This document shows positions 1 to 64,000 of a stretch of DNA of 64,000 nucleotides, one piece after another (positions within the stretch are counted from its first letter, which is position 1; each line of letters begins with the position of its first letter). The notes under the pieces were generated by a model that was not told the origin of the DNA, ran no database searches, and worked only from the letters and a program-made list of their open reading frames with translations. Where the stretch lies: contig LFCQ01000006.1 in assembly GCA_001189195.1 (NCBI GenBank), positions 56,841-120,840 of the forward strand, written 5' to 3'. A program made the translations under genes and the position numbers. Source of the stretch: Parcubacteria bacterium C7867-007 (GTDB lineage: Bacteria > Patescibacteriota > Minisyncoccia > Phycocordibacterales > Phycocordibacteraceae).

Positions 1-22
1 TGCGATCTACGTCGCAGTTGCG

Positions 23-376
23 TTGCTCCTGTTCACTAACGGAGGAGCTACGTTTGCTGGGTACGCTCTCTCGAGAGAACGCACTCGAGAGAAGTATATG
101 CACATGGAGATATGGGGAAGGACCTCCTTCATCTACAATCTTCTCCTGCTCATAGTGGTGGTGAGTGCGCAGTATGTCATCGTACAAGGCAGACCCTCGA
201 CGCTGTTCTGGGTGCTTCTTGGGTTTGCGACCATCACGGTGATCTTGTCGTCAGTCCTGGTGTTCTTCAAGAAGTGGGCGGATCGAAACCGTCTCCACAG
301 AAAAGTCGCTGTTCCCTATGCGCTCATTGCGCTTGTGGCGGCCATCACGGGAGTGATGTTTGCATACCGGCTCTGA
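23..376 (+). CDS. hypothetical membrane protein (3 predicted TM segments)
   Basis: ORF with hydrophobic segments; convergent terminator hairpin downstream. Confidence 0.4.
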   Translation: MLLFTNGGATFAGYALSRERTREKYMHMEIWGRTSFIYNLLLLIVVVSAQYVIVQGRPSTLFWVLLGFATITVILSSVLVFFKKWADRNRLHRKVAVPYALIALVAAITGVMFAYRL

Positions 377-377
377 A

Positions 378-409
378 AGAAGCCGCCTGCGCGTAGCGCA
401 GGCGGCTTC
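378..409. terminator. bidirectional intrinsic terminator hairpin (GAAGCCGCCTGCGC/GCGCAGGCGGCTTC)
   Basis: perfect GC-rich inverted repeat between convergent genes. Confidence 0.6.
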
Positions 410-426
410 AAATCATTTCATACTAC

Positions 427-900
427 TTACTTCTGCTCTTCTTCGGCAGCAGGTGCAATGATCTCCTCATTAATTGTTTTGCGGAGTTCATTAAATTCAT
501 GGGTTAGCATAGCGAGCTTTTCATCTGTGCCGTCTTCAATATCAATGAATTCATCACGTGCAGGACCACTAGCACGAATGATCTCATCAAGCTTTAGATG
601 AATGGCATGAGCATCACGGTTCTGTGTGTTCTGAATAAGGAACACCATAAGGAAGGTGAGTATGGTCGTTCCGGTGTTAATCACCAGTTGCCACGTATTT
701 GAGAAGTTGAACAACGGACCACTTGCTGCCCATATCAGAACAAACAGAATGGCAACAAAGAAGCCCATGGGCGAGCCGGCAATACGACTCGTCTTCTGTG
801 CAGCTCTCCGGAAGATGTCATTCATGATGTTGTCAGTACCGTGCTTAAGATCCGCGCTCGAAACACTTGCAGCTTCCTGCAAACAGCTTTGCCACACCAA
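427..900 (-). CDS. low-affinity iron permease (Fet4-like, PF04120-type) family membrane protein; true start possibly M at 825
   Basis: motif SGPLFNFSNTWQLVINTGTTILTFLMVFLIQNTQNRD typical of this family. Confidence 0.5.
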   Translation of the reverse strand: MVWQSCLQEAASVSSADLKHGTDNIMNDIFRRAAQKTSRIAGSPMGFFVAILFVLIWAASGPLFNFSNTWQLVINTGTTILTFLMVFLIQNTQNRDAHAIHLKLDEIIRASGPARDEFIDIEDGTDEKLAMLTHEFNELRKTINEEIIAPAAEEEQK

Positions 901-1199
901 TCAAGATGATAAGGGTTGGCCAAACGATACGAATGATATCTGCACCAAGGTACCCCATGTTTCCTGCAAGGAAGGAACCTCCAAATAGGATGATAAGGAT
1001 TGGCTGTACTAAATGGTGAGGGCAGCGGCACGCAGAGGTCGTATTGAGATGGTTCATGAACTGAAATTATGTGGGTATACGCTAAGAATAGCAGGGTATG
1101 AGCTGCTGCTTCTGAATCAGGTGGATAGTCTTTAAGATTGAAAAAATGACGGAATTGGGTAGGATGAGCAGAACGGACCAAGTTGGTTCGTTTTCGTTC

Positions 1200-1271
1200 G
1201 CCGATGTAGCTCAGGGGTAGAGCAACTCCATGGTAAGGAGTAGGTCGGCAGTTCAATTCTGCCCATCGGCT
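1200..1271 (+). tRNA. tRNA-Thr (anticodon GGT), no encoded CCA
   Basis: cloverleaf: acceptor GCCGATG/CATCGGC, D arm GCTC-AGGGGTA-GAGC, anticodon loop ATGGTAA, T arm GGCAG-TTCAATT-CTGCC. Confidence 0.8.
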
Positions 1272-1276
1272 CTCGT

Positions 1277-1918
1277 ATGACAGAGCCTAAAACAAAGGAG
1301 CACCCATTCACTGGTAAGACTGGAAGGATCTTGGTGTTGGTATTCACCCTCCTCTATATAGCTGCAGCCGGTATCTATTTCTTTACGACCGGTGTGCAGG
1401 AATTTACTCTGTACCTTGCAGTGCTTCTTGCGCTGGTAGGACTTGTTGCATGGACACTTCCCAGAACTAAGTTGCCGGTATGGGCCCTCTGGTTACTCTC
1501 GATTCTAGGGCTTCTCCATGCACTTGGCGGAGGTGTGCAAGTGAACGGTGATGTACTTTATAACCTCATTCTCATTCCGATCATAGATAATGGTTTGAAT
1601 GGAATCACCATCTGGCGCTTTGATCAGCTGGTACACCCTTATGGCACTGCGGTCGGTGCACTCATTGCATACTTTTTCATAGCTCGACACGCAACCCTTC
1701 CGCGCCTCTGGATGGTACTTCTTGCCGTATTCGTTGCAATGGGTCTCGGTGCACTCAATGAGGTGATCGAATTCATCACCAAACTCAGCATCCCAAATAC
1801 CGATGTGGGAGGATATAACAACACGGCAATTGACCTCTGCACTAATGCCATCGGTGCGGTTATCGGTGCTGCGATAGCGGCACTTACGTGGGGAAAGAAA
1901 CCACCGCTTGATACTTAA
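1277..1918 (+). CDS. hypothetical polytopic membrane protein
   Basis: 213-aa ORF with multiple hydrophobic helices between two tRNA-Thr genes. Confidence 0.45.
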   Translation: MTEPKTKEHPFTGKTGRILVLVFTLLYIAAAGIYFFTTGVQEFTLYLAVLLALVGLVAWTLPRTKLPVWALWLLSILGLLHALGGGVQVNGDVLYNLILIPIIDNGLNGITIWRFDQLVHPYGTAVGALIAYFFIARHATLPRLWMVLLAVFVAMGLGALNEVIEFITKLSIPNTDVGGYNNTAIDLCTNAIGAVIGAAIAALTWGKKPPLDT

Positions 1919-1955
1919 GTATTTTCTCGGTACATTTTGAAAACACAGTAGATAT

Positions 1956-2031
1956 GCCGAGGTAGCTCAGTTGGTAGAGCAATTGCATCGTAAGCAATGG
2001 GTCGGGAGTTCAAGTCTCCCCCTCGGCTCCA
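1956..2031 (+). tRNA. tRNA-Thr (anticodon CGT) with encoded CCA
   Basis: acceptor GCCGAGG/CCTCGGC, anticodon loop ATCGTAA, T arm GGGAG-TTCAAGT-CTCCC, 3' TCCA. Confidence 0.8.
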
Positions 2032-2035
2032 GAAG

Positions 2036-2065
2036 AAAAACTGACTCTAATTAGAGTCAGTTTTT
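2036..2065 (+). terminator. intrinsic terminator (AAAAACTGACTCTAATTAGAGTCAGTTTTT)
   Basis: perfect hairpin flanked by A-run and T-run. Confidence 0.65.
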
Positions 2066-2118
2066 CTTTATCTCCACCACACCGTCCTCTGATCACTGTT
2101 CCGCTATTCTGCTTCTAC

Positions 2119-2186
2119 GCCGGTGGCAGGTTTGCAGTGGTCCCCCTCATCAAGGTACCTTTGAGGGTTCAATTCCCTCCACCGGC
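2119..2186 (+). other. 68-nt tRNA-derived palindromic element, copy 1 (GCCGGTGG...GAGGG-TTCAATT-CCCTC-CACCGGC)
   Basis: 8-nt 5' arm complementary to 3' end plus a T-arm-like hairpin; same 68-nt length and same ends as copy at 42282-42349; middle does not fold as a canonical cloverleaf. Confidence 0.5.
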
Positions 2187-2312
2187 ACAAGAATGTTGAC
2201 GAATTTATCATTGAGCAATAATATTATTAGCGATGAGGGGCACCTGCAAATAAGCAAGAGTACTGGGAAAGGCGGCCGAAAGGTCGTTTTTCTTTTTTGC
2301 TATACTCACCCC

Positions 2313-3194
2313 ATGAGTCCTGAGGAACGCCTAGCAGAAATAGAAGAGCTAATGATGTCTCCAACTTTCTGGAGCGATAAGGAGGCTGCACAGAAAGTAG
2401 TACGTGAATACCAATCCCTTAAAGAGGGAGGTTCTGGTGATGGACATGATGGTGGTTCCGCAACCCTGGCTATTCTTGCGGGAGCAGGGGGTGATGATGC
2501 TGAAGACTTCGCACGCATGTTACGTGGGATGTATGAAGGCTATGCAGATGAAAAAGGATGGAGTGTACGTGAGCTCCATGCCAACGAGAATAATCATGGA
2601 GGGTACCGTAACCTACTCCTTGATATAGACGGGAGGGGTGCATACGGACGCTTGAAGCATGAGTCTGGGGTGCACCGTCTTGTACGTATCTCCCCCTTTA
2701 ATGCCAACGATAAACGACAGACATCTTTTGCGCTTGTGGAGGTCTTGCCCGTACTAGCACCAAACGAGCAGACAGCACTCAATCCAGAAGATCTTGAGGT
2801 CACCTTTGCACGTTCTGGTGGAGCGGGAGGACAGAATGTGAACAAACGAGAGACTGCTGTACGTATTACCCACACCCCAACAGGAATTTCTGTACACGTA
2901 TCTAGTGAGCGTAGTCAGCAAGCAAATAGGGACAAGGCTGTTTCACTTATCCAGGCAAAGATATTCGCACGCGAAGAAGAGAAACGTGATGCAGAAGCAA
3001 AGGGACGTTCTATCGCAGCAACCACAGCGAATGAGTGGGGCAGTCAGATACGTTCCTATGTATTGCACCCATACAAAATGGTAAAAGATCACATAACCGG
3101 CCACGAATCACATGATCCAGAGGCTGTTTTGGCGGGAGATCTGGATGCGTTTATTGACGCATCCACAAATTCTGGGCAAGAGGGTGAAGGGTAG
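2313..3194 (+). CDS. prfB: peptide chain release factor 2 (no programmed frameshift; N-terminally short)
   Basis: SPF and GGQ motifs; aligns to RF2 from about residue 28 of B. subtilis RF2; TATACT box 12 nt upstream of ATG. Confidence 0.85.
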
Positions 3195-3211
3195 GGTATA
3201 ATGACCCGGTC

Positions 3212-3892
3212 ATGATCTATTTCGACAAGGTGACCAAGCTATACCGAGACGGGACTCCCGCTCTTGAAGACATCACCCTATCGATTGCTCCTAAGGAATT
3301 CGTTTCTATCGTTGGTCACTCAGGCGCAGGCAAGACCACTCTCCTTAAAATGCTTCTTGCAGAAGACGCACCGACAGAAGGCACGGTCTATTTTGAATCA
3401 ACAGATGTGCACTCGCTCCCAAAGAGCCTTCTGCATCACTACCGTCGCAAGATTGGTATGGTCTTCCAAGACTTCCGTCTCATTCCAAACAAGACTGCGT
3501 ACGAGAACATTGCTTTTGCTATGGAAGCAGCAGGTCGTCATGATGATGAGATCGCTTCAGATGTACCTCATATTCTTGATCTGGTAGATCTTGGTAGCAA
3601 GGGAGGACACTTCCCGCACCAGCTTTCAGGAGGAGAGCAACAGCGTGTGGCTATTGGTCGTGCAATCGTAAACCAGCCAGATGTGATTGTGGCTGATGAG
3701 CCAACGGGGAACCTAGATCCGGTAAATACCTACGAGATCGTGGAGATTCTAAAGAAGGTTAACGAACTGGGAACAACGGTGCTTATCACCACACACAATA
3801 AAGGTGTGGTGGACGCGATGGGTAAGCGCGTTATTACTATGGAGCGTGGACGCATAACCCGTGATGATGCGCACGGCCAATATATTCTTTAG
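3212..3892 (+). CDS. ftsE: cell division ATP-binding protein FtsE
   Basis: Walker [13 protein letters not shown] signature LSGGEQQR, Walker B; TATAAT 9 nt upstream of ATG. Confidence 0.85.
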
Positions 3893-3895
3893 CGT

Positions 3896-4807
3896 ATGAT
3901 GATGACTCTTAAGCGAATCTTTTCAGCAGGCGCGACCTCCTTTACGCGCAGTGGTCTCGTATCCTTCGCGACAGTGCTCATCATGACGGTGACACTCATC
4001 ATAATTGGGTCACTTGTTCTTCTCTCAGCCGTGCTTAGCGACACCCTCAGTTCTATTCAAAAGAAGGTAGATGTAAACATATATTTTCTAACTACCGCAG
4101 AAGAAAGTCAGGTGCTTGCCGTAAAGACTCGTCTTGAACAGCGCCCCGAAGTAGATGAGGTTACCTATACTTCCCGAGACCAGTCTCTTCTAGATTTCCG
4201 TAATGATAATAAAGATGATGTTCTCACCCTCCAGGCACTTGATCAGCTGGGAGACAATCCACTCGGCGCAGCCCTCGCTGTACGTGCAAAGGATCCTACC
4301 CAATACGCAGCACTCGTACAATTCCTTGCAGATGATGCAGCCGCAAACAGTATTATTGATCGTATTAATTACGGTAGGAACAAGGTAGTTATCGAAAGAC
4401 TCAGCAATGCAATAGATGCAACGCAGACGGCAGGTTTTGCAATTGTTCTCCTCTTTGTGATCTCTTCAGTAATCATCGCGCTTGCGACCGTTCGTCTCGC
4501 TATATATAGTGCCCGTGATGAAATTGCTGTCATGAGACTCGTGGGTGCTTCAAATATGTACATCCGTGGCCCATTTATTGTTGCCGGAATTATTGCTGGC
4601 CTTATCTCTGGCCTCATTGCACTTGCATTCTTCTTCCCAGTTTCCTGGTATGTGGGGCAGGCCTCTGTTGGTTGGCTTGATGGATTCAATCTCTTCACGT
4701 ACTACGTGGTTAACTTCCCGTTCCTCTTCTTCGTTATCGTAGGTTCTGGACTAGGGCTTGGTGCAGTTGCTTCATTCTTAGGAGTGCGTAGGTATTTGCA
4801 GGTGTAA
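3896..4807 (+). CDS. ftsX: cell division permease-like protein FtsX
   Basis: 303 aa, N-terminal TM, large extracellular domain and 3 C-terminal TM; follows ftsE. Confidence 0.8.
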   Translation: MMMTLKRIFSAGATSFTRSGLVSFATVLIMTVTLIIIGSLVLLSAVLSDTLSSIQKKVDVNIYFLTTAEESQVLAVKTRLEQRPEVDEVTYTSRDQSLLDFRNDNKDDVLTLQALDQLGDNPLGAALAVRAKDPTQYAALVQFLADDAAANSIIDRINYGRNKVVIERLSNAIDATQTAGFAIVLLFVISSVIIALATVRLAIYSARDEIAVMRLVGASNMYIRGPFIVAGIIAGLISGLIALAFFFPVSWYVGQASVGWLDGFNLFTYYVVNFPFLFFVIVGSGLGLGAVASFLGVRRYLQV

Positions 4808-4810
4808 GGT

Positions 4811-6454
4811 ATGGCACTCGAAGGACACAAATACATATTCGTTCTCGGTGGCGTCATGTCGGGCGTTGGTAAGGGGGTCGCCACCTCAAGCATGGGACTT
4901 ATCCTGCAGCAGCGTGGATACGGTGTGAACCTCGTAAAGATCGACCCGTATCTAAACGTAGACGCGGGTACCATGAATCCAACAGAGCACGGAGAGGTGT
5001 TTGTACTCAAGAGTGGTCTTGAGACAGATCAGGACATGGGTAACTATGAGCGCTTCCTTAACCGTGATCTAGGGCCGGAAGACTATATGACCTCAGGTAT
5101 GGTGTACCAGACGGTTATCAACCGTGAACGGGCACTGGGATATCACGGAAAGTTTGTTGAAACTATCCCCCATGTTCGAGATGAAATCATTGATCGCCTA
5201 ACCACAGCTGCGGCACATAACGGAAGCCGTATCTCTGTGATCGAGATTGGAGGAACCGTGGGTGATTTTCAGAATGCTCTTTTCATTGATGCTGCTCGTG
5301 TGATGCGTCTCAAGAATCCTAACGATGTTCGCTTTGTCCTTGTTTCGTACCTTCCGGTACCAAACACCATTGGTGAAATGAAGACCAAACCAACACAGAG
5401 TGCAGTGCGTGAACTGAACTCATATGGGGTGCAGCCAGATTTCATCGTTGCTCGATCTAATCATGCGATGGACGAGAAACGCAAAGAGAAACTAGCTATA
5501 TGGTGCAACGTGCAGCCTAACCACATAATCTCTGCGCCGGATGTGGACTCTATCTATGATGTACCACTCAACTTTGAGCAGGATAACCTAGGAGACCTCC
5601 TTCTAGATGCGCTCTCTCTTTCCAAAGAGAAGGTTGCTGATTTCACTGAATGGAATAAGTTTGTCGCAGGAACAAAGGTAAAGGACGCAGAGGTTAAGAT
5701 AGGAATTGTTGGTAAGTATTTTGATACGGGAGACTATATTCTTTCTGATGCATATCTCTCAGTTATTGAGGCACTTAAATTCTCTGGTGCAGAACTAAAA
5801 GTGAAACCAAAGATTGAGTGGATCAATGCAAAGAAGCTTGAAAGCGATGAGGATCTTGAACAGCTCAGCCAATACGATGGCATTATCGTTCCCGGTGGAT
5901 TCGGGGAGACTGGTATTGAAGGGAAGATTCGTGCAGCTCGGTTCTGCCGCGAGAAAAAGATTCCATACTTTGGCCTTTGCTATGGAATGCACATGTTAGT
6001 GATTGAATATGCACGCAATGTTCTGGGTCTTGAGGGTGCACATACGGTAGAGATCAACGCAGAGACAAATTATCCTGTGGTGGATGTGATGCCGGATCAG
6101 AAGGCGCATATCTCTGAAGGGAAGTACGGAGGTACCATGCGTCTTGGCTCATATACAGCAAAGCTTGGTGAAGGAACCATTGCACGTGAGGCATATGGAG
6201 CCGATGCTGTTGAGGAGAGACATCGTCACCGATACGAAATCAATCCTGAATACGTACCACAACTCATTGAGAAAGGTCTGGTGTTCTCTGGTACTAGTCC
6301 CGATGGGGTGCTTATGGAAATTGCTGAACTCCCAAAGAGTGAACACCCGTTCATGCTTGGGTGTCAGTTCCATCCTGAACTCCAGGCTCGTCCTCTTGCA
6401 CCGCACCCACTCTTCACTGCCTTCCTAAGGGCATCCATAGAGAAGAAAGGGTAG
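4811..6454 (+). CDS. pyrG: CTP synthase
   Basis: N-terminal GGVMSGVGKG synthetase motif and C-terminal glutamine amidotransferase domain. Confidence 0.9.
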   Translation: MALEGHKYIFVLGGVMSGVGKGVATSSMGLILQQRGYGVNLVKIDPYLNVDAGTMNPTEHGEVFVLKSGLETDQDMGNYERFLNRDLGPEDYMTSGMVYQTVINRERALGYHGKFVETIPHVRDEIIDRLTTAAAHNGSRISVIEIGGTVGDFQNALFIDAARVMRLKNPNDVRFVLVSYLPVPNTIGEMKTKPTQSAVRELNSYGVQPDFIVARSNHAMDEKRKEKLAIWCNVQPNHIISAPDVDSIYDVPLNFEQDNLGDLLLDALSLSKEKVADFTEWNKFVAGTKVKDAEVKIGIVGKYFDTGDYILSDAYLSVIEALKFSGAELKVKPKIEWINAKKLESDEDLEQLSQYDGIIVPGGFGETGIEGKIRAARFCREKKIPYFGLCYGMHMLVIEYARNVLGLEGAHTVEINAETNYPVVDVMPDQKAHISEGKYGGTMRLGSYTAKLGEGTIAREAYGADAVEERHRHRYEINPEYVPQLIEKGLVFSGTSPDGVLMEIAELPKSEHPFMLGCQFHPELQARPLAPHPLFTAFLRASIEKKG

Positions 6455-6497
6455 CCGTTGATTTTAATAAATATAGTGTTATAGTTACGTTAGAGTC

Positions 6498-6512
6498 GTA
6501 TCAGTTCGATAC
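6498..6512. promoter_or_regulatory. operator-like palindrome GTATC-AGTTC-GATAC upstream of XRE regulator 1
   Basis: inverted repeat 22 nt upstream of TTG start; paralogous site at 7023-7037 carries compensatory changes. Confidence 0.45.
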
Positions 6513-6533
6513 GAAGTATTTGGGGAGAGTGTC

Positions 6534-6914
6534 TTGGACGAAATTGATATCAACCTCGGTCGTCGTTTGCGTCGCCGTCGCCGTCTGTTGGGTCTGACCC
6601 AACAAGAACTCGCACATGCAAGTGGGGTTCGATTTCAGCAGATCCAGAAGTATGAGTGTGCCGCGAACCGCATGAGTGCCGCTCGTCTCTGGCAACTCGC
6701 TGAAGTTCTGGAGGTCCCGGTCTCCTACTTCTACGAGGGCCTCACCCGTAATCAACGGGAAGCTCTGGAACAGGAGACGGTCTCGTCAGCGAACGCAGCC
6801 ATGGCTAGCAAGGAGACGCAGGACCTGATCCATGCGTACTACAAGCTCGGAGAACGTCCTCGGCGACGCCTCCTCGATCTTGCTAAAGCCATGAACGGCG
6901 AGGTCGAAGCGTAG
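6534..6914 (+). CDS. XRE-family HTH transcriptional regulator, PraR/PhrR-like (TTG start, GGAGAG SD)
   Basis: RLRRRRRLLGLTQQELA...GVRFQQIQKYE...SAARLWQLAEVLEVPVSYF; about 60% GC. Confidence 0.75.
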   Translation: MDEIDINLGRRLRRRRRLLGLTQQELAHASGVRFQQIQKYECAANRMSAARLWQLAEVLEVPVSYFYEGLTRNQREALEQETVSSANAAMASKETQDLIHAYYKLGERPRRRLLDLAKAMNGEVEA

Positions 6915-6934
6915 AACACCCAGAAAGAAACACA

Positions 6935-6965
6935 CCGGCGGCCCCAAGGGTCGCCGGTTCTTTTG
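6935..6965 (+). terminator. intrinsic terminator CCGGCGGCCCCAAGGGTCGCCGG + TTCTTTT
   Basis: GC-rich hairpin with T tract; identical copy at 7332-7362. Confidence 0.8.
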
Positions 6966-7022
6966 TGAAAAGAAGGAATCATTGCTTTGAGCAAGAAAAG
7001 TGTTACAGTCCATTCAGGTTTT

Positions 7023-7037
7023 ACATCAGTTCGATGT
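7023..7037. promoter_or_regulatory. operator-like palindrome ACATC-AGTTC-GATGT upstream of XRE regulator 2
   Basis: same architecture and spacing as 6498-6512. Confidence 0.45.
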
Positions 7038-7059
7038 GACGAATGAGCGGGAGAGTGTT

Positions 7060-7308
7060 TTGGAAGATATCAATTTGCATGTCGGAAGGCGTATGCGCAT
7101 ACGCCGTCGTCTGGCAGGTTTCTCTCAGCAACAGGTTGGGGCTAAGTGTGGGGTGACCTTCCAGACGGTCCAAAAGATGGAATCTGGTCAGGTCGACATT
7201 TCGATAAAGCGACTCTGGAAACTCAGTGAGGTATTGGGTGTCCCCATAACCTACTTCTTCGATGGATACGGTGAAACTGATGACGGTTCTCCAGTAACCT
7301 CCTCGTAA
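7060..7308 (+). CDS. XRE-family HTH transcriptional regulator, paralog of 6534..6914 (TTG start; the ORF track extends it to 7000)
   Basis: nucleotide-level conservation with copy 1, including the GGGAGAGTGT-TTG ribosome-binding region. Confidence 0.7.
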   Translation: MEDINLHVGRRMRIRRRLAGFSQQQVGAKCGVTFQTVQKMESGQVDISIKRLWKLSEVLGVPITYFFDGYGETDDGSPVTSS

Positions 7309-7331
7309 CAGCGGTCTTCAAGAAGACTGTG

Positions 7332-7362
7332 CCGGCGGCCCCAAGGGTCGCCGGTTCTTTTT
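7332..7362 (+). terminator. intrinsic terminator, duplicate of 6935-6965
   Basis: identical hairpin CCGGCGGCCCCAAGGGTCGCCGG + T tract. Confidence 0.8.
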
Positions 7363-7485
7363 ATGGGTAACAAACCCCTCCCACATACGTCTTATACAGT
7401 GGATCCCCATAATGGGGGATAATCCAAACTTCATAGTTCACATTGCTATACTTATTAGTATTAAAAGGTTTTAACAGAATCATCC

Positions 7486-7746
7486 ATGTCTCAGAACACC
7501 AAGGTAGCGGTGGCGATAGCAGTGATAGTAGTGCTCGGGGTTGGTGCCTATTATTGGTACCAGCAAATGATGCCGCAGGAGGACAGTACGTTCACCACGG
7601 CAACCAGTACCGCTCCTTCAGGTACGAGCACCACCGATGACAGTCTTCTTGAAGACACCGCTGCTATTGATGCCGAACTTAAGGGTCTCACCGCAGACCA
7701 AGCAACGGTAGAGAGTTCAGTGGATGATTCAGAGAAAACCTATTAG
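7486..7746 (+). CDS. small membrane-anchored protein with Thr/Ser-rich acidic tail
   Basis: N-terminal TM followed by a low-complexity region. Confidence 0.4.
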   Translation: MSQNTKVAVAIAVIVVLGVGAYYWYQQMMPQEDSTFTTATSTAPSGTSTTDDSLLEDTAAIDAELKGLTADQATVESSVDDSEKTY

Positions 7747-7770
7747 CAGTCGCTAATCCACATTCTATAT

Positions 7771-8688
7771 ATGAAAAACATAACCACTCCTGCAGTAGCG
7801 CTCGCGGTACTTATTGCCGCAACTCCATTCGCTGCATTTGCAGAAAGCATGGTAGTAGAGGGTAGTGCGGGCGGAGATCTGCGCATAGACCAGCCGATTA
7901 AAGGTGAAAACATTGCCCCGCTATATATACAGGGGAAGCCAATTATAAAGGTTCGTGAGGGCGCATCTTCAACCATTCAGATACGAGGTGCAGAGAAAGT
8001 TGAACAGAAGCGTCCAGAGCCTGCGATGGTAAAAGCAAAGGTTGCTGCAGCTGCAGATACTGGAATCGATGCACGTATTCAGAAGCTCAATGATGTACTT
8101 ATCCGTTTAGATAAGACTGAACGTCTTTCAGACAGTGCACGTGCATCTATTAAAGCAGCCGTAACTGGCCAGATTCAATCATTGAAAGATGTGAAAGTTA
8201 AGATTGAGACAAACAGCACTAGCACGGTGAAGGAAAGGATGAATACCGCCAATCAACCCTTCCGTGCTGCGGGCCTCATCCTGCCAAAGGCAGCAATCAC
8301 CGCTGCAGCAGATCGCATCATGACGATCGCAGGACAGATGGAAGTATTCTCAGCAAAGATCGAAGCACGTATTGATGCTGCGTCTGCTGCAGGTACCGAT
8401 GTATCAGCGGCACGTACGGCACTTGCAAACTTTGATGCAAAGGTTGCTAGCGCAAAGGTGAATGCACAAGCAGCTGCAAAACTCGTTGCCACTGTTTCTG
8501 CGGACAAAGAAGCGGATGAAGCGACCTTCAAAGCAAATGTTGCAGCACTTAGAGAGGCAAAGTTAAAGATTGATGCGGCACAAGCAGACCTAAAGGCTGC
8601 GCGTACTGAGATCGGTAACCTCCTTAAGAGTATTAAGGGCAAGGGAGAAGTACGTGCTGATGCGTCGGTTAAAGCATCCGCTCAATAA
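7771..8688 (+). CDS. secreted Ala-rich coiled-coil protein
   Basis: signal peptide MKNITTPAVALAVLIAATPFAAFA followed by Ala/Lys-rich heptad-like sequence. Confidence 0.5.
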   Translation: MKNITTPAVALAVLIAATPFAAFAESMVVEGSAGGDLRIDQPIKGENIAPLYIQGKPIIKVREGASSTIQIRGAEKVEQKRPEPAMVKAKVAAAADTGIDARIQKLNDVLIRLDKTERLSDSARASIKAAVTGQIQSLKDVKVKIETNSTSTVKERMNTANQPFRAAGLILPKAAITAAADRIMTIAGQMEVFSAKIEARIDAASAAGTDVSAARTALANFDAKVASAKVNAQAAAKLVATVSADKEADEATFKANVAALREAKLKIDAAQADLKAARTEIGNLLKSIKGKGEVRADASVKASAQ

Positions 8689-8700
8689 CCCCACTCATCC

Positions 8701-9144
8701 ATGTTGGACCTCGCCATAAACTACTACGCGGTACTCGGTGCAGGAATTCTGGGAGTCGTGCTAGGTATGCTTTGGTATGGTCCAATCTTTGGAAAGACCT
8801 GGATGAAAGAAATGGGCGTAACTCCTGAAGAGGTGGCGGCATTCCGTTCAGACAAGAAGAAGATGAACGAGATGAATCGCAACTATGTTATTGTTGCAAT
8901 CTCATCATTCGTACTAGCGTTTGTCTTGAATCTCATCCTTATACTCACCGCTGCATATACGCAAACCTTAAGTCTAACGATTGGTTTGACCGTGTCTTTC
9001 TGGGTATGGATAGGGTTTATTGTCCCCGTTACGCTTAACGGAGTGCTCTGGGAGGGGAAGAGTATTAAATACTGGATCATTGTATCTGGGTATTACCTCG
9101 TCTCGCTCACTCTCATGAGCATGATTCTTGCGTACTGGATGTAG
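8701..9144 (+). CDS. DUF1761-family membrane protein
   Basis: WYGPIFGKTWMKEMG motif, 4 TM segments. Confidence 0.55.
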   Translation: MLDLAINYYAVLGAGILGVVLGMLWYGPIFGKTWMKEMGVTPEEVAAFRSDKKKMNEMNRNYVIVAISSFVLAFVLNLILILTAAYTQTLSLTIGLTVSFWVWIGFIVPVTLNGVLWEGKSIKYWIIVSGYYLVSLTLMSMILAYWM

Positions 9145-9217
9145 TGCGGGTGGCTTGAAAAACAGACCTTTTTCAAGTATCGTCTGTATACCTTCGCGGC
9201 TTCGGCCGCGTTGGCAT

Positions 9218-9291
9218 TGCGGGATCGTCTAATGGTAGGACTACGGTTTCTGGTACCGTCTATCTAGGTTCGAGTCCTAGTCCCGCAGCCA
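9218..9291 (+). tRNA. tRNA-Gln (anticodon CTG) with encoded CCA
   Basis: acceptor TGCGGGA/TCCCGCA, anticodon stem ACGGT/ACCGT with loop TTCTGGT, T arm CTAGG-TTCGAGT-CCTAG. Confidence 0.75.
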
Positions 9292-9314
9292 GTGTTTAGT
9301 GCTACTCTTACAGC

Positions 9315-10085
9315 ATGGAAATTGATCAGCACAAGAATAAGTTCGGGAGCCAGGCTGAGAACTATACAAAATATCGACGACCATACATGAGTGAAGTGTA
9401 TGATCTTCTTTTCTCATTAGTACCAGAAGACAGTAAAAGGATTCTCGATATCGCATGCGGTACCGGTAAATCAACTGAGCCACTATTACGCTCGGGCCTT
9501 GCAGTTGATGGGGTCGATATTGATCCGTTGATGATCGACGAAGCAAAGGGTCAGGCTAAGGTAAAGAATTTAGATATTACGTATGCGGTTTCAGAAGTTG
9601 AGCACCTTCCATATGAAGACGGAAGCTTTGACGTGGTAACGGTTGGCACCGCATTCCACTGGTTTGTAAACGAGACGGCAATGAATGAGATAAAACGAGT
9701 ATTGAAAAAGGACGGTCTGCTGTTCGTGTACTGGACTCTCACCACCAAGGATGTACCAGAAGAGGATGCGATACCTGCTGCAATCTTTAGGGAATTTAAT
9801 TGGGAGAAAGTTCCATCGGAATTACGTGATCTTGAATACATATCATCTTTTTTCAAGGAACAAGACATGCAGAATGTTTCCACTGAACGCCTCCCATTTA
9901 CGCACAATGATTCAGTAGAAGACCAGGTCGGACTTATGAAGACTGCCTCAAGCTATGAGGTATTGCCCGAGGAAGACAAAGAACGCTTCATAGCAGCAAT
10001 TCAGGCAGCTCTTACTGAACAGTTGGGAAGTCGTCCCTATTTTATCTATGAGGAAGAAATACAGGTTTGCTACGGGTACAGGTAG
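9315..10085 (+). CDS. class I SAM-dependent methyltransferase
   Basis: ILDIACGTGKST motif I, DIDPLMID motif II. Confidence 0.7.
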   Translation: MEIDQHKNKFGSQAENYTKYRRPYMSEVYDLLFSLVPEDSKRILDIACGTGKSTEPLLRSGLAVDGVDIDPLMIDEAKGQAKVKNLDITYAVSEVEHLPYEDGSFDVVTVGTAFHWFVNETAMNEIKRVLKKDGLLFVYWTLTTKDVPEEDAIPAAIFREFNWEKVPSELRDLEYISSFFKEQDMQNVSTERLPFTHNDSVEDQVGLMKTASSYEVLPEEDKERFIAAIQAALTEQLGSRPYFIYEEEIQVCYGYR

Positions 10086-10093
10086 ATAAAAAG

Positions 10094-10140
10094 ATCCCCA
10101 CGTCGTACCAAACCCCACAGCTCGCTAACTATAGTCATCA
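10094..10140. repeat. intergenic linker repeat copy R1 (CCCCACGTCGTACCAAACCCCACAGCTCGCTAACTATAGTCATCA)
   Basis: shares the core CCACGTCGTACCA.ACCCC.CAGC with copies at 10840, 11402, 11903, 12844, 13455 and 20111. Confidence 0.7.
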
Positions 10141-10201
10141 CATTTAAATAAAAAGAAGCCGCCCGGAGCGTGGCGGAGATACTCCGGACGCTTCCAAGCG
10201 G

Positions 10202-10462
10202 CTAATCAAAATCATTCTTCAGCCACCCATCTTGTTCGCTGAGGAATTCGAATTCTTCCACACCGACTCCGATGGTGACCTCAATGTGTGGGTTTTCTTC
10301 ATCAAATTCAAGGTGGTGTGCAATGGCCTCAACCAGCCACCCAATGATGCCCTTGAGAAAGATCGTATCTCCTACCCGAGGCAGAACGGGCCACGAGTAG
10401 TCTTTGGTGAGATAGCGATCCGAACCCTCAGGATCCGGAACAACGAGAACGAATTTAATCAT
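10202..10462 (-). CDS. hypothetical protein (86 aa)
   Basis: ORF only. Confidence 0.35.
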   Translation of the reverse strand: MIKFVLVVPDPEGSDRYLTKDYSWPVLPRVGDTIFLKGIIGWLVEAIAHHLEFDEENPHIEVTIGVGVEEFEFLSEQDGWLKNDFD

Positions 10463-10514
10463 GGGTCAGACCCTTTGTTTCCTAAATAATTTATACACTA
10501 TTTAAACTAATAAG

Positions 10515-10557
10515 TCAAATACAGCCTAGATACTTGATTTTGGTTCGAATATCGTCC
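10515..10557. repeat. second intergenic repeat family (TCAAATACAGCCTAGATACTTGATTTTGGTTCGAATATCGTCC)
   Basis: about 85% identical to 13417-13460. Confidence 0.6.
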
Positions 10558-10620
10558 TAGACTGCCAGCTCGTATTTTTCATACCTTTATGTTTAGATTC
10601 CTTTAGAAAGGAACCATACG

Positions 10621-10788
10621 ATGCACACACCTCCCGAGTTTGACGAAGCTATGGTTGAGGCACCAAAGCCGGAAAAGTCGCCGGAGCCCGGGTCTGACGA
10701 ATATTACGCAGTGCTCGGAAGAGAGATCGACAAGGGCCCGATCGGTGTTCCTCACCACCGAGGTCCGTTATCGGGCCCAATAGATTGA
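10621..10788 (+). CDS. small hypothetical protein (55 aa), GC-rich, with GAAAGGAAC RBS
   Basis: ATG with upstream AGGA and terminator hairpin immediately downstream; not in the ORF track because it is under 60 aa. Confidence 0.4.
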   Translation: MHTPPEFDEAMVEAPKPEKSPEPGSDEYYAVLGREIDKGPIGVPHHRGPLSGPID

Positions 10789-10792
10789 ACTA

Positions 10793-10866
10793 GGAGCCGC
10801 CAGTACCGAAAGGGAACGGCGGCTCTGCTACTTAAGCAAGGTTCCCACGTCGTACCAACCCCCAGC
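10793..10866 (+). repeat. linker module R2: terminator hairpin GGAGCCGCC..GGCGGCTC + TACTTAA + core GGTTCCCACGTCGTACCAACCCCCAGC
   Basis: about 85% identical to module at 12796-12870. Confidence 0.75.
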
Positions 10867-10891
10867 ACGTCATCTGTGTCATAATCTTTTA

Positions 10892-11398
10892 ATGCGTGTA
10901 ACCATTCTCGGACTTCCTGGAAGCGGCAAGTCCACTTTGGCTCGAAAGATTTCAGAAAAGCTAAATATTCCATATATACATATAGATCGTTTCTGGCTTG
11001 AAGCGGGAGGTGGGCACAATAGCAAAACTACACCTGATCCTGAAAAGGCACATGCAAATGTACGAGAGAAAGTCCTTGAAGCGATACAAGCTGAGTCGTG
11101 GGTATCAGATGGGGTATATCGCCTTGTACAGCCAGAGATAGCAAATAGGGCAGATGCAGTTGTATTTCTTGATATTCCGCTTTGGGAACGATTACTTAAT
11201 CACGCGGCCCGCACCATACACAGAAAGAGTCGACATGATGAGATGACTTTCTGGGGCGATATGAGTTTCTTTCTTGAAATAGTAAGTCGTGATTTACGGA
11301 AGAAAGGGAAAATACAGAGTCTGGTTGAAAGCTATAAGTCTAAGGCAATCATTCTGAAATCCCGTAAGGCGATAGCAAACTACCTTGGAACTCTTTGA
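10892..11398 (+). CDS. P-loop NTPase, adenylate-kinase / topology-modulation-protein-like
   Basis: MRVTILGLPGSGKSTLARKISEKLNIPYIHID Walker A start. Confidence 0.6.
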   Translation: MRVTILGLPGSGKSTLARKISEKLNIPYIHIDRFWLEAGGGHNSKTTPDPEKAHANVREKVLEAIQAESWVSDGVYRLVQPEIANRADAVVFLDIPLWERLLNHAARTIHRKSRHDEMTFWGDMSFFLEIVSRDLRKKGKIQSLVESYKSKAIILKSRKAIANYLGTL

Positions 11399-11401
11399 TT
11401 A

Positions 11402-11462
11402 GGGTTCCCACGTCGTGCCAAACCCCCAGCACTTGACTTTTAATGCATTTAGTGCTATTAAT
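11402..11462 (+). repeat. linker module R3: core GGTTCCCACGTCGTGCCAAACCCCCAGC followed by TTGACT-N17-TATTAAT promoter
   Basis: repeat core directly followed by sigma70-like -35/-10 for the next gene. Confidence 0.7.
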
Positions 11463-11507
11463 AATACAGATCAATCGGCTCGTTGAGCCCACTACTGGAG
11501 ACTTCAA

Positions 11508-11804
11508 ATGAATCCTCGAAATACAACGCTTCTTGCGCTCTCGGCAGTTGCAGCGGCGGTGTTTGCTCTGGTCCCGATCATCGGCATCATGTACAACGGA
11601 GCTACGGCCCAGCTTCTCGAGATGTTCGGTGAAGCTATGGGCTGGGAGTGGCTCGATCACCGCCATCCACACAGCCTTGCCGTCGCTTGGGTGATCTTCA
11701 CCCTGATCTTCTTCTTCGCCCTCAAGCTGTGGTTGAAGTTCGGGAAGCGAGAAGACCCTCTCGTTCGCCTCTTTCGGGAGGCAGGCGGGGAAAAGCGTCA
11801 GTAG
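11508..11804 (+). CDS. small membrane protein (98 aa), GC-rich
   Basis: two hydrophobic helices. Confidence 0.4.
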   Translation: MNPRNTTLLALSAVAAAVFALVPIIGIMYNGATAQLLEMFGEAMGWEWLDHRHPHSLAVAWVIFTLIFFFALKLWLKFGKREDPLVRLFREAGGEKRQ

Positions 11805-11854
11805 CGCGAATCCACCAGCTAGCATCAAACGGCTCACCCAATATGCCGAAATGG

Positions 11855-11945
11855 GAGCCCCGCACCAGTATGCGGGGTTTTACATACATCAGTGCTCGAG
11901 TATCGTACCAAACCCCCAGCAATTGACTTTTATATAATATCGTGT
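11855..11945 (+). repeat. linker module R4: terminator CCCCGCACCAGTATGCGGGGTTTT + core TCGTACCAAACCCCCAGC + TTGACT promoter
   Basis: same organisation as R2/R3. Confidence 0.7.
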
Positions 11946-11996
11946 TATTTAAATAGAACCAGTTCTTTGCGTATCAAAAAGAGAAGGAAATAGACC

Positions 11997-12791
11997 ATGT
12001 CAAAAGACATGCTCGGCCCGCTTCCGCGGGCTCTCGTTCAGGTGCCGAACAGGCATCACGGTCTCGTACTGGACATTCTCCACAAGCTCGCAGGTGGGCA
12101 GGGGGATTCCGTGCGAAGTAATCTGAGTGCGGCACTTCGGGCACCATCTGAACCTGTGCGGCAGCAAGCTCCGCCGGTCGTACCTATTACGGATGTACCT
12201 GCGGAGTATCGAGCGTTTTTCGAAGCTCTGCCGCCGCTGGATCGTCAGTGGGTGCTCGAGAATCCCCGTACTGCCGTTCCGCTATTCGCACGAGCTGTTG
12301 CTACGGCGCATATCGAGAGCTATCCCTTGGTGCTTGTCGGGACCGCCGACTTTGCTGAAATCAGTGAATTCCGTCCTGCTGAGAAATATCAGCCAGGACA
12401 GCAAATCGACGGCATTCTAATATCACCGCAAATGCATAAGAGCTTCAAGGAGCTTTGCCAGACGGTTGAGCACAACACGCCTGCTGCGACACTGAGATTC
12501 CATTCCTCAAATACCAAGGCCAAAGCATCCAGAATTCTGAGTAGCTTCGGCGACAAGGCAGACACCACGCTCGGCCAGCTCTGGGAATTGATCCAACGGG
12601 AAGAGAAGGATGATCTCCTTCAGGCCAGCCTGCACACGACCATCTACATGTGTTTCCGTAAGGCCGACGGCAACCGTTGTTACGTCTCTGCTTCGTACGC
12701 ACCAGACGGCTGGTACTTCCGGGTGAGGTTTGGTGAGACTGGCTACCATGGGAGGCCCCCGAATAAGGTCGACCGCTTTATCACTCACTGA
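11997..12791 (+). CDS. hypothetical protein (264 aa), about 60% GC
   Basis: ORF with GC-rich codon usage distinct from backbone. Confidence 0.45.
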   Translation: MSKDMLGPLPRALVQVPNRHHGLVLDILHKLAGGQGDSVRSNLSAALRAPSEPVRQQAPPVVPITDVPAEYRAFFEALPPLDRQWVLENPRTAVPLFARAVATAHIESYPLVLVGTADFAEISEFRPAEKYQPGQQIDGILISPQMHKSFKELCQTVEHNTPAATLRFHSSNTKAKASRILSSFGDKADTTLGQLWELIQREEKDDLLQASLHTTIYMCFRKADGNRCYVSASYAPDGWYFRVRFGETGYHGRPPNKVDRFITH

Positions 12792-12795
12792 ACAA

Positions 12796-12890
12796 GGAGC
12801 CGCCTGTTTCCGAAAGGGAACGGCGGCTCTTCTACTTAATATAGGTTCCCACGTCGTACCACACCCCCAGCTCGCAAACTATAGTCATCG
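12796..12890 (+). repeat. linker module R5: terminator hairpin + TACTTAA + core GGTTCCCACGTCGTACCACACCCCCAGCTCGCAAACTATAGTCATCG
   Basis: near-duplicate of R2; 3' part matches R1. Confidence 0.75.
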
Positions 12891-12948
12891 TAGGTAAAAA
12901 GAAACCGCCCGAACCGTAAGGAACGGGCAGTTCCTTTGGTTCGGGCAG

Positions 12949-13359
12949 TCATGGTGCCGGATCGGCAAGTGCCTTAGGTACCCCATACATGTTCCACTTG
13001 TCGTCGAAGCGGATGGCGAGGTTCGTCGTCTGTTCGGGATACGCTCTGTGGACGGACCACTTCAGCATCTCGAACAGTATCGGGGTCATCACGTGATTTC
13101 GGAAGTGAGCGAAATTCACGTATGGGTTGATCCCCATGGGCATGTCGTTCGCTTCGTGCATCCCCTCATGTTCAGTCTTCACCTGATCGTAGAGGATAGC
13201 GATCGCTTTCTGTTCAGTCGTCGCCACGCCGATCAGGACGGAGTTCGGCTGACGCTCCAGCAGACGCTTCGGGGGCGGACCCAGTATGTGCCTAGAGGAC
13301 ATGAGCCCCGATAGGCGCTCATGCATCTCTGCAGTGATTAGTTGCATATCTTCTGCCAA
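12949..13359 (-). CDS. hypothetical protein (136 aa), GC-rich
   Basis: ORF; terminator-like hairpin GCCCGAACC..GGTTCGGGC downstream on minus strand. Confidence 0.4.
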   Translation of the reverse strand: MAEDMQLITAEMHERLSGLMSSRHILGPPPKRLLERQPNSVLIGVATTEQKAIAILYDQVKTEHEGMHEANDMPMGINPYVNFAHFRNHVMTPILFEMLKWSVHRAYPEQTTNLAIRFDDKWNMYGVPKALADPAP

Positions 13360-13416
13360 CGTACTCTCCCTAATTCAAATTCAACCTAAGTGTATTTTAA
13401 CATCTATTGTATAAAA

Positions 13417-13492
13417 ATCAAATATGGCCTAGACACTCGATTTCGGTTCGAATATCGTACCACACCCCACCTCGTCATCGTAGCTGTATAAT
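13417..13492 (+). repeat. linker module R6: second-family repeat + degenerate core TCGTACCACACCCCACCTCGTCATCGTAGC + TGTATAAT
   Basis: matches 10515-10557 and the core family; extended -10 sits 7 nt before ATG at 13500. Confidence 0.6.
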
Positions 13493-13499
13493 TTAGGAT

Positions 13500-13865
13500 A
13501 TGAACAAAACATCTAAACTTATTCTCGTCGCAGTAATTGGAATAATCGTTGGTGCCGGAGGTACTTTGGCTCTATCACCAAAGAATAATACTCAACCTGA
13601 AATGATTTCTCATGGAAACATGAATATGCAGGGAGAAATGGGGAGAATGGCTCAGGTCCTCGAAGGGAAGACCGGTGATACGTTCGACCAAGCATTTTTA
13701 AGCGAGATGATCGTACATCACCAGGGCGCTGTTCAGATGGCTCAAGCTGCACTTCAGAACGCAAAGCATCAGGAGATTAAAGATCTCGCTACAAAGATTA
13801 TCTCGGCACAAGAGTCAGAGATTATCGAAATGCAGGGTTGGCAGAAGAGCTGGTACGGACAGTAG
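13500..13865 (+). CDS. DUF305 (ferritin-like) domain protein with N-terminal TM
   Basis: MIVHHQGAVQMAQAAL...ISAQESEIIEMQGW motifs. Confidence 0.6.
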   Translation: MNKTSKLILVAVIGIIVGAGGTLALSPKNNTQPEMISHGNMNMQGEMGRMAQVLEGKTGDTFDQAFLSEMIVHHQGAVQMAQAALQNAKHQEIKDLATKIISAQESEIIEMQGWQKSWYGQ

Positions 13866-13930
13866 GAGAGATTCCCAAGGGTAAGGCCGTCTCAAATGAG
13901 ACGGCCCACGTACGCTTTGGTTTGTACTTG

Positions 13931-14458
13931 CTACTCGATACGGATTGGTCGAACAATAGGTATTCGAATCCGTAGCATATTCTCTGCACGTGCACCGAAC
14001 TGAGTTCGAAGTCCACTCACGCCATCGGTGAAATACTTAGCATACACATTCACGGCATTGAAGTTGAGTGCATATGCCCACACCACAAAGGTGAGATGGC
14101 TTTCAATCCGATCGTTGCTTTCCTTCGTCCACGTCAGGAGTGCCTGCATGCATTCCTGTATGAGACGTGGAGCAAGTCCTTTGCCTTGGTGTGCGGGAAG
14201 GATGCCGATCTGATCCAGCTCTATAACTGGTTCAGCACGGTGGAATCCTCCATGCAGTTGCCAACCTGCGTATCCCACCACCACGTCATCTTCTTCAACC
14301 ACAAAGTACTGGTAGAGGGGGAATGCATTGAACCAGCACGTAGCCCATCGCTGGGCTCCATCAAACTGGTCACGATCTCCCAGGAAGACGCTTCCGTTGA
14401 TGAGGCCAATGGCCTCGAGGTCCCGTTCTTCGGCACGCCGAATATTGATGGTGCTCAT
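13931..14458 (-). CDS. GNAT family N-acetyltransferase
   Basis: LDQIGILPAHQGKGLAPRLIQE acetyl-CoA binding motif. Confidence 0.75.
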   Translation of the reverse strand: MSTINIRRAEERDLEAIGLINGSVFLGDRDQFDGAQRWATCWFNAFPLYQYFVVEEDDVVVGYAGWQLHGGFHRAEPVIELDQIGILPAHQGKGLAPRLIQECMQALLTWTKESNDRIESHLTFVVWAYALNFNAVNVYAKYFTDGVSGLRTQFGARAENMLRIRIPIVRPIRIE

Positions 14459-14514
14459 GATTCTTCTCCCTGCTTCTATTCTCTAGAACCGCACATACAC
14501 CTTTTGGTTACTAT

Positions 14515-14553
14515 AAATAAAAAACCGCCCCCTCGCGCCAACGAAGGGGTTAG
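14515..14553 (-). terminator. intrinsic terminator for minus-strand gene 14582..14911
   Basis: hairpin CCCCTCG..CGAAGGGG followed on minus strand by TTTTTTATTTAT. Confidence 0.55.
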
Positions 14554-14581
14554 GCTTCGTTGCAACAAAGTGACGGATACG

Positions 14582-14911
14582 CTATCTCATTGCTGAGGGC
14601 ACCAAGGACACAAGGTCCTGGGCGGTCATGCCCAGAGCGTTGGCGAGGTTGAGTGTGTTGACCAACATCTTCGTAGTCGCCATGCGCAGAGCTTCTGGAT
14701 CAAGCTCGCCGCCGTGGTCGTAGTTCTCAGCCTGCGCAGCAATTATGCCTCCGGTCTTGGCTATGTGCGCACTGCTGTGCCGTACAGCGAAGGCCAATGT
14801 CTTTTCAGGTGTGCTGAGATCCCCATTTGGGTACTTCTCTTGGGTGAAGGGGAATCCATCCCCGATCACCTGCATCAACGAAGTGAGATCGGTAGTTGGT
14901 GTCATGGTCAT
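14582..14911 (-). CDS. MazG-like nucleotide pyrophosphohydrolase family protein (tentative)
   Basis: about 109 aa all-alpha pattern STPEKTLA...LVNTLNLANALG resembling small MazG-like proteins. Confidence 0.4.
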   Translation of the reverse strand: MTMTPTTDLTSLMQVIGDGFPFTQEKYPNGDLSTPEKTLAFAVRHSSAHIAKTGGIIAAQAENYDHGGELDPEALRMATTKMLVNTLNLANALGMTAQDLVSLVPSAMR

Positions 14912-15040
14912 GGAACGCTCCTTGTCTGGATGGAAGGTACCACAAAACTATCTAAGCCTCCAACATAGATAAACAGGGATGATGGTGTCGTCTCTGTGCA
15001 TGTATTCGCACATGCATTGCGGAGGATATACACTAACACT

Positions 15041-15430
15041 ATGCCTGCAGAACTGCGTAAAGCGCTTACTCTAAATCCTAGAGCAAAAGTGAAGTGGGAT
15101 CTCCTTACCCCAATTAGCAAAAGAGACTTCATCACCTGGATAGAGTCTGCAAAACAGGATGCTACTCGTGTTCGTAGAGTGAGCAAGGCAGTGGACATAC
15201 TTATAAAAGGAAAGCGTCGTCCTTGTTGTTATGCAGTGGTGCCGATGAATCTGTACAAGACTCTTAATGAGCTCCCAAAAGCAAAGGCACAATGGAAAGA
15301 TCTCACTCCCGATGAGAAACGAGACTTTGTTGCCTGGATAGACTCTGGAAAGGACGCAGGGGTACGTGCACAGCGTATTGAGAAAACAAGCATTCTGCTC
15401 CTTAAAGGGAAACGACGAGCATCTATATAA
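15041..15430 (+). CDS. YdeI/OmpD-associated family protein (PF13376-like) with internal duplication
   Basis: two repeats of WDLLTPISKRDFITWIESAK / WKDLTPDEKRDFVAWIDSGK. Confidence 0.6.
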   Translation: MPAELRKALTLNPRAKVKWDLLTPISKRDFITWIESAKQDATRVRRVSKAVDILIKGKRRPCCYAVVPMNLYKTLNELPKAKAQWKDLTPDEKRDFVAWIDSGKDAGVRAQRIEKTSILLLKGKRRASI

Positions 15431-15435
15431 AAGAA

Positions 15436-15478
15436 ATCGCCTGGCGTGTGAGGATGCAATCCTCACACGCCAGGCGAT
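15436..15478. terminator. bidirectional terminator (ATCGCCTGGCGTGTGAGGATGCAATCCTCACACGCCAGGCGAT)
   Basis: long perfect inverted repeat between convergent genes. Confidence 0.7.
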
Positions 15479-15491
15479 CAGTCCCAACTCC

Positions 15492-16223
15492 CTATTTCGG
15501 AGTACAGATGTGGATGTAGTCTCCATAGCCGGAATCGTGATCCGGCCAGGGTTGAATGGTGATCACACTGCCGAAGTGGCGTTGAAGCGGCTCAAGCCGT
15601 TGCTTGAGTGATGTCTTGAACTCTTCCTTCAGGACATCGTTGTACAGGATATCTATCGTCCACTTGATGACTTGATCGGTGGCGCCATTCCTGATGGCTT
15701 CAAGCAGATACTCGTACCCCAGCCTGCTAGCAGCGAGCCTCCGTTCAGTTTCCGTGTTGAAGTCTTCGACGTAGCAGTCGGAGATCACCACCACGCCACC
15801 CGGCTTAACCATGCTGGCGATATTGGCGATTGCCGCTTCCTGTTGCGCATACGGTACATGATGCAGAGAGCCCGTGCAGACCACGGTGTCGAAGAGTCTC
15901 CGGGGTTGCCAGTTGAGTACGTCACCGACGAAAAACTCAACTCCCAGATACCGATCTCTTCCGAAACGGACGTATCGCTTGTCCAGATCCATGCCTGTCA
16001 ACCACAGATCCGAACGACCCTCCTGGAGCTTTCCAAGCAGATAGCCGGGTCCGCACATAATATCGAGTACGCTTCCGTTCAAGGGAGTACGTTCCAAGAC
16101 CTTCGCGGTGACAAGTTCTAGCGAGAGCCTATAGGGCCAATACCCAAGACTTTCTTCGTACAGTTCGGCTTCTGGTAGGGGATTCATTTGGGGACCCTCC
16201 TCAGGTCTTACTATGAATGACAA
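15492..16223 (-). CDS. class I SAM-dependent methyltransferase
   Basis: VLDIMCGPGYLLGKL motif I; VVCTGSLHHV. Confidence 0.7.
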   Translation of the reverse strand: MSFIVRPEEGPQMNPLPEAELYEESLGYWPYRLSLELVTAKVLERTPLNGSVLDIMCGPGYLLGKLQEGRSDLWLTGMDLDKRYVRFGRDRYLGVEFFVGDVLNWQPRRLFDTVVCTGSLHHVPYAQQEAAIANIASMVKPGGVVVISDCYVEDFNTETERRLAASRLGYEYLLEAIRNGATDQVIKWTIDILYNDVLKEEFKTSLKQRLEPLQRHFGSVITIQPWPDHDSGYGDYIHICTPK

Positions 16224-16294
16224 ATAACGTTCGAGTGCAGAATACCACTTATTTCAGATATATCCAGATTATTAAGAATTGCTATAGTTTCACT

Positions 16295-16723
16295 ATGAAG
16301 CAGCAGGATTTCACAAAGCGACTCACCATAGTAGTTCGTACGGATATTGAGTCATGGCAGGGAGCAAATACTATTGCCCACATTGCGGGATATGTAGGAA
16401 ATAAGTTAGGAGAAGCTTTTGATACAGGAACGTATTTCATCACCGCAGATGGTGTGGAGCTTCCAAGAAATTCTCAGTATCCAATGATAATTAAAGCTGC
16501 TCAATGCGCTACAGATATACGGGATGCGTATGACATTATTCGTACTCACGATCTAATACACATCGGATTCATACGGGAAATGATAGAAACTAGTGATGAT
16601 TCTGAAATAGAAACCATCCTTAAGGATAAGAAGCATAAAGATATTGAGTTGCTAGGTTTCGGGGTCTTTGGAGAGAATGAGACCGTGAAAGAACTTACCA
16701 AACAATTTACGCTTTGGAAGTAG
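16295..16723 (+). CDS. DUF2000-like protein (tentative); TATAGT box 6 nt upstream of ATG
   Basis: TIVVRTDIESWQGANTIAHIAGYVG resembles DUF2000 N-terminus. Confidence 0.4.
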   Translation: MKQQDFTKRLTIVVRTDIESWQGANTIAHIAGYVGNKLGEAFDTGTYFITADGVELPRNSQYPMIIKAAQCATDIRDAYDIIRTHDLIHIGFIREMIETSDDSEIETILKDKKHKDIELLGFGVFGENETVKELTKQFTLWK

Positions 16724-16760
16724 TTGTTCAATTTTCCTAAAATCAAGCTATAGTGCATCT

Positions 16761-17378
16761 ATGATAAAGGCAGTCATATTTGATTCAGACGGGATGCTCT
16801 CGCACGGCCCAAGGTTTAGCGATACGTATGCGAGAGAACAGAATATTCCTATTGAGGAAATGATCCCTTTCTTCACAGGCCCTTTCAAAGACTGTCTTAT
16901 CGGAAAAGCAGACCTAAAAGACGAGCTTGAAAAGGGAGACTGGCTCCAAAAGTGGGGTTGATCAGACTCCGTTGATGCGTTTCTTGCATACTGGTTTTCG
17001 GTCGGGGACCAACTAGATGAGAAGGTGTTTGCTTCCATTCAAGAACTCCGTAGTGCGGGGGTTATGGTGGTGCTTGCAACGAATCAAGAGAAATACCGCA
17101 CCGCATATCTTTCTGAGAAGTTTAATTACGAATCTGCGTTCAACAGAATATTCTCTTCGGCACATACCGGACACAAGAAACCAAGTGCGGAATTCTTTCA
17201 GAAGATTCTTGAATATCTCCAAGAGCAAGATGCTTCAATCACTAAGGACAATATTCTCTTTTGGGATGATGATATAGAAAATGTAGAGGGAGCTGCTATG
17301 TTCGGTATTGTGTCTGAGCAGTTTCTAGATGAAAAGGGGTATCGAACCAAAATGGCTGAGTACGGAATACTTAATTAG
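16761..17378 (+). pseudogene. HAD-superfamily hydrolase interrupted by an in-frame TGA at 16959-16961
   Basis: VIFDSDGML (motif I) in the first ORF and ILFWDDD (motif IV) in the second ORF, same frame, separated by a single TGA. Confidence 0.6.
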
Positions 17379-17911
17379 GTTTTAAATTTGAATAGAGGTT
17401 TCTTAAGAAGGTACATAACTAGAATCGCACTGACTATTCCAACAACACCCCCTGCAATCATATCGGAAGGGTAGTGAACGCCTGCAGCAACTCGGGCTGC
17501 ACAAACGAGGACCGTACAGATATAGAACACAATACCGAGGGTTCGGTTATAGAAAAAGACTATGGTTGAAAATCCAAACAGGAACGATGCGTGTCCTGAT
17601 GGGAAGGAGGGTGCTTCGATAATAAAGAGATGCGTTATATCCATTGCTGCTAAAGGGCGGTCCCGAGGAAAGAAGAATCGTATGGGACTCGTAACAGCAA
17701 AGCGAGCAATACTGCCAGCAAGTAGTGCAAGTAAAAAGGCGACTATCTTCGATCGATGTGAAAGTTCCTTTTTATATACAAGATAGAGTGCAAACCACCC
17801 CACCAGAATAAAGGGAAGGTATGTAGCAAAGAAGACAATAACAGCATCAGATACCGGACCTTGCCCAGCAAAGGAGTTTAATACATTGAACACATATAGA
17901 TCCAAAGACAT
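17375..17911 (-). CDS. PAP2-family phosphatase
   Basis: PSGHASFLFGFS and SR...GVHYPSD PAP2 motifs. Confidence 0.75.
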   Translation of the reverse strand: MSLDLYVFNVLNSFAGQGPVSDAVIVFFATYLPFILVGWFALYLVYKKELSHRSKIVAFLLALLAGSIARFAVTSPIRFFFPRDRPLAAMDITHLFIIEAPSFPSGHASFLFGFSTIVFFYNRTLGIVFYICTVLVCAARVAAGVHYPSDMIAGGVVGIVSAILVMYLLKKPLFKFKT

Positions 17912-17953
17912 AAATGCAGCGTACTACAGATTTGTGTATGAGTATGCCTGTAT

Positions 17954-17986
17954 AACAAAACACCCCGCTGTGCGGGGTGTTTTGTT
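17954..17986. terminator. bidirectional terminator AACACCCCGCTGTGCGGGGTGTT
   Basis: perfect hairpin flanked by A/T runs. Confidence 0.65.
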
Positions 17987-18200
17987 ATGAGTGTGCCGGT
18001 ACCGGTTTACGAACGCTTGTGGCGTACGGCCCTTTCAGGCTCTTCGTAACGAGGAAGGCGAGCTTGTCACCGATGCGTAGATCCGTGAAGGAAACATCAA
18101 TGAGATCGCTTGCGTCGAAGAATAGTTCTTCGTCTGAGCCCTCCTGCTTTATGAAGCCAGAACTCCGTTCACTGAAACTTGAAATGGTTCCTGTGCGCAT
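17985..18200 (-). CDS. cold-shock domain protein
   Basis: GTISSF..SGFIKQEG...ELFFDASDL CSD pattern. Confidence 0.7.
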   Translation of the reverse strand: MRTGTISSFSERSSGFIKQEGSDEELFFDASDLIDVSFTDLRIGDKLAFLVTKSLKGPYATSVRKPVPAHS

Positions 18201-18229
18201 GAGATGAGCATTACACTGATAAGAGAATA

Positions 18230-18254
18230 AAAAGCGTCCATGAGGACGCTTTTT
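18230..18254. terminator. bidirectional terminator AAAAGCGTCCATGAGGACGCTTTTT
   Basis: perfect hairpin with flanking A/T runs. Confidence 0.7.
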
Positions 18255-18255
18255 A

Positions 18256-18462
18256 TTAAACCTTGCTAACGTTTACTGCGTTCTTCTTTGCAGGATCGTT
18301 CTTGCTTGGAGCGATCTCGAATTCGAGAGTGTCCCCAGGGTTGAGGTCATCAATACGAACGTTTACGAGCTCGTTAGCGTGAAAGAAGAGATCTGGCTCT
18401 CCTTCGATCTTGATAAAGCCGAAGCCTTTTGGATTAATTCCTGCGATAGTTCCTGTTTGCAT
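18256..18462 (-). CDS. cold-shock domain protein (start MQTGTIAG)
   Basis: GTIAGINPKGFGFIKIEGEPDLFFHANEL. Confidence 0.75.
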   Translation of the reverse strand: MQTGTIAGINPKGFGFIKIEGEPDLFFHANELVNVRIDDLNPGDTLEFEIAPSKNDPAKKNAVNVSKV

Positions 18463-18638
18463 AATATGTATGAGCGATGCACCTGATAACAATCAAGTGC
18501 AGGAGGTTCAACTCGACGAGTTAGACTCATACCGATACTGCCCAGCGCTGCGATTGATATTCCCAATTTACCATTTCAGAGATCGATTGTCAATTTAGGG
18601 TCGTACTCCAGTCTTTGTTTTGCTATAGTGTGCACATT

Positions 18639-19526
18639 ATGACCTATCAGGTGCTGCTTTTCTATAAGTACATAACCATTGAAGATCCAGCAGCTCTGGC
18701 GGATCATGTGCGTTCCCTTGCGCAGAAACATTCACTTCTTGGTCGTGCACTTATTGCAGAAGAAGGTATCAATGCCACTTTTGAGGGAGAGGTCTCAGCT
18801 ACCGAGGCATTCGCTGCAGAGTTTCTCACAGACCCACGTTTTGCAGACATGCAGATAAAGCGGAGCGAAGGGGATGGTGCTGCTTTCCCAAAGCTTGCGG
18901 TGAAGGTACGTGAGCAAATCGTAGGAACACGTTTTTCAAAGGAGAAAGCAGATCCTCGTGTACAGACTGCACCACGTATTCAGCCTGAAGAACTTAAACG
19001 GTGGTTTGAAGAAGCAGAGGACTTCACTATCATTGATATGCGCAACGACTACGAGTATCGTTCCGGTCATTTTAAGGGATCGATAAACCCTGAGCTTGAG
19101 AATTCACGTGATCTTCCCGATGCGATGCCAAAACTCATGCCACTTAAAGAAAAGAAAGTCCTCACCGTGTGTACCGGGGGAGTACGCTGTGAATCAATGA
19201 GCGCATACCTTATGAGTGAAGGCTTCACTGATGTGTATCAGCTTGAGAATGGGATGCATGGCTATATGGAGAAGTACCCTGGAGAGGATTTCCTAGGAAC
19301 GCTCTATACTTTTGATCGTCGCAAGGTGATGGACTTCGGTGGTGAGAGAGAAGTGATTGGTACTTGTCATCGTTGCCAGGGGAAAACAGAGAAGTATACA
19401 AACTGTGCAAATGATCTGTGTCACCTACATTTCCTGGTGTGTGACGATTGTTCCCGCGAGGACGGAACGTATTGTTCTGAGAGCTGTGAGAAGATGCTTT
19501 CATCAGCTGGAAAACTCGAGTCTTAG
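18639..19526 (+). CDS. trhO: rhodanese-domain tRNA U34 hydroxylase TrhO (YceA/UPF0176)
   Basis: MTYQVLLFYKY..., rhodanese active-site C in CTGGVRCE, C-terminal Cys cluster; TATAGT 9 nt upstream of ATG. Confidence 0.75.
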   Translation: MTYQVLLFYKYITIEDPAALADHVRSLAQKHSLLGRALIAEEGINATFEGEVSATEAFAAEFLTDPRFADMQIKRSEGDGAAFPKLAVKVREQIVGTRFSKEKADPRVQTAPRIQPEELKRWFEEAEDFTIIDMRNDYEYRSGHFKGSINPELENSRDLPDAMPKLMPLKEKKVLTVCTGGVRCESMSAYLMSEGFTDVYQLENGMHGYMEKYPGEDFLGTLYTFDRRKVMDFGGEREVIGTCHRCQGKTEKYTNCANDLCHLHFLVCDDCSREDGTYCSESCEKMLSSAGKLES

Positions 19527-19555
19527 CCCTTTAGCAAGTATGTTAGTCTGAAAAT

Positions 19556-20101
19556 ATGAAAAGGGTATTTATAGTACTCATAGCCTCTCTACTACTTTTA
19601 GTACTCGGTTTCTTTGTTATTAGCTCGTATATCTACAATAAGAAGCAGGATCCGAGTGAGTCTTCAGGGAACACCTCATTATCTGAGGGGTGCCCTTATG
19701 GAGATTACTACACTCTTACAAAAGGGAATGAAGAGTATAAAAACAGCAAGCGGGGCTACAGTCTTGTGTTGCCAAAGGATTATTATTTTCCTACAAATGA
19801 AGAGAACGAGAACGAATCAGACCCGCACTTCTACGATTGCGTAGCAGGAATTGGCTTTGAGTTACAAGACGGTACACGCTCATTTGAAGAGCTTAGCGCA
19901 AGGCAGGATACAGAAACAATAATCACTACCTCTGTATTTCCGGGAGCAACAATATCAGGTGGTAAATACACAGGAGATTATACGAAAGGATGGGATTATA
20001 TCTACACAGTTGTATATTCAAACGAAAAGAGAGGCTTTGTTTTTGCATCAAATCGTCCAATTAGTGAGTATGTCTTTTTAAGTACATTCAAGATTTTCTA
20101 A
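19556..20101 (+). CDS. hypothetical secreted/anchored protein; AT-rich
   Basis: N-terminal anchor LVLGFFVISSYIYNKKQ shared with the 37605 protein. Confidence 0.45.
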   Translation: MKRVFIVLIASLLLLVLGFFVISSYIYNKKQDPSESSGNTSLSEGCPYGDYYTLTKGNEEYKNSKRGYSLVLPKDYYFPTNEENENESDPHFYDCVAGIGFELQDGTRSFEELSARQDTETIITTSVFPGATISGGKYTGDYTKGWDYIYTVVYSNEKRGFVFASNRPISEYVFLSTFKIF

Positions 20102-20110
20102 ATTAATCTA

Positions 20111-20131
20111 GTTCCCACTTCGTACAAAACC
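20111..20131. repeat. degenerate linker repeat copy R7 (GTTCCCACTTCGTACAAAACC)
   Basis: matches the core of R2-R5. Confidence 0.45.
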
Positions 20132-20148
20132 TCAAGCTTAACTAACCT

Positions 20149-20925
20149 CTAATACAAAACAAGGAAGAAAAATACTCCCGCAAGCACGATACGATACACA
20201 CCAAACGGTATAAAGGTATATCGTTTAATAAAGCTGAGGAAGAGACGGAGTACTAACAGTGCGGTGATAAAGGCGGTGACCATTCCGATTGCAAGAACAC
20301 CAATGTCTGCATCCACAAATGATTCGTAATTCTTAAGCAGATCGTAACTAGTTGCAGCACCCATCGTTGGTACCGCAAGAAGGAAAGAGAACTCAACGAT
20401 CGCGGTACGACGAATACCCAGAAGCAAGCCACCCATAATAGTTGCTGCAGAACGTGATACCCCGGGGATCACTGCAATGGACTGGAAGAGTCCAACCAGG
20501 AATGCTTTCCTATACGGAATAGTTGCAAAGGAATCTGTTTCAGTTGGTTGCACAGGTTCCTTGTGCAAGAGTTCAAATATAATGAGCAGAATACCTCCAA
20601 CAAACAATGCGATAACCACGGTGAGTTCGCTCTTGAGGAGCACATCTTTAATGAGCGGGTAGAGTGTGAACCCAATAACTGCAGTGGGGAGGAAGGCAAC
20701 GAAGAGTCGTTTCAAGACCTCAATGTTTAGGAAGGATTTCCAATACGTAATAAGCACTGCAGCAATAGCGCCAAACTGAATGGCAATAATAAAACTAGTG
20801 AGGAAGGCAGAGTCTGGAATCGCTAGGAGATCACTGGCTAGAATAAGGTGCCCTGTTGAAGAAATGGGGAGGAACTCAGCAGCTCCCTCCAAAAGACCAA
20901 GGATTATAGCGTCTAAGGCAGTCAT
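20149..20925 (-). CDS. uppP: undecaprenyl-diphosphate phosphatase
   Basis: GLLEGAAEFLPISSTGHL motif; 258 aa polytopic. Confidence 0.85.
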   Translation of the reverse strand: MTALDAIILGLLEGAAEFLPISSTGHLILASDLLAIPDSAFLTSFIIAIQFGAIAAVLITYWKSFLNIEVLKRLFVAFLPTAVIGFTLYPLIKDVLLKSELTVVIALFVGGILLIIFELLHKEPVQPTETDSFATIPYRKAFLVGLFQSIAVIPGVSRSAATIMGGLLLGIRRTAIVEFSFLLAVPTMGAATSYDLLKNYESFVDADIGVLAIGMVTAFITALLVLRLFLSFIKRYTFIPFGVYRIVLAGVFFFLVLY

Positions 20926-20972
20926 GCACCCATTCTAATCTATCCTTCAGGATCTGTTGCTATACTTTACGT

Positions 20973-21368
20973 ATGAAAGGATATGTTGGAAATATAGAGC
21001 AATTGAGCCTAGAGAACGAACTCTTCAGAAAGGTACTGTATACCTCAAAGCACCTGCAGCTCGTACTTATGAGTATTCCAGTAGGGGAGGAGATTGGGTC
21101 AGAGACCCATGAGCTAGACCAGTTTATACGTATAGAGGAAGGAGAGGGGCAAGCAGTCCTTAATGGAGTTGAACATCCACTTGAGGATGGTAGTGCGGTG
21201 GTAATTCCTGCAGGTGTGCTGCACAACATCATCAACACCTCTTCTGACGCACCCCTTAAACTCTACTCACTATATGGTCCTCCCGAACATAAGGATGGAA
21301 TCATTCATGCAACCAAAGAAGAAGCTGAAGCACACGAAGAGCATTTTGATGGAGTCACCAGCGAGTAA
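20973..21368 (+). CDS. cupin domain protein
   Basis: cupin motifs G(X)5HXH-like, HELDQFIRIEEGEG...VVIPAGVLHNI; TATACT 6 nt upstream of ATG. Confidence 0.6.
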   Translation: MKGYVGNIEQLSLENELFRKVLYTSKHLQLVLMSIPVGEEIGSETHELDQFIRIEEGEGQAVLNGVEHPLEDGSAVVIPAGVLHNIINTSSDAPLKLYSLYGPPEHKDGIIHATKEEAEAHEEHFDGVTSE

Positions 21369-21612
21369 TTCATACTTTGTATACATACTGGAGTGCGCAG
21401 ATGGAACTCTCTATACCGGGAGTACGAATGATATAGAGCGAAGAATGAAAGCACACAATGGTGATGGACCAGGTGGCGCACGGTATACCCGTGGGAGACG
21501 ACCGGTGGTGCTTAGGTATCAAGAGGTATGTGACGGACGCGGCGTTGCACTTACTCGTGAGCATGAGCTGAAGCAATTGAGCCGTATACAGAAGCTTGCC
21601 TTGTGTAAATAA
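21349..21612 (+). CDS. GIY-YIG nuclease family protein (UPF0213-like)
   Basis: YFVYILECADGTLYTGSTNDIERRMKAHN GIY-YIG motif; overlaps cupin gene end. Confidence 0.7.
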   Translation: MESPASNSYFVYILECADGTLYTGSTNDIERRMKAHNGDGPGGARYTRGRRPVVLRYQEVCDGRGVALTREHELKQLSRIQKLALCK

Positions 21613-21637
21613 CTTCAGCATTTCTTTATCTTCTCCT

Positions 21638-21670
21638 TACGCTCCTCATATCACCCTGTGCGTATAGTAC
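21638..21670 (+). promoter_or_regulatory. conserved upstream motif TTACGCtCCtCATATCAC-N8-TATAGTA
   Basis: near-identical motif at 42242-42277; weaker copy at 2088-2113. Confidence 0.45.
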
Positions 21671-21697
21671 GTGGGTTCCTACTATATACTTTCACTT

Positions 21698-22432
21698 ATG
21701 GAACAAACCTACGTAATGACCAATCATGATCTACTCCTTGATGGTAGCGGGAAGCGCTATGAGCTTCGTGTACGTGACTTGCCGCAAGAAGAGAAACCAC
21801 GTGAGCGCCTTAGTGCGGAAGGTCCTGCTGCACTTTCCGTGCAAGAACTTCTTGCGATAGTGCTCACCACAGGAACGAAGAAAGAAGAAGTTCTTTCTAT
21901 GGCAACACGCATTGTTAATGAGTATGGAGATCGTAATGCTCTTATGGCAAGCGATGCCAAAGTACTTGCTGCGGATCTCGACATACCGCTAGTGAAAGCG
22001 ATGCAGATTGTTGCGGTAGGGGAACTCGGGCGCCGCTTCTTCCGAAAGCAGAAGAATGGAGCTGCAATAATCCGTACCGCTCGTGATGTATATGACTACA
22101 CCGTGGATATGCGTACCCTGCCAAAGGAACATCTGCGCGGCCTATACTTGGATGCACACTATCAGGTGATTCATGACGAGACACTATCTATTGGAACAAT
22201 CGATGCAAACCTGATTCACCCACGTGAAGTGTTTCGCCCAGCACTCGCACATGCGGCAGCTGCAGTAGTACTCGTTCACAATCATCCCTCAGGTGTTGTT
22301 ACGCCAAGCGAAGCAGATTGTATGGTCACTCAACAAATTGCTGCAGCAGGAAGAATTCTTGGAATTGAACTTGTGGACCACGTTGTTATTACGGAGGATA
22401 CCTTTACCAGCATATCTACTGAATTCTCATGA
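21698..22432 (+). CDS. radC: RadC-like JAB-domain protein (UPF0758)
   Basis: HNHPSGVVTPSEAD JAMM motif; TATATACT 7 nt upstream of ATG. Confidence 0.8.
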   Translation: MEQTYVMTNHDLLLDGSGKRYELRVRDLPQEEKPRERLSAEGPAALSVQELLAIVLTTGTKKEEVLSMATRIVNEYGDRNALMASDAKVLAADLDIPLVKAMQIVAVGELGRRFFRKQKNGAAIIRTARDVYDYTVDMRTLPKEHLRGLYLDAHYQVIHDETLSIGTIDANLIHPREVFRPALAHAAAAVVLVHNHPSGVVTPSEADCMVTQQIAAAGRILGIELVDHVVITEDTFTSISTEFS

Positions 22433-22722
22433 AGACTCTTCAAACACAGTCTCGTACCTATCACCGGGGTTTGTATTCTCAGGCATCCGTTACAGCACTG
22501 TATCCAAGTACCCACCTCTTCATTCATGATCGCGGAGTATGGGAAACCTTTGATCGCACAGATCTCACCAACTATCTATTTGATGGCGCAAGCAAAGCCG
22601 CAGCACAGATAGAACGCATTGCGTATCTGGACCAGCCATACACCAAGCAGGATGAGGAGAATCTTGCTTTCATGGTGGAAGCTCTGTTGTACGCTCGTGG
22701 TGTTGCAGACGAAGTCAAGTGA
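22429..22722 (+). CDS. hypothetical protein (97 aa)
   Basis: ORF overlapping radC stop. Confidence 0.35.
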   Translation: MKTLQTQSRTYHRGLYSQASVTALYPSTHLFIHDRGVWETFDRTDLTNYLFDGASKAAAQIERIAYLDQPYTKQDEENLAFMVEALLYARGVADEVK

Positions 22723-22735
22723 TTAGTGATGTGAT

Positions 22736-22766
22736 AAAAGAGACCTATCACTGATAGGTCTCTTTT
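22736..22766. terminator. bidirectional terminator AAAAGAGACCTATCACTGATAGGTCTCTTTT
   Basis: perfect hairpin flanked by A/T runs. Confidence 0.7.
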
Positions 22767-23433
22767 ATTCTTCCATCCGGTATCCACGTCCAGGAACGGT
22801 ATAGATAAGCTTCTTCCATTCTGGTCTTTCAATCTTCTTTCGAAGACTCAACATGTGTGACTCAATGGTGTTAGAGAATGGATCACTCGTCATGTCCCAC
22901 ACGTGCTCCATGATCATAGATCGTGAGAGTACGCTGCCCCGGTTACGCATCAGGTACTCAAGCAGCATGTATTCCTTCTTCGTAAGGTGAATCTGTATTT
23001 CACTGCGGCGTACCACTTGCTTCTTGGTGTCGAGCGAAAGGGTATCAACGGCAAGAAGATCTCCTTCCATTACGTGCGGCCTACGCAGAAGTGCACGTAT
23101 GCGTGCCATAACTTCTTCAAAGGAGAATGGTTTAATCATGTAGTCGTCTGCACCTGCGTTTAGGAGTTCAACCTTTCTCCAAGAATCAGAGAGTACTGAA
23201 AGTACGAGTATAGGGGTAGTTCGTCCGGTGCGGCGAATATCCTCGCAGACCGCGTACCCATTCTTCTCAGGAAGCATATTGTCTAGGATGATGATGTCGT
23301 ACGCATTAGTGCGTGCGAGGTACGAACCTTGTGTGCCATCGTCTGCAGTGTCAACGACAAATGCCCGAGCACGTAGGTTCTCCGCCAGAGCTTCACGAAT
23401 ATCTGGCTCGTCTTCAATCACCAGTGCGCGCAT
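22765..23433 (-). CDS. OmpR-family response regulator (orphan)
   Basis: receiver D-box IILDNMLPEKNG and winged-helix C-terminus. Confidence 0.8.
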   Translation of the reverse strand: MRALVIEDEPDIREALAENLRARAFVVDTADDGTQGSYLARTNAYDIIILDNMLPEKNGYAVCEDIRRTGRTTPILVLSVLSDSWRKVELLNAGADDYMIKPFSFEEVMARIRALLRRPHVMEGDLLAVDTLSLDTKKQVVRRSEIQIHLTKKEYMLLEYLMRNRGSVLSRSMIMEHVWDMTSDPFSNTIESHMLSLRKKIERPEWKKLIYTVPGRGYRMEE

Positions 23434-23581
23434 ATATGTTCATCGTACCAATGCAATTCTTGGAGGTGGCCTTATCGAATAGAAATCGGGGAAAACAAGA
23501 AGCCGGTATGCCTTCAAAAGAGGCATACCGGCTTCTTACGTTGATTTCCTTCACTCAAATATGAAGAAAATCTAGAGGCTT

Positions 23582-23929
23582 CTAGAAGTCTTTTCCGTTT
23601 AATTTGGTAGGGGAGAGGGAATCTATATCAACACTTTCAACACAACGGAGATTGATACCACACATTGCGGTTCCTTCTGGACCATTTCCGTACGCATATG
23701 GCTGCACACCACAAACACTGCAGAACTGATGGTGGATACTTTTCTTATTAAAGAGATATTCCGTGAGAGGTGCTTCTGGAGTCAGGAGAGTGAAGTTATC
23801 CTTTGGTACAAATACCAGTATCAATCCCTTCATCTGGCAGTGTGAACAATTACAAGAAACCGCCGTTGATAGGTCTGCTTCGGCCTCAAACTTAACCGCC
23901 CCGCAATGACATGCTCCGTTGTACTTCAT
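23582..23929 (-). CDS. GFA (CENP-V/glutathione-dependent formaldehyde-activating)-family protein
   Basis: CHCGAV...CNCSHC...CSVCG zinc-binding Cys pattern. Confidence 0.65.
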   Translation of the reverse strand: MKYNGACHCGAVKFEAEADLSTAVSCNCSHCQMKGLILVFVPKDNFTLLTPEAPLTEYLFNKKSIHHQFCSVCGVQPYAYGNGPEGTAMCGINLRCVESVDIDSLSPTKLNGKDF

Positions 23930-24009
23930 GAAGGCAGTGTACCACCTCAAAGATAAGAAAGTAGCCCCACTCTGGGGAGCGAGGCTACTGTGCTTGGACG
24001 ACCTTCGCA

Positions 24010-24762
24010 TTACGCGAAGGGTAAGAGTCCGTTCAATTCCATGATCGACTGACGGGCTTGTTCTGTGTGTACACCGGTGTCGCGTAGATGTTCCAAGTTG
24101 CGAACTCCCCAAGTTAGGGCAGCTCGGCTTTTCTGTGCCCGCGCACGCTTGGCAATGAACGTTACTGCCTCAGGGATCTCGACGGCTGTAACTACTGCCA
24201 ACCCGTCCACACAGGCAAGCTTCACCGCAGCAGACCTTCCATCCACTACATAGATGAAAGTATCCTCGGGTATTTCATACATCTGCTGCCGTTGAGGAGA
24301 GCCATTTTTCCCTGCTTGCCTGAACGGCTGTATCTCTCCGTCACCGCCTGGCCGAAGTGTCAAACCTTCTGCAAGAGGCTCTATTCCTTCGAATAGAAGA
24401 TTTTCACTGCGTATGTGAAGAATCAGACTCCTCACTTCATCTGATGCATGTACCAGTCGTTCGCCGTTACTCAAAGTGTCTTTAAGTCTTGCGCGCATAA
24501 CTCGTCCACCCAGCATGCCAGGATAACCATGAATATCGCGTCGATTTCCGAGGAGCACTCTGCAGTCAGGTGCCAGAACTACTGCCGGAGGACCTTCATT
24601 CATGACTGCGCCTATGCCGGATTCCATAGGGACTCCATTCGTAAAGCGGTACCCGGCAGCGATTGTGAGACAGTTAGCAAGGGGCATGTCTGCCTCCCAT
24701 TCAAGAGCGCTTCCACAATTAGGAATTGCATTAGTAATACGACAGGGGAGATAGGGAGTCAA
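24010..24762 (-). CDS. hypothetical protein (250 aa) divergent from lexA
   Basis: ORF; no confident family assignment. Confidence 0.4.
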   Translation of the reverse strand: MTPYLPCRITNAIPNCGSALEWEADMPLANCLTIAAGYRFTNGVPMESGIGAVMNEGPPAVVLAPDCRVLLGNRRDIHGYPGMLGGRVMRARLKDTLSNGERLVHASDEVRSLILHIRSENLLFEGIEPLAEGLTLRPGGDGEIQPFRQAGKNGSPQRQQMYEIPEDTFIYVVDGRSAAVKLACVDGLAVVTAVEIPEAVTFIAKRARAQKSRAALTWGVRNLEHLRDTGVHTEQARQSIMELNGLLPFA

Positions 24763-24795
24763 TTTCAGTCCTGTACACAGGCTACTGTTGACGTT

Positions 24796-24809
24796 CGAAC
24801 AATTGTTCG
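24796..24809. promoter_or_regulatory. LexA box (Cheo-type) CGAACAATTGTTCG inside a TTGACG-N18-TATACT promoter
   Basis: perfect match to CGAAC-N4-GTTCG consensus between -35 and -10 of lexA. Confidence 0.65.
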
Positions 24810-24823
24810 ACTATACTGTTTCT

Positions 24824-25390
24824 ATGGAAATGAGCCGACACAGGAAGGTATTGTCCTTCTATAAGAAACATAAGCGTATGCCCTCTATAACGGAGATTAT
24901 GGCTATATTTGGCCTCTCTTCACGCAGTAGCGGGTTCTATGTAACAAACCAGTTAGTGCGCGAAGGTATTGCAGAGAAGGATAGTACCGGAAAGCTCATT
25001 CCTGGCCCGGACCTATTTACGCTTCCGGTACTCGGTCACATTCGTGCCGGATTTGCTGCACCTGCAGAAGAAGAACTTGCAGACACTATTACCATCGGTG
25101 ATTACCTCCTAGGACGACCTGAAGCGAGCTACCTACTAAAAGTGGAAGGTGACTCCATGCAAGATGCCGGTATACAGGAAGGAGACATGGTGGTGTTTGA
25201 GCGCACCAATGATTACAAACCAGGGGACATTGTTGTTGCTCTCACAGAAGATGGATACACCCTCAAGTATCTGCGCAAGAAACCGAATGGATATTATCTG
25301 GAGGCAGCTAACGATAAGTATCCAGATATACATCCGCGAGAAGGTTCTATTATTGGTGTCGTCGTATCAACATTTCGTACCTATGGCTAA
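24824..25390 (+). CDS. lexA: LexA repressor
   Basis: S24 peptidase domain with catalytic GDSM...K, N-terminal winged HTH; TATACT 6 nt upstream of ATG. Confidence 0.85.
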   Translation: MEMSRHRKVLSFYKKHKRMPSITEIMAIFGLSSRSSGFYVTNQLVREGIAEKDSTGKLIPGPDLFTLPVLGHIRAGFAAPAEEELADTITIGDYLLGRPEASYLLKVEGDSMQDAGIQEGDMVVFERTNDYKPGDIVVALTEDGYTLKYLRKKPNGYYLEAANDKYPDIHPREGSIIGVVVSTFRTYG

Positions 25391-25572
25391 ACTCTCTACC
25401 TTCGATCCGTTCTTCAGCATGTATCTACGTACACCCGCGCGTCATACCACTACACGCCACACATCACAGTTTGCATCCTTCACAGAACGGGAACGGCGAT
25501 ACCTCTCTCCTAAACGTATGATCCCACTATCTCTGCGTTCTGAACGTGTGTCCGCACGTCAATCAGTGGTTC

Positions 25573-26886
25573 ATGAGTGATCTGCTTTCAACACGATCCT
25601 TTCCACGCGCAATCGTACACTTTGATGGTGACTCCTTCTTTGCATCAGTAGAGCAAATCATGAATCATGAGTTGCGTGGCAAGCCGGTAATCACCGGTGG
25701 AGAGCGTGGCGCTGCGACATCTCTTTCGTATGAAGCAAAGCGTATGGGTGCACATCGCGGTATGACAATGCGTGAAATTAAAAAGATATGTCCAGACGCA
25801 ATCATTGTTGCTTCGGACTATCTTTCATATTCCATATATGCACGACGCATGTATACGATCGTTCGTTCCTTCACACCCGATGTGGAGGAATACAGTATTG
25901 ATGAATGTTTTGCAGACATAACCGGACTCAGACAGAAATACCGTATGTCCTATGCACGCATCACACAAATGATTCAGGAGAAGCTCCATGCAGATCTTGG
26001 TATCACCTTTAGTGCAGGACTCGGTCCCAACAAGAGTCTTGCAAAGATTGCGTCAAAACATCGTAAACCAGCAGGCTTCACCTCTATTCCTGCAAAAGAA
26101 GCACATCTGTTTCTTAAAGATCTTCCCATAAGCAATATCTGGGGCATGGGAGGAAGTACCAGCTTGTATCTAGAGAAGTTGGGGGTACGCACTGCACTCG
26201 AGTTTGCACAAAAGGATGAGTACTGGCTTGCAACAAATAAGATTAGCAAGCCGTATCGTGATATATGGCTTGAGATGCGAGGCTCTTTTGTTAAGAAGCT
26301 GAACACTGAGACCGATGATTCAATTGGCTCAATCATGAAGACACAAACCTTCACACCCCCTTCGAGTGATCGTGCGTATGTACTCTCACAGCTTGCTCGA
26401 AACATAGAGGGTGCCTGTGCAAAAGCACGCAGGCATCAAGTAAGAGCACGGTCGGCATCATTCTACTTAAAGACACAAGATTTCACCTATGGTGGTCTTT
26501 CTATAGAGCTTTCAGTGCCGCTTGCAGATCCACGAGAATTCCAGAGACTCGTAGAAATAGAGTTCGATCGTGTATTTGAACCAGGAACACTCTATCGTGC
26601 CACGGGATTCACTCTTCGATCCATCACTGCAGAGTATGCAGCCACAAACGATCTGTTCGGAGACATAGAGCGCGCACAGACTAAGGAACGTATTCTAGAA
26701 ACAGTAGATGGGCTTAATCATAAATTCGGAAATGGTACCGTGCATTTCGCCTCCAGCTTCACTGCGCGTAAAGAGGGCGAGGAGCGTGCAAAAGAAAGGG
26801 CACGTAAAGCTCGTCCAAAGATTGGACTCTCTGTTGAGAAGAAACGAAAGTCTCTCAACATCCCATACCTAGGTATTGTTCGGTAG
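25573..26886 (+). CDS. dinB: Y-family DNA polymerase (DinB/Pol IV-like)
   Basis: HFDGDSFFASVE and SIDECFADIT catalytic motifs present. Confidence 0.8.
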   Translation: MSDLLSTRSFPRAIVHFDGDSFFASVEQIMNHELRGKPVITGGERGAATSLSYEAKRMGAHRGMTMREIKKICPDAIIVASDYLSYSIYARRMYTIVRSFTPDVEEYSIDECFADITGLRQKYRMSYARITQMIQEKLHADLGITFSAGLGPNKSLAKIASKHRKPAGFTSIPAKEAHLFLKDLPISNIWGMGGSTSLYLEKLGVRTALEFAQKDEYWLATNKISKPYRDIWLEMRGSFVKKLNTETDDSIGSIMKTQTFTPPSSDRAYVLSQLARNIEGACAKARRHQVRARSASFYLKTQDFTYGGLSIELSVPLADPREFQRLVEIEFDRVFEPGTLYRATGFTLRSITAEYAATNDLFGDIERAQTKERILETVDGLNHKFGNGTVHFASSFTARKEGEERAKERARKARPKIGLSVEKKRKSLNIPYLGIVR

Positions 26887-26890
26887 TGCG

Positions 26891-29800
26891 TTAAGGAGTC
26901 TGTGTTTCAGAGAACTTTGCACGAACACTCTTTCCTGGCCAGCGGTAGTAGAGCATAGGGATGAGTACCAGAGTGAGAAGAAGAGAGAAGGCCAGACCGA
27001 ACATAATTGCAATTGCTAGCGGACCAAAGAATGCAGAGGAGAGTGCCAGTGGAAGCATACCCACTACGGTAACTACCGTTGTAAGAAGAATAGGACGAAG
27101 ACGCGTTGATGCGGCATCAATCACCACCTCTTCAAGCGTGTGATTTGGGTTCTCACGATGGATGCGTGCAATAGAGTCCATCAGAATAATGGCGTGGTTA
27201 ATGATCACCCCAGCCAAAGCAATCACTCCTAACATTGATGTGAGAGACAATGGTTGGTTCACAATGGCCAGACCAAAGAACACACCAATCAGTGACAGTG
27301 GGATGATAAGAAGGAGATAGAACGAGTGACGGAATGAGTTGAACTCAAGTACAAGAATCGCAAGCATAAGGGCTGCGCCTGCGATAAGGGCGAGGAACAT
27401 TTCTGTGAAGGACTGCGCGATATCCTCCGTGGCACCTCCTTGTTTCTTCACCACCCCCTTGCCAAGCATGTCGTCTGTAAAGCGCCTTTCGAATTCGTTT
27501 GTTACTTCAACCACGTTTGCCGTAGGTGCAACGTCTGCTGAAACAGTAGTGATGCGATCACCTGCCTCATGATTTATAGAAGACTGGGCTGATTCATACG
27601 TAATGGTTGCAATAGAGGAAAGGGGAACTGGACCCTTTGTTCCCACAACGGTGAGGTTACGAACGGCGTCGATAGTGGCATGTCGTGTTTCAGACGGATC
27701 TGCATAGGCAGGATTAAGATCAAGCTTGGTGAGTACTTCAATATCATCGGTACCTGTACGGATTGATGTTGCCTTGGTGCTAAATAGAGCAGTGCGCAGT
27801 GTATCTGCAACGGTAAGGGGTGATACTCCAAGCTCGGTTGCCTTAGCGCTATCAAGAGACACAACGAATTCAGCACTAGAATTCTTAGTACTTGAATTAA
27901 TATTCACCACACCAGGGATATCTGAAAGTATATGTGCCGCACGATCTGCGGTTGCACTAAGCTCATCTAAATCATCGCCAGAGAAAGTCACACTAACTGC
28001 TGAAGACGCAGGAGGACCGCCGGCAGGTTCACCCACCGTAACGAGTGCTGAGGTGATACCAGAGAACTCCTCACGCAGTTCTGTTACAAACCCTGCACTG
28101 GTTTGTGCATTGTTCTTAGGCATGTTCACCGTGATGTTTGCCACATTGCTTCCTGAACTTGGACCTGTGAAGCCACCCGCGAACAAACTACCTGAACCCA
28201 CCTCGCTAACGAACGATTCAACATTCTTATTTACATACAGAATCTCTTCTACCTCACGAACAGAAAGATCTGTTACAGCCAGATCAGTCCCTTGAGGCTT
28301 CTCAATCTGCACGTACACATAATCCATGTCCTCACTAGGGAAGAAGATTGACTTCACAATACCGGTTGCAGGAAGTGCCAGTGCTATGAAGAACAGTACG
28401 ATCATGCTGATAAGGAAGCGCTTCTGATCTTTCTTGTTGTGCAAGAACTTCTTAAGGAAGGCACGATACTTTTCATGCGCAACACGGTTGTAGTGCTCCT
28501 GCTTCTGTTCAAGGGGTGAGAGCTTTGCTTTCACGAAGAAGACTGAAAGGATTGGCACAAAACCAAGCGCTACGAAGATCGATGCAAGCAGTACGAAGAT
28601 AACGGTGAACGGAATAGAGAAGAGGAACTTGCCAATGATTCCAGAGAGGAAGAAGAGGGGTACGAACACCACAATTGTGGTGAATGTTCCTGCAATAAGT
28701 GGCCATGCGTATTCACGAATTGCGGCAATAGCTGCATCCATCTTTCTTCCATGCTTTAGCAGATGCGTATGATACGCCTCCACCATCACAATGCCGGAGT
28801 CCACAAGAATGCCGATTGCAAGAATAAGTGCGAAGAGCGACACGTTGTTAAGTGTGTTTCCAGAAGCTTGAAGACCGATGAACGCAATAAGGAAGGAAAG
28901 AGGGATGGATGCTGCAGCAACTAATGATTCACGCCACCCAAGAGTTATGAGAAGCACGAGCAGGACAAGAATAACGGTTTCAATACCCACACGTGAAAGC
29001 TCTACGAGACTTTTATTCACTTCCTCCGCACCGTTATACGAAACAACGATATCCGTACCCGTGAGGGTGGTCGCCTTTAGGTCCTCAAGTTTCTTCTCTA
29101 CGGCCTGCCCGGTTTGTACAATGTTGCCCCCACGAGACTTAAATATGGAAAGGGTTAGAGAAGGGTTTGCAGGTTCACCGTCTACCGATACTCGTGAATA
29201 GCTGGATGCGTCAGCAAGACCATCAACTACATCAGCGACATCACGCACGTGCAGTGCCACCCCACCAGGGCCGGCAATCGCAACACCCGCTACTTCGTCC
29301 GTAGTGGCAACACCTGATTCAAAACGTACGGCATAGTTCACACCATCAACGGTGATAGCTCCAGCAGGTGACGCAACACCTGCAGAACGTATAGCAGCCG
29401 TTACTTCTGAGAGGGAAAGATTGTACTGTTGAAGACGATCCGCTTTTACAATCACCTGTACCTCACGTGCGCGTACACCAGATACGGCTACCCGTGAGAC
29501 CCCAGGAACACGCTTCACTTCTTCAGATACTGTTTCGCTGAGCGCAGTCAGCTCGCTTGGTGCAAGGTTGCCAGAAACAGAAACGATAAGGATCGGTTGA
29601 TCAGCAAAGTTAACATCGGTAACAGTTGGTGCGAGCGCTTCGGTAGGAAGTTCGGGACGCACCTTATCAACTGCATCCTTTAAGAGTTGAATAGATTTAT
29701 CAATATCAGCATTTGCATCGAACTCAACAGATACACTTGATACTCCATCACCAGACGTGGAAGTGACTTTTGATACACGCTCAACACCCAGAACCCCACT

Positions 29801-30007
29801 TTCAATCTTGTCTGTGATAAGACGCTCTACGTCTGCAGACGATGCTCCGGGGAGGATGGTGGTGACAATACCCAAAGGGATCTTAATTTCGGGAGTCGAT
29901 TCCTTTGGAATAGCGTTCACGGCAAATAGCCCCGCCGCAAACAGCACGATCATGAGAAATACCGTGAAGTGTTGCTTGTGAAGGAAGAAGCTCCAGAATT
30001 TGGTCAT
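26891..30007 (-). CDS. RND efflux transporter permease (AcrB/HAE family)
   Basis: 1038 aa, 12 TM with two large periplasmic loops. Confidence 0.85.
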   Translation of the reverse strand: MTKFWSFFLHKQHFTVFLMIVLFAAGLFAVNAIPKESTPEIKIPLGIVTTILPGASSADVERLITDKIESGVLGVERVSKVTSTSGDGVSSVSVEFDANADIDKSIQLLKDAVDKVRPELPTEALAPTVTDVNFADQPILIVSVSGNLAPSELTALSETVSEEVKRVPGVSRVAVSGVRAREVQVIVKADRLQQYNLSLSEVTAAIRSAGVASPAGAITVDGVNYAVRFESGVATTDEVAGVAIAGPGGVALHVRDVADVVDGLADASSYSRVSVDGEPANPSLTLSIFKSRGGNIVQTGQAVEKKLEDLKATTLTGTDIVVSYNGAEEVNKSLVELSRVGIETVILVLLVLLITLGWRESLVAAASIPLSFLIAFIGLQASGNTLNNVSLFALILAIGILVDSGIVMVEAYHTHLLKHGRKMDAAIAAIREYAWPLIAGTFTTIVVFVPLFFLSGIIGKFLFSIPFTVIFVLLASIFVALGFVPILSVFFVKAKLSPLEQKQEHYNRVAHEKYRAFLKKFLHNKKDQKRFLISMIVLFFIALALPATGIVKSIFFPSEDMDYVYVQIEKPQGTDLAVTDLSVREVEEILYVNKNVESFVSEVGSGSLFAGGFTGPSSGSNVANITVNMPKNNAQTSAGFVTELREEFSGITSALVTVGEPAGGPPASSAVSVTFSGDDLDELSATADRAAHILSDIPGVVNINSSTKNSSAEFVVSLDSAKATELGVSPLTVADTLRTALFSTKATSIRTGTDDIEVLTKLDLNPAYADPSETRHATIDAVRNLTVVGTKGPVPLSSIATITYESAQSSINHEAGDRITTVSADVAPTANVVEVTNEFERRFTDDMLGKGVVKKQGGATEDIAQSFTEMFLALIAGAALMLAILVLEFNSFRHSFYLLLIIPLSLIGVFFGLAIVNQPLSLTSMLGVIALAGVIINHAIILMDSIARIHRENPNHTLEEVVIDAASTRLRPILLTTVVTVVGMLPLALSSAFFGPLAIAIMFGLAFSLLLTLVLIPMLYYRWPGKSVRAKFSETQTP

Positions 30008-30016
30008 GACGTGTGG

Positions 30017-31567
30017 CTAGAGAGTTGCTTCAGGAGCTACCTGTACTTTTTGTCCTTCTGCGAGTCCACGTGCATCGGTAACAATACGCATGTCAGTGGT
30101 GATACCACTCAGGATCTCAATACGATCACCACGCACGTCACCGATTTGCACCTGGTGCGCAACCAGACGACTTTCTTCACCAACCGTGAACACAATGCGT
30201 TGCTTTGCACTCAATTTCACACTTGCAAGCGGAAGGAGGATTGGACCAGCAACTACCGGTTCTGAAGGTGCTGCGGCAATAGCATCAGGGAAACTGATAC
30301 GTACGGACTGTCCGTTCACCACGTCTACCGCATCATCTGAAACCGCAACATGCACCTCAATCTGTTTGGTAACAGGGTCAAGAGCAGGAGCGATGGTGGT
30401 AATCACACCATCATACGTATCCTCTACACGAACCTTCATACCTGCAGAAATGTTTTCACGATCGCTTTCTGATACATAGGTAACAATCTCCAAGGTTCCG
30501 TTGTTTGCCACTGTCGCTACGTGCTGGAGCGTAGTTACGTAATCACCCACATGGATAGGGAGGAAGTTAACGGTTCCGCCAATCGGTGCACGTACATACG
30601 TCTTCTCAAGATTTGCCTGTGCAAGACGAAGTGTTCCAAGGGCAGACTTTACTCCTGCATCAACACTTGCTGTTGAGGTCGTGCGCTTTGCACGGTATGC
30701 CTCACGAGCACTTGCCACTGCAGCAATCAACGTATCAAGACTAGTGCGTGCTGAAGTGAGTGCTGCAATCTGGGCTGTCGTCTCACCCGAACCCTCACGA
30801 TTTGCCGCCTCAGAAATATCATTAAGGAGAGCGTCAATAGTATCTAGATCTGCCTGTGCTTCAGAGAGGAGGGTGTCTGGACTACGTGATTCAAGAGTTG
30901 AGAGTTGAGCACGACGAGCATCGAATGTATCTTCAATCCCATCACGTCGTCGGGACATCTGATCAAGAGGGACACGGCTTTCATTCAACAGGAAGCGAGG
31001 GCCGATTGGTGTGTTATCTCCATAGAATGCATCGAGATCAGTATGAAGGAGGCTATCTAGTGATGAATATACGGAGCGATAGGTATTGCGTACGGTTGCG
31101 GTTGCATCCGTAGGTGATACTGCGTTGCGTGAAGCAAGAGCAGATTCATATGCCCCCTGTGCTTGGAGTACCTGAGCACGCTCAGTTGCATTATCAAGTT
31201 CTGCAATCACCGTTCCTGCAGCAACAACGCTGCCAATCTTTGCACGAAGCGCACGTACCGTTCCTCCTGCCTGTGCAAGGAGATCTGCCTGAGTTACTGA
31301 GCGTACAGTACCTATGATACTTACCGAATCTCCTGTTCCACTAAGGCTCGCAACAGACTCCACTGTTACTGTCCGAAGCTGGTTCTCCTGAGTTGTTTTG
31401 TTTCCTGAGCGCGCAAGTGCAATGGCACCGAAAAGCAACGCAATGATCAGGGCTACTATTACAATCTGTTGCCAGCGCTTACGACCCTTAAACCAGGACC
31501 ATCCAGCAGCGACGCGAGTGCGCAGGCCTTTCATTGTTCGCTTTACCCACGTACTAAAAGGTTTCAT
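30017..31567 (-). CDS. RND/HlyD-type periplasmic adaptor (membrane fusion protein)
   Basis: N-terminal TM, long coiled-coil, beta-barrel/lipoyl segments; operon with RND pump. Confidence 0.75.
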   Translation of the reverse strand: MKPFSTWVKRTMKGLRTRVAAGWSWFKGRKRWQQIVIVALIIALLFGAIALARSGNKTTQENQLRTVTVESVASLSGTGDSVSIIGTVRSVTQADLLAQAGGTVRALRAKIGSVVAAGTVIAELDNATERAQVLQAQGAYESALASRNAVSPTDATATVRNTYRSVYSSLDSLLHTDLDAFYGDNTPIGPRFLLNESRVPLDQMSRRRDGIEDTFDARRAQLSTLESRSPDTLLSEAQADLDTIDALLNDISEAANREGSGETTAQIAALTSARTSLDTLIAAVASAREAYRAKRTTSTASVDAGVKSALGTLRLAQANLEKTYVRAPIGGTVNFLPIHVGDYVTTLQHVATVANNGTLEIVTYVSESDRENISAGMKVRVEDTYDGVITTIAPALDPVTKQIEVHVAVSDDAVDVVNGQSVRISFPDAIAAAPSEPVVAGPILLPLASVKLSAKQRIVFTVGEESRLVAHQVQIGDVRGDRIEILSGITTDMRIVTDARGLAEGQKVQVAPEATL

Positions 31568-31645
31568 ATTTTTACAGTAAATTCAAAGCAGTACTAAGTC
31601 AATTATGAGTATATCGGTACACGACCCCTCATACCTATTTAACTA

Positions 31646-32275
31646 ATGGAGCGTACACTAAAGAGTATGAAGAAAACCTATGTGATCTGCAGCGTTTTAC
31701 TATTTATATTGCTTGTCGCGTCTGCGCTATATGCGTTCCTGCACTTAAAATCAACACCCACGGAAGTAGTTGAAATAGATACTAATGTGAAAACATTCAC
31801 TGAACCCAGCAAAACGTTTCGGTTTATGTATCTGGATACATACATTCTTTCAAATACCGATACAGGGTATAGCACTGATTGGATGAACGGATCAGTTGAG
31901 ATGGGTCGTGTGCTTGCTCGTGTAACTATCCCAAAGAGCTTCCAGCCCAACACGAACTTCTCTGATGCCCGATTCACTGTTGGAACCAGTGCAGATCTCA
32001 CGGCACTGAAGAATTGTCTGGTTGGTGGAACCAATCAAGTGGATATAAACGGTACACCCTTTACCGTATTCATCATGGCAGATGCTGGGGCGGGGAATCG
32101 ATATGACACAACCAGCTACCGTACGGTGCGGAATGATCAGTGCTACGTTGTCGAATATACGATTCACTCCACCAATATAGGTAACTATCCACCTGAACTT
32201 GGGATAACTGAGTTCGATGAGGTCCAGATACAGTCCGCACTTGAGGCTATGGTGCATAGTTTCGCATTCCTTTAA
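31646..32275 (+). CDS. hypothetical membrane-anchored protein
   Basis: N-terminal TM; ORF. Confidence 0.4.
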   Translation: MERTLKSMKKTYVICSVLLFILLVASALYAFLHLKSTPTEVVEIDTNVKTFTEPSKTFRFMYLDTYILSNTDTGYSTDWMNGSVEMGRVLARVTIPKSFQPNTNFSDARFTVGTSADLTALKNCLVGGTNQVDINGTPFTVFIMADAGAGNRYDTTSYRTVRNDQCYVVEYTIHSTNIGNYPPELGITEFDEVQIQSALEAMVHSFAFL

Positions 32276-32284
32276 TATAGGTGT

Positions 32285-32923
32285 ATGAAACAACTATATT
32301 CATTCCTGATCGTTGGTGCGCTAATCGTTCTTGCGCAGCCTGTTTCTGCGGACACCCTTGCAGGCTGCCCGGTTCTATCACGTGATCTATCTATAGGTAT
32401 GACTGATAGCGCGACATTGATGGATGTGACGGCACTGCAGAAGTACCTCACTGATACCGGGTACCTAACTCCAGGAACGGCAAATGGTACCTTTGGTCCC
32501 AAAACACACGCCGCAGTACAAGCCTTTCAGCGTAAGAATGGACTCTCTGCACAGGGATACTTTGGTCCACGCAGTCGAGCAATACTTCAAACCCTTGGTT
32601 GTTCCTCTGTAGCAACGAACGACTCGCTCGCATTTGTTGCCCTCGATGTACCGGACAGCCTTTCGTTTGGTGAAAATGGTGTATGGATCCTACAATTCTC
32701 ACCTCGCTCTGTTGCACCAAACACTCTCGACTTTAACGCTGACTGGGGTGACGGTACTACCTCTTCGGGACCCATCGTAACGACCGCAGGTTCAGCAACC
32801 ACCACGGTTGCATACTTCAACCACAAGTATAAGAGGAGTGGTGGATATAAAACGACATTCACTATCGTGCCAGAGAAGGGTGATGTTGTTCGGGTACAGG
32901 GAAGTATTCGGGTTTCTCGTTAA
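32285..32923 (+). CDS. secreted peptidoglycan-binding domain (PG_binding_1) protein
   Basis: signal peptide; LQKYLTDTGYL...GPKTHAAVQAFQRKNGLSAQGYFGP. Confidence 0.65.
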   Translation: MKQLYSFLIVGALIVLAQPVSADTLAGCPVLSRDLSIGMTDSATLMDVTALQKYLTDTGYLTPGTANGTFGPKTHAAVQAFQRKNGLSAQGYFGPRSRAILQTLGCSSVATNDSLAFVALDVPDSLSFGENGVWILQFSPRSVAPNTLDFNADWGDGTTSSGPIVTTAGSATTTVAYFNHKYKRSGGYKTTFTIVPEKGDVVRVQGSIRVSR

Positions 32924-32978
32924 CCTGGAATTCATACCTCTCGTGTTTTCATACGGACGTTACCCATAACGATCCCGT

Positions 32979-33518
32979 ATGAAGAAATTTACCGTTGGCA
33001 TATTCGAGAACCGAGAGGATGCAGAGAAAGCAATCAACCGTACACATAATGAGTTGAATATCCCCACGAGTGATCTTTCATTCGTCTATCGCAATAGCGA
33101 AGGAGAAGTGAGAGAGGTACAGGCGGCGGACATTGCAACCTCTACACCCGCAGAAGGTGCAGGAAAAGGTGCTGCTGTAGGTGCAACCATTGGTGCTATT
33201 GCGGGGCTCGCTACCGTTGCTGGAGTGATTCCAGTAATTGGCCCACTCTTTGCAGCTGGTCCGCTTGCTGTGGCACTTGGTCTTACCGGTGCGGTTGGCG
33301 CCACTGCCGCAGCCGCCGCTACCGGTGCAATTGCCGGTGGTCTGATTGGTGCACTCACCAATCTTGGTGTGGGAGAAGAGAATGCCAAGCGCTATGCAGA
33401 TCGCGTGCAGGCAGGTGATGTGCTTGTTGCTGCATACGCAGAAGAAGAGGTTGATGTGCGCACACTCTTCCTAGATGCAGGTGCAATCGAAACAGAAGGA
33501 TACGCACTAAAAGTGTAA
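32979..33518 (+). CDS. Gly/Ala-rich glycine-zipper membrane protein (general-stress-like)
   Basis: GAAVGATIGAIAGLATVAGV...GAIAGGLIGAL repeats. Confidence 0.45.
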   Translation: MKKFTVGIFENREDAEKAINRTHNELNIPTSDLSFVYRNSEGEVREVQAADIATSTPAEGAGKGAAVGATIGAIAGLATVAGVIPVIGPLFAAGPLAVALGLTGAVGATAAAAATGAIAGGLIGALTNLGVGEENAKRYADRVQAGDVLVAAYAEEEVDVRTLFLDAGAIETEGYALKV

Positions 33519-33782
33519 CGAGGTTGAAAGAATTCGCAGTGGATCACGTCTGTATAGATACAGACGTTTTCACTTTTCTTTCATGACCCTTCCTATATTG
33601 TATCGAGGTATGATGTACCGAACCGCAAACAGACACAGTGTCCGCTTTATTGTGCGTCGCCTAGCTCGTAAACTAAAGATCACCCTTAGTGAGTTGCTTT
33701 CTGACATTACTGCATCTGCAAGAAGTACGTTCGCATAATGCATCCACAGTTTGTGTGTATGCGTAGATGCTAAAATGCATTA

Positions 33783-34751
33783 ATGCCTACATGGGTGCGG
33801 GTGCTCCTTATTTCAATTGGGACAATTATCGTATGCGGACTTCTGTACGCATGGCTCTTTGGTCCTACGCAACCTACCGCCGCACGTGAGGAATTTCTGG
33901 TACAACCAGGTGAGACAACAGAGCAAGTTGCTTCCAATCTAAAAAACAAAGGGTATATACGTAGCAGTATTGCGTTCCGTCTTGCACTTATAGGCAAGGT
34001 GACTGATCGTGGTATTCGTCCAGGTGGCTATGAAATAGCACGAAGTATGGATACGCTATCTCTTGCAGACACTCTTACGCATCCTCCGTACCTTCGGTTT
34101 GTCACCTTCCCGCAAGGGGCACGAAAGGAGCAGATTGCAGATATTCTTGCAGAAGAATTATTTTGGACGGATGCACAGAAGCAGGAATGGATACAAGTAG
34201 ATACTGCCGCAAGTGGGACCCTCGCTGAGGGTGTGTACTATCCAGATACGTATCTGATTCCTTCAGATCAAGCACCAGCGCAGATTGCTGCGCGACTCAG
34301 AGGTCGATTCACTGATGTATTTGCTCCCTATGTACAGCAAGCGGAGGAAAAAGGGCTCGAGTGGAGTGATGTGTTAACTCTCGCATCTATTGTTGAACGT
34401 GAATCAGCAAAGAATGACCGACATCTTGTCGCGGGTATTCTGTGGAATCGCTTGAATGATGGTATGAAGCTACAGGCAGATGCAACGTTGCAATATGTGA
34501 AAGGAAAATCAGGGAACTGGTGGCCCGTACCAAAGAGTGAGGACAAGTATCTGGATTCGCCATTTAACACATACAAACATGTGGGACTTCCACCGCACCC
34601 CATTGCAAACCCAAGTCCCGAATCAGTGGCTGCAGTTCTGAACCCTGACAAAACTGACTGCATCTACTATCTCCATGATGAGGATCATGTGATCCATTGC
34701 TCCATTACATACGCAGGGCAGAAGAAGAATGTGCAGAAGTATTTAAAATAG
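33783..34751 (+). CDS. mltG: endolytic murein transglycosylase MltG (YceG-like)
   Basis: N-terminal TM, ASIVERES...LQADATLQYV catalytic region. Confidence 0.8.
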   Translation: MPTWVRVLLISIGTIIVCGLLYAWLFGPTQPTAAREEFLVQPGETTEQVASNLKNKGYIRSSIAFRLALIGKVTDRGIRPGGYEIARSMDTLSLADTLTHPPYLRFVTFPQGARKEQIADILAEELFWTDAQKQEWIQVDTAASGTLAEGVYYPDTYLIPSDQAPAQIAARLRGRFTDVFAPYVQQAEEKGLEWSDVLTLASIVERESAKNDRHLVAGILWNRLNDGMKLQADATLQYVKGKSGNWWPVPKSEDKYLDSPFNTYKHVGLPPHPIANPSPESVAAVLNPDKTDCIYYLHDEDHVIHCSITYAGQKKNVQKYLK

Positions 34752-35402
34752 AGAAGCAATTGTTTTTGCCAGTGAAGGTGAAACAATAGTCGTTACCGAA
34801 TCATTCATGAATAGAGCAGTGGTGTCGTCAAAAATCACTAGAGAAGCGGCTGCATCTTTCTTTGTTTGAACATGCACGTTCACGCCCCGTTGCTTTGCAT
34901 CAGAAACACGTGAACCGTCCGCATCAAATCGCTTTAAGAATTCAGAAGAGGTTGCGAGTATGTAGCATTCCTTTGATCGTGGATAAAGAGCAAGGTCAAA
35001 CATAGTTTGCATATTCTTAGTACCCGCATAGCTTGTTACAACAATATCCTGGGTACTTGAGGGAGTGTGTGTGGCCAGTTCAGCAATCAACTTTTGAACA
35101 CCATCTTCTTTCTGTGCAAACTCCTCACGCTGACGATCGAGCCACCCTAAGAGACGGGCTGGAGGCTCCATATGGAAGTGAATCTTGCCGGTGCGGTGTT
35201 GTTCAGTTACCAATCCTTTTTCCGTTAGGGTGTGCAGCGCGTGATAGATGGTTGGACGCTTAATACCCGTTTCTTTTCCTAATTCCTGCACAGTGACGGC
35301 ATCATGCTGAATACCATACCTATATAGGTGTGCTTCGGTCTCGGTTAGTCCAACCTCCTCCAACAGGTTTTGGGTGCTTTTATCTGATCCAGCAGTACTC
35401 AT
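34743..35402 (-). CDS. TrmB-family transcriptional regulator
   Basis: N-terminal winged HTH LTETEAHLYRYGIQHDAVTVQELGKETGIKRPTIYHALHTLTEKGLV. Confidence 0.6.
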   Translation of the reverse strand: MSTAGSDKSTQNLLEEVGLTETEAHLYRYGIQHDAVTVQELGKETGIKRPTIYHALHTLTEKGLVTEQHRTGKIHFHMEPPARLLGWLDRQREEFAQKEDGVQKLIAELATHTPSSTQDIVVTSYAGTKNMQTMFDLALYPRSKECYILATSSEFLKRFDADGSRVSDAKQRGVNVHVQTKKDAAASLVIFDDTTALFMNDSVTTIVSPSLAKTIASLF

Positions 35403-35514
35403 GCGTGTACTAATTATAACTCTGTGTTGACACTTATTGACGCAAAGGCCTTTTAAAGGTATTTTAGAACTATCAGCCCGAGGGGCATTTTTATTTTCAA
35501 TCGCCACCCTTAGT

Positions 35515-37305
35515 ATGGAAATTCGTAACATCGCAATCATCGCACACGTGGACCACGGCAAGACCACGCTCACTGACGCTCTTATGCGCCAGACGGGTGC
35601 TGTTGCCGATGGTGTCTCCATGGACTCCAATAAGCTTGAGCAGGAGCGCGGTATCACAATCTACTCAAAGAACACCTCAATTGAGTACAAGGGAACCAAG
35701 ATCAACATTGTTGATACTCCCGGACACGCCGACTTCGGTTCAGAAGTGGAGCGTGTGCTTCGCTCAATCGATTCAGTGCTTCTTGTGGTGGACGCACAGG
35801 AAGGTCCGATGCCTCAGACTCGTTTCGTTCTTAAGAAGTCTCTTGAACTTGGTATCAAGCCAATCGTGGTACTCAACAAGATCGATAAGCCAGCCGCAGA
35901 TGCAGATCGCGCTGAAGAGCAGGTACTTGAACTCTTCCTTGAGCTCGGTGCTTCAGATGAACAAGCAGACTTCACCTCGGTGTATGCCATTGGTCGTGAA
36001 GGTGTTGCAATGAAGAAGCTAGAGGATCCTCGTGTGGACCTAACTCCGCTTCTCGATACCATTCTTGAACTCGTACCTCCTGCAACCACTCCAGAGGCGC
36101 TTGCAAAGCCGGCAAAGCTTCAGGCATTCAATCTTGCGTACGACAACTTCCTTGGCCGTCTTGCTATCTGTCGTGTATACGAAGGTGTTATAAAGGCGAA
36201 TGATAACGTAACAGTTAAGAAGCCCGATGGCTCTACCCGCACTGGCAAGCTCACCAAGATCTTCACCTTTAAAGGTATTGAGCGTAGCGACGTAGCAGAA
36301 GCACAGGCAGGAGACATTGTGATTGTTGCCGGTCTTCCAGACATTTTCATTGGTGAAACTATCACCATGGATCCAAATACTGAACCAATGACGGCTATCG
36401 CTATTGATGAACCAACCATCACTGTTAACTTCTTGGTTAACAACTCACCATTCGCTGGACGCGAGGGCAAGTATGTAACCAGTCGTCAGCTTCGTGAGTA
36501 TCTTGAACGCGAACTCGAAGTGAACGTTGGTCTTAAGATCGACTTCGTTTCGCCAGACTCATTCAAAGTATCTGGTCGTGGCGAACTTCACATCGCTATT
36601 CTTCTTGAGAACATGCGTCGTTCTGGCTATGAACTTCAGGTATCTCAGCCACAGGTAATTATCCGTGAGGAGGAGGGACAGAAGATGGAGCCATTCGAAG
36701 AGGTGATCATCGACACTCCAAGCGCATACCAGGGAGCTATTATCGAACGTCTCGGTACACGTGCATTCGTAATGCAGAATCTGGTGCAGCATGACGATTC
36801 AGTACGCCTCACCTTCGAAGGTCCAACACGTGGTCTTCTTGGATACCGCAACCAGTTTGTTATTGATACAAAGGGTGAAGGTATTCTTTCCTCTCGCGTT
36901 CTAGACTTCAAGCCATTTGCTGGTGAGATCAAGAAGCGTCAGGTTGGTTCAATGATCTCTATGGCAACCGGCAAAGCACTTGGTTATGCACTCTGGGCTA
37001 TGCAGGAGCGCGGCGTGCTCTACATCATCCCTGCTACAGAAGTGTATGAAGGTATGGTGGTGGGCAACACAAGCAAGGGAGAGGAAATGGTGGTTAACCC
37101 AACCAAGGGAAAGAACCTCACTAACGTTCGTTCTTCAGGTAACGATGAGGCAATCACGCTCGTACCTGCATACGAACTCTCTATCGAGCGTGGTCTAGAA
37201 GTGATGGCAGAGGATGAATACCTCGAGATCACTCCACAGAGCGTACGTCTCCGTAAGCAGCATCTCACTGAGAGTGCTCGTGCGAAGAATAAAGGGAAGG
37301 GATAA
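35515..37305 (+). CDS. typA: translational GTPase TypA/BipA
   Basis: [27 protein letters not shown] motifs; about 600 aa. Confidence 0.9.
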
Positions 37306-37316
37306 TAATTCCAATA

Positions 37317-37358
37317 AAAGAATGAGGGCGGCTCTCCGGAGCCGCCCTCATTCTTTCT
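37317..37358 (+). terminator. intrinsic terminator AGAATGAGGGCGGCTCTCCGGAGCCGCCCTCATTCT
   Basis: long perfect hairpin and T tract. Confidence 0.75.
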
Positions 37359-37407
37359 TCAGCATACAAAGTGCATCATCTATGGATTAATCCATAAACC
37401 GCTATCC

Positions 37408-37557
37408 ATGCTCTATACCATTGCTGTCATTCTGCTTGTCCTTTGGGCTCTAGGTCTCCTCACGTCATTCACCCTAAACGGATTTATCCATCTCCTCATT
37501 GTGGCAGCGGTCGTACTTGTGTTGGTGCGCATCATTCAGGGGAGAAAGATTCTTTAG
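37408..37557 (+). CDS. lmo0937-family small membrane protein (49 aa)
   Basis: MLYTIAVILLVLWALGLLTSFTLNGFIHLLIVAAVVLVLVRIIQGRKIL; under 60 aa so not in the ORF track. Confidence 0.65.
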   Translation: MLYTIAVILLVLWALGLLTSFTLNGFIHLLIVAAVVLVLVRIIQGRKIL

Positions 37558-37604
37558 TTTGGTGAGTGTAAGAATACAGAACCTGTGAACGTCTACGGTA
37601 CAAT

Positions 37605-38183
37605 ATGGATATGAAAAAGATTGCCCTTGGATTGGTTCTAGGAATCGCGGTGCTTATTCTTGGATTCTTTGCTCTCAATTCATACATTTATAATGAGAAG
37701 CAGGGAGATCAAAATACTCCAACACAGATTCTTAGTTTTGAGGATTGTGAAAGGGCAGGGTATCCCGTGATGGAAAGCTATCCACGCCAGTGCCGGGTAC
37801 CTGATGGCAGGGTGTATGCAGAAGAAATTCTTGTATCTCCAACCTATCAAAACGCTTCTGCAAACCTTATTGTTGTGGACACGCCACAACCGGGATCTGT
37901 AACAGGGAAGGAGGTTGTGGTTAAGGGTAAGGCACGTGGGTATTGGTACTTTGAAGCATCCTTCCCTGTAGAACTCCGGGATGCTAATGGAAAGGTACTT
38001 CAAGTGCTTCCGGCACAAGCAATGGGTGAATGGATGACTGAAGAGTTTGTTCCATTCAGTATTACGCTTAAAGCGCCTCAGTCTTATATTGGTCCTGCAA
38101 CGCTTGTACTCATGAAAGACAATCCTTCGGGACTTCCTGAAAACGACGCATCGATCAGCATCCCCATAACGATCGAGTATTAA
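37605..38183 (+). CDS. Gmad2 (GerM-like immunoglobulin-like) domain protein, membrane-anchored
   Basis: KGKARGYWYFEASFPVELRDANGKVL...GEWMTEEFVPFSITL matches Gmad2 domain; N-terminal anchor shared with the 19556 protein. Confidence 0.6.
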   Translation: MDMKKIALGLVLGIAVLILGFFALNSYIYNEKQGDQNTPTQILSFEDCERAGYPVMESYPRQCRVPDGRVYAEEILVSPTYQNASANLIVVDTPQPGSVTGKEVVVKGKARGYWYFEASFPVELRDANGKVLQVLPAQAMGEWMTEEFVPFSITLKAPQSYIGPATLVLMKDNPSGLPENDASISIPITIEY

Positions 38184-38218
38184 ACAGAAAGAGCGCACAT
38201 TTGCGCTCTTTCTGTTTA
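38183..38218 (+). terminator. intrinsic terminator AAACAGAAAGAGCGCACATTTGCGCTCTTTCTGTTT
   Basis: perfect hairpin and T tract. Confidence 0.75.
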
Positions 38219-38398
38219 TTTGGCATACTGACCCCACAACCGTTTTCTAGTTTATTCGTCTTGAGAGGGTAAAAGCCACTGCTTAAGACCGGGTTCAATT
38301 GGTTTCCAAGGAACGACCCCGAAACTCTCGAGACGCTTGTTTTACTTCTCCGGCTCCATGCATAGGCGTTCCAGCCGGGACCCAAAACACAACAATAA

Positions 38399-39709
38399 AT
38401 GACCACAGTATATATGCGGCGCAATGACGGCCGCCGTAACCCGTTCGACCGCGATGCGAGTCGTTCATCGGGCCGTCCTAATCGTTCAAGTTCTTCAAAC
38501 CGCTCTTCAGGCGGCCGCCCTTCACGTGGCGGTGATCGTTTCTCTTCAAACCGTTCATCAGGTAGTCGTCCTTCTCGTGGAGGTCGTAACTTCCAGGAAA
38601 TGGCGGTTGACCTTTCGAAGCTTATTAACAAGGCAGTAGAGGGATTTGTTGCAGAGGTATACGTACCAAAGCACCAGTTCATCGATTTCCCAGTGGATGA
38701 GAAGCTTAAGGCAAACATTATTTCTAAGGGCTATGTCACCCCAACTCCTATTCAGGATCAGTCGATCCCGGTAGTACTTGAAGGGAAGGATGTGGTTGGT
38801 ATAGCTAACACCGGTACAGGAAAGACCGCATCATTCCTCATCCCTCTTATCGACAAGGTACTCAAGATGCGTGCTGCTGGTATCGAAGAGCGTGTACTCA
38901 TCATGGTTCCAACCCGTGAGCTCGCTATTCAGATTGAGCAGGAATTCTATGGATTCGCTCGTCAGCTCGGTATTAACTCCGTAGTAGTAGTGGGTGGTGC
39001 AGGCATGGAGCCACAGGTTCGTGGCCTACGTCGCAAGCCAAACTTCGTGATCGGTACTCCCGGTCGTCTTAAGGATCTTATGGAGCGCCGTGAACTGGAT
39101 CTTTCGAAGTTCCAGACCGTGGTTCTCGATGAAGCAGACCGCATGCTCGACATGGGGTTCATCCAGGACATGCGTCACATCATGAGTTTCATGATGGATG
39201 ATCGTCACACCCTCTTCTTCTCTGCAACGCTTTCACGCGACATTGAGAAGCTGATCGGTGAATTCCTTCATGACCCCGTGCGTGTTTCGGTTAAGACCCG
39301 TGACACTGCCGCTACCGTTGATCAGGACGTGATTCGCGTTCCTTCAAGCGAGAAGCTCAACACCCTTATCGACATGCTCAAGCAGCCTGAATACGATAAG
39401 GTACTTGTTTTCGGGCGTACGAAGCATGGTGTTGAACGTCTTGCTCGTGACCTTAACCAGGCAGGTATCAAGGCCGACTCTATTCACGGAGACAAGACCC
39501 ATGGCAAGCGCCAGAAGGCCCTTGGACTCTTCAAGCAGAGTCACGTAACGGTACTTGTCGCTACTGACGTTGCTGCTCGCGGCCTCGACATTAGTGGTGT
39601 ATCGCACGTGATCAACTATGATCTTCCTGCGACGTATGAGGACTACACTCACCGCATTGGCCGTACAGGCCGTGCAGGAAAGACAGGAAAGGCACTTACG
39701 TTCATTTAA
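38399..39709 (+). CDS. DEAD-box ATP-dependent RNA helicase with N-terminal Arg/Ser/Gly-rich low-complexity extension
   Basis: Q motif, GTGKTA, DEAD, SAT, HRIGRTGR; N-terminal about 65 aa RSSGRPNRSSSSNRSSGGRPSRGG. Confidence 0.85.
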   Translation: MTTVYMRRNDGRRNPFDRDASRSSGRPNRSSSSNRSSGGRPSRGGDRFSSNRSSGSRPSRGGRNFQEMAVDLSKLINKAVEGFVAEVYVPKHQFIDFPVDEKLKANIISKGYVTPTPIQDQSIPVVLEGKDVVGIANTGTGKTASFLIPLIDKVLKMRAAGIEERVLIMVPTRELAIQIEQEFYGFARQLGINSVVVVGGAGMEPQVRGLRRKPNFVIGTPGRLKDLMERRELDLSKFQTVVLDEADRMLDMGFIQDMRHIMSFMMDDRHTLFFSATLSRDIEKLIGEFLHDPVRVSVKTRDTAATVDQDVIRVPSSEKLNTLIDMLKQPEYDKVLVFGRTKHGVERLARDLNQAGIKADSIHGDKTHGKRQKALGLFKQSHVTVLVATDVAARGLDISGVSHVINYDLPATYEDYTHRIGRTGRAGKTGKALTFI

Positions 39710-39714
39710 TTGAA

Positions 39715-39745
39715 CGAGTAATACAAAAGGGCCGGCTGTGAAGCC
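39715..39745. terminator. bidirectional terminator AAAAGGGCCGGCTGTGAAGCCGGCCCTTTG
   Basis: GC-rich perfect hairpin. Confidence 0.7.
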
Positions 39746-39768
39746 GGCCCTTTGCCGTATACGGTGAA

Positions 39769-40095
39769 CTACGCTGCGGCAGCCATCGGTTCTGCCAACT
39801 GTTGCTTGATGAACGCGATGATTTCTCCACGGATGAAAGACTTTGGCATGTCGTCACCCGCGACCCATCGAGCGAATAGTTCAGGGGTGAGTCCCCACCG
39901 ATCAAGAAAGCGGTTGGTGGTCATGCCGCAGAACAACGCGAATCGGAGGATCAGGCTGAACGTAGCGCGATCGATCTGCCCGGGATCAATTTCCGACCTC
40001 TCGAGCAGACCTCTGTAGAAGTGAATGGACTGCGTTGCGATCGCCTCAAGTCCCTTGGCGAACGTTGCGGTATTCAGACGTTCAGATTCAGACAT
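39769..40095 (-). CDS. hypothetical protein (108 aa), GC-rich, AAGGAG SD
   Basis: start MSESERLN preceded by AAAGGAG 7 nt upstream. Confidence 0.5.
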   Translation of the reverse strand: MSESERLNTATFAKGLEAIATQSIHFYRGLLERSEIDPGQIDRATFSLILRFALFCGMTTNRFLDRWGLTPELFARWVAGDDMPKSFIRGEIIAFIKQQLAEPMAAAA

Positions 40096-40259
40096 CACCA
40101 GACTCCTTTGCGGTAACGCGAGAAATGATGTGAGTTCCATTACTCAAAGTACGCCCATTATAAAAAATGTCGAGGGTGATAAGGATAACAACAAGTATAA
40201 AAGAAATCGGCCGCACGAGGTGTGCGACCGACCATTTCTTGTGGGACTGGCCCAAATGC

Positions 40260-40445
40260 TTACGCGGCGACGAGTTCCTTGACCTCGACAACTTCCAAGC
40301 TACAAACTGGACAGGTCGCGAAGAATCCACGACCGGTACAGGTGCAGAGGATAGGTTTCCTTCGGGGGTTTTCCGTTTCCGAGAGAACAGGCCTCTCAGG
40401 CTCACGCGCAGATCTAGATCCAACGGTGATCGGAATGCATATCAT
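40260..40445 (-). CDS. small Cys-rich (zinc-ribbon-like) protein (61 aa), GC-rich, AAGGAG SD
   Basis: CTC...CPVC pattern; strong SD AAGGAG 6 nt upstream of ATG. Confidence 0.5.
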   Translation of the reverse strand: MICIPITVGSRSAREPERPVLSETENPRRKPILCTCTGRGFFATCPVCSLEVVEVKELVAA

Positions 40446-40573
40446 TCGGAGCTCCTTCTGTTGCAGTCTGTTGGCAATAATGCGCTATACAGCGCCTTCA
40501 GTCAACGTTCATATAGTGGGGATAGAGGAGCTTGTAAGCTCAGAAAATCGTTATACTTAAAGGGCGAAGGCTC

Positions 40574-40852
40574 ATGGATCCATTCCTTCAGATGCATATC
40601 TTTTTTCTGGTCACCACGATCGTCGTGGTGGTACTTGGCGTACTTTCGTGCGTCGCGTTGGTGTATGTAATCCTGCTCATTCGTACTGTGGAGCGCATTG
40701 CGAGCCATGTGAACGAAGAAGCAGAAGAGATACGCGCAGATATAGATGATGTGCGAAGGAAAGCGAAACGTGAGGGGCTTCGTCTCAAGCATTTGATTAC
40801 GTTCTTTGGGAAAACTGCAAAGCGCACAAAGAAGCGCGCCGCAGCAGATTAA
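40574..40852 (+). CDS. small membrane-anchored protein with charged C-terminal helix
   Basis: N-terminal TM followed by EEAEEIRADIDDVRRKAKREG. Confidence 0.45.
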   Translation: MDPFLQMHIFFLVTTIVVVVLGVLSCVALVYVILLIRTVERIASHVNEEAEEIRADIDDVRRKAKREGLRLKHLITFFGKTAKRTKKRAAAD

Positions 40853-40871
40853 TTATTTTTGTAACTCATGT

Positions 40872-41366
40872 ATGGCAACTAAGAAAACTGTTAAGAAGAC
40901 TGTAAAGAAGGGGAAGAAGCAGAGCGATGTAATGCTTGCTGCAGAAATTGGTGCAGGTGTACTCGCAGCCGGAGCCGCTGCAGGTGCTGCGTACTACTTC
41001 TATGGAGACAAGAAGGCAAAGAAGCATCGTCAGGCTGCTGCTAAGTGGGCAAAGGGTATGAAGGCACAGGTGATTAAGGAAGCAAAGGTTGTTGCAAAGA
41101 TTGATCAGAAAGCAATGGCAGCAATTGTAGACAAGGCAGCTGCAGCATATGCAGGTGTACGTTCTGTTGATGCACAGGACCTTAAGAATGCTGCTGCTGA
41201 ACTCAAGCGCAACTGGAAGGAGGTAGAGCGCGAAGTTGAGAGCGCTCGTCGCAAGGCAAAGAGCACAGGGAAGAAGGTGGTAAAGAAGGCGACTAAGGTG
41301 GTAAACAAGGCGGCAAAGAAGGTTGTTAAGAAAACAACCCCAAAAAAGGCCTCAAAGAAGCGTTAA
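40872..41366 (+). CDS. Lys/Ala-rich (histone-H1-like low-complexity) protein with one hydrophobic segment
   Basis: MATKKTVKKTVKKGKKQ...KKVVKKATKVVNKAAKKVVKKTTPKKASKKR. Confidence 0.5.
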   Translation: MATKKTVKKTVKKGKKQSDVMLAAEIGAGVLAAGAAAGAAYYFYGDKKAKKHRQAAAKWAKGMKAQVIKEAKVVAKIDQKAMAAIVDKAAAAYAGVRSVDAQDLKNAAAELKRNWKEVEREVESARRKAKSTGKKVVKKATKVVNKAAKKVVKKTTPKKASKKR

Positions 41367-41392
41367 ATTAGGGTGTGATAGGATAGACCAAT

Positions 41393-42109
41393 ATGGAAAA
41401 CACAAAAAGCGCATTTATGGACCGATACCTTACTCCGTTAGCAGTATTGCTTGCGGCAGTAATTATCGCTCTTGCAATGATTTATGGTCAGGGTCTTGGT
41501 TCAGGCAACAAAGGGGCTGATGGTAAGGCTGCAGTAGCAGTAGACATCAAAGATGTTAAGACGGACAACAGTCCGTATATTGGAGACAAGAATGCACCTA
41601 CCACCGTTGCAGTCTTCTATGATTACCAGTGCCCATTCTGCAAGCAGTTTGAGGAGGCAGTAACTCCTAAACTCATCGATGCGTATGTGAAGGAAGGAAA
41701 GACAAAGATTGTCTTCAAGGACTTCCAGTTCCTCGGTGAGGACTCAACCACTGCAGCACTATTCGGTCGTGCCCTTTGGGAGGCACATCCTGATAAGTTC
41801 CATGACTGGTTCGTTGCAATGGCTGGTGCTCAAGATGATGAAGGTGATCAGGGCTTCGGAGATCTTGCATCTATCCAGAAACTATCGGCAGGTATTCCTG
41901 GGATCGATGTTGCAAAGGTAACCAAGCTCATGACTGATAAGAAGGCTGACTACATGAAGGCAATTGAAGCTGATCGTGCAGAAGGTGCCGCTCTCGGTAT
42001 CAACGGTACACCAAGCGTTATTGCAGGTACTAAGCTCTTCTCAGGCATGTCTCCTGATGCATTCTTCACTGGAATCTCGGCACAGCTTGATGCACAGCTG
42101 AAGAAGTAA
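41393..42109 (+). CDS. DsbA-like thiol:disulfide oxidoreductase, membrane-anchored
   Basis: thioredoxin CPFC active site in FYDYQCPFCKQF; N-terminal TM. Confidence 0.75.
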   Translation: MENTKSAFMDRYLTPLAVLLAAVIIALAMIYGQGLGSGNKGADGKAAVAVDIKDVKTDNSPYIGDKNAPTTVAVFYDYQCPFCKQFEEAVTPKLIDAYVKEGKTKIVFKDFQFLGEDSTTAALFGRALWEAHPDKFHDWFVAMAGAQDDEGDQGFGDLASIQKLSAGIPGIDVAKVTKLMTDKKADYMKAIEADRAEGAALGINGTPSVIAGTKLFSGMSPDAFFTGISAQLDAQLKK

Positions 42110-42183
42110 TTGACATGTCATAGCAATTTGCTACGATTGTCTATGACAGTTACCCTCTGGTGAAAACCAAACGAGAGTGGAAG

Positions 42184-42220
42184 AAAAACACCGACCCATA
42201 AAGTCGGTGTTTTTCTTTTT
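42184..42220 (+). terminator. intrinsic terminator AAAAACACCGACCCATAAAGTCGGTGTTTTTCTTTTT
   Basis: perfect hairpin and T tract. Confidence 0.75.
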
Positions 42221-42241
42221 CAGTTGTATTTGATTTTCTTC

Positions 42242-42277
42242 TTACGCCCTCCATATCACTATTTTTCTATAGTAATC
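42242..42277 (+). promoter_or_regulatory. conserved upstream motif TTACGCCCTCCATATCAC-N8-TATAGTAAT
   Basis: near-identical to 21638-21670. Confidence 0.45.
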
Positions 42278-42281
42278 CTGC

Positions 42282-42349
42282 GCCGGTGGTTTCGGTGACG
42301 AGAGGGTAATTGTCACTCCACTCTTGAGGGTTCAACTCCCTCCACCGGC
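42282..42349 (+). other. 68-nt tRNA-derived palindromic element, copy 2 (GCCGGTGG...GAGGG-TTCAACT-CCCTC-CACCGGC)
   Basis: same ends and length as 2119-2186; internal GTGAC/GTCAC hairpin; sits immediately upstream of a TATATACT box and ATG at 42370. Confidence 0.5.
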
Positions 42350-42369
42350 TAAGGATATATACTGAATAC

Positions 42370-42870
42370 ATGAAAATAGTCACGGCACATGATCCCATGC
42401 AGCCGGGATACTGCTATGAATTAACGGCACCAGAAGGGGAAGGCTTTGATTCAGAGTTCAAACCAGATCTCACACCCAAAGATATGTTTGAACGCGGCGT
42501 CTTTGGAGGAAACTATTTTGAAGGACATCTCGACGAGTTCCCCAAAGATTGGCTAAAGAACGCAAAGATCTCTACGGTACACGACAAGAGCTTGAACTAC
42601 TTTGGTATCGACGCATCACAACCTTATGAAGTCTGGAAGGCAAAAGGATGGATATACAAAGATGATCCACGGGGGTGGTTCCAGTGGTATTGCCGATACT
42701 ATAGGGGGCGACGTATCCCCGAAGAAGATGCACGCCAAATAAAGCGCTGGAAGCAAATGGTTCGCCATGTTGCTCAGGTACGGTATGGATGCCGCAAAGG
42801 TGATTTCACCTGCCGAACACGCCAGCGACAAGCTCTGTTACACTGGGCATACGATAGCGCAGCACTCTAA
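42370..42870 (+). CDS. hypothetical protein (166 aa)
   Basis: ORF; TATATACT 6 nt upstream of ATG. Confidence 0.45.
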   Translation: MKIVTAHDPMQPGYCYELTAPEGEGFDSEFKPDLTPKDMFERGVFGGNYFEGHLDEFPKDWLKNAKISTVHDKSLNYFGIDASQPYEVWKAKGWIYKDDPRGWFQWYCRYYRGRRIPEEDARQIKRWKQMVRHVAQVRYGCRKGDFTCRTRQRQALLHWAYDSAAL

Positions 42871-42880
42871 TTATCTACCC

Positions 42881-43117
42881 ATGAATATCCCCACACCTGG
42901 TATCTACTATCACTTCAAACACCCAGAACAACACTACCAAGTCCTTGGAGTTGCATTTCATACCGAAACTGAAGAAGACATGGTGGTGTATAAGGCTCTG
43001 TATGGAGAAGAAAAACTCTATGTACGTCCACTAGCTATGTTTTTGGAGTATGTTGAAAAACCAGAATTTGGCTATAGTGGCCCGCGCTTTGTACGTATTG
43101 AGGCCACTCATGGTTGA
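42881..43117 (+). CDS. DUF1653 domain protein
   Basis: GIYYHFKHPEQHYQVLGVAFHTETEEDMVVYKALYGE pattern. Confidence 0.55.
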   Translation: MNIPTPGIYYHFKHPEQHYQVLGVAFHTETEEDMVVYKALYGEEKLYVRPLAMFLEYVEKPEFGYSGPRFVRIEATHG

Positions 43118-43541
43118 AGAAGAACGATTCAAAGTACTTGTTGCTGAGGCATGGGAGCATGTTCCTGAACACTGGCGTGCTCAAGTACAAAACGTTGCAC
43201 TGTTGGTTGAAGATGAGCCAAGTGATGATGTGCGTGCAGAGGAAGGACTTGGGCCAGAGGATACTCTTCTTGGGTTATATCATGGTGTACCAAATACCGA
43301 ACGAGGTGAAGGGTATGGAGTGGGATCTGTACTTCCAGATACCATCACGTTGTACCGCATACCAATTCTTGAAGAAGCACGGCATCACCTAGGAGAATCA
43401 GATTCTCCCGAAGTATTTGAAATGATTGTACGCACTGTTATACAGGAAACTTTATGGCACGAGATAGGCCACTACTTTGGTCTTTCAGAAGGAGCGATAG
43501 ATGAACGAGAACAAGAAGGGACAAATTGGTTCGAACCTTAG
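43110..43541 (+). CDS. zincin-like metallopeptidase family protein (HExxH)
   Basis: TLWHEIGHYFGLSEG motif. Confidence 0.5.
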   Translation: MVEEERFKVLVAEAWEHVPEHWRAQVQNVALLVEDEPSDDVRAEEGLGPEDTLLGLYHGVPNTERGEGYGVGSVLPDTITLYRIPILEEARHHLGESDSPEVFEMIVRTVIQETLWHEIGHYFGLSEGAIDEREQEGTNWFEP

Positions 43542-43599
43542 TGTCTAAATATAAAGCACGTGTTACACGCTTTGAAGCATCAAGTAGTGCGCTGTAATA

Positions 43600-44079
43600 C
43601 TATTGCTCCACATTAGAAAATACTTCGTTTGATCCATAGGCTTCACTAAAATCACCAAAACGAACCCATGTTGGGACAAGCTTAAATAATAGTGGCATCG
43701 CTGAATCCATGTGTGTTATTGGAGCGGATGGTTCTCCCTTAGGGAAGAGTCGCGCAGTGAGATCGGAGAGGACGGGACCAAAGGTGGCGGTGTCGGTAAT
43801 TTCTTCAAACACACCCTCTATCTGCAGTGTCTGGTTTCCCTCCAAATCAGTTACTACAAACGCTGCATGAGGATTTGAGTGGATATCATTCACTTTGCGT
43901 GTGTTCGCCAGCGTCAAGAAATATACGGACAGTGCATCATCGCATGCGTAATATAGCGTGCGTACGCGTGGAGTTCCTTCTACAGAGACTGTTGCAAGAG
44001 AGCCATGAGAGTGTGCTTTAAGAAAGGCGACGGCGTCAGATTTTTGCATTTTGGATGTTTCCATTGCATAAGTATACAC
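43600..44079 (-). CDS. pyridoxamine 5'-phosphate oxidase-like FMN-binding protein
   Basis: split-barrel pattern LATVSVEGTPRVRTLYY...AAFVVTD. Confidence 0.6.
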   Translation of the reverse strand: MYTYAMETSKMQKSDAVAFLKAHSHGSLATVSVEGTPRVRTLYYACDDALSVYFLTLANTRKVNDIHSNPHAAFVVTDLEGNQTLQIEGVFEEITDTATFGPVLSDLTARLFPKGEPSAPITHMDSAMPLLFKLVPTWVRFGDFSEAYGSNEVFSNVEQ

Positions 44080-44114
44080 CCTGCAAGAGCGAAGGATAAT
44101 GCTACCATTTCTTC

Positions 44115-44708
44115 ATGTTCGACCTTAAGATTCTACTAGTCATAATAGCCTCTATCCTAGCGGTCATTGGTAACGCCTCTTATCTTAAAGATGCGATTAC
44201 GGGCAAGGTGAAGCCTCACCCCTACACCTGGTTCATATGGTCCATTGTGTCGATGACTACATTCTTTGGTGGACTCTCTAAGGGTTCTGGGATTGGAGCA
44301 ATACCCACAGGAATAGCTGAGGTATTCACCATCATTATTTTTCTTCTATCGCTCAAATACTTTTTTAAGGATCGTACTCTACATATACGACCAATTGATA
44401 ATTACTTCCTCGCCGCAGCGTTGCTAGGACTTATTCCTTGGGTGCTCACTAAGGACCCGACTATTTCTGTGGTTATAGTGGTCGCAATCGATATTGTGGC
44501 CTTCCTCCCGACGCTTCGAAAGACATGGATGCATCCTGAAACAGAGAAGCCACTTCTCTACGGTATGAACGTTGGACGCCATGTGCTCACGCTACTGTCT
44601 CTGGGTTCATATAATATCGCCACAACCATACACTCAATTGCGATGATTATTACAAATACGCTAATGGTACTTTTTATACAAAAGAAAGGTCATCGCTCGA
44701 AGCTATAG
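44115..44708 (+). CDS. hypothetical polytopic membrane protein
   Basis: about 6 predicted TM segments. Confidence 0.4.
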   Translation: MFDLKILLVIIASILAVIGNASYLKDAITGKVKPHPYTWFIWSIVSMTTFFGGLSKGSGIGAIPTGIAEVFTIIIFLLSLKYFFKDRTLHIRPIDNYFLAAALLGLIPWVLTKDPTISVVIVVAIDIVAFLPTLRKTWMHPETEKPLLYGMNVGRHVLTLLSLGSYNIATTIHSIAMIITNTLMVLFIQKKGHRSKL

Positions 44709-44718
44709 AGAGACTTAG

Positions 44719-45555
44719 TTAGTCCTGAACTAGAACCGGTGTGCCCAAAGGAGTCCATTCATACAGCGCCTTGGCAACATCGGGAGGAAGGTTCACACAT
44801 CCGTGAGACCGCTGCTTGCCGAACATATCATGCCAGTATGTGCCGTGTATGGCACCACCTTCTTCAGTAAAATAGAGATTCCATGGCACCCCAGGAAGAT
44901 CGTAGTACTGATCCGATATGCTTGGAAGCGGCCCTTGCATGTAACGACTGGGTGTCTTTCGGTACACTATGAAATTTCCTCGGGGAGTTGGAGTAAGATC
45001 AAGTCCTGTCGACACCTGTGTATCAAGAAAAAGTTCATCGCCGTCATAGGCATAGAGCATTTGTTCAGAACGGTCGATACGAATACGCTTTGTCGTTGCA
45101 GGAACCACATCATCGGATAGTTCTTGAGCCTGCTCACTCAGGAATGAGTTCGTACCATCGGTGGCCACATACCAGTCGCGTTGCATTCGTTCTGGGTACC
45201 GTAGCCATTCACTGAAGACGACCTTGTTCCATTCTCGCCCGGTACTATCGATTGTCGTGGTAGCAGCAACGGCGAGCACTACACCGGATCGGAGCTTTTC
45301 GAGTACAGGAGCCGTTGTTGTGGGGGCTGCCCGAACGTTCACACACCCTCCTTGGAAATACGCATCGCAACCGGCAGTCACCTCAACGTATCGAACGGTT
45401 GAGGTGGATATCTCTTCGCTCACAAAAGCATTGTTGAACTCTTCCAGTACATCTGACTCTTCTGAAGCTTCTTGTAGTGCGGAGTATCCAATAGCGATTG
45501 CAAAGGCGAGCAGAATAAAAATCACCCAGCGGACTGTTAGGGAAAAGGCACTCAT
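44719..45555 (-). CDS. L,D-transpeptidase (YkuD domain), membrane-anchored
   Basis: catalytic HGT...SHGCVNL motif at C-terminus. Confidence 0.75.
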   Translation of the reverse strand: MSAFSLTVRWVIFILLAFAIAIGYSALQEASEESDVLEEFNNAFVSEEISTSTVRYVEVTAGCDAYFQGGCVNVRAAPTTTAPVLEKLRSGVVLAVAATTTIDSTGREWNKVVFSEWLRYPERMQRDWYVATDGTNSFLSEQAQELSDDVVPATTKRIRIDRSEQMLYAYDGDELFLDTQVSTGLDLTPTPRGNFIVYRKTPSRYMQGPLPSISDQYYDLPGVPWNLYFTEEGGAIHGTYWHDMFGKQRSHGCVNLPPDVAKALYEWTPLGTPVLVQD

Positions 45556-45637
45556 ACCTAGACTATACTCTGCGGCCCCGTTTTTGCGATATACTCTATA
45601 CAACCAGATCTCTGGCAAGTAAAGAACCACAGAAACT

Positions 45638-46117
45638 ATGGACAATGATACAAAACTAACGCGCTCCTTCACGGGATACGTCGCCACGCTTTTATTCTTC
45701 GGTGTCGGGGCAATAACCACTATTGGTATGGAGTGGTATGACGGCCTGGTGCTGCCTGCGTGGACGCCACCAGAGCTACTGGTCGCATTAATTTGGTTCG
45801 TGCTCTTTGTTCTCACGGCATGTTCTGTGGCAGTGTTTTGGGAGAGATCTAAACGAAACGAGCGATCGTTCGCCTCAATTCTCGTGCTCTACATGGAGAA
45901 CGCCATGCTGGTTCTTCTCTGGAACTACGTCTTCTTTGGCCTCCACAATCTAAGTATTGCTTTCGGTGTAGCAATTCTTATTGGTGCCCTTGTAGTTATA
46001 ATTATGGCAAAGGTGTGGAATGAGGTTCGTCTTGCGGCCTTGCTACTCATTCCATACTTGCTATGGATGCTGGTGGCACTTGCACTCACGTACCAGATCA
46101 TGCTCCTAAATCCCTAG
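45638..46117 (+). CDS. tspO: TspO/MBR family tryptophan-rich sensory protein
   Basis: 5 TM segments, PAWTPPELLVALIWFVLFVL. Confidence 0.7.
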   Translation: MDNDTKLTRSFTGYVATLLFFGVGAITTIGMEWYDGLVLPAWTPPELLVALIWFVLFVLTACSVAVFWERSKRNERSFASILVLYMENAMLVLLWNYVFFGLHNLSIAFGVAILIGALVVIIMAKVWNEVRLAALLLIPYLLWMLVALALTYQIMLLNP

Positions 46118-46265
46118 TTCAGCTTATATAAAAGGATCGGGGACAAATATGTAAGGGGTTGTTGTATACCAGGAAATATCATCAGATCGCGCCCAAATAG
46201 CCTGTCTAGGTGATACTTGTATTTTTATCATTTAGTGATATAATCAACATCACTAACATATTCTC

Positions 46266-46754
46266 ATGCCTGACTACAAGAACAACAGCCGTTTTAAGAA
46301 ACCCTTTACCAGTGGTGGTCCGAGTCGTGGACCTGCCCGTTTTGGTCGCCCAAACACCGATGGACCTCGTGAAATGCACACTGCAGAATGCAGTAAGTGC
46401 CACAAGTCCTGCCAGGTACCGTTCCGTCCAAACGGAACAAAGCCGGTATTCTGTGGAGACTGCTTCACCCGTGATGGTGATTCTCGCGACTCTCGCGATA
46501 CCCGCGGCTCATACCAGAAAAAGGAATATGGTGCTCCTCGCACAGCAGCTCCCACTGAGGATCGTCGTATAGACGAGCTCAAGCGCCAGCTTATTCAGAT
46601 GGACAGCAAGCTTGATCGTCTCGTACAGATGATTGATGCAGCAAACCGTGCACCTGCAACAAAGACAAAGACTGCTGCTCCTGCTGAAGCACCTGCAAAG
46701 GCAAAGAAAGTAGCAGTGAAGAAAGTTGTTGCTAAGAAAGCAAAGAAAGCCTAA
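46266..46754 (+). CDS. CxxC...CxxC zinc-ribbon protein with RG-rich N-terminus and Lys/Ala-rich C-terminal tail
   Basis: CSKCHKSCQVPFRPNGTKPVFCGDCF; tail KAKKVAVKKVVAKKAKKA. Confidence 0.55.
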   Translation: MPDYKNNSRFKKPFTSGGPSRGPARFGRPNTDGPREMHTAECSKCHKSCQVPFRPNGTKPVFCGDCFTRDGDSRDSRDTRGSYQKKEYGAPRTAAPTEDRRIDELKRQLIQMDSKLDRLVQMIDAANRAPATKTKTAAPAEAPAKAKKVAVKKVVAKKAKKA

Positions 46755-46772
46755 CGGTACCTTTGACGTAAC

Positions 46773-46804
46773 GAAGCCCAGACGATGTCTGGGCTTTTGC
46801 GTTT
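46773..46804 (+). terminator. intrinsic terminator GAAGCCCAGACGATGTCTGGGCTTTTGCGTTT
   Basis: hairpin and T tract. Confidence 0.7.
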
Positions 46805-47105
46805 AACGGATGATGTTGGTGGCACGGGGTAGGGTAAGTGGATCAGACGAACCCGGGATAGTGCCAGAGATAGAACCTGCGGAGCCAGCTAGTTGTGAAC
46901 CGACAGTCGCAGAGATTTCAGCAGCGTTCAAGAATGCGATAATCGTACTTTGAAGCTGGAGAAATATAGTAGGAACGAGAAGCTGAAGAATAAGGATGAG
47001 AATACCGAGTCCTAATGCGCGAAAGATAGGCATAAGGGTGGTAGTTATTTGATAAACGTGGACTCTAACAGAGCACACACGTGAGACGATGCGGGTCTCA
47101 ATCAA
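46803..47105 (-). CDS. small hydrophobic protein (possible pilin-like/membrane protein)
   Basis: ORF with two hydrophobic segments; weak support. Confidence 0.25.
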   Translation of the reverse strand: MIETRIVSRVCSVRVHVYQITTTLMPIFRALGLGILILILQLLVPTIFLQLQSTIIAFLNAAEISATVGSQLAGSAGSISGTIPGSSDPLTLPRATNIIR

Positions 47106-47156
47106 ATCCTTCCTAAGCTCCTTCCATCTCCTATAACCACATCCCCTAAATCCAGG

Positions 47157-47699
47157 TTACACAACCTTCTCTTTGAGAAGTTGTGCATACTTCTCCTGCA
47201 CCTTCTGGAGCTTTGGCGCAATGATGACTTGGCAGTATCCCTGCATCTTATTCTGTGCGTAATAGTCTTTGTGGTATTCCTCAGCAGGGTAGAAGGTGGC
47301 CCCTTCTTCAATCGTGGTGACGATAGGATCACCCTCACTAGATGAATCACTCAGCTCTTTGATAAAGGCTACTGTCTCCTCCTTCTGTTCTGGAGTGGTG
47401 GGGAACACCACGGAACGATACTGCGTCCCAACATCGTTACCCTGACGATTTAATTGAGTTGCATCATGAGAACCGAAGAAGACGGTAAGGAGATCACGAT
47501 AGGCAACTTGTGAAGGATCAAACTCAATCTTAATCACTTCTGCGTGACCAGTATCTCCACCGCACACCTGCTGGTACGTAGGGTTAGCTGATTTCCCACC
47601 GGCATACCCCGGCTCAACGCCAGATACCCCTTTAAGCATTTTAAATACTGCTTCAGTGCACCAGAAGCACCCACCTCCAAATATTGCTGTTTCTGTCAT
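47157..47699 (-). CDS. msrA: peptide methionine sulfoxide reductase MsrA
   Basis: GGGCFWC active site. Confidence 0.9.
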   Translation of the reverse strand: MTETAIFGGGCFWCTEAVFKMLKGVSGVEPGYAGGKSANPTYQQVCGGDTGHAEVIKIEFDPSQVAYRDLLTVFFGSHDATQLNRQGNDVGTQYRSVVFPTTPEQKEETVAFIKELSDSSSEGDPIVTTIEEGATFYPAEEYHKDYYAQNKMQGYCQVIIAPKLQKVQEKYAQLLKEKVV

Positions 47700-47881
47700 A
47701 TGAGTAAGTATATCAAGTATCTATTTTTGACGTAATTCCAAATATAATCCCAAATATGTTATGAACAGGTATTTCTCGCTACTGTGTCCACCGCAGGCAT
47801 ATACTCCGAGCAGGTGCATCGAACTTTGATACAAAAGCACCTTGCGAATCATCGCATCATCAGTTAATCAAGGGGTCGATC

Positions 47882-48409
47882 ATGGGTTGGACAGACGAAC
47901 GTATTGAACTGCTCAAGAATCTCTGGAGAGATGGTCTCTCCGCCTCGCAGATCGCCAAGCAGTTGGGTGGTGTCACCCGCAACGCTGTGATCGGCAAGGT
48001 TCATCGCCTTGGACTATCTGGGCGTGCGACACCCTCGAAGCCGCAACGCACCTTCTTCAAGGCGCCGCGGCCTGCGAGACCGGTCACGGCAGCTCCGTCA
48101 GCACCGCGTCGGATATATGAGTCGGTTGAAGTGCCGACTCCCGCAAAGAAGTGCGGCACGGTGGTCGCACCCACACCCGTTCACTACGTGGACGAGTCGC
48201 CTGGAACGGCGACGATCACCACCCTCGGCAACCACATGTGCAAGTGGCCGATCGGTGACCCGTCACGCGAGAACTTCACGTTCTGTGGCAACAGAGCAGA
48301 GAACGGCCCGTACTGCTACAGACATGACGCTTTGGCGCATCAACCAGCCCAGGCCAAGAAGAAGTCTGCTGCGGCTGAACTTGCTCGCTCACTTCGCCGC
48401 TACATCTAG
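47882..48409 (+). CDS. gcrA: GcrA-like cell-cycle regulator family protein (about 60% GC insert)
   Basis: MGWTDERIELLKNLWRDGLSASQIAKQLGGVTRNAVIGKVHRLGL N-terminal DNA-binding domain and C-terminal CKWPIGDP...FCG...YC; AAGGGG SD. Confidence 0.75.
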   Translation: MGWTDERIELLKNLWRDGLSASQIAKQLGGVTRNAVIGKVHRLGLSGRATPSKPQRTFFKAPRPARPVTAAPSAPRRIYESVEVPTPAKKCGTVVAPTPVHYVDESPGTATITTLGNHMCKWPIGDPSRENFTFCGNRAENGPYCYRHDALAHQPAQAKKKSAAAELARSLRRYI

Positions 48410-48433
48410 AATCTATCCCTCGGGATATCAAAC

Positions 48434-48458
48434 GGGCCCCTCCAGAACAGAGGGGCCC
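48434..48458 (+). terminator. GC-rich hairpin GGGCCCCTCCAGAACAGAGGGGCCC after gcrA-like gene
   Basis: perfect stem; weak T tract. Confidence 0.5.
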
Positions 48459-48472
48459 GTGATCTATTTTCC

Positions 48473-48859
48473 TTATTGTTTCTCGAACTCTAAACAGACT
48501 GAGTTAATACAGTATCTCTTTCCACCTTTGTCCTCAGGGCCGTCATCAAATACATGACCAAGGTGACTATTGCAGTGCTTGCAGAATACTTCAGTACGGC
48601 GCATGCCATGCGCGTCATCTGAACGGGTACCTACATTTTCAGCTACAGCAGGATCTGTAAACGAAGGCCAACCACTCTTGGAATCAAACTTTGCATCCGA
48701 AGAGAAGAGCTCATTGCCGCAAACCTTGCAGCGATACATCCCGTGGTCGTGGTTATCAACGTAGGCACCTTTCCAAGGAGCTTCAGTACCGCCTTCGCGG
48801 AGAACAGCATATTCTTCAGGGGTCAATTTGGCACGAATTTCGTCTTCATTTATATCCAT
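48473..48859 (-). CDS. msrB: peptide methionine sulfoxide reductase MsrB
   Basis: CxxC...CxxC zinc site and RTEVFCKHCNSHLGHVFDDGP. Confidence 0.9.
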   Translation of the reverse strand: MDINEDEIRAKLTPEEYAVLREGGTEAPWKGAYVDNHDHGMYRCKVCGNELFSSDAKFDSKSGWPSFTDPAVAENVGTRSDDAHGMRRTEVFCKHCNSHLGHVFDDGPEDKGGKRYCINSVCLEFEKQ

Positions 48860-48917
48860 ATATGAGAATTATACCCCTATGACAAAGCGTTGCCGATAGG
48901 CTAGGATTAAGAGACGT

Positions 48918-49400
48918 ATGACCCGAACAGCCCTGCTGTCACTCCTTCTCGTGCTTACCTTCCTAGGCCTTGCAGATTCTTGGTATCTTGCCCAAACCGC
49001 ACTAGATGGCGCCTCTCTTGCCTGCAGCATTGATGGTCTTGAAAGCTTAAATGGTTGTAACCAGGTCGCACAGAGTGCGTATTCCAAGGTTATGGGAGTA
49101 CCGCTTGCACTATACGGTGTCTTCTTTTACGGGGTGCTGTTTGTTATCGCATCAGTACTCTTTGCTATGCCCTGGCGTGTACTCTACCGAGCATCAATTG
49201 TACTTGGAGTGATTGGTATGCTTCTTTCACTGTATTTCGTCTTCCTGCAGTTCTTCGTTATTAAAGCACTCTGCATATACTGCATGGCATCCATGGTCAT
49301 CTCCATTTTGATTTTCTTTGTCACACTACGACTGTGGAACCAATTCGCGGTTGTGCGTGTAGTGGAGCCCGTTACACCGGTGATACCACTTGTTTCCTAA
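48918..49400 (+). CDS. vitamin K epoxide reductase (VKOR) family protein
   Basis: 4-5 TM, CxxC redox motif CIYC and loop Cys pair. Confidence 0.7.
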   Translation: MTRTALLSLLLVLTFLGLADSWYLAQTALDGASLACSIDGLESLNGCNQVAQSAYSKVMGVPLALYGVFFYGVLFVIASVLFAMPWRVLYRASIVLGVIGMLLSLYFVFLQFFVIKALCIYCMASMVISILIFFVTLRLWNQFAVVRVVEPVTPVIPLVS

Positions 49401-49406
49401 CGTTTC

Positions 49407-50573
49407 ATGCCTATGCCACGCATCATCTCACTCGCACTTCTCACCCTGATGCTTCCGATACTCGCGCACGCAGCAACGTTTGCTGAAGATAAGACATTGG
49501 TCCTCTCAGATGCGCCTCCTGATAACACGTATCTTGCGGGCGTAACGGTAACGGTGAGTGCACCATTGCCTGCAGATCTTGCTGCAACCGGGGGTACCGT
49601 AACAACCTATTCTCCTATTACGGGTGATGCCCTTATCGCTGCAGGCACCATTCACATGCAAGAGCGAGTGGAGGGGGACGTGCGTGCAATGGGACTTCGT
49701 GTGTTGATTGATGGTGCTGTTAGAGGCGACGTAGTGGCAGCAGGCGCAACGGTTAAGGTTACTGCACCAGCACGTGATGTTCGTCTTTTTGGACTACAGG
49801 TACTTGCTACCGGAGGAGCAGAAGGACCGGTAACGATATACGGCACCGATGTAACGCTGGCTGGTGAGTATGCGGGTGATGTTGAGATAATTGCATCAGA
49901 CCGGCTCACCATTGGTCCAGATACCCGTATTCACGGCACGCTTCGCTATAACGCACCGCAACAGGTGGAGATACCTGCATCCTCGCTGGTTGATGGAGGA
50001 ATAACCTATACCGGATCGTATGCGTATGTCCCAACGAATGAAGAGGTTAAAAAGTTTGCGATTGCCGGTGCCGGCATCTTCTTTATGGTACGTGCACTTG
50101 CGGTGATGGTTGCTGCAGGTCTACTCGCAGGATTGTTCCCAATGTTTAGCACACCACTTGCTGCACGCGTATTCACACGCCGATACTCTCGTCTTAGTCT
50201 CATAGCACTGCTTGGTTTCGGTATCCTCATTGCTGCACCTGTCCTAATTCTTCTCTTAAGTGTTTCATTTGTCGGTGCAGCCATCGCTCTGCTTCTTGGA
50301 TCTGCATATATTCTTCTGCTTATCCTTTCATATCTCTACGCAGGTATTTTGGTTGGTGGGGCAGTGAGGCACTTTGCAACTAAGCGCTCGGCAACCCTCA
50401 TCTACTGGCAAGACGCGCTTGTTGGTATGCTCCTGCTCTTCATTGCAGGAAGTATCCCCTATGTCGGCTGGATTATTACACTCCTTGCGGTGTGTATCAC
50501 TCTTGGAGCGCTTGTTTCAAATCTATACCTCTTCGCGTTCCGCCGCACCACCTCTTGGCATACTGAATTCTAA
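49407..50573 (+). CDS. bactofilin-like beta-helical repeat protein with signal peptide and C-terminal TM domain
   Basis: repeats GDVRA.GLRVLIDGAVRGDVVAAGATVKV; 4 C-terminal TM. Confidence 0.4.
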   Translation: MPMPRIISLALLTLMLPILAHAATFAEDKTLVLSDAPPDNTYLAGVTVTVSAPLPADLAATGGTVTTYSPITGDALIAAGTIHMQERVEGDVRAMGLRVLIDGAVRGDVVAAGATVKVTAPARDVRLFGLQVLATGGAEGPVTIYGTDVTLAGEYAGDVEIIASDRLTIGPDTRIHGTLRYNAPQQVEIPASSLVDGGITYTGSYAYVPTNEEVKKFAIAGAGIFFMVRALAVMVAAGLLAGLFPMFSTPLAARVFTRRYSRLSLIALLGFGILIAAPVLILLLSVSFVGAAIALLLGSAYILLLILSYLYAGILVGGAVRHFATKRSATLIYWQDALVGMLLLFIAGSIPYVGWIITLLAVCITLGALVSNLYLFAFRRTTSWHTEF

Positions 50574-50577
50574 TCCT

Positions 50578-51051
50578 ATGGCTATTCCACATGTTGGTTC
50601 TGTTGCGCCCGCCTTCACTCTTCCTGATCAGGATGGAGCTCAACATACGCTCTCAGAAGCAAAAGGGAAGTATGCGCTTGTATACTTCTATCCAAAAGAT
50701 GATACCGGTGGGTGTACCAAGGAAGCCTGTTCTCTAGGAGAGTATTTCCCTGACTTCTCAAAAAGCGGTGCGGTGATATATGGAATCTCTCCGGATAGTG
50801 TGAAGAGCCACAAGAAGTTTGCAGAGAAATACAACCTGCCATTCACTCTCCTTGCAGATCCCGAGCACCAAGCCATAAAAGCATACGATGTGTGGGGAAA
50901 GAAGAAATTCATGGGACGTGAATATGATGGGGTGTACCGTACCTCATTCCTCATTGCACCAGATGGCACTATTGCGAAGGTATACGAGAGCGTAAAACCT
51001 GAATCACATGCACAGGAAGTACTGAACGACCTGAAAGAACTTGGTGCGTAA
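50578..51051 (+). CDS. bcp: thioredoxin-dependent peroxiredoxin Bcp
   Basis: FYPKDDTGGCTKEAC peroxidatic Cys motif. Confidence 0.85.
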   Translation: MAIPHVGSVAPAFTLPDQDGAQHTLSEAKGKYALVYFYPKDDTGGCTKEACSLGEYFPDFSKSGAVIYGISPDSVKSHKKFAEKYNLPFTLLADPEHQAIKAYDVWGKKKFMGREYDGVYRTSFLIAPDGTIAKVYESVKPESHAQEVLNDLKELGA

Positions 51052-51053
51052 CT

Positions 51054-51719
51054 ATGAATAGTAAACAGGAAGAACGGAAACTACGTGCAAAGAAGATACT
51101 CACTTATCTTAAGAAAACGTATCCGGAACCAAAGACAGAACTTGCCTATAAGACACCGGTACAACTTACCGCTGCTGTCATGCTTTCTGCGCAGTCTACA
51201 GACAAACGTGTGAATCAGGTTACAGAAACTCTCTGGAAGAAGTACAAGACCGTGAACGATTTCGCTGATGCTGATCTTGCAACTTTCACAAAGGAAATCT
51301 CAAGCATCACGTTCTATCGTAATAAGGCTAAAGCAATCATTGGTATGGCACAGCGTGTACGTAGTGAATATGGAGGAACGATTCCCAAGACTGAAACAGA
51401 ACTTGTTACTCTTCCCGGTATCGCGTACAAGTCCGCTCACGTGATTATGGGTGAGCTATACAACATATACGAAGGTATCCCCACAGACACACATGTACGT
51501 CGCTTTGCCCTTCGATTTGATCTCACTGATAGCAAGGATCTCACAAAGATTTCAAAAGATCTTGAAGCGCTGATTCCAAAAGGGGACTGGAAGTATGTAA
51601 ACAACGGACTGGTGTTGTATGGTCGCTATCTCTGCAAAGCGCTTCCACACGACTGTGATGGCCATCCTCTCACCAAGATCTGGCCACCTGCAGCAGAGCG
51701 TTGGCCGAAGAGCAAATAG
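51054..51719 (+). CDS. nth: endonuclease III (HhH-GPD)
   Basis: HhH-GPD LPGIAYKSAHVIM and catalytic region; C-terminal Cys cluster. Confidence 0.8.
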   Translation: MNSKQEERKLRAKKILTYLKKTYPEPKTELAYKTPVQLTAAVMLSAQSTDKRVNQVTETLWKKYKTVNDFADADLATFTKEISSITFYRNKAKAIIGMAQRVRSEYGGTIPKTETELVTLPGIAYKSAHVIMGELYNIYEGIPTDTHVRRFALRFDLTDSKDLTKISKDLEALIPKGDWKYVNNGLVLYGRYLCKALPHDCDGHPLTKIWPPAAERWPKSK

Positions 51720-51729
51720 TTGCGTATTT

Positions 51730-52017
51730 GATATGTGGGTATATAGTGCCCCCTAGGTTCGGTTCCTTGAAGCCTGTAAGGTCAGATGAGTCCTGAGGGG
51801 ACGATTCGTAGACACACCTGTGTGTTCCTCGTTGCAGTTAACCAAATGTCAGTTTGGTCCAACGCTCTGCGGCCTAATGGTGTGCGAGTCGTCAGGATAT
51901 AGCGCAGCTTGCTGCGCACTAACGTCACCCTAGTAGTCTAGAGGGATCGAACCAACCCTTTCTGTATTTCGTAGCCGCCACTTCGCGCGTCGCCCTCCCA
52001 GCGACGCGCTCTTTTTA
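51730..52017 (+). ncRNA. candidate structured non-coding RNA of unknown class ending in a strong terminator
   Basis: about 290 nt with no ORF, multiple hairpins, GGGGACGATTCG segment, terminator CGCGCGTCGCCCTCCCAGCGACGCGC + TCTTTTT at 51984-52016. Confidence 0.35.
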
Positions 52018-52061
52018 TACCTTCCCCTTTCATATCCACAGGATAGACTGTTGATATTGCT

Positions 52062-52871
52062 ATGGATTCTAGGAAGTTCAGGAAAATCATATGGGACTTT
52101 TATAAAAAACAAGGAAGGCATGATCTTCCTTGGAGAAACACCACTGACCCCTACCGCATCCTTGTCTCAGAGGTAATGCTGCAACAAACTCAGGTTGAGC
52201 GTGTTCGCGGATATTACGCTGCATGGCTCAAAAGGTTTCCAACAGTACGTGCGCTTGCCAAAGCACCCCTCGCTGAGGTCCTCACCCTGTGGCAGGGTCT
52301 TGGATATAATCGTCGTGCAAAGATGTTGCATGATGCAGCGAAGAAGGTGGTTATTGAATACAAAGGAAAAATGCCCACTGATCCAGATACTCTTGTATCT
52401 CTGCCCGGTGTTGGGCCATACACTGCACGTGCCGTAGCGGCATTCTCAATGAATGCAGACGTAGTGTTTATTGAGACAAACCTACGAACAGTAGTACTGC
52501 ACCATTTCTTCTCAGACAAGAAGCAGGTCTCAGATGCAGAAATATTGGAAGTACTAAGCAAATCACTTCCAAAAGGAAGATCACGAGAGTGGTATGCCGC
52601 ACTTATGGACTACGGTTCCTATCTAAAGCGCAGCGGTATACGTGTGAACACAAAGAGCATGAGTTATACAAAACAGACTGCTTTCAGTGGTTCTGGAAGA
52701 CAAGCACGGGGTGCCATTCTTAAAGAACTTGCACGAAACTCAGTAACGAAGAAACGCCTCCTCGTATTACTTGGTGACGATCGTATTGAACAGATGGAAA
52801 CACAGCTCAAGAAGCTTATATTGGAAGGAATGGTTGAGAAAACAGGAACATACTATACGTTGCCGAGTTAA
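52062..52871 (+). CDS. mutY: MutY-like adenine DNA glycosylase catalytic domain (no NUDIX domain)
   Basis: LPWRNTTDPYRILVSEVMLQQTQV...LPGVGPYTARAVAAF HhH-GPD. Confidence 0.7.
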   Translation: MDSRKFRKIIWDFYKKQGRHDLPWRNTTDPYRILVSEVMLQQTQVERVRGYYAAWLKRFPTVRALAKAPLAEVLTLWQGLGYNRRAKMLHDAAKKVVIEYKGKMPTDPDTLVSLPGVGPYTARAVAAFSMNADVVFIETNLRTVVLHHFFSDKKQVSDAEILEVLSKSLPKGRSREWYAALMDYGSYLKRSGIRVNTKSMSYTKQTAFSGSGRQARGAILKELARNSVTKKRLLVLLGDDRIEQMETQLKKLILEGMVEKTGTYYTLPS

Positions 52872-54148
52872 GCAGGATCTACACCGGAGCTGATAGCGAC
52901 CTGCTTAAGACGCATGCCTTGAATCGAGTTAGCTGCAATGACCCCGCCAACCGCAATAAGGATTCCCGTAACGATAAAGAATATAGTGAAGTTGCTGATC
53001 ATTAGAATGATGGTGCCCACGAGAGGTGCGATGAGTGCGCCTAATGGACGCATCATACGAAATATACTGACCGTGTTGATGTCTTGTTCAGATACCCTAC
53101 GAAAGAAGTGACCCTCTACCATTGCTTCAACAAGTGCAGCACCGATACGGGTTAGCAGAAGGATGCTCAGGATAATTAAGATAGAAGTTTCTGCAGTGAT
53201 GAATCCGATAAACGCAAAGGAAATACCGGTGCAGATGAATCCAGCAATGAGTAGTATGCGATCTCCAAATTTAGTGTCTGCGAGTACTCCTGCGGGGTAC
53301 TCAAGTACCACAAATGGAATCAACATCACCGCAAAGACCCACCCAAGTTGAGACCACGGAATACCTAATACGGTGTGAAGGTATAGAGGAATATACAGTG
53401 GTGCGAGATGGAAGAAGAATTGGAGAATACCCATCGCGATTGCTACGGCTCGTAGATCCTTATCCTTTGCAATGCATGCGCAGGCTTCCGTGACATTGTG
53501 TATGCCAAGAATATGCTTAGAGGGTAGTTTGCGAAGGAACATCAAGAGTATGACTGGTATGAGGGAGAGTGACGCAACCAAGAAGACTCTATCGTAATGG
53601 ACATCTCCATCAAGAAGTAGGCCAATGATAAGGGGCGCAATCACCAACATAATATTGCCCGCAGTGAGGAATGCTGTGCGTACACGGCCCGTTTCATCTT
53701 CGCTCTCAACAGTAGCTTCAAGAAGAATATCCAGCTGATACACCAGTAGGGGAGAAACGGCACAAGCAAGTGCTGCAAGTAGTACCGCACCGACTGCCGT
53801 TGGAATAAGTGCGAGCCATAGCAGGATGCACATCTCTACCAATGCAAAAAAGATCACAAGACGCTGAGCACCATGCTGCGCCACAAGCTTTGGCATGAAA
53901 GGGAAGACACCGAGTGTTACCAATGCACCCAAAGCGACCACCAAACCAGTGCTCTCTTTGGGCATGAATATCGCCAGATATGGCGTGAGTATATATATAA
54001 TGAGGAAAAAGTGCGCTGCAGCAAAGAAATTGCTTAGTGAAAGAATACGGCGCGCTTGCATAGTGATACGAATTGTACCATTTGCATAAAAGAAACGGCC
54101 GCACATAATGCGGCCGTTTCTTTGTAAAACTACGTTGCTACACTCCAA
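52868..54148 (-). CDS. MFS transporter
   Basis: 12 TM; 426 aa. Confidence 0.7.
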   Translation of the reverse strand: MECSNVVLQRNGRIMCGRFFYANGTIRITMQARRILSLSNFFAAAHFFLIIYILTPYLAIFMPKESTGLVVALGALVTLGVFPFMPKLVAQHGAQRLVIFFALVEMCILLWLALIPTAVGAVLLAALACAVSPLLVYQLDILLEATVESEDETGRVRTAFLTAGNIMLVIAPLIIGLLLDGDVHYDRVFLVASLSLIPVILLMFLRKLPSKHILGIHNVTEACACIAKDKDLRAVAIAMGILQFFFHLAPLYIPLYLHTVLGIPWSQLGWVFAVMLIPFVVLEYPAGVLADTKFGDRILLIAGFICTGISFAFIGFITAETSILIILSILLLTRIGAALVEAMVEGHFFRRVSEQDINTVSIFRMMRPLGALIAPLVGTIILMISNFTIFFIVTGILIAVGGVIAANSIQGMRLKQVAISSGVDPA

Positions 54149-56111
54149 TCAGTACCGGAATAACCATCGGTGCTTTATTGGTGCGGTTGAAGAGGTACCC
54201 ACTCATAACGTCTGTAAGATTGTTCTTCACATAGTCGAGATCTACCGGATTCATACCATGGGTAGAATCTTCCACTGTCTTCTTAATGAGCAGGCGGGCC
54301 TGGTTAAGAAGATCTTGGCTTTCACGTAGATATACGAAGCCACGAGAGATGATATCGGGAGACTTGCGCAGCTTTCCTGTCTTCAAGTTCACGGTAGCGA
54401 TGATGACGAACATACCATCCTTTGCGAGGGCCTGACGATCACGGATCACCACCTCCTGCATATCACCGATTGCAAAGCCATCTACGATAAGTGGGGAAGA
54501 GGGAACCTTCTCTTTGTGAATATCAAGGCGCTCTCCATCAATGATGTCGATCACCATACCGTTATCAGCAACGATGATGGAATCACGAGCACGTCCCGCC
54601 TGTTCCATTGCCTTTGCGTGTGATGCGGTCATCGAGTAGTACCCGTATGCAGGCATGAAGAAGGTTGAGTTAACTTTCTTATTGATCCAGATTAGCTCAC
54701 CCGTGTTGCCGTGACCGGTTGAGTGCACGTCACTTGAACGATAGTGGATGAGGGTAACCCCATTACGGTATAGATTGTCCTTCAGCTTCTGTACGGCAAT
54801 CTCATTTCCAGGAATAACTGAAGAGGAAAGAACGATGGTGTCGCGTGGGTTAAGCTGGACATTCTTATGCTGCTTCGTTGCGATACGCATGAGTGCTGCA
54901 AACTCCTCACCTTGTGCACCAGTAGAAAGAATAACAATCTTGTCTGGTGAGTAGTCACCAATTTCCTGTGCAGGGATAATTGTATCTTTCTTGATGTTGA
55001 TAAGATTGGTCTTCTGAGCAATCTCAAGGTTCGTCTTGATAGAACGACCCTCTGTTACCACCTTCTTTCCAAGCTTCTCGCAAGTCTCGATGATGTGAAT
55101 CATACGTTCGAACTGAGAAGCGAAGGTACCAATGATAAGACGTCCATGTACATTCTTGATGATTTCCTCAAGCGTTTCATGCACTTTACGTTCTGGCATA
55201 GAGAAGCCATCACGCTCAGCGTTAGTTGAGTCTGCGATAAAGAAGAGATTCTTCTGTGCAGCGAGTACACCCCAGGTCTTCTCTTCTTTTGCGGTTGGAA
55301 CACCGTTGTCATGATCCAGCTTAAGATCTCCCGTTACCACTACATTGCCGTATGGAGTCTCAATAGCGATACCCATGGAATCAGGAATCGAGTGAGTAAC
55401 ACCGAAGAACTGAACCTTGGTGGATCCAATGGTCATAGTCTGACCCGCTTCAACCACCACAATGTTTGGCTTAGGCACATCAGGATACTCTTCCTGACGC
55501 TTCTGAATCATCACCGCAGTGAGGTTCTGGGTGTAGATCGGTGGATTGCCGAAACGATTCATCAAGAATGGAATACCGCCGATGTGGTCGAGGTGACCGT
55601 GGGTGATGAACACACCACGTACACGATCGGTGTTCTTCTCAAGGTATGCCGTGTTTGGAAGCATGTAGTCCACTCCAGGATTGGAATCCTCAGATACGAA
55701 CTGGAAGCCTACGTCGAAGACGAAGATATCTCCGTTCGTTTCAACGCAGAACATGTTGCGTCCCACTTCCTCCACACCACCGAGCGGAATCACACGAACT
55801 ACGTTTGATGCCGGAGCAGCAGGGAAGTAGTCCGCACCACGCTTTGGGGTGCTGTTTGGGGCAGGGCGGCGCATACGCATGCGGTCGCGAGATGACCCAC
55901 GACTTGCTCCACGCGGCCCAGCAGGGCGGTTGTTGCGGGGTCCTTCAGCGCGTGGCGCGCTTCCTTCAGGACGCGGTCCACGATTTTGACCACCGCGTCG
56001 TACGGGACGACGTGATGCACCCTCAGGACGTGGGGTGCGTGCTGGGGAATCCTGACGAGGACCATCGTGCGGAGTACGAGGTGCCGGAGCAGGTGCTGGT
56101 GCTGATGCCAT
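54138..56111 (-). CDS. rnj: ribonuclease J with about 100-aa N-terminal Arg/Pro/Gly-rich disordered extension
   Basis: metallo-beta-lactamase HGHLDH, beta-CASP; N-terminus PAPAPAPRTP...RRGGQNRGPRPEG. Confidence 0.85.
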   Translation of the reverse strand: MASAPAPAPAPRTPHDGPRQDSPARTPRPEGASRRPVRRGGQNRGPRPEGSAPRAEGPRNNRPAGPRGASRGSSRDRMRMRRPAPNSTPKRGADYFPAAPASNVVRVIPLGGVEEVGRNMFCVETNGDIFVFDVGFQFVSEDSNPGVDYMLPNTAYLEKNTDRVRGVFITHGHLDHIGGIPFLMNRFGNPPIYTQNLTAVMIQKRQEEYPDVPKPNIVVVEAGQTMTIGSTKVQFFGVTHSIPDSMGIAIETPYGNVVVTGDLKLDHDNGVPTAKEEKTWGVLAAQKNLFFIADSTNAERDGFSMPERKVHETLEEIIKNVHGRLIIGTFASQFERMIHIIETCEKLGKKVVTEGRSIKTNLEIAQKTNLINIKKDTIIPAQEIGDYSPDKIVILSTGAQGEEFAALMRIATKQHKNVQLNPRDTIVLSSSVIPGNEIAVQKLKDNLYRNGVTLIHYRSSDVHSTGHGNTGELIWINKKVNSTFFMPAYGYYSMTASHAKAMEQAGRARDSIIVADNGMVIDIIDGERLDIHKEKVPSSPLIVDGFAIGDMQEVVIRDRQALAKDGMFVIIATVNLKTGKLRKSPDIISRGFVYLRESQDLLNQARLLIKKTVEDSTHGMNPVDLDYVKNNLTDVMSGYLFNRTNKAPMVIPVLIGV

Positions 56112-56194
56112 AATATATTTTGAATTTAGAATAATGTGTTTAGTAAAAACAAACAGTGAGAAGTAGGTGACGCGTGCGTCCTGCCTACTACTTT

Positions 56195-57853
56195 CTACTT
56201 ATTTTTAGCGAAGATGGGCCATACCAGTTCCGTATTGCGATACCAGTGTGCTACATCATCGAAACGATCAGATGGTGCTGCAATCTCCGTGATATGAACA
56301 CCACGAAGTCCTGCAGGAATCGTGTACACGAAGTCGGGGGTGTGGGTGAATGCTGCAGGATAGTCCGCAGCAATCAACACATTCAAGCTCGCAAGGTCTG
56401 CAGGATCAGGGGTCTTCTCTTGGCGAAGTTTCTCCAATAATGCATCCACCTCTTTATTAGAATAGTCTGCAATATTAAGACCTGGATTTGTGCGCTCTGT
56501 TGAACTCCAGAATGCGAACAAGTCTGGAGTACGTCCAATCACTTCTCCGAAGAGGAGTGCGCCATACGCACGAGGTCGTATCACTTCCTGGGTAAGAACA
56601 CTTGCATCATGTAGCTCAATTGATACAGGCACACCGAGTGTCTGCCAATCCTCCTGAATCTGTGTGGCGACGGCTTTTAGTTCGGGCACGTTTGATGTCG
56701 TGAGAGTTACCTCAAGCGTCACACCACCTTTAGACCAACGCTGACTCGCTTCATCATACAGCCATTTACCTTCTGAAAGAACCTGTCTGGCATCTGCAAT
56801 GCGTGTTTCTGCTGGGGGCAGGGGAACTGCTGCAATTTCATTGTTTGGAGGTAATGGTCCTGCAATGGGTGTTGCATACCCTCCCAAGGCCTCATTAACA
56901 ATTGCCTGACGATTAATCGCAACAGAAAGTGCTTTACGCACACTTATATCTGCAAACAGAGGATCCTCACTTGGATTGAAGAATATACCGAACACACGAC
57001 TATACGGAATGTTGATTGCACGAGCCGATGCAACACCGTATGCGCTCTGGACCTCACCTTTCCGCACCGCTTCTGTTAGTTCACTCTGATCTGAATAGAA
57101 TACAAACCGAATACTGTTCAGATACGGGCGACCCCCAGCATACCCTTTGAATGCACTTAGTTCGTATGAAGATATTGAACCATCACTCTTGCGGGTCATA
57201 TTTGAAACTTGGAAGGGTCCTGCTCCGACCGGATTAATCTGGCGAGAAGAGAAAGGGAACTCCGCATTCGAAACGTTCTTCCAGATATGCGATGGAAGAA
57301 TACCGAGGGTGGCGTCTTCAATAAAGGGTGTGTATGCCTTTGGAAGGGTAAAACGAACTGTACGAGCATCTACCACTTCCGCACGGATATTCGCCCAGTT
57401 TGCCAGTGCAGGACTACGTAGTGCAGGATCCTGTGCCTTTGAAACGGTAAACACCACATCACTTGCCGTTACCGATGTATTGTCTGAGAACTTCGCATTC
57501 GAACGAAGAATAAAGGTATACGTCTTTCCATCCGGAGAAATCTCATAGGACTCAGCAAGAATCGGTACCAATGCACCGTTTGCGTCATGACCCATAAGGC
57601 CTGCGAAGGTGAGTGCGGCAAGGTCTCGGTCTGTATCAGAAATGGCAAGGAGCGGATTTATGAATCGTGGTGTCCCCACAACTCCTTCTGTGAACGATCC
57701 GCCGTATGCAGGCTGCTCTATTAGAAAGCGTAGCTGAAAACCATACAGTGCAATGATGCACGCAAGTACAAGGAATCCACCCAGGATACTCGCAATGAGC
57801 CGGTCACCAGGGGAAAGGGTACGTAAATAGCGTAGGGGAGACGGAAAAGTCAT
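56195..57853 (-). CDS. ABC transporter substrate-binding protein (family 5, peptide/nickel type), membrane-anchored
   Basis: 552 aa SBP_bac_5-like with N-terminal TM. Confidence 0.7.
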   Translation of the reverse strand: MTFPSPLRYLRTLSPGDRLIASILGGFLVLACIIALYGFQLRFLIEQPAYGGSFTEGVVGTPRFINPLLAISDTDRDLAALTFAGLMGHDANGALVPILAESYEISPDGKTYTFILRSNAKFSDNTSVTASDVVFTVSKAQDPALRSPALANWANIRAEVVDARTVRFTLPKAYTPFIEDATLGILPSHIWKNVSNAEFPFSSRQINPVGAGPFQVSNMTRKSDGSISSYELSAFKGYAGGRPYLNSIRFVFYSDQSELTEAVRKGEVQSAYGVASARAINIPYSRVFGIFFNPSEDPLFADISVRKALSVAINRQAIVNEALGGYATPIAGPLPPNNEIAAVPLPPAETRIADARQVLSEGKWLYDEASQRWSKGGVTLEVTLTTSNVPELKAVATQIQEDWQTLGVPVSIELHDASVLTQEVIRPRAYGALLFGEVIGRTPDLFAFWSSTERTNPGLNIADYSNKEVDALLEKLRQEKTPDPADLASLNVLIAADYPAAFTHTPDFVYTIPAGLRGVHITEIAAPSDRFDDVAHWYRNTELVWPIFAKNK

Positions 57854-57891
57854 GGAAGCACAGATGTCGGTACGCGTACGTACCGCACTCC

Positions 57892-58452
57892 TTATCCGAC
57901 GAGGAATCCAGCTATAGCACTGATCACGAAGAGAATTGCGATAACAACGGTTGCGTTGAATAGGAACTTCTCCGCGCCACGGCGCTTATAGAATGTCGAT
58001 GCGAAGTTGTCGCCTCCGAATGCACCTCCTAGACCAGCACCGCGCTGTTGAAGCACGATTCCGATGATAAGGAGGAGGGAGAGAACCAGCTCCGCGTATG
58101 GCAATATCGCCTTGAGTGTCTCCATCTCACGAACGCCGGCGCAAATGGCCAGGGCTGCGCCGCTGAGTCCGATGATCAGCAGCGCTTCGTCGCTGAACCC
58201 TGGGACCGTCACCAACGTGATGATGCAGCCGACCATGAGTGTCGACATCAGGCCGGTCAGGATCCCGCTGGTGAGCGACCTTTCCTTCAGGAACATGAAG
58301 GTCGCAAAAGCATAGCTGATCGCACTGACGCACAGTAGCGGTACTGCGATCGTCATGAGGCCTGGAAAGTCCTGACGGTAGAAAATGATGCCGGGTATGA
58401 ACCCGCACAGAGCGAGCACGATACCGATGAAGAAAAAGATTGTGCGGAACAT
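57892..58452 (-). CDS. secG: SecG preprotein translocase subunit (C-terminal about 77 aa from M at 58125) with about 110-aa N-terminal membrane extension, or two adjacent ORFs
   Basis: LLLIIGIVLQQRGAGLGGAFGG...RRGAEKFLFNATVVIAILFV typical SecG. Confidence 0.6.
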   Translation of the reverse strand: MFRTIFFFIGIVLALCGFIPGIIFYRQDFPGLMTIAVPLLCVSAISYAFATFMFLKERSLTSGILTGLMSTLMVGCIITLVTVPGFSDEALLIIGLSGAALAICAGVREMETLKAILPYAELVLSLLLIIGIVLQQRGAGLGGAFGGDNFASTFYKRRGAEKFLFNATVVIAILFVISAIAGFLVG

Positions 58453-58503
58453 GGCTTAATCTCCCCAAAGCCGTTTAATACTAAATACATTATAACCCAC
58501 AAA

Positions 58504-58518
58504 TAGCATATTAGTCAA
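58504..58518. promoter_or_regulatory. palindrome GTCAAA-TAG-TTTGAC overlapping the putative -35 (TTGACG) of the groES promoter
   Basis: perfect 6-bp inverted repeat; not a CIRCE element. Confidence 0.35.
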
Positions 58519-58668
58519 ATAGTTTGACGCTATTTTTCTATTTCTGGTAAACTAAATGTAATTCCACTACCTGTGGATAACTTTTCGGCAGTGGGGAAGA
58601 CTCACGTCGGAAAAGGCAAGAAACAAATCGTTATAAGCGTTCTTCATTTATCTAAAGAGCGTATTTCT

Positions 58669-58971
58669 ATGGCTACATCAAAGGTCTCTATTTCACCATT
58701 GGCAGATCGTGTCGTGGTTCAACCCTTCCCTAAGGAGGAAATCTCGGCTTCGGGCATTATTATCCCGGACACGGCAAAACAAGATAAGCCAGAACGTGGC
58801 ACGGTAGTAGCCGTTGGTCCCGGCAAGTATGACGGTGATGAATTATCCTCTATGACCGTAAAGGTTGGTGACGTCGTACTGTTCTCTAAGTATGGATACA
58901 CAGACATTAAGATTGATGGAAAGGATTACCTTATCCTTTCTGAATCAGATATCCTCGCAAAAATAGCGTAA
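58669..58971 (+). CDS. groES: co-chaperonin GroES
   Basis: ISPLADRVVVQP...GIIIPDTAKQDKPERGTVVAVG. Confidence 0.9.
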   Translation: MATSKVSISPLADRVVVQPFPKEEISASGIIIPDTAKQDKPERGTVVAVGPGKYDGDELSSMTVKVGDVVLFSKYGYTDIKIDGKDYLILSESDILAKIA

Positions 58972-60654
<1,683 letters not shown>

Positions 60655-60693
60655 ACAGTTTCACTTCCCTACTACGCAAGATATAAAATGAGG

Positions 60694-60729
60694 CCCCGTC
60701 GATCTTCCAGATCGGCGGGGTTTCTCGTT
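60694..60729 (+). terminator. intrinsic terminator CCCCGTCGATCTTCCAGATCGGCGGGG + TTTCT
   Basis: hairpin with one G-U pair. Confidence 0.6.
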
Positions 60730-60931
60730 AATGGTCACAGGGCTGATGTTCGTTCGGGTCAATCACGGTGCACCCAAAGCCTGACGCGCGCGCTACTGAG
60801 CCAAGCTTTACCTGGGGTTGTGCATCCCGTGTTTCTCGACGCACATGCAGCACGTATGCCACGCTGCAGGCACCAAAGGGTAGGGATACGAGAAATGCGT
60901 CCAGAAGCGTTCTCGCTACGATTTCAAGCAT
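60728..60931 (-). CDS. small hypothetical protein (67 aa), about 60% GC, AAGGAG SD
   Basis: AAGGAG 7 nt upstream of ATG on minus strand. Confidence 0.45.
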   Translation of the reverse strand: MLEIVARTLLDAFLVSLPFGACSVAYVLHVRRETRDAQPQVKLGSVARASGFGCTVIDPNEHQPCDH

Positions 60932-61037
60932 GGGAATGCTCCTTTATTCCTCTTGCACAGTACGCATGAATACATGCTTTTGCAACTATTGAGTGCTTTT
61001 GGCAATGCAGTATACTTAGTACATAACCGCAACCTTT

Positions 61038-61598
61038 ATGATGACTCTCTACATTGTGCTCGGCATTCTTGCACTCGTTGTTCTTTGGGTGGTATTTGCA
61101 TTCAACGGCTTTGTATCTCGTGTTAACCGTACCAAGGAAGCCTGGGCAGATATTGATGTTCAGCTCAAGCGTCGCTATGACCTTATCCCTAACCTCGTTG
61201 AAACGGTTAAGGGATATGCAACCCATGAAGCAGCAGCATTTGAAAACGTAACCAAGGCACGTGCAGCAGCTATGGGTGCAACAGATCCTTCTGCAAAGGC
61301 AGAGGCTGAAAACATGCTCTCAAGCACTCTTAAGAGTCTCTTTGCAGTGTCTGAAGCGTATCCAGACCTTAAAGCGAATGAGAACTTCGTTCAGCTTCAG
61401 AAGGAGCTTGCTGATACTGAAGACAAGATTCAGGCAGCACGCCGTTTCTACAACAGCAACGTGCAGGAACTCAACACCGCTGTTGAATCCTTCCCAGGAA
61501 ACGTTATTGCGTCTTCATTTAACTTTAAGAAGATGGATCTCTTCCAGCTCACTGACGCAGATGCTGCAGCACGTGAACCCGTAAAGGTGGGATTCTAG
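61038..61598 (+). CDS. lemA: LemA family protein
   Basis: N-terminal TM and LemA motif WADIDVQLKRRYDLIPNLVETVKGYA. Confidence 0.8.
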   Translation: MMTLYIVLGILALVVLWVVFAFNGFVSRVNRTKEAWADIDVQLKRRYDLIPNLVETVKGYATHEAAAFENVTKARAAAMGATDPSAKAEAENMLSSTLKSLFAVSEAYPDLKANENFVQLQKELADTEDKIQAARRFYNSNVQELNTAVESFPGNVIASSFNFKKMDLFQLTDADAAAREPVKVGF

Positions 61599-61633
61599 TG
61601 TATTTATAGGGTTTTCTAAGGCCCAATCTCTGT

Positions 61634-62533
61634 ATGGCAACGCTCTATCAAGAACGATCGAATAATGTGTGGCGAACGGTATTACTCATGTCGTTCTTCT
61701 TGGTGCTTGTTATCGCTATTGGATACGCTTTTAGCTGGTATTACGGCGCACCAGAGATTCTGTATGTGGCTGTTGGATTTGCTCTCATCATGAATTTCTG
61801 GAGCTACTGGTTCTCTGATAAGACCGTACTTGCCCTTACCGGTGCTCGCCCTGCAACCCGTGAAGAGTTCTTTGACCTCTACACCGTTACGGAAAACCTC
61901 ACCATCACTGCTGGGCTTCCTATGCCAAAGCTCTATGTACTTGATGATCCTGCACCGAATGCCTTTGCCACAGGACGTGATGAAAAGCATGCGGTAGTGT
62001 GTGCAACCACAGGACTTCTCTCAATGATGACTCGTTCTGAGCTAGAGGGAGTGATTGGACATGAACTGTCGCATATTAAGAATCGAGACATACTTATTAT
62101 GACGGTGGCAGTGGTGCTTGCTGGATTCCTTGCGATTGTCTCAGACATGTTTGTTCGCATGTCTCTTTTTGGAGGTGGTAATAGCGACAACGGTCGTGCA
62201 AACATCCTCTTTATGGTGCTTGGATTGGTTGCAATTATACTTGCACCAATTGCGGCACAACTCATTCAGATGGCTATCTCACGTCGTCGTGAATACCTTG
62301 CAGATGCCTCTGGTGCGCTCCTCACCCGATACCCTGAAGGATTAGCTTCAGCGCTTCAGAAGATTGGTAGCTATGGCCAGCCTATGCAGCATGCGTCACA
62401 CGCAACTGCCCATCTATTTATTGGAGATCCGTTTGGTGAGAAGGAGGGTAAGACAGGACAGTGGATCAACGGTCTCTTTGCAACACATCCACCGGTTGAG
62501 GAGCGTATCAAAAGACTGCTCGGTCAGAGCTAG
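61634..62533 (+). CDS. htpX: zinc metalloprotease HtpX (M48)
   Basis: HELSHIKNRD HExxH, 4 TM. Confidence 0.85.
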   Translation: MATLYQERSNNVWRTVLLMSFFLVLVIAIGYAFSWYYGAPEILYVAVGFALIMNFWSYWFSDKTVLALTGARPATREEFFDLYTVTENLTITAGLPMPKLYVLDDPAPNAFATGRDEKHAVVCATTGLLSMMTRSELEGVIGHELSHIKNRDILIMTVAVVLAGFLAIVSDMFVRMSLFGGGNSDNGRANILFMVLGLVAIILAPIAAQLIQMAISRRREYLADASGALLTRYPEGLASALQKIGSYGQPMQHASHATAHLFIGDPFGEKEGKTGQWINGLFATHPPVEERIKRLLGQS

Positions 62534-62557
62534 GAACCGTGCTATAACAGTGCAATT

Positions 62558-62644
62558 GGAGGCGTCGCATAGCGGTCTAGTGCACCACCTTGGAAAGGTG
62601 GCAGGCTCGAAAGGGTCTCGAGAGTTCGAATCTCTCCGCCTCCG
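62558..62644 (+). tRNA. tRNA-Ser (anticodon GGA), long variable arm, no encoded CCA
   Basis: acceptor GGAGGCG/CGCCTCC, anticodon stem CCACC/GGTGG loop TTGGAAA, long variable arm, T arm GAGAG-TTCGAAT-CTCTC. Confidence 0.75.
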
Positions 62645-62653
62645 CTACGTTGT

Positions 62654-63037
62654 TTAAGAAATAACAGTGCTTGCGCCCTTAACCACACGTTGCTTGCTGT
62701 TTACCTCAAGGATACACGCAACCTCACCGTCTGAGAGAGTTACGTTTGTAGATCCAGGACCATCGATTGTTACCGTACCTCCGCTATCATTTACCACTTC
62801 GCATTCAAACCCGTTTGCGAGCGTTCCTAGAGCAGGAACGGTAATAGTGATTGCAGCAGTTGCAACAATACGCTGGCTGTTGTTTGCAGCAGTTAGGGTG
62901 TATCCAGTACCTTTGGTTGATTCAACAAGTTTGCCACCAACATTATTTCCGTCAGCATCGTGTCCAACAAGCAAATAAGTATTAAGGGTGTCTCCCCAGG
63001 TTCCTGAGTCTGCGCCCGGTGTTGGTAGGTTTGCCAT
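62654..63037 (-). CDS. hypothetical protein (127 aa)
   Basis: ORF abutting tRNA-Ser. Confidence 0.35.
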   Translation of the reverse strand: MANLPTPGADSGTWGDTLNTYLLVGHDADGNNVGGKLVESTKGTGYTLTAANNSQRIVATAAITITVPALGTLANGFECEVVNDSGGTVTIDGPGSTNVTLSDGEVACILEVNSKQRVVKGASTVIS

Positions 63038-63116
63038 ACATCAGCAGTATAGCAAAGATATTTCACACGCACTCCTGATTATTGTAGATGTAGTAGATAT
63101 GGTCTAAAATTACCCA

Positions 63117-63296
63117 ATGAACTTCTTCGGCCTAGGTATCCCCGAGATACTGCTCATCCTCTTTATTCTCCTATTATTCTTCGGTAAGGATAAGCTACCT
63201 GAACTCGCAAAGAGTATCGGGCACTCATTCAAGGAGCTTCGTGAAGGATTTGAGGGTGGCACAAAGGGCGAACAGAATGGAACCAAGAAAAAGTGA
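63117..63296 (+). CDS. tatA: twin-arginine translocase TatA/E (59 aa)
   Basis: MNFFGLGIPEILLILFILLLFFGKDKLPELAKSIGHSFKEL; under 60 aa so not in the ORF track. Confidence 0.8.
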   Translation: MNFFGLGIPEILLILFILLLFFGKDKLPELAKSIGHSFKELREGFEGGTKGEQNGTKKK

Positions 63297-64000
63297 TGAA
63301 GAGCTGAGTCTCTGGCAACATCTTGCAGAGCTCAGGAATTACTTCTTCATATCCCTTACCGCACTGATTATTGGTGCAGTAGTCACTCATAACTTCAATA
63401 AAGAGATAATTGAGCTTTTGTTTGCGCCCCTGGGCACACAATCTCTGGTATTCCTCTCCCCACTGGACCCACTTCTCTTTATATTTAAAGTCGACTTCTT
63501 CGGCGGCTTTCTGCTATCCCTCCCCGTTATAGCGTTCTGCGCATTCAGGTTCATTGCTCCTGCGCTTGGAAAGCGTAGTAATTGGCACGTAATAGCATTT
63601 TTGATGATCTGTACCGTGCTGGTACTAGTGGCGAGTATATACACCTACCTACTCCTTTTGCCCCTTAGTATTGGATTTCTGCTCTCAATTCAAGTACCTG
63701 GTGTAGAGAATTTCTTTACCGCAGACCGTTATATGGACTTTGCTCTCATGCAATTGACCATAATGATCGGTATATTCCAGATCCCCTGCATTATTGCTGC
63801 TCTAGCGTATACTCGCGTACTTGATCCTGGTGTCATTGCCCGACGGCGTGGTCTGGCCTATCTCGTGGCCATCATTGCACTCTCCATACTTACTCCAACC
63901 AGTGATCTCTATACGCTAGGACTCTTTCTAGTACCAACACTTCTCCTCTTCGAGATTAGTCTCATCATTGGAAGGGCGGTATACTCAATACGAACTAGTG
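63277..64000 (+). CDS. tatC: twin-arginine translocase TatC (partial, runs off window)
   Basis: LWQHLAELRNYFF... multi-TM TatC pattern; no stop within window. Confidence 0.75.
   Translation, partial: MEPRKSDEELSLWQHLAELRNYFFISLTALIIGAVVTHNFNKEIIELLFAPLGTQSLVFLSPLDPLLFIFKVDFFGGFLLSLPVIAFCAFRFIAPALGKRSNWHVIAFLMICTVLVLVASIYTYLLLLPLSIGFLLSIQVPGVENFFTADRYMDFALMQLTIMIGIFQIPCIIAALAYTRVLDPGVIARRRGLAYLVAIIALSILTPTSDLYTLGLFLVPTLLLFEISLIIGRAVYSIRTS

Follow-up and report, generated by a model that had tools for sequence, protein, structure and literature searches.

Putative leaderless starts on native genes and Shine-Dalgarno sites on GC-rich genes in Parcubacteria bacterium C7867-007

Results

Gene content and classes of start site

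The stretch analysed here (the window) comprises 64,000 nt of chromosomal DNA from Parcubacteria bacterium C7867-007, an ultra-small groundwater bacterium (PMC4508563) that belongs to the Candidate Phyla Radiation (CPR) and is close to Paceibacteria and Kaiserbacteria. The GcrA, RF2, LexA, DsbA and orf166 proteins are exact matches to GenBank KND5xxxx entries of this organism, and all relatives of its RF2 are Parcubacteria or Paceibacterota. The curated set of 82 genes falls into three classes: a leaderless-type class of ~34 genes (GC 0.46) with a -10-like hexamer just ahead of the start codon; ~33 native leadered or operon-internal genes devoid of Shine-Dalgarno (SD) sites, whose leaders are A-rich and G-poor; and 15 SD-led genes (GC 0.55, GC3 0.60) with a GGAG-type purine motif 6-8 nt ahead of the start. 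A preliminary description of the window had opposed leaderless backbone genes to SD-led GC-rich genes as two initiation regimes. The contrast between these start types is real, but the scheme omitted the third class, native and without SD, which is almost as large as the first. Leaderless-type starts include the following, the last four of which are additional to that description.

2301..2315, plus strand: prfB; TATACT, 6 nt, ATG 2313; TGC just before the hexamer makes an extended -10
3197..3214, plus strand: ftsE; TATAAT, 9 nt, ATG 3212; promoter within the prfB 3' end
13487..13502, plus strand: DUF305 gene; TATAAT, 7 nt, ATG 13500
16283..16297, plus strand: DUF2000 gene; TGC-TATAGT, 6 nt, ATG 16295
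16749..16763, plus strand: HAD hydrolase gene; TATAGT, 6 nt, ATG 16761
18624..18641, plus strand: trhO; TGC-TATAGT, 9 nt, ATG 18639
20923-20937, minus strand: uppP; TAGAAT, 6 nt, ATG 20925
20961-20975, plus strand: cupin gene; TATACT, 6 nt, ATG 20973
21685..21700, plus strand: radC; TATACT, 7 nt, ATG 21698
24788..24826, plus strand: lexA promoter; TTGACG, 18 nt with SOS box CGAACAATTGTTCG, TATACT, 6 nt, ATG 24824
41379..41395, plus strand: dsbA; TAGGAT, 8 nt, ATG 41393
42358..42372, plus strand: orf166; TATACT, 6 nt, ATG 42370
44062..44076, minus strand: PNPOx-family gene; TATACT, 6 nt, ATG 44064
47697..47712, minus strand: msrA; TATACT, 7 nt, ATG
48857..48873, minus strand: msrB; TATAAT, 8 nt, ATG; kept in the sister genome C7867-008
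63035..63051, minus strand: orf127; TGC-TATACT, 8 nt, ATG

All 12 genes first described as leaderless carry a TAnnnT hexamer 6-9 nt ahead of the ATG, where it had been placed, and none has an SD site; their identities agree with Pfam. The start codons used here are identical to those of the NCBI annotation for prfB (KND50407.1, 293 aa), lexA (188 aa), dsbA and orf166. A TAnnnT hexamer 5-9 nt upstream of prfB is kept in 33 of 51 species, and at two loci (L010 and L050) the prfB ATG directly adjoins the 3' end of a tRNA. The -10 site of dsbA is identical in C7867-008, where that of orf166 is also kept. The divergent starts of uppP (minus) and the cupin gene (plus) are only 47 nt apart (20923..20975) and therefore leave no room for 5' UTRs. 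The HAD hydrolase gene has an in-frame TGA at 16959-16961.

Spacing between the hexamer and the start codon

TATAMT-N6-ATG occurs five times in the window against 0.81 expected, a count that 0 of 100 dinucleotide shuffles reached. The histogram of hexamer-to-ATG spacing has its maximum at 6 nt, the gap found in 17 of 32 leaderless-type sites. TAnnnT starts at -12 in 15 of 91 ORFs compared with ~1.7 at other positions, and a hexamer lies exactly at -12 of 14/64 first ATGs but of only 1/285 internal in-frame ATGs (p = 2e-10). The same test applied to relatives, sampled as 1.16 Mb from 80 other genomes, gave 150/983 versus 46/4933. The -10 peak is a lineage trait, since, of 59 related loci from Parcubacteria, 58 reach a leaderless-type fraction of at least 0.15 (median 0.30); the signal was seen again in ~60 other Parcubacteria species.

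Leaderless-type starts account for about half of native genes, ~30-38% of all genes and at least 55% of first-in-operon genes, with the reservation that TAnnnT is met by chance at any of five positions in ~9% of cases, so that ~6 of the ~34 calls are expected by chance. Doubtful calls are zfTbcl, for which a better promoter lies at -31, and the operon-internal ftsX, PGbind and orf386.

Promoter character of the hexamer

The sites share the consensus tGcTATAcT, that of an extended -10 element. T1, A2 and T6 of the hexamer being fixed by the search pattern, the informative part lies in the TGn upstream and the TATAcT-like middle; the three positions just before the hexamer (-3 to -1) show an excess of TG and C. 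At lexA a full TTGACG-18-TATACT promoter with the SOS box inside it ends 6 nt ahead of the ATG. The leadered genes orf86, orf92 and lemA have the same motif 16-33 nt upstream, the upstream -10 motif of zfTbcl is kept in C7867-008, and divergent gene pairs are separated by only 40-65 nt. Between C7867-007 and C7867-008, -10 boxes are conserved although synonymous sites are saturated. A generic -35/-10 scan showed no enrichment (15 found versus 19 expected), so the argument for a promoter depends on the -10 element alone. Together these features support the interpretation of the motif as an extended -10 promoter rather than a ribosome-binding site, whether purine-rich or of a generic AT-rich kind.

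SD-led genes

6522..6914, plus strand: XRE1; SD-like GGGGAGAG, TTG 6534, 126-aa HTH_3 regulator, GC 0.57
7048..7308, plus strand: XRE2; SD-like CGGGAGAG, TTG 7060, 82 aa, GC 0.50
10608..10788, plus strand: orf55; AAGGAA (weak SD), 8 nt, ATG 10621, GC 0.57
11497..16201, no strand assigned: mosaic accessory region; SD-led GC-rich orf98, orf264, orf136, GNAT, orf109 and MTase_b
24010..24698, minus strand: orf225; GGGAGG, ~5-6 nt, ATG 24687, GC 0.52
39769..40108, minus strand: orf108; AAGGAG, 7 nt, ATG 40095, GC 0.55
40260..40457, minus strand: orf61; AAGGAG, 6 nt, ATG 40445, GC 0.54
47870..48462, plus strand: gcrA; AAGGGG, 6 nt, ATG 47882, 175-aa GcrA, GC 0.60
60728..60944, minus strand: orf67; AAGGAG, 7 nt, ATG 60931, GC 0.55

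XRE2 is a paralog of XRE1 (48% identity), and gcrA lies between msrA and msrB with a GC-rich hairpin terminator at 48432-48462. In the mosaic region the low-GC, leaderless-type DUF305 and OmdA genes are interleaved with SD-led GC-rich genes; just upstream of it, AAA17 (10892-11398) has neither a -10 nor an SD site. Canonical AAGGAG-type sites at 5-7 nt had been attributed to these genes. Sites are indeed present, and they read AAGGAG at 39769-40095, 40260-40445 and 60728-60931, as well as at 14582-14911 (6-7 nt), which had gone unlisted; the XRE pair, however, has GGGAGAG at ~4-6 nt (depending on the motif end used) and TTG starts, the site of gcrA is AAGGGG at 6 nt, and the ORF at 10621 has only AAGGAA at 8 nt. 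Nine of the 15 SD-led ORFs gave no Pfam hit and no detectable homolog outside C7867-008. Some of these may not be real genes, because gene callers favour SD-preceded ORFs.

SD presence follows base composition closely: 14 of the 16 genes with GC of at least 0.515 are SD-led, compared with 1 of the 66 others (Fisher 8e-13). Mean GC is 0.550 in SD-led genes versus 0.462 and 0.480 in the other two classes (Mann-Whitney p = 4e-9). The comparison of GC3 and codon usage that had been proposed as a check was carried out and both differ, GC3 being 0.60 versus 0.43 and 0.46, and SD-led genes preferring codons of the GC-rich type and using TGA stops and TTG starts more often than the backbone does. The figure of roughly 60% GC first given for these genes was too high, the range being 0.50-0.60 with a mean of 0.55 and only gcrA reaching 0.60.

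Origin of the SD-led genes

GcrA matches its Pfam family at 9e-53 and is 73-78% identical to GcrA of Phenylobacterium and Caulobacteraceae. XRE1 is 73.6% identical to an XRE gene whose contig, of alphaproteobacterial type and 72% GC, also carries gcrA 3 kb away. Alphaproteobacteria dominate the plasmid matches of XRE1 and supply all the genera that the top-ten tally lists. Of the prfB loci of 80 relatives, which cover the prfB neighbourhood only, 79-80 lack XRE and gcrA. By homology, gcrA and XRE1 are shown to descend from Caulobacterales-like Alphaproteobacteria; for the remaining SD-led genes, composition and codon usage are what point to a foreign origin. The use of SD sites as a marker of foreign DNA is thus statistically strong and backed by homology for these two genes, the others being assigned by composition and codon usage alone. 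A distant relative (L023) has an XRE gene at the same site without a GC shift, so that the acquisition of XRE would be old rather than recent. In the separately binned C7867-008, gcrA (77% identity) and orf108 (51%) occupy the same positions, and gcrA has a dN/dS of 0.12, indicative of purifying selection.

Discussion

We consider it about 80% probable that the window is best explained as a whole by leaderless native genes combined with SD sites almost confined to GC-rich imported genes. Native promoters would lack a -35 element and consist of the extended -10 tGcTATAcT, with the last T of the hexamer 6 nt (range 5-9) ahead of the ATG in about half of native genes. With 6 nt as the commonest gap, the first transcribed nucleotide is expected to be the A of the ATG; RNA polymerase would begin there or within 1-3 nt, gaps of 8-9 nt predicting leaders of 1-3 nt and not zero. 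The resulting leaderless mRNA would be decoded by the ribosome and initiator tRNA binding directly to the 5'-terminal AUG. To judge from promoter geometry alone, the mRNAs of about half of native genes are probably without a leader, and the leaderless reading put forward earlier fits every available sequence test. Host initiation altogether looks essentially SD-independent, because SD sites are missing from native leadered and operon-internal genes too: G makes up 17% of native leaders at -20 to -1, the leaders of relatives are A-rich, and SD 5-mers occur upstream of only ~3-5% of relatives' genes. Imported genes would have kept the ribosome-binding signal of their donor and would be transcribed from promoters of host type located tens of nucleotides upstream.

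That the -10 pattern consists of chance matches and of start codons picked to fit it has next to no probability. TAnnnT is indeed loose, with the chance rate given above, and JGI and NCBI starts differ (prfB 333 or 293 aa; lexA 170 or 188; dsbA 230 or 238). The enrichment was nevertheless computed on first ATGs picked mechanically and blind to the motif, holds against dinucleotide shuffles and was replicated in the 80 other genomes; RF2 homologs, moreover, begin to align at residues 1-6 of the 293-aa short form. The explanation was tested and rejected at p < 1e-9. It is also quite improbable that TAnnnT marks, on mRNAs with leaders, an AT-rich region for ribosome binding without SD or an unstructured start region, the arrangement of Bacteroidota (GeneMarkS-2 group B). 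This would suit the general A/T-richness and G-poverty of native upstream regions and the absence of a -35 consensus. It is at odds with the sigma-70 extended -10 signature (a TATAcT-like middle with TGn directly upstream), the sharp maximum at a single position (-12), the occurrence of the motif at larger and variable distances ahead of some genes, and the canonical geometry of -35, operator and -10 at lexA. The motif precedes about half of first genes but few operon-internal genes whose gap is at most 25 nt (4/13, mostly weak), and the 47-nt uppP/cupin intergenic region is too short for two promoters plus two leaders.

As to the GC-rich patches, assembly or binning chimeras that brought alphaproteobacterial reads into a CPR contig might be suspected, given that the sample held many other bacterial lineages and that each patch is a short island with a single gene, 0.3-0.8 kb in length. 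Such an artefact is hardly credible in view of the identical msrA-gcrA-msrB context in the NCBI MAG, JGI 3300001199 and Logan SRR2043728 (which may share reads), the presence of gcrA and orf108 at the same positions in C7867-008, an identity of at most 74-78% to any alphaproteobacterial homolog, and a GC content of 0.57-0.60 versus 0.72 in the donor type. A more serious alternative, which we regard as possible though doubtful, is that the SD motifs are non-functional relics in a host without a used anti-SD, imported genes being translated poorly or through the same SD-independent route as all others, with no second regime. Native leadered or operon-internal genes without SD include groES, groEL, csp genes, typA and the RNase J gene; the SD 5-mer rate upstream of relatives' genes is near chance, at 4-5%; and the CCTCCT anti-SD motif was not found in 52% of Parcubacteria (Tsurumaki et al. 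2022, PMC9297842). The gcrA site looks eroded, reading AAGGGG in C7867-007 and ATGGGG in C7867-008 versus GGGAGAGG on the donor-type contig, and that of orf108 reads AAGGAG versus AAGGGA in the sister genome. Against relics, XRE1, XRE2 and orf136 have TTG starts behind GGGAGAG that would be hard to initiate without SD help, and XRE1, XRE2 and the L023 ortholog have all retained a GGAG-like motif 6-7 nt ahead of the start although their proteins are just 47-49% identical. The purifying selection on gcrA means that it must be translated. In relatives, SD motifs peak at -11/-10 (13-14 versus a background of ~2.5), and perfect AGGAGGT sites lie 5 nt upstream of metabolic genes.

The architecture that we favour, with promoters abutting start codons, is already known. 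GeneMarkS-2 group C comprises Actinobacteria (Mycobacterium, Streptomyces, Corynebacterium) and Deinococcus-Thermus. In this group 25-50% of first-in-operon genes have a Pribnow box 6-8 nt ahead of the start codon, and these carry no SD (PMC6028130). C7867-007 is similar in having the box near the start, mostly at 6 nt, in ~30-38% of all genes and about half of operons; the remaining genes of group C carry SD sites, whereas in C7867-007 these are missing from native leadered and internal genes and found almost entirely on compositionally foreign ones. Our literature search found no report of leaderless initiation in CPR, Patescibacteria, Parcubacteria or Saccharibacteria. With group B (Bacteroidota) C7867-007 shares A-rich, G-poor native leaders without GGAGG, but that group is leadered throughout whereas half of the transcripts here appear leaderless. 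CCTCCT is not detectable in about half of the genomes of Parcubacteria, the lineage of C7867-007 (PMC9297842). The C7867-007 MAG itself contains no 16S rRNA. The combination of mostly leaderless genes with scant or absent SD use elsewhere recalls the haloarchaeal type (group D), where an archaeal TATA/BRE lies ~26 nt upstream in place of a bacterial extended -10 at ~6 nt.

The SD-led genes resemble horizontally acquired compositional islands in several ways: GC, GC3 and codon usage set them apart from the backbone, they bring hairpin terminators and donor-type ribosome-binding sites of their own, and their closest homologs are in Caulobacterales. Unlike typical islands, each consists of one gene, and no integrase or insertion-sequence element lies nearby. 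These islands appear old, being syntenic in a sister genome with saturated synonymous sites, yet their GC is still 0.55-0.63.

Gene set and upstream classes

C7867-007 is a 702-kb metagenome-assembled genome (MAG) of 48% GC from Hanford groundwater (Nelson and Stegen 2015, PMC4508563), and its GenBank entries match the window's GcrA, RF2, LexA, DsbA and orf166 proteins exactly. Merging the JGI, Logan and NCBI calls yielded a table of 82 genes; the window also holds four tRNAs, and Rfam matched nothing else. Genes were classed as leaderless-type (a TAnnnT hexamer 5-9 nt before ATG), as SD-led (a Shine-Dalgarno-like motif upstream) or, for native genes with neither signal, as neither. Addition of PNPOx (start 44064) and MFP (31567) brings the leaderless-type class to about 34 genes, a share of 32-34 of the 67 native genes.

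Upstream classes of the 82 genes (class; number of genes; mean GC; mean GC3)
Leaderless-type; 32; 0.462; 0.43
SD-led; 15; 0.550; 0.60
Neither; 35; 0.480; 0.46
SD-led members: XRE1, XRE2, orf55, orf98, orf264, orf136, GNAT, orf109, MTase_b, orf225, orf108, orf61, gcrA, the long secG ORF and orf67

For comparison we used the closest 80 RF2 (prfB) loci of a species-level genome collection, nearly all of which are labelled as members of the Patescibacteria group (Parcubacteria, Paceibacterota, Kaiserbacteria and similar); many are filed as "uncultured Candidatus Saccharibacteria" or plain "uncultured bacterium".

A -10-like hexamer at native start codons

The preliminary description had named 12 backbone genes as carrying a -10-like hexamer and no Shine-Dalgarno (SD) site. 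In all 12 a TAnnnT hexamer ends 6-9 nt upstream of the ATG, while a purine-rich motif is present in 0/12. The identities of the genes opened by these starts are backed by Pfam, and for prfB (293 aa), lexA (188 aa), dsbA (238 aa) and orf166 the NCBI starts are the ones proposed while those of JGI differ. Alignments of RF2 homologues from 80 species begin at residues 1-6 of the short prfB product.

Enrichment statistics were calculated blind to the motif. The distance from TATA[ACG]T to ORF-opening ATGs peaks at 6 nt; TAnnnT begins at -12 in 15 of 91 first-ATG ORFs versus about 1.7 at other positions, and TATAMT-N6-ATG occurs five times versus 0.81 expected from shuffles. With the position fixed at -12, the hexamer is found before 14/64 first ATGs versus 1/285 internal in-frame ATGs (p = 2e-10). 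A Pribnow box thus stands some 6-8 nt upstream of a substantial share of first-in-operon genes, most commonly with a gap of 6 nt. No leaderless-type gene has a GGAG-type motif at 3-12 nt, a space that the hexamer itself fills. Backbone genes start with ATG in 65 cases and with TTG and GTG in one each, so that AUG opens the leaderless-type genes as leaderless initiation would have it; there is some circularity in this count, many gene calls having taken the first ATG, and NCBI and JGI starts agree with it.

Alignment anchored on the hexamer gives tGcTATAcT, an extended -10 element (TGn) with no -35 consensus, and the gap is 6 nt in 17 of 32 aligned sites. A sigma-70 hexamer at -12 to -7 places +1 six to seven nucleotides downstream; with this canonical spacing, hexamers found at -12 to -7 from the start codon would put +1 on the A of the ATG. 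The full promoter of lexA reads TTGACG, 18 nt with the CGAACAATTGTTCG SOS box, TATACT, 6 nt and ATG. Upstream of orf86, orf92 and lemA the motif lies 16-33 nt away, and that of zfTbcl is kept between C7867-007 and its sister genome, the C7867-008 MAG; its occurrence at varied distances argues that the motif acts as a promoter and that the 6-nt peak reflects a leaderless majority. The divergent pairs uppP/cupin (47 nt apart), msrB/VKOR (58 nt) and YkuD/TspO (40 nt) are too close to fit leaders. Among operon-internal genes with a gap of at most 25 nt, 4/13 have a hexamer, mostly a weak one. A generic -35/-10 scan of 13-26 kb returned 15 sites versus 19 expected, with lexA alone scoring well, and carries no information because the promoters here are without a -35 element. 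The geometry as a whole, from extended -10 and 6-nt gap to the lexA promoter and the tight divergent pairs, is in line with the leaderless mRNAs proposed earlier and supports reading the hexamer as a promoter set on the start codon, whose transcripts are predicted to be leaderless.

The same architecture is found well beyond the window. The -12 peak recurs in 29 close loci (77/660) and in 51 more distant ones (102/918), and among relatives the hexamer stands at 150/983 first ATGs versus 46/4933 internal ATGs (p = 6e-80). In loci with at least 10 genes, each from a distinct Parcubacteria species, the leaderless-type fraction is at least 0.15 in 58 of 59, with a median of 0.30. In 33 of 51 species the prfB orthologue has a TAnnnT hexamer 5-9 nt upstream, frequently in the form TTGCTATACT. 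The leaderless-type architecture is a lineage trait.

SD-led, GC-rich genes

Fifteen genes have a GGAGG-like purine motif 5-10 nt upstream. Several of these had been described as patch genes of roughly 60% GC with canonical AAGGAG-type sites. SD-like motifs are indeed present, and AAGGAG-N6-ATG occurs four times versus 0.51 expected, two of the four being the gene starts of orf109 and orf61; the sites are nevertheless less canonical than claimed, with AAGGAG or AGGAGG in five genes and GGGAG, AAGGA or AAGGGG in the rest (GGGAGAG before TTG in the XRE pair, AAGGGG in gcrA, AAGGAA in orf55), and their mean GC is about 0.55 rather than 0.60. The compositional contrast itself is strong: SD-led genes differ in GC from the remaining genes (Mann-Whitney p = 4e-9) and make up 14 of the 16 genes with GC of at least 0.515, versus 1 of the 66 others (Fisher 8e-13). 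GC3 and codon usage also set the SD-led genes apart (GC3 0.60 versus 0.43 in the leaderless-type class), with codon choice moved toward CTG, GCC/GCG, GGC, CCG, ATC and GTC. TGA stops (3/15 versus 4/67 in the backbone) and TTG starts (3/15 versus 1/67) are further differences. Composition and codon usage of the SD-led genes are thus atypical of the backbone, as expected of horizontally acquired genes. Across the relatives the association of SD sites with shifted GC is weak (+0.02 GC, p about 0.05), the prfB neighbourhoods compared being conserved core regions with few imports.

The long secG ORF (57892-58452, minus strand; 186 aa) has a GC-rich (0.57), hydrophobic N-terminal extension of 109 residues after GGGAG; the conserved SecG core begins near Met110, and in the JGI annotation the N-terminal part is a gene of its own.

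Alphaproteobacterial origin of gcrA and XRE1

The genes for GcrA and for the HTH regulator XRE1, and their counterparts elsewhere, are located as follows.

Window, 47882-48409: gcrA, between msrA and msrB
Window, 6534-6914: XRE1
Sister genome C7867-008 (L090), 10001-10504: gcrA
Donor-type contig (L091), 6001-6510: gcrA
Donor-type contig (L091), 9393-9773: XRE gene

GcrA is a full-length match to PF07750 (E = 9e-53, 179 bits versus a cut-off of 26.9), its residues 1-162 covering profile positions 1-154 of 155. The best named matches other than its own entry and that of the sister MAG are GcrA proteins of Phenylobacterium and Caulobacteraceae (73-78% identity). The donor-type contig, of GC 0.72 and with an alphaproteobacterial gene neighbourhood, has a gcrA 76% identical to that of the window, 3 kb from a 126-aa XRE gene whose product is 73.6% identical to XRE1. 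Plasmid matches to XRE1 are dominated by alphaproteobacterial genera, which account for every genus named in their top-ten tally. The XRE pair sits after the conserved prfB-ftsE-ftsX-pyrG block; prfB-ftsEX-pyrG is kept in 63-80 of the 80 relatives' loci, with XRE in 1/80 and gcrA in 0/80, counts that cover prfB neighbourhoods only. The only relative in which gcrA was found is C7867-008. The proposed foreign origin of the GC-rich SD genes therefore holds by homology for gcrA and XRE1, which descend from Caulobacterales-like Alphaproteobacteria, and by composition only for the other SD-led ORFs, nine of which have no match in Pfam; tblastn of orf264 and orf108 against plasmids likewise returned no match.

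An assembly chimera was rejected as an explanation, the msrA-gcrA-msrB context being identical in the NCBI, JGI and Logan assemblies and the same in C7867-008. Between the sisters, backbone proteins are 85-95% identical, GcrA 77% and orf108 51%; gcrA has a dN/dS of 0.12 with dS of about 1.2. Both gcrA and the XRE regulator are syntenic in C7867-008, and the GC of gcrA (0.60 and 0.63 in the two genomes) stays high despite saturated synonymous sites. Elsewhere, GcrA is known only from Alphaproteobacteria and their phages. Its presence with XRE in a genome of the Candidate Phyla Radiation (CPR) may point to a Caulobacterales host or to repeated allele replacement. A full-text search of open-access papers found none linking GcrA to Parcubacteria.

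The 5' leader of gcrA (47799-47881, about 70 nt, cgaactttgatacaa..gcaccttgcgaatcatcgcatcatcagtt) is near-identical in the two sisters (upstream of 10001 in C7867-008) and better conserved than gcrA's own synonymous sites, and is unrelated to the donor-type upstream sequence; this suggests a putative regulatory leader gained in the CPR lineage. XRE1 and XRE2 share the leader CAGTTCGAT...GGGAGAGTGTyTTGGA (6500-6536 and 7025-7062) and are each trailed by an identical 30-nt GC-rich terminator hairpin (6935-6964 and 7332-7361), which points to a probable tandem duplication taking in regulatory and terminator sequences.

Native genes without SD sites, and the status of the SD motifs

Among the genes with neither signal are groES, groEL, both csp genes, typA and the RNase J gene, along with every tightly coupled internal gene. 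Upstream regions of this class are A-rich, with 17% G in the window and 17-19% overall, and those of the relatives are likewise A-rich, with no enrichment of GGAG. The contrast drawn in the preliminary description between leaderless-type and SD-led genes stands; its count of two regimes does not. Because the genes of the neither class are free of SD sites, there are really three classes, the third made up of SD-less leadered and internal natives, and genes native to the host are essentially without SD sites.

On the use of the SD sites the evidence points both ways. They may be relics that no longer work: native genes do without them, the overall SD rate of the relatives is near chance, in gcrA and orf108 the motif is not the same in the two sisters and departs from the donor-type sequence, and the anti-SD is undetectable in 52% of Parcubacteria 16S rRNAs, the CCUCC motif being missing in about half of the group (PMC9297842). 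No 16S rRNA 3' end lies in the window or in the 80 relatives' loci, and the C7867 MAGs are also without a 16S rRNA. Loss of function fits less well with the TTG starts of XRE1, XRE2 and orf136, all behind GGGAGAG, with a GGAG-like motif kept in three XRE copies of just 47-49% identity, and with purifying selection on gcrA. In the relatives, moreover, SD motifs peak at -11/-10, and a perfect AGGAGGT stands 5 nt before accessory metabolic genes (DHODH, amidohydrolase, QueC, aminotransferase and NUDIX).

Comparison with known systems and a tentative joint reading

A Pribnow box 6-8 nt from the starts of 25-50% of operons defines GeneMarkS-2 group C, known from Actinobacteria and Deinococcus-Thermus (PMC6028130). 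The window resembles group C in this box and differs in its remaining native genes: where leadered and internal genes of group C use SD sites, those of the window do without, a feature shared with the SD-independence of haloarchaeal or Bacteroidota-like type. The architecture itself, already known from Actinobacteria and Deinococcus, is therefore not mechanistically new. A full-text search for work that connects leaderless initiation with CPR, Patescibacteria, Parcubacteria or Saccharibacteria came back empty; as it was confined to open-access papers, this absence is no proof of novelty.

In a tentative joint reading, to all of which together we give roughly three chances in ten, Paceibacteria-type Parcubacteria overall lack SD-guided initiation. 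About half of their operons would be transcribed into leaderless mRNAs from extended -10 promoters abutting the AUG, genes that directly follow a tRNA may yield further leaderless mRNAs when the tRNA 3' end is processed, and the remaining genes would be translated from A-rich, SD-less leaders. Such an arrangement would match, on the functional side, the 16S anti-SD loss reported for these bacteria, and SD motifs would survive only as a donor fingerprint on imports. The imports would include the Caulobacterales master cell-cycle regulator GcrA and the neighbouring XRE regulator, both apparently under purifying selection, a hint that the CPR cell may live on a Caulobacterales host and take regulators from it.

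The sequence pattern is real and lineage-wide and bears on both CPR annotation and anti-SD loss. CPR genomes are annotated almost wholly by automatic gene callers; if half of the genes are leaderless and almost none has an SD site, their start-codon calls would be systematically at risk, and JGI and NCBI do conflict on prfB, lexA, dsbA and orf166. With many Parcubacteria 16S rRNAs lacking an anti-SD, the leaderless/SD-less pattern is a candidate account of how these organisms initiate translation. An SD site together with high GC may flag imported genes in the lineage; here it flags two regulators of Caulobacterales-like derivation, a possible clue to the host of these uncultured cells.

Gene starts abutting tRNAs and a tRNA-like element

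Some genes open 0-6 nt after a tRNA 3' end, in the window and in relatives' prfB loci.

Window, 1200-1279: orf213 starts 4 nt past tRNA-Thr(GGT)
Relative L010, 2849-2925: tRNA-Thr(CGT), 3' end directly touching the prfB ATG
Relative L050, 9909-9985: tRNA-Thr(CGT), 3' end directly touching the prfB ATG
Relatives L043 and L055, near 9975: similar tRNA-gene arrangement

Such starts leave no space for a ribosome-binding site and would fit translation of 5'-terminal AUGs; tRNA 3' processing could thereby make leaderless mRNAs, by analogy with mitochondrial tRNA punctuation.

A tRNA-like element of about 66 nt occurs twice in the window (2119-2186 and 42282-42349) and once in C7867-008 (about 6839-6907). 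It combines a 7-bp acceptor-like stem (GCCGGUG/CACCGGC), a canonical T-arm (GAGGG-UUCAAnU-CCCUC) and a variable middle hairpin, with the D-arm absent, and is called by neither ARAGORN nor Rfam. The sister copy retains the element with a G-C to G-U change; z-scores for folding lie around -2.3 to -2.8. The second window copy ends 20 nt ahead of the leaderless-type orf166.

Genetic code, RF2 and repeats

TGA is a rare native stop (4/67), and the HAD hydrolase gene (16761-17378) has one in-frame TGA (16959-16961), at which callers split it into pieces of 66 and 103 aa. An alternative genetic code with TGA recoding was considered and rejected, given the presence of RF2 and of uninterrupted long ORFs; the in-frame TGA may mark a pseudogene, read-through or a sequencing error. 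RF2 (2313-3194) has just 293 aa and is missing some 95 positions from the start of the PCRF domain; this short form is common to 80/80 Parcubacteria relatives, and no programmed-frameshift site was seen in the window's gene.

The repeat GGTTCCCACGTCGTACCAAACCCCC occurs at 10091-10117, 10838-10864, 11401-11427, 12842-12868 and 20108-20134, with a 58-nt version at 10806-10863 and 12810-12867. Integron cassettes were rejected for the copies at 10-13 kb, which depart from the attC R''/R' consensus and are predicted to fold no more stably than shuffled sequence. The repeat nonetheless looks cassette-like: it lies downstream of successive plus-strand stop codons in the mosaic accessory region at 10-13.4 kb and once more after orf181, 3-7 nt from the stop codon in three cases and about 50 nt in the other two.

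Follow-up and report, generated by a model that had tools for sequence, protein, structure and literature searches.

The two 68-nt tRNA-like elements W1 (positions 2119–2186) and W2 (42282–42349) probably each form one half of a two-gene RNA module, as judged from comparative sequence evidence, in which a miniature tRNA mimic is encoded beside a cognate antisense small RNA (sRNA). In the model that we regard as most likely, the mimic is masked by this dedicated antisense RNA. Positions refer to the window, that is, the whole 64,000-nucleotide stretch of Parcubacteria bacterium C7867-007 DNA that was analyzed, and all features mapped in it lie on the + strand. A module of this kind matched no Rfam family, and no description of one was found in the literature searched.

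Both elements are present where the original prediction had placed them, and the common 5′ end (GCCGGTGG), the common 3′ end (GAGGG-TTCAAYT-CCCTC-CACCGGC) and the unlike 37-nt interiors were likewise as described. Two occurrences of the 24-nt 3′ motif, and no more, were counted in the 64 kb, where 0.00 would be expected. A covariance model of the mimic family returned W1 and W2 as the only copies in the window (74.7 and 70.4 bits), the next-ranked matches being two true tRNA-Thr genes (29.7 and 27.5 bits). ARAGORN reported four tRNAs and no tmRNA in the window, with no call at either element; in its default (bacterial) mode none of 10 members of the mimic family was called, and in mitochondrial mode three were, with inconsistent anticodons (W1 as Met(CAT)). 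Four tRNAs in the window also pass the Rfam gathering score, at which no known family accounts for W1 and W2. Sub-threshold scores for the element regions were 20.7 bits for tRNA (RF00005; cut-off 29) and 23.6/23.7 bits for mascRNA (cut-off 42.5), and a search at E ≤ 10 returned sub-threshold tRNA, mascRNA and tRNA-Sec, together with plastid tRNA-like matches on the opposite strand.

The mimics are 67–69 nt long across the family. W1 and W2 have in common a 7-bp acceptor stem and a T-arm, and their interiors consist of a 3-bp D-like hairpin with a GG loop and an anticodon-like arm of 8–10 layers that closes on a loop of the form U33-NNN-Y37-A38, with the triplet UGU in W2 and CAU in W1. The interiors had been said not to give a canonical D or anticodon arm; they are indeed noncanonical, but they do fold, into a conserved mini D-hairpin and a long arm. 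The label 'palindromic' is true of the acceptor stem only. The 7-bp acceptor stem and the 5-bp T-stem with its UUCRANY loop are those of a canonical tRNA; the T-loop of nine of the 11 members reads UUCAAYU or UUCGAWU, and the remaining two have UCCRAUY. The interior is not that of a canonical tRNA, in that G8 is invariant in place of U8 and a pyrimidine (C or U) occupies position 37 in all of 10 members. Across the family the D-hairpin has 2–5 bp and a loop of 3–5 nt, as against 3–4 bp and 7–11 nt in a canonical tRNA; the long arm has 8–10 layers where the canonical anticodon stem has 5 bp, with a loop of 7–11 rather than 7 nt, and the variable loop (canonically at least 4 nt) is missing from most members. 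All members keep the loop motif, the GG and the pyrimidine at 37, along with C3-G70 as the third acceptor pair. Copies of the UGU type carry the discriminator U73, like the tRNA-Thr genes of the host genome, and those of the CAU type carry A73, the discriminator of tRNA-Met and tRNA-Ile. CCA is unencoded in most copies. The length of the arm equals that of a normal D-stem plus anticodon-stem stack.

Covariation bears out this fold. Within the acceptor stem and T-arm, 99.1% of cells are paired (nine sequences), with three pairs changed on both sides; for the full cloverleaf the figure is 95.8%, with seven double-changed pairs (four sequences), and for W1 against its orthologues L129 and L130 it is 86.7%, also with seven double changes. 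Slid-register controls all fell to 29–67% paired. Acceptor-stem G·U pairs in three copies (L004_1, L133 and L123A) are compatible with the + strand alone, and a strict count of wobbles in the pairing with the partner described below (3 U·G vs 0 A·C) again fits only that strand. These wobble pairs are suggestive of the + strand as the RNA strand.

Module W1 is bounded upstream by the intrinsic terminator of tRNA-Thr(CGU) (2041–2069; CTGACTC-TAATTA-GAGTCAG and a T-run), the equivalent of which is present in L129; W1 itself lies 88 nt past this tRNA gene. A promoter cassette (2057–2110) of the form TCAG-TTTTTCTTTATCT...CCGTCCTCTGATCAC-N8-TATTCT follows, with the predicted −10 box at 2105–2110, 8 nt before G1, and it aligns with the cassettes of W2, L129, L133, L123A/B and radC. 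The tRNA-like RNA (2119–2187) comprises the acceptor strands 2119–2125 and 2180–2186, the mini D-hairpin GCA-GGUU-UGC (2126–2135), the long arm 2136–2145/2153–2162 with the loop CUCAUCA (2146–2152) that holds the CAU triplet, the T-arm (2163–2179) and the discriminator A2187; seven pairs doubly changed relative to L129/L130 are part of the evidence for this fold. Downstream lie the predicted promoter of the partner (2196–2224; TTGACG-17-TAATAT) and the predicted partner sRNA itself (2231–2300), which ends in a terminator hairpin (2265–2294) and a T-run to 2298. Its first complementary region consists of GAUGAGGGG (2232–2240) and CUGCAAAU (2244–2251), which pair with element nucleotides 25–33 and 12–19, respectively, and its second (2255–2264) pairs with nucleotides 36–45; cofolding of W1 with the partner gives a ddG of −11.1 kcal/mol. 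The −10 box of prfB (2301–2306; ATG at 2313) comes 3′ of the partner gene, so that W1 does not lie directly ahead of it, as had been proposed: a complete small transcription unit intervenes. An in-frame ATG upstream of prfB allows its ORF to be extended across the partner gene.

In module W2 the partner comes first. Its predicted promoter (42110–42137; TTGACA-16-TACGAT, TG-extended) begins immediately 3′ of the stop codon of a dsbA-like gene (42107–42109), and the predicted sRNA (42143–42220), with a probable start at A42143 (AUG), carries the first complementary block UGACAGUUACCCUCU (42144–42158; pairs with element nucleotides 20–34), a small hairpin (42159–42171), the second block CGAGAGUGGA (42172–42181; pairs with nucleotides 36–45) and the terminator CACCGAC-CCAUAAA-GUCGGUG (42189–42209) with its T-run. 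The cofold ddG is −7.2 kcal/mol, and the pairing is compensated in the orthologue L133. The cassette of the tRNA-like gene (42220–42273) reads TCAG...TTTTCTTCTTACGCCCTCCATATCAC-N8-TATAGT, with the −10 box at 42268–42273. The RNA (42282–42350) is made up of the acceptor strands 42282–42288 and 42343–42349, the mini D-hairpin GUU-UCGGU-GAC (42289–42299), the long arm 42300–42306/42318–42325 with a loop at about 42307–42317 that contains AUUGUCA and its UGU triplet, the T-arm (42326–42342) and the discriminator U42350; a leaderless gene for a 166-aa protein follows (−10 box 42358–42363, ATG 42370). The motif upstream of W2 does recur before radC and, more weakly, before W1. It is no part of the element, which the original prediction had treated as possible, and belongs to a conserved promoter cassette of ∼60 nt that radC shares: such a cassette, with no tRNA-like gene, lies at 21612–21669 ahead of the radC ATG (21698), outside any module, and probably places radC in the same regulon as the tRNA-like genes.

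Beside each element of the family, and encoded by the same strand, stands a partner gene, which may come before or after it; this is the main feature, and the original prediction had not noticed it. The predicted partners are ∼70–90 nt long, with a near-consensus sigma-70 promoter of the form TTGACA-17-TAnnnT (9–11 of 12 consensus positions in W1, W2, L129, L133, L122 and L004) and an intrinsic terminator, the hairpin of which was found in promoter and terminator scans. Two complementary blocks are present in every module. In the first (H1), the extreme 5′ end of the partner can form 10–22 bp with the loop of the mimic and with the 5′ strand of its arm; the second (H2) can pair with the 3′ strand of the arm as far as the T-stem, which it enters in some modules. 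Positions 0 to −9 of H1, counted from A38, are paired in 9–10 of 10 modules with 2–4 Watson–Crick pair types per column, H2 takes the first G of the T-stem as its anchor in all nine modules compared, and orthologous modules retain the pairing across many double substitutions. Mean cofold net binding is −11.1 kcal/mol for cognate and −1.3 kcal/mol for non-cognate combinations; pairs from one genome are orthogonal in cofolding, and in the helix-score matrix the cognate partner is at the top of every row. Binding is predicted to be weak in module L123A (−1.4 kcal/mol). The two-helix score and the cofold net energies separated cognate pairs; with the pairing divided between two helices, RNAduplex energies on their own were a poor discriminator, and run-length scans with unlimited G·U had an inflated background.

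H1 and H2 follow the same 5′-to-3′ order on both RNAs (8 of 8 modules), and one continuous duplex is therefore impossible. Simultaneous formation of both helices is sterically awkward where the linker is 0–1 nt, and arm-type H2 may be a mere consequence of H1, the mimic arm and the partner's own hairpin. Beyond promoter, terminator and complementary blocks the partners share almost no sequence, and the mimic scaffold is nearly invariant. Neither transcript contains a conserved ORF: the mini-ORFs of the partners have 2–13 codons, are unconserved and have no tag-like ending, and intergenic copies of the module contain stop codons in most of the six frames.

Eleven modules, several of them related by descent, were found in DNA of Parcubacteria/Patescibacteria. 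W1 has orthologues in L129 and L130 and empty sites in L126, L128, L131 and L132; W2 has an orthologue in L133 and empty sites in L134–L137. Orthologous modules are kept across ∼15–30% protein divergence. Modules also occur in tandem, and the upstream partner copy in L122 looks orphaned or decaying. In two genomes the leucyl-tRNA synthetase (LeuRS) ORF hosts antisense modules and stays open at all three sites, across one module in L122 (945 aa) and across two in L004; residues 377–504 of the L122 LeuRS have no counterpart in the Thermus thermophilus enzyme, a profile of the LeuRS insert peptides found no further proteins, and the embedded modules keep promoters and terminators despite the coding constraint. 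A scan of the genome collection with the 3′ motif yielded, among the matches listed, mostly canonical tRNAs, chiefly haloarchaeal tRNA-Thr(CGU), and at least one family member (L004). Covariation in all four helices, the upstream promoter cassette and conservation at orthologous loci thus support 'tRNA-like small RNAs' among the readings first offered. Others fared less well: a 5′ acceptor strand and arm that covary, G·U pairs compatible with the + strand only and a co-evolving partner gene speak against att-like remnants or a DNA-level regulatory element, and the occurrence of modules in tandem, in either gene order and antisense within the LeuRS ORF rules out an RNase P-processed leader, ahead of a leaderless gene, as a general explanation.

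These features suggest a model for how the two RNAs may act. The mimic, with its Thr-type acceptor stem and T-arm and the GG kept in its D-like loop, would have descended from tRNA-Thr(UGU). The single-stranded 5′ end of the partner may serve as a toehold on the exposed loop of the mimic, after which the arm would be unzipped as its strands are exchanged for those of the mirror-image hairpin in the partner; the anticodon-like loop would thereby be masked and, in some modules, the T-arm melted. The constant minihelix and elbow could engage the machinery that handles tRNA (RNase P and the CCA-adding enzyme, possibly also ThrRS or MetRS, EF-Tu or the ribosome), and the variable arm would be an address only, for the private antagonist. 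Because the promoter of the mimic is special (the radC-type cassette) and that of the antagonist looks constitutive, the antagonist may act as a threshold for the mimic, in the manner of IstR-1 and tisB. The modules come and go among close relatives and can reside in-frame within an essential gene. It is possible, and we propose it tentatively, that they constitute a new class of RNA-only module in bacteria of the candidate phyla radiation: a mimic with a constant minihelix that acts on the translation or tRNA-processing machinery, possibly as an aminoacyl carrier or a decoy, a hypervariable arm as its private address and an 'anti-tRNA' sRNA as an off-switch by toehold strand exchange, with several orthogonal pairs side by side in one genome, selfish-like spread or turnover and the capacity to live as a dual-coding insert in an essential aminoacyl-tRNA synthetase gene.

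The strong consensus promoter of the antagonist and the special promoter of the mimic would also suit an RNA–RNA toxin–antitoxin or addiction system (type VIII-like, or type I-like without a peptide), in which the free, stable mimic would do harm by tying up ThrRS, RNase P, EF-Tu or the A site of the ribosome and a labile, strongly transcribed partner would neutralize it. Such a role would be superimposed on the preferred model as a more specific function. The constant scaffold carries a hypervariable, co-evolving address with orthogonal pairs within one genome, a pattern typical of immunity-type specificity; sporadic occurrence among close relatives, persistence inside an essential gene, and tandem modules with one apparently orphaned or decaying partner are in keeping with addiction as well. 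No peptide toxin is encoded, however, and retention across the protein divergence noted above equally suits a host function; on balance, our analysis makes such a system unlikely.

The polarity could be reversed, with the partner as the functional RNA (an sRNA or a leaderless AUG mini-mRNA) and the tRNA-like RNA as its stable sponge or antisense regulator. The partners of W2, L133, L123B and L125 start with AUG 5 nt past the −10 box, a spacing like that of bona fide leaderless genes at these loci, and the triplet of the mimic lies opposite a partner codon, ACA/ACG for UGU and AUG for CAU. We nevertheless consider this arrangement quite improbable: the mini-ORFs are short and unconserved, the LeuRS-embedded partners have no 5′ start codon, and it is the mimic scaffold, not the partner, that is nearly invariant.

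That the elements are working minimalist tRNAs with a reduced D-arm, decoding ACA (UGU) or AUG/AUA (CAU), appears very unlikely to us. The arm length, the retained elbow GG and T-loop, U33 and A38, the discriminators appropriate to each type and the mitochondrial-mode call of W1 as Met(CAT) could all be read in this way. Yet the residue at 37 is a pyrimidine throughout, where a purine (t6A) would be expected; the loops of 7–11 nt, the ARAGORN results and the Rfam tRNA score below its cut-off are equally adverse, several copies with the same triplet may stand in one gene, and decoding leaves an antisense RNA that covers 15–22 nt without an explanation.

Residence in-frame within a protein-coding gene, at three sites in LeuRS, is a property of miniature inverted-repeat (MITE) or Rickettsia palindromic elements, and a selfish DNA repeat of such a type, the complementarity of which would reflect a transposition hairpin or template switching with the RNA features incidental, could also account for filled and empty sites among close relatives and for the 11-bp inverted repeat around the L122 element. 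We judge this to be a slim prospect. Such repeats come in multiple look-alike copies bounded by terminal inverted repeats and target-site duplications, but here copies within one genome are alike in the tRNA-like scaffold only, and neither kind of repeat was noticed on reading the filled/empty boundaries at the sites orthologous to W1 and W2. The non-nested complementary blocks are not obtainable from a simple hairpin, promoters and terminators are conserved under coding constraint, and the wobble pairs are strand-specific. Searches of mobile DNA agree, as pattern scans of IMG/VR gave no matches and blastn against phage and plasmid collections found no match.

Decayed tRNA-Thr pseudogenes, or att remnants of elements that integrate into tRNA genes, would fit the position of W1 just past tRNA-Thr(CGU) and the identity, among the matches listed, of the mimic acceptor and T-arm sequences to true tRNA-Thr genes of other phyla, but are highly implausible given that both acceptor strands are kept and covary, as does the structured interior, and that the elements hold conserved orthologous positions with their own promoter cassette and a co-evolving partner. 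A two-piece tmRNA was rejected on account of C3-G70 and the want of a tag frame. Reading of the sequences also led us to reject an IS110-style bridge RNA, an integron attC site, a retron and an H/ACA-like guide: the protein genes that go with such elements are absent, as are the defining motifs, and the complementary blocks do not follow the right order.

To our knowledge, almost nothing is known of the regulatory RNAs of Patescibacteria, which account for much of the diversity of bacteria and whose genomes are minimal, and these elements escape gene finders. If the preferred reading, a tRNA mimic under antisense control, is correct, it would be a new means to interfere with, or to borrow, the tRNA machinery, and the modules would be natural, orthogonal and addressable RNA switches on a constant scaffold. 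In the LeuRS cases, opposite strands of the same DNA would encode two complete RNA genes and a segment of an essential protein.

The organization of the module recalls tisB/IstR-1, a type I toxin–antitoxin system, and the type VIII RNA–RNA systems CreT/CreA and SdsR/RyeA. All have two adjacent small genes and a strong, constitutive-looking promoter for the antagonist, and all are dispensable, patchy in distribution and sometimes duplicated; in those systems one RNA neutralizes the other, as it would in the module, by base pairing that starts from a single-stranded 5′ end or loop. The mimic module differs in that it contains no toxin ORF, including the small hydrophobic one of type I systems, and has no evident Cas or other protein partner; its target is tRNA-shaped, with an invariant scaffold, a hypervariable address and split, non-nested complementarity.

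With the tRNA-like domain of tmRNA, mascRNA, bacterial YrlA, viral tRNA-like structures and mitochondrial tRNAs that lack a D-arm, the mimic shares an acceptor/T-arm minihelix with a canonical T-loop and a reduced D region, the GG of which could make up an elbow, and, like other tRNA-like RNAs, it is likely to be a substrate for RNase P and the CCA-adding enzyme. It departs from tmRNA in having C3-G70 rather than G3·U70, no tag ORF and no ARAGORN call, from the eukaryotic mascRNA in scoring only 23.6 bits against that model, and from YrlA in lacking a Ro-binding stem. We know of no dedicated, co-evolving antisense gene for any of these RNAs. In the plasmid antisense systems CopA/CopT and ColE1 RNA I/RNA II, as would be the case here, recognition begins at an exposed loop and proceeds by strand exchange of the four-way-junction type between two hairpins with the same stem strands, and a few loop and stem positions set the specificity that yields orthogonal 'incompatibility' groups. 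Those RNAs are fully complementary cis-antisense transcripts of one locus that control replication, whereas the module consists of two separate chromosomal genes on the same strand, with partial, permuted complementarity and no replicon.

Rickettsia palindromic elements are similar in being short, noncoding-type elements that lie in-frame in conserved protein genes, where they are translated as an extra surface segment of the host protein. They form families of similar palindromic DNA repeats that have no promoters, terminators or trans-pairing partners of their own, whereas copies of the module share a tRNA scaffold only and the insert comprises two complete RNA genes on the antisense strand. 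The T-box riboswitch, like the partner, offers a codon and the purine after it to the anticodon and U33 of an RNA shaped like a tRNA. On each of the two RNAs the second contact lies 3′ of the first, and an intrinsic terminator closes the riboswitch as it does the partner; neither element region gave a T-box match in Rfam at the gathering score or at E ≤ 10. The partner has no Stem I platform, T-box sequence or antiterminator and is a stand-alone, terminated sRNA; its first contact spans 10–22 bp as against 3–4 bp in the T-box, and its ligand would be a private mimic where that of the T-box is a cellular tRNA.

The two 68-nt tRNA-like elements of the window, W1 (2119-2186) and W2 (42282-42349), lie where the original prediction placed them, and they share, as it described, the 5' start GCCGGTGG and the 3' end GAGGG-TTCAAYT-CCCTC-CACCGGC around 37-nt interiors that are unlike each other. 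The 64 kb (48% G+C) contain exactly two occurrences of the 24-nt 3' motif, against 0.00 expected. ARAGORN, run over the whole window, called four ordinary tRNAs (Thr-GGU at 1200, Thr-CGU at 1956, Gln and Ser) and nothing at W1 or W2. The proposed Rfam search matched only the four ordinary tRNAs at gathering score, and no family of Rfam 15, itself an incomplete collection, reaches its own threshold at the elements; at E≤10 they score below the cut-offs for tRNA (20.7 bits, cut-off 29), mascRNA (23.6/23.7 bits, cut-off 42.5) and tRNA-Sec (22.7 bits, cut-off 47).

Among the matches listed, ordinary tRNA-Thr(CGU/UGU) genes of haloarchaea and some bacteria share the acceptor and T-arm sequence of the elements, but these genes have U8, a complete D-arm and lengths of 71-74 nt; the true relatives have G8 and measure 67-69 nt. 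These include, among the matches listed, at least one Patescibacteria genome contig with two copies (L004, JAHJJO010000063.1) and four metagenome contigs (L122, L123 with two tandem copies, and L124/L125). In relatives of the window organism, the position orthologous to W1 is occupied in L129/L130 and that of W2 in L133. Over its whole length L004 forms a perfect reverse-complement palindrome with its centre at 3467. This indicates an assembly artefact, and only one half is trustworthy; both of its copies fall in a single half. A search for more copies, also proposed with the prediction, used a covariance model built on nine members and recovered only W1 (74.7 bits) and W2 (70.4 bits) in the window. 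The next-best matches were the two genuine tRNA-Thr genes (29.7 and 27.5 bits), which fits a descent of the family from tRNA-Thr.

The interiors had been said to form no canonical D or anticodon arm. They are indeed noncanonical, yet they fold into a mini D-hairpin and a long arm with covariation support. Across an alignment of family members, 99.1% of acceptor and T-arm cells are paired, with three two-sided changes (G1-C72 to A-U, U6-A67 to C-G and a T-stem G-C to A-U). Immediately 3' of the acceptor stem lies a hairpin of 2-5 bp whose 3-5-nt loop contains GG in every member; in tRNA, G18-G19 dock on the T-loop, and this GG would be their counterpart. A long arm of 8-10 layers follows and continues directly into the T-stem. 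The cloverleaf of L004_1, L004_2 (the two L004 copies), L122 and L125 is 95.8% paired, against 36-53% in slid-register controls, and has seven two-sided changes, two in the mini D-stem and four in the long arm; that of W1 compared with L129/L130 is 86.7% paired with seven double changes. In length the long arm equals a normal stack of D-stem and anticodon-stem, which makes an L-shape of ordinary size plausible for the element.

Each element is accompanied by a small predicted transcription unit on the same strand, here called its partner, which lies downstream of the element in W1, L129, L004, L122, L123 and L125 and upstream in W2 and L133. Promoter scans gave near-consensus + strand promoters for the partners of W1 (TTGACG-17-TAATAT, 2196-2224) and W2 (TTGACA-16-TACGAT, 42110-42137), and 10-11 of 12 consensus matches in the other modules; the units end in predicted intrinsic terminators. 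A first block, H1, begins about 5-8 nt past the -10 box, at about the first predicted transcribed bases, and is complementary over 10-22 bp to the element loop and the 5' strand of the arm (2232-2240 plus 2244-2251 for W1; 42144-42158 for W2). A second, H2, lies 1-20 nt beyond it (2255-2264 and 42172-42181, respectively). In W1, W2, L129, L133 and L123B (one of the L123 copies), H2 is complementary to the 3' strand of the arm as far as the first T-stem G; in L004_1, L004_2, L122 and L125 it is complementary to the T-stem 5' strand and first T-loop bases. A second partner-like gene, with promoter TTGACA-17-TATACC as read from the sequence, a terminator at 2731-2751 and a 5' block matching the element imperfectly, lies upstream of the L122 element (L122 2650-2760) and is perhaps a duplicate that has been orphaned or is decaying.

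Some partners open with AUG about 5 nt past the -10 box, resembling the leaderless genes here (42143-42163, 2233-2253; L133 2273-2296), and could encode unconserved mini-peptides (MTVTLW in W2, MTRFCLL in L133, MRGTCK in W1, 13 aa in L129, MY in L125). Opposite a UGU triplet of the mimic the partner has the codon ACA or ACG, and opposite CAU it has the AUG itself. A rival account takes the mimic to be a sponge for such a leaderless mini-mRNA.

In an alignment of the modules on loop A38, 9-10 of 10 modules have a pair at each H1 position from 0 to -9, and each of these columns contains two to four Watson-Crick pair types. Pairing-preserving double substitutions separate W2 from its orthologue L133, five in H1 and four in H2, counted by reading the sequences and consistent with the column tables of both blocks. 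Net cofold binding energy (dimer minus both monomers) averaged -11.1 kcal/mol for cognate pairs, nine of ten lying at or below -7.2, and -1.3 kcal/mol for non-cognate pairs, the majority at 0.0; the sole strong cross-reaction was between orthologues, with none among pairs of one genome. A two-helix score ranked the cognate partner first in all rows. The T-loop of L123A is altered and its binding to the partner is weak (-1.4 kcal/mol), so this module may be decaying. Separately, a + strand segment antisense to bacA (20464-20477) shows 14-bp complementarity, with one G.U, to W1 nt 14-27, probably a coincidence because by our own estimate chance alone would give about 0.1 such match in the window.

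In all eight modules with both blocks scored, H1 and H2 have one and the same 5'-to-3' order on the two RNAs, so that what the partner complements is a circularly permuted arm rather than the arm in its linear order. On one reading, the partner would have an anti-loop tail at its 5' end and then a hairpin of its own, built from the same two stem strands as the mimic arm and closed at the opposite end, the layout required for toehold binding and then four-way strand exchange. Under such a reading the arm-type H2 complementarity would follow automatically; the T-stem type would have no automatic origin, which suggests active melting of the T-arm.

That the element is a real minimalist tRNA is a further rival. 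Its loop retains the anticodon-loop-like pattern U33-NNN-Y37-A38: UUGUCA (UGU being a Thr anticodon) in seven modules including W2, all seven with discriminator U as in the tRNA-Thr genes of the window genome; CUCAUCA (CAU) with discriminator A in W1 and L129; and UUAGUA in L125. Position 37 is a pyrimidine in 10 of 10 members, which argues against normal decoding, and the mitochondrial mode of ARAGORN called only 3 of 10, with inconsistent anticodons. Pseudogenes and a DNA-level repeat are further rivals. Three acceptor-stem G.U pairs fit the + strand, and a strict count of H1 wobbles gave three U.G and no A.C, small numbers that favour RNA-level pairing on that strand.

The modules turn over between close relatives. 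At prfB, the module is absent from L126, L128, L131 and L132 (RF2 84-88% identical); in L126/L128 tRNA-Thr(CGU) is followed by the same terminator that closes the partner sRNAs of W1 and L129, with the start of leaderless prfB directly 3' of it. At the dsbA/166-aa locus, L133 is filled and L134-L137 are empty. In L137, a few kb separate the empty W2-type site from a very large polymorphic-toxin gene with RHS, SpvB and Colicin_E5 tRNase domains (4853-5525). In L126 (2400-2830), L128 and L132, an ORF of ~140 aa, HNH-nuclease-like by eye only (...HIDGNWRNN...CPNCD...), is inserted between the DUF2238 gene and tRNA-Thr(CGU); it is absent from the window and L129, and its presence again points to an insertion hotspot around tRNA-Thr. 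The window prfB (2313-3194) encodes an RF2 of only 293 aa, as do Parcubacteria homologues (n>100, ~290 aa); relative to E. coli RF2, it lacks about the first 30 residues and most of the next helical domain, and it has no CUU-UGA frameshift site. An ORF finder gives prfB as 2193-3194, the in-frame ATG at 2193 extending it over the W1 partner gene, and this ATG is an annotation trap.

L122 and L004 carry modules antisense within the leucyl-tRNA synthetase (LeuRS) ORF, which stays open. The L122 LeuRS is complete (945 aa), its residues 377-504 having no counterpart in the T. thermophilus enzyme; L004 has two modules at two distinct LeuRS sites in the same antisense frame. Intergenic copies have stop codons in most reading frames, and the open frame is therefore kept by LeuRS selection and not inherent to the element. 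Besides its two RNA-module inserts, the L004 LeuRS has a NUDIX domain inserted after the editing domain (residues 443-560). Predicted module promoters and terminators inside the LeuRS ORF are still near-consensus. IMG/VR, phage and plasmid collections yielded no copies.

A cassette of ~60 nt (TCAG..TTTCTTTATCTTC.TCTTACG.TCCTC.TATCAC-N8-TATAGT-N8-G1) precedes W1, W2, L129, L133, L123A and L123B. The upstream motif of the original prediction proved to be part of it and does recur ahead of radC (21612-21669; ATG at 21698), there with no tRNA-like gene after it and with a -35 position unlike a sigma-70 box. This common cassette suggests a shared regulon, in which the mimic would be co-regulated with radC while the partner promoter is of constitutive type.

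Judged from sequence, the module consists of two adjacent RNA-type genes, one predicted to fold as a miniature tRNA with covariation support and the other complementary to it in a specific, compensated manner. Both RNAs would be produced and pair in vivo, the partner hiding and unfolding the mimic, with the constant minihelix as working end and the variable arm as address. Our leading guess is a tRNA decoy that is either toxin-antitoxin-like or threshold-controlled. The module fails the defining tests of a canonical tRNA, tmRNA, type I toxin-antitoxin systems, MITE/RPE repeats and T-box leaders, and a full-text literature search of incomplete coverage found no description of such a module. Its single ingredients resemble known things, namely tRNA mimicry, antisense control and in-frame selfish inserts; no system described to our knowledge joins a tRNA mimic with an antisense gene that is dedicated to it and co-evolves with it, and we therefore rate the module, sampled here by at least 11 predicted examples, as a new kind.

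Follow-up and report, generated by a model that had tools for sequence, protein, structure and literature searches.

Two genes for XRE-family regulators, XRE1 and XRE2, stand in tandem in the window (the whole 64-kb stretch of DNA that was analyzed, GC content 48%), and each of them is preceded by a palindrome. The locus raises the question of whether these palindromes are operators, each recognized by its own diverged regulator as the preliminary description proposed, or elements of the mRNA leader, and from where the regulators came. The gene order at the locus is pyrG / XRE1 / XRE2 / orf86, and pyrG encodes KND50410.1, which belongs to Parcubacteria bacterium C7867-007 (CPR/Patescibacteria), a genome that has been described (PMC4508563).

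The two modules and the StaR relationship of XRE1

Both modules have a common layout of promoter, leader, RBS and terminator, and all of these features were read in the sequence. On the forward strand, module 1 starts with a predicted sigma-70-like promoter (6458..6485, TTGATT-16-TGtTATAGT, consensus scan). It is followed by leader stem-loop 1 (6496..6514, TCGTATC-AGTTC-GATACGA, with 7 bp and a 5-nt loop in the sequence and in RNAfold), in which the palindrome core GTATC-AGTTC-GATAC (6498-6512) lies inside perfect 7-nt arms (TCGTATC/GATACGA). The Shine-Dalgarno sequence GGGGAGAG (6522..6529) is located 4 nt ahead of the TTG start of XRE1 (6534..6914, StaR-type, 126 aa, from the ORF list and Pfam HTH_3), and the scan placed an intrinsic terminator with an 11-bp GC-rich stem, a 3-nt loop and a T tract at 6934..6964. 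Module 2, on the same strand, has a weaker promoter-like site (6982..7009, TTGCTT-16-TGtTACAGT), which was recognized by its alignment to promoter 1 and fell below the scan threshold, with 3/6 and 4/6 hexamer matches. Leader stem-loop 2 (7021..7039, TTACATC-AGTTC-GATGTGA) was folded by RNAfold with 7 RNA pairs, including one G·U, and contains the palindrome core ACATC-AGTTC-GATGT (7023-7037). The Shine-Dalgarno sequence GGGAGAG (7049..7055) lies in the exact block GGGAGAGTGT common to module 1, and XRE2 (7060..7308, short XRE-family, 82 aa, TTG start, from the ORF list and Pfam HTH_3) is followed by intrinsic terminator 2 (7331..7361), which has the same sequence as terminator 1 according to the scan and the repeat count.

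The TTG starts, the GGAGAG Shine-Dalgarno site, the palindrome and the common terminator, which had been described for both copies, were thus all found again, and some of the measurements had to be revised. The distance from palindrome to start codon, given earlier as 22-23 nt, was 21 and 22 nt, and the GC content, put at about 60% for both copies, was 57% for copy 1 and 50% for copy 2. The description of the module as a GC-rich island holds for copy 1, which looks foreign, but not for copy 2, which is close to the window average. When the two DNA modules were aligned, as had been suggested, a column identity of 71% was obtained, with exact blocks over the -10 element, ATCAGTTCGAT, and GGGAGAGTGT-TTGGA. 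The terminator sequence CCGGCGGCCCCAAGGGTCGCCGG occurred exactly 2 times in 64 kb, against 0 expected, and the terminators are identical over 30 nt (6935-6964 = 7332-7361), which suggests gene conversion or a sequence-level constraint. The folding energy of terminator 1 was -22.7 kcal/mol (z = -3.3), and the terminators are CPR-native.

The XRE1 protein contains an HTH_3 domain (PF01381, residues 12-66, E = 4.8e-11), and its gene has a GC3 of 61%; NCBIfam gave no family at the cut-off. XRE1 showed 88-90% protein identity to proteins on alphaproteobacterial (Caulobacteraceae-type) contigs of 65-70% GC, in which the gene order is lipid-A acyltransferase / XRE (staR) / inositol-phosphatase. The identity was 76% (100% coverage) to a Phenylobacterium protein named staR by NCBI and ∼68% to Caulobacter StaR. 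The TTG of XRE1 aligns with the ATG of its homologs. The conserved C-terminal ERPRRRLLDLAKAMNGE is common to XRE1 and StaR, the C-terminal ERPRRRLLDLAK region falls within their full-length match, and both the Phenylobacterium-type signature ECAANRMSAARLW and the StaR-clade signature ECAANRMSAARLWQLAEVLEVP were found in XRE1. The Caulobacter members of the StaR clade start with MGND and MASMGN, as in the published staR cloning primers. In a neighbor-joining tree, XRE1 and the protein of Parcubacteria C7867-004 nested among Phenylobacterium-like sequences, with the fine scale left unresolved by the tree, and the StaR profile scored XRE1 with 147 bits vs 128 and 108 for the other sets.

Sequence comparison identifies XRE1 as a StaR xenolog from a Phenylobacterium-like Caulobacteraceae donor rather than an ortholog of PraR/PhrR. 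The likeness to PraR/PhrR that had been pointed out earlier reflects membership in the same alphaproteobacterial radiation, but XRE1 is orthologous to StaR and PraR/PhrR to CdxA (PMC10688885). Since the host is a CPR genome, the module is a cross-phylum acquisition, a known kind of regulator in an unusual host. Relative to the donor-type genes, XRE1 had a dN of 0.087 and a pS of 0.77, with dS saturated and a DNA identity of 75%; the saturation of synonymous sites indicates that strong purifying selection acts on the protein. Scans of genome, metagenome and viral collections with XRE1 each returned at least 600 matches, and FQQIQKYE is ubiquitous in Alphaproteobacteria; among the matches listed, the useful close relatives were L086, L087 and L154 only. 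A phage origin of XRE1 was considered and rejected: the best annotated-phage match was 40% identical over the full length, and viral contigs reached ≤64%, in the HTH alone, among the matches listed.

A syntenic StaR-like copy is present in Parcubacteria C7867-004, where it was seen in three further assemblies, and a truncated StaR-type copy was found in a third Parcubacteria lineage. Between C7867-004 and C7867-007, the identity of the StaR-like proteins is 85% and that of the pyrG proteins only 58%; a single ancient acquisition may be too simple. Across the CPR clade, StaR would have been kept nearly as it was, with a much greater divergence of housekeeping proteins.

The upstream regions of XRE1 and of the donor genes were also compared. 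StaR is a target of the relay of the sigma-54 activator TacA (PMC5590869), and the donor-type promoter follows the pattern YGGCNN-N5-TTGC. The predicted sigma-70-like promoter of XRE1 stands where the donor staR genes have this sigma-54 -24/-12 motif, and TGTTATAGT of promoter 1 was also found upstream of the syntenic C7867-004 gene. Neither the sigma-54 promoter nor the lipid-A acyltransferase/inositol-phosphatase synteny was present at XRE1 in the window, as expected for a xenolog.

Leader stem-loops and the operator alternative

That the palindromes surround AGTTC and differ by compensatory changes in their arms, as the preliminary description stated, was evident in both copies. Relative to stem 1, stem 2 carries two double compensatory changes (G-C to A-U and U-A to C-G), one C-to-U change that gives a wobble, and zero disruptive changes. 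Read as a DNA palindrome, stem 2 has 5 contiguous Watson-Crick pairs plus an outer T-A beyond a T·G. The RNAfold centroid energies were -7.9 kcal/mol for stem-loop 1 and -6.1 kcal/mol for stem-loop 2; the hairpins are thermodynamically modest, and the stability of the whole leaders did not exceed that of shuffled sequences (z = -0.4 and +0.4).

A hairpin of the form (C)CGTCCC-N5-GGGACG(G), with a stem of 5-7 bp and a 5-nt loop, was found in the leaders of all Caulobacteraceae staR genes that were retrieved. Stem-loop 1 is homologous to it in position, in the outer bases CGT..ACG and in the 3' flank ACGAAG, and the leader stem-loops of XRE1 and StaR are located 38-43 nt ahead of the start codon. 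The pairing was examined at a fixed 15-nt offset from YGGCNN-N5-TTGC, a placement that is free of pairing bias. With this promoter anchor, 33 of the 38 Caulobacteraceae-type loci had 5/5 inner pairs and 4 more had 4/5, and the shifted controls gave 5/5 pairs in 1/304. According to an alignment of 34 sequences, 89.5% of the stem cells were paired (32-48% in slid controls), double changes were observed at 6 of the 7 stem pairs, and 0/500 shuffles reached the observed pairing. Within the inner 5 pairs of this alignment, 16 sense-strand U·G cells were counted vs 3 non-pairs. By promoter prediction, the stem starts 15 nt past the -12 element of the sigma-54 promoter at 37-40 donor loci and 10-11 nt past the sigma-70 -10 element in three CPR leaders (10 nt for stem-loop 1).

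The arms are GTATC/GATAC in XRE1, GTCCC/GGGAC in the donors and GCGTC-N4-GACGC, with a 4-nt spacer, in C7867-004; the donor right arm GGGAC hardly varies, and the donor spacer has 5 nt throughout. XRE1, the C7867-004 protein and the Phenylobacterium-like donors have one and the same recognition helix, GVRFQQIQKYE. The stem changes are compensatory or lead to G·U pairs while the StaR recognition helix is constant, which favors an RNA leader over co-evolving operators. The palindromes are, on this evidence, somewhat more probably an RNA leader stem-loop in the main than operators specific to each paralog. Neither a T tract after the stem-loops nor sequestration of the RBS was seen in the window leaders. 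Rfam returned only tRNAs at the gathering score and no match at E ≤ 1 in 6400-7450. The loop GTTCGA was considered as a tRNA T-loop and discarded, given that its flanks do not pair accordingly. No description of a staR leader stem-loop was found in the literature searched on staR and its relatives.

The alternative, that the palindromes are DNA operators of autorepressing paralogs whose half-sites co-evolved with the recognition helices, is possible but doubtful. The palindromes lie between the predicted -10 element and the RBS and are centered near +12, the classic position for a repressor. Their 4/5-N5-4/5 geometry is that of CAAC-N5-GTTG, the consensus obtained by SELEX for the paralogous PraR (PMC5527310), which binds its own promoter, and the ChIP motifs of Caulobacter XRE proteins consist of one strong and one weak half-site. 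The recognition helix of XRE2 (GVTFQTVQKME) differs from that of XRE1 by R33T, Q36T, I37V and Y40M, as co-evolution would have it. For XRE1, however, the half-site changes do not track the helix: it is the same in XRE1, C7867-004 and the donors despite their differing arms. The earlier proposal that each paralog diverged toward its own operator thus keeps its compensatory arm differences but does not explain copy 1. The one-sided changes in the inner stem are nearly all C-to-T in the left arm and lead to the sense-strand U·G cells counted above, and without its G·U pair stem 2 would fall short of 7 pairs. A published StaR ChIP-seq table, which gives the top hits only, has no staR-labelled peak.

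The search for further sites of this type, suggested earlier for the definition of regulons, was run on the 64-kb window; it gave no other operator-like site in a promoter, and no regulon could be defined. GTATC-N5-GATAC with ≤2 mismatches was mildly over-represented in the window (37 vs 24 expected), and its sole other perfect match lies inside codons 6-11 of tatA. GTCCC-N5-GGGAC showed no enrichment in the window, and the PraR consensus CAAC-N5-GTTG had 0 matches there. The near-invariant, half-site-like GGGAC and the 5-nt spacer correspond to the PraR operator geometry, so that a protein-binding DNA site is possible in the donors, and the 11-nt block ATCAGTTCGAT, identical in both copies, hints at a constraint that is sequence-specific and not purely structural. 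The RNA stem-loop remains the preferred reading of the palindromes, and the element could act at both the DNA and the RNA levels.

Second copy and history of the locus

XRE2 has an intact ORF and a strong HTH_3 match (E = 1e-15, 57.9 bits), and it consists of the HTH domain only, the StaR C-terminal region being absent. It is identical to AB202_02035 of C7867-007, which NCBI called from the internal ATG at 7093 as a protein of 71 aa. The protein identity between XRE1 and XRE2 was 41-48%. Given its altered recognition helix and the good HTH signature that was kept, a new or modulating role of XRE2 in DNA binding is probable.

We consider it probable that XRE2 arose in the C7867-007 lineage as an in-situ tandem duplicate of module 1, from promoter to terminator. 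No close relative other than AB202_02035 was found among 5.8 billion proteins, which fits a fast-evolving local duplicate. It is unlikely that XRE2 was instead acquired independently, from another member of the family or from a phage, inserted beside XRE1 and homogenized later in its flanks. An exhaustive search of 1.8 billion cluster representatives gave best single-domain matches of 55-58% identity, some of them to unrelated single-domain XRE proteins and thus above the identity to XRE1. RMRIRR and FFDGYGE are in common with the proteins P0122 and P0152, the GC content of 50% is fully ameliorated, and short HTH-only homologs occur on viral contigs (among the matches listed). An independent origin is nevertheless opposed by the homology of promoter, hairpin, RBS, start context and terminator to those of module 1, by the equal length of the N-terminus and the TTG start shared with XRE1, by the profile scores, in which Caulobacteraceae StaR was highest (91 bits vs 86 and 78), and by the lack of a close relative in both of these collections.

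An artefact of assembly or binning, in which a piece of Phenylobacterium DNA was fused to a Parcubacteria scaffold, can be practically dismissed as the source of XRE1: its 88-90% protein identity to alphaproteobacterial genes and its GC content above the local background would suit such a fusion, but the DNA identity is just 75% with saturated synonymous sites, the GC content of 57% is not the donor-like 65-70%, XRE1 is flanked on either side by CPR genes within a scaffold of 170 kb, the NCBI, JGI and Logan assemblies have identical module junctions, the terminators are CPR-type and the promoter, which is AT-rich, is sigma-70-like, and the syntenic C7867-004 copy is present in three further assemblies.

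The whole scenario, namely transfer of StaR with its leader, exchange of the promoter, retention of an RNA stem and local duplication, is given a probability of roughly 0.55. A staR gene was captured from a Phenylobacterium-like donor and retained under strong purifying selection. The homology of the hairpins shows that the staR mRNA leader, stem-loop included, came with the gene; in the donors, this stem-loop starts 15 nt past a sigma-54 promoter that depends on TacA. A sigma-70-like promoter of the extended -10 type would then have replaced the sigma-54 promoter in the CPR lineage, and by consensus promoter prediction the stem-loop would still lie at about +4 of the transcript. Most plausibly, it would protect the 5' end of the mRNA or be recognized by an RNA-binding factor. 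Copy 2 would subsequently have been shortened by the loss of its C-terminal region and have undergone very rapid divergence that extended to the recognition helix.

CPR/Patescibacteria have very few recognizable transcription factors, and for most of them no host is known; groundwater Parcubacteria are presumed episymbionts. At this locus, a cross-phylum transfer can be read in detail, with the coding sequence and the leader retained and the promoter probably changed from sigma-54 to sigma-70, and the identifiable donor clade (Phenylobacterium-like Caulobacteraceae) offers a testable host hypothesis for these Parcubacteria. The conserved stem-loop 15 nt past the staR sigma-54 promoter is a new feature of a well-studied gene, and the locus cautions that covarying palindromes ahead of regulator genes are not necessarily operators. 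A further idea, which we hold to be a long shot, is that the Parcubacteria clade captured StaR with its leader and kept it near-unchanged for compatibility with regulation in the donor, i.e., as host-regulator mimicry. If this were true, compatibility would mean binding of the same DNA sites or heteromerization with host XRE proteins, in the manner of TgrL, and it would point to Phenylobacterium-like Caulobacteraceae as the organisms on which this CPR clade lives. It would then be a case of host-regulator mimicry by a cellular parasite, with the gene duplicated and diversified in one lineage.

Comparison with known regulators and leaders

The closest known system is StaR of C. crescentus (Caulobacteraceae), an XRE-family regulator of stalk length and holdfast that represses hfiA. 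XRE1 matches it over the full length, with the HTH_3 domain and the C-terminal region, and differs by its Parcubacteria host, the non-alphaproteobacterial synteny and the TTG start. The promoter is of the sigma-54 -24/-12 type in Caulobacteraceae and sigma-70-like, by prediction, at XRE1, and the stem sequence is altered by compensatory substitutions. A CPR cell is not expected to have the known StaR targets (hfiA and stalk genes), and the regulon of XRE1 must therefore differ.

Adhesion, R-bodies and stress are under the control of PraR, PhrR and CdxA, which come from the same radiation of small XRE proteins as XRE1, with the motif RRRxLGxTQxxLAxxxGxxFQQIQKYE. PraR and PhrR are orthologs of CdxA and form a gene cluster distinct from StaR (PMC10688885). 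By way of these literature clusters, XRE1 is placed, indirectly, outside the CdxA/PraR orthology. In the geometry of arms and spacer, TATC-N5-GATA and CATC-N5-GATG of the window agree with the PraR operator CAAC-N5-GTTG, but their sequences differ from it, and no CinS-type anti-repressor context was seen at the locus.

The best PDB sequence match was C.BclI (2b5a), a weak one (E = 2e-4), which is also an XRE/HTH_3 protein, of ∼80 aa. The C proteins of restriction-modification systems autoregulate via palindromic boxes at their own promoters; no restriction-modification genes adjoin the window modules.

TgrL of phage phiCbK is a parasite-borne homolog of the Caulobacter XRE adhesion regulators that binds the same sites and heteromerizes with them. 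XRE1 is, in contrast, a near-copy of chromosomal StaR in a cellular genome. Its homologs in phages reach at most 40% identity over the full length, and XRE1 has no known route into a host cell.

The leader of ompA is an example of a 5'-terminal stabilizer stem-loop in bacterial mRNA. The donor GGGAC sequence is itself conserved, which a pure stabilizer of this type would not need. The window stem-loops resemble such a stabilizer in lying within a few nucleotides of the predicted 5' end, and in the CPR copies it is the pairing, not the sequence, that has been kept.

Architecture of the two XRE modules

The pyrG gene (4811–6454) is located upstream of two head-to-tail modules, each encoding an HTH_3 domain protein. 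In module 1, a sigma-70-like promoter predicted by consensus scan (TTGATT-16-TGtTATAGT, 6458–6485) is followed by a palindrome with 7-nt arms (TCGTATC-AGTTC-GATACGA, 6496–6514), GGGGAGAG (6522–6529), the XRE1 ORF of 126 amino acid residues with a TTG start (6534–6914) and a strong intrinsic terminator (6934–6964; −22.7 kcal/mol, z = −3.3). Module 2 contains a promoter-like site (TTGCTT-16-TGtTACAGT, 6982–7009) predicted to be weaker than that of module 1, the palindrome TTACATC-AGTTC-GATGTGA (7021–7039), GGGAGAG (7049–7055), the XRE2 ORF of 82 residues, also with a TTG start (7060–7308), and the same terminator (7331–7361). The features listed in the preliminary description (TTG starts, GGAGAG sites, palindromes, common terminator) were all found in the sequence, and the observation is real and non-random. 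Aligned with each other, the modules are 71% identical and match exactly in blocks at the −10 element, ATCAGTTCGAT and GGGAGAGTGT. The GC content, given there as ~60% for both copies, was 57% in copy 1, 50% in copy 2 and 48% in the window. The NCBI annotation starts XRE2 at an internal ATG (7093, 71 residues) and the JGI annotation at the TTG at 7060 (82 residues); the latter has a Shine-Dalgarno site and is homologous to the XRE1 start.

The terminator core occurs at two sites in the 64 kb, those of the two modules (0 expected), and the identity spans 30 nt. That the terminators are perfectly identical, against ~35% divergence elsewhere, points to gene conversion or to constraint on the sequence itself.

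The two proteins share only 41–48% identity, and their dN of 0.53 falls almost entirely on the XRE2 branch. The protein search returned no close relative of XRE2 but itself; in the exhaustive search, its best single-domain matches had 55–58% identity and were nominally closer than XRE1. XRE2 is nevertheless likely to be a tandem in-situ duplicate of XRE1, as supported by flanks homologous to those of module 1 and an N-terminus with the length and start codon of XRE1. Its top profile was the Caulobacteraceae regulator StaR (91 bits versus 86 and 78), and RLW-L-EVL-VP is common to XRE2 and Phenylobacterium-type StaR. We read XRE2 as having lost a C-terminal region of ~45 residues and evolved fast. 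A decaying pseudogene is unlikely given the intact ORF and an HTH_3 score (57.9 bits) above that of XRE1. Two XRE paralogues of this family also lie ~600–700 nt apart in two alphaproteobacterial loci (L039:2986–3740 and L137:3938–4770), and tandem duplication therefore recurs in the family.

Identity and origin of XRE1

The CTP synthase (KND50410.1) and XRE2 (AB202_02035) are proteins of Parcubacteria bacterium C7867-007, whose CPR genome, recovered from Hanford groundwater, is 0.7 Mb in size with 48% GC (PMC4508563). Relatives of XRE1 numbered thousands in the protein search. The closest among the matches listed (88–90% identity) are on contigs of 65–70% GC (L086, P0011), flanked by alphaproteobacterial genes for a lipid-A acyltransferase on the upstream side and for an inositol-phosphatase on the downstream side. 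Those relatives that have names are from Phenylobacterium, and NCBI calls one of them (76% identical) staR; Caulobacter members of the clade start MGND and MASMGN, matching the published staR cloning primers, and XRE1 carries the Phenylobacterium-type signature ECAANRMSAARLWQLAEVLEVP. In NCBIfam, both XRE proteins also matched, below threshold, the HTH repeats of Wmk, a male-killing protein of Wolbachia prophage, and the phage repressors RstR and DicA; these matches probably reflect just the general phage-like XRE fold.

The family is found throughout Alphaproteobacteria, with XRE1 nested inside it, and vertical inheritance cannot explain a protein 89% identical between Caulobacteraceae and a CPR bacterium. 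The module came to Parcubacteria from Caulobacteraceae and was probably duplicated in one of the lineages; it retained an inherited leader stem-loop and gained a new predicted promoter type. Relative to donor-type genes, XRE1 has 75% DNA identity, a pS of 0.77 (synonymous sites saturated) and a dN of 0.087, its GC content has dropped from ~66 to 57%, and its junctions are identical in the NCBI, JGI and Logan assemblies. A second Parcubacteria genome, C7867-004, has one StaR-type copy in the equivalent pyrG-to-DUF1761 interval, recovered in three assemblies, with a terminator sequence unlike those of the window. In a third Parcubacteria/Paceibacterota lineage (L154, VFSW01000257.1), whose ABC-F protein is 79% identical to that of C7867-007, a truncated StaR-type gene of 102 residues (ECAANRMSGARLW; L154:3941–4249) lies in a context unlike that of C7867-007, with its own predicted sigma-70-like promoter and a terminator; no leader stem was found at this gene. 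Contamination or chimerism was ruled out by the saturated synonymous sites, the GC shift, the shared junctions and the copies in C7867-004 and L154. No close XRE1 copy was found in annotated phages or viral contigs among the matches listed.

One comparison is hard to reconcile with a simple history: between C7867-004 and C7867-007 the StaR-like proteins share 85% identity, as against 58% for pyrG and 44% for DUF1761. This would reflect either extreme constraint on the StaR-like protein or a gene that arrived in, or moved between, CPR lineages after their split. The interval itself is a variable island (4811–9144 in the window, 3510–8217 in the C7867-004 locus, L003), which holds XRE1, XRE2 and two orphan ORFs (86 and 305 residues, no Pfam match) in C7867-007, and an Exo_endo_phos gene, one XRE gene and an opposite-strand metK in C7867-004. 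The richest-GC kilobase of the window (55.5%), at 11997–12791, has a 264-residue ORF of unassigned function that could be another foreign gene.

The leader palindrome in donors and CPR genomes

In staR loci of Alphaproteobacteria, (C)CGTCCC-N5-GGGACG(G) lies ∼40–55 nt 5′ of the start codon, exactly 15 nt 3′ of YGGCNN-N5-TTGC, a motif of sigma-54 type, in 37 of 40 loci; the other three, L107 among them, fit this offset by inspection. The motif fits the published finding that the sigma-54 activator relay ShkA-ShpA-TacA targets StaR (PMC5590869). Motif and stem-loop were present in every fetched Caulobacteraceae-type staR locus (L006–L168; for example, L014:2880–2935 and L086:3920–3975). When stems were counted from the promoter alone in 38 Caulobacteraceae-type loci, as a guard against ascertainment bias, all five inner pairs formed in 33 and four in 4, compared with five of five in 1/304 shifted controls. 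No description of this leader element (CCGTCCC-N5-GGGACGG) was found in the searchable literature on staR and its relatives. Upstream of homologous XRE genes in other alphaproteobacterial families the sigma-54 motif is often present and the stem absent; sigma-54 control may thus be ancestral to the XRE radiation and the stem Caulobacteraceae-specific. Rhodobacterales, Hyphomonadaceae and Maricaulales upstreams had good TGGCAC-N5-TTGC motifs (L023, L027, L038, L059, L065, L113, L120, L126, L147, L149, L153, L156), mostly without a fixed-offset stem.

Stem 1 of the window keeps the outer CGT..ACG, inner C..G and 3′ flank ACGAAG of the closest donors, differs by CC-to-AT and GG-to-AT, and lies 38–39 nt from the start codon (41–43 nt in those donors). 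The leader therefore came along in the transferred DNA, a predicted sigma-70-like promoter taking the place of the sigma-54 one. In all three CPR leaders (both window modules and C7867-004), the stem starts 10–11 nt past the −10 hexamer, at ∼+4 of the predicted transcript; this would match the donor stem position, provided that the sigma-54 start lies ∼12 nt past the −12 GC, as consensus spacing implies.

Stem-loop or operator

The palindromes probably act as an RNA leader stem-loop (probability roughly 0.55–0.6). Across 34 aligned leaders, pairing holds in 89.5% of cells and both-side changes occur in 6/7 pairs; none of 500 shuffles matched the observed pairing values, and a sliding partner gave 32–48% pairing. 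Locus L128 has the double change GTGCC/GGCAC. Between stems 1 and 2 of the window there are two double changes and one wobble, none of them disruptive, and stem 2 has 7 pairs in the RNA form only. The compensatory arm changes of the preliminary description are thus present, and its further proposal, that each paralogue has its own operator, conflicts with a recognition helix (GVRFQQIQKYE) identical in XRE1, C7867-004 and the donors. Just three HTH residues differ between XRE1 and C7867-004, whereas the arms change from GTATC/GATAC (XRE1) to GCGTC-N4-GACGC (C7867-004) and GTCCC/GGGAC (donors). If its helix stays the same, a homodimeric repressor should tolerate neither symmetric two-base half-site changes nor an altered spacer. 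That the palindromes are DNA operators is an unlikely alternative, although several features speak for a role at the DNA level or one tied to a specific sequence: GGGAC is nearly invariant in donors, the position is typical of repressor sites, both window copies share the 11-nt block ATCAGTTCGAT unchanged, the stems have modest thermodynamic stability, and the PraR operator (CAAC-N5-GTTG) has the same N5 spacing. One-sided changes in the inner five pairs, nearly all C-to-T on the 5′ arm, mostly keep sense-strand pairing as U⋅G (16 cells versus 3 non-pairs). A search by label of the published StaR ChIP-seq top-hit table found no staR-labelled peak, a weak argument against an operator. Both functions together, or another one, are less likely still. 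By analogy with 5′-terminal stem-loops in general, an RNA stem would most likely protect the 5′ end or be recognized by an RNA-binding factor.

A search for further operator-like sites, suggested in the preliminary description, yielded no candidate XRE1 regulon in the 64-kb window. A second perfect GTATC-N5-GATAC (63136–63150) lies within codons 6–11 of a tatA-like gene (MNFFGLGIPEIL...) and is therefore probably a coding coincidence. That XRE1 mimics a host regulator is speculative and improbable; if true, it would mark Phenylobacterium-like hosts.

The earlier interpretation was partly right. The likeness to PraR/PhrR extends to membership of the same XRE radiation, but XRE1 is StaR-type and thus in a different orthologue group, PraR and PhrR being orthologues of CdxA, which cluster separately from StaR (PMC10688885). 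The StaR-type module of C7867-007 is a known type of regulator in an unexpected host.
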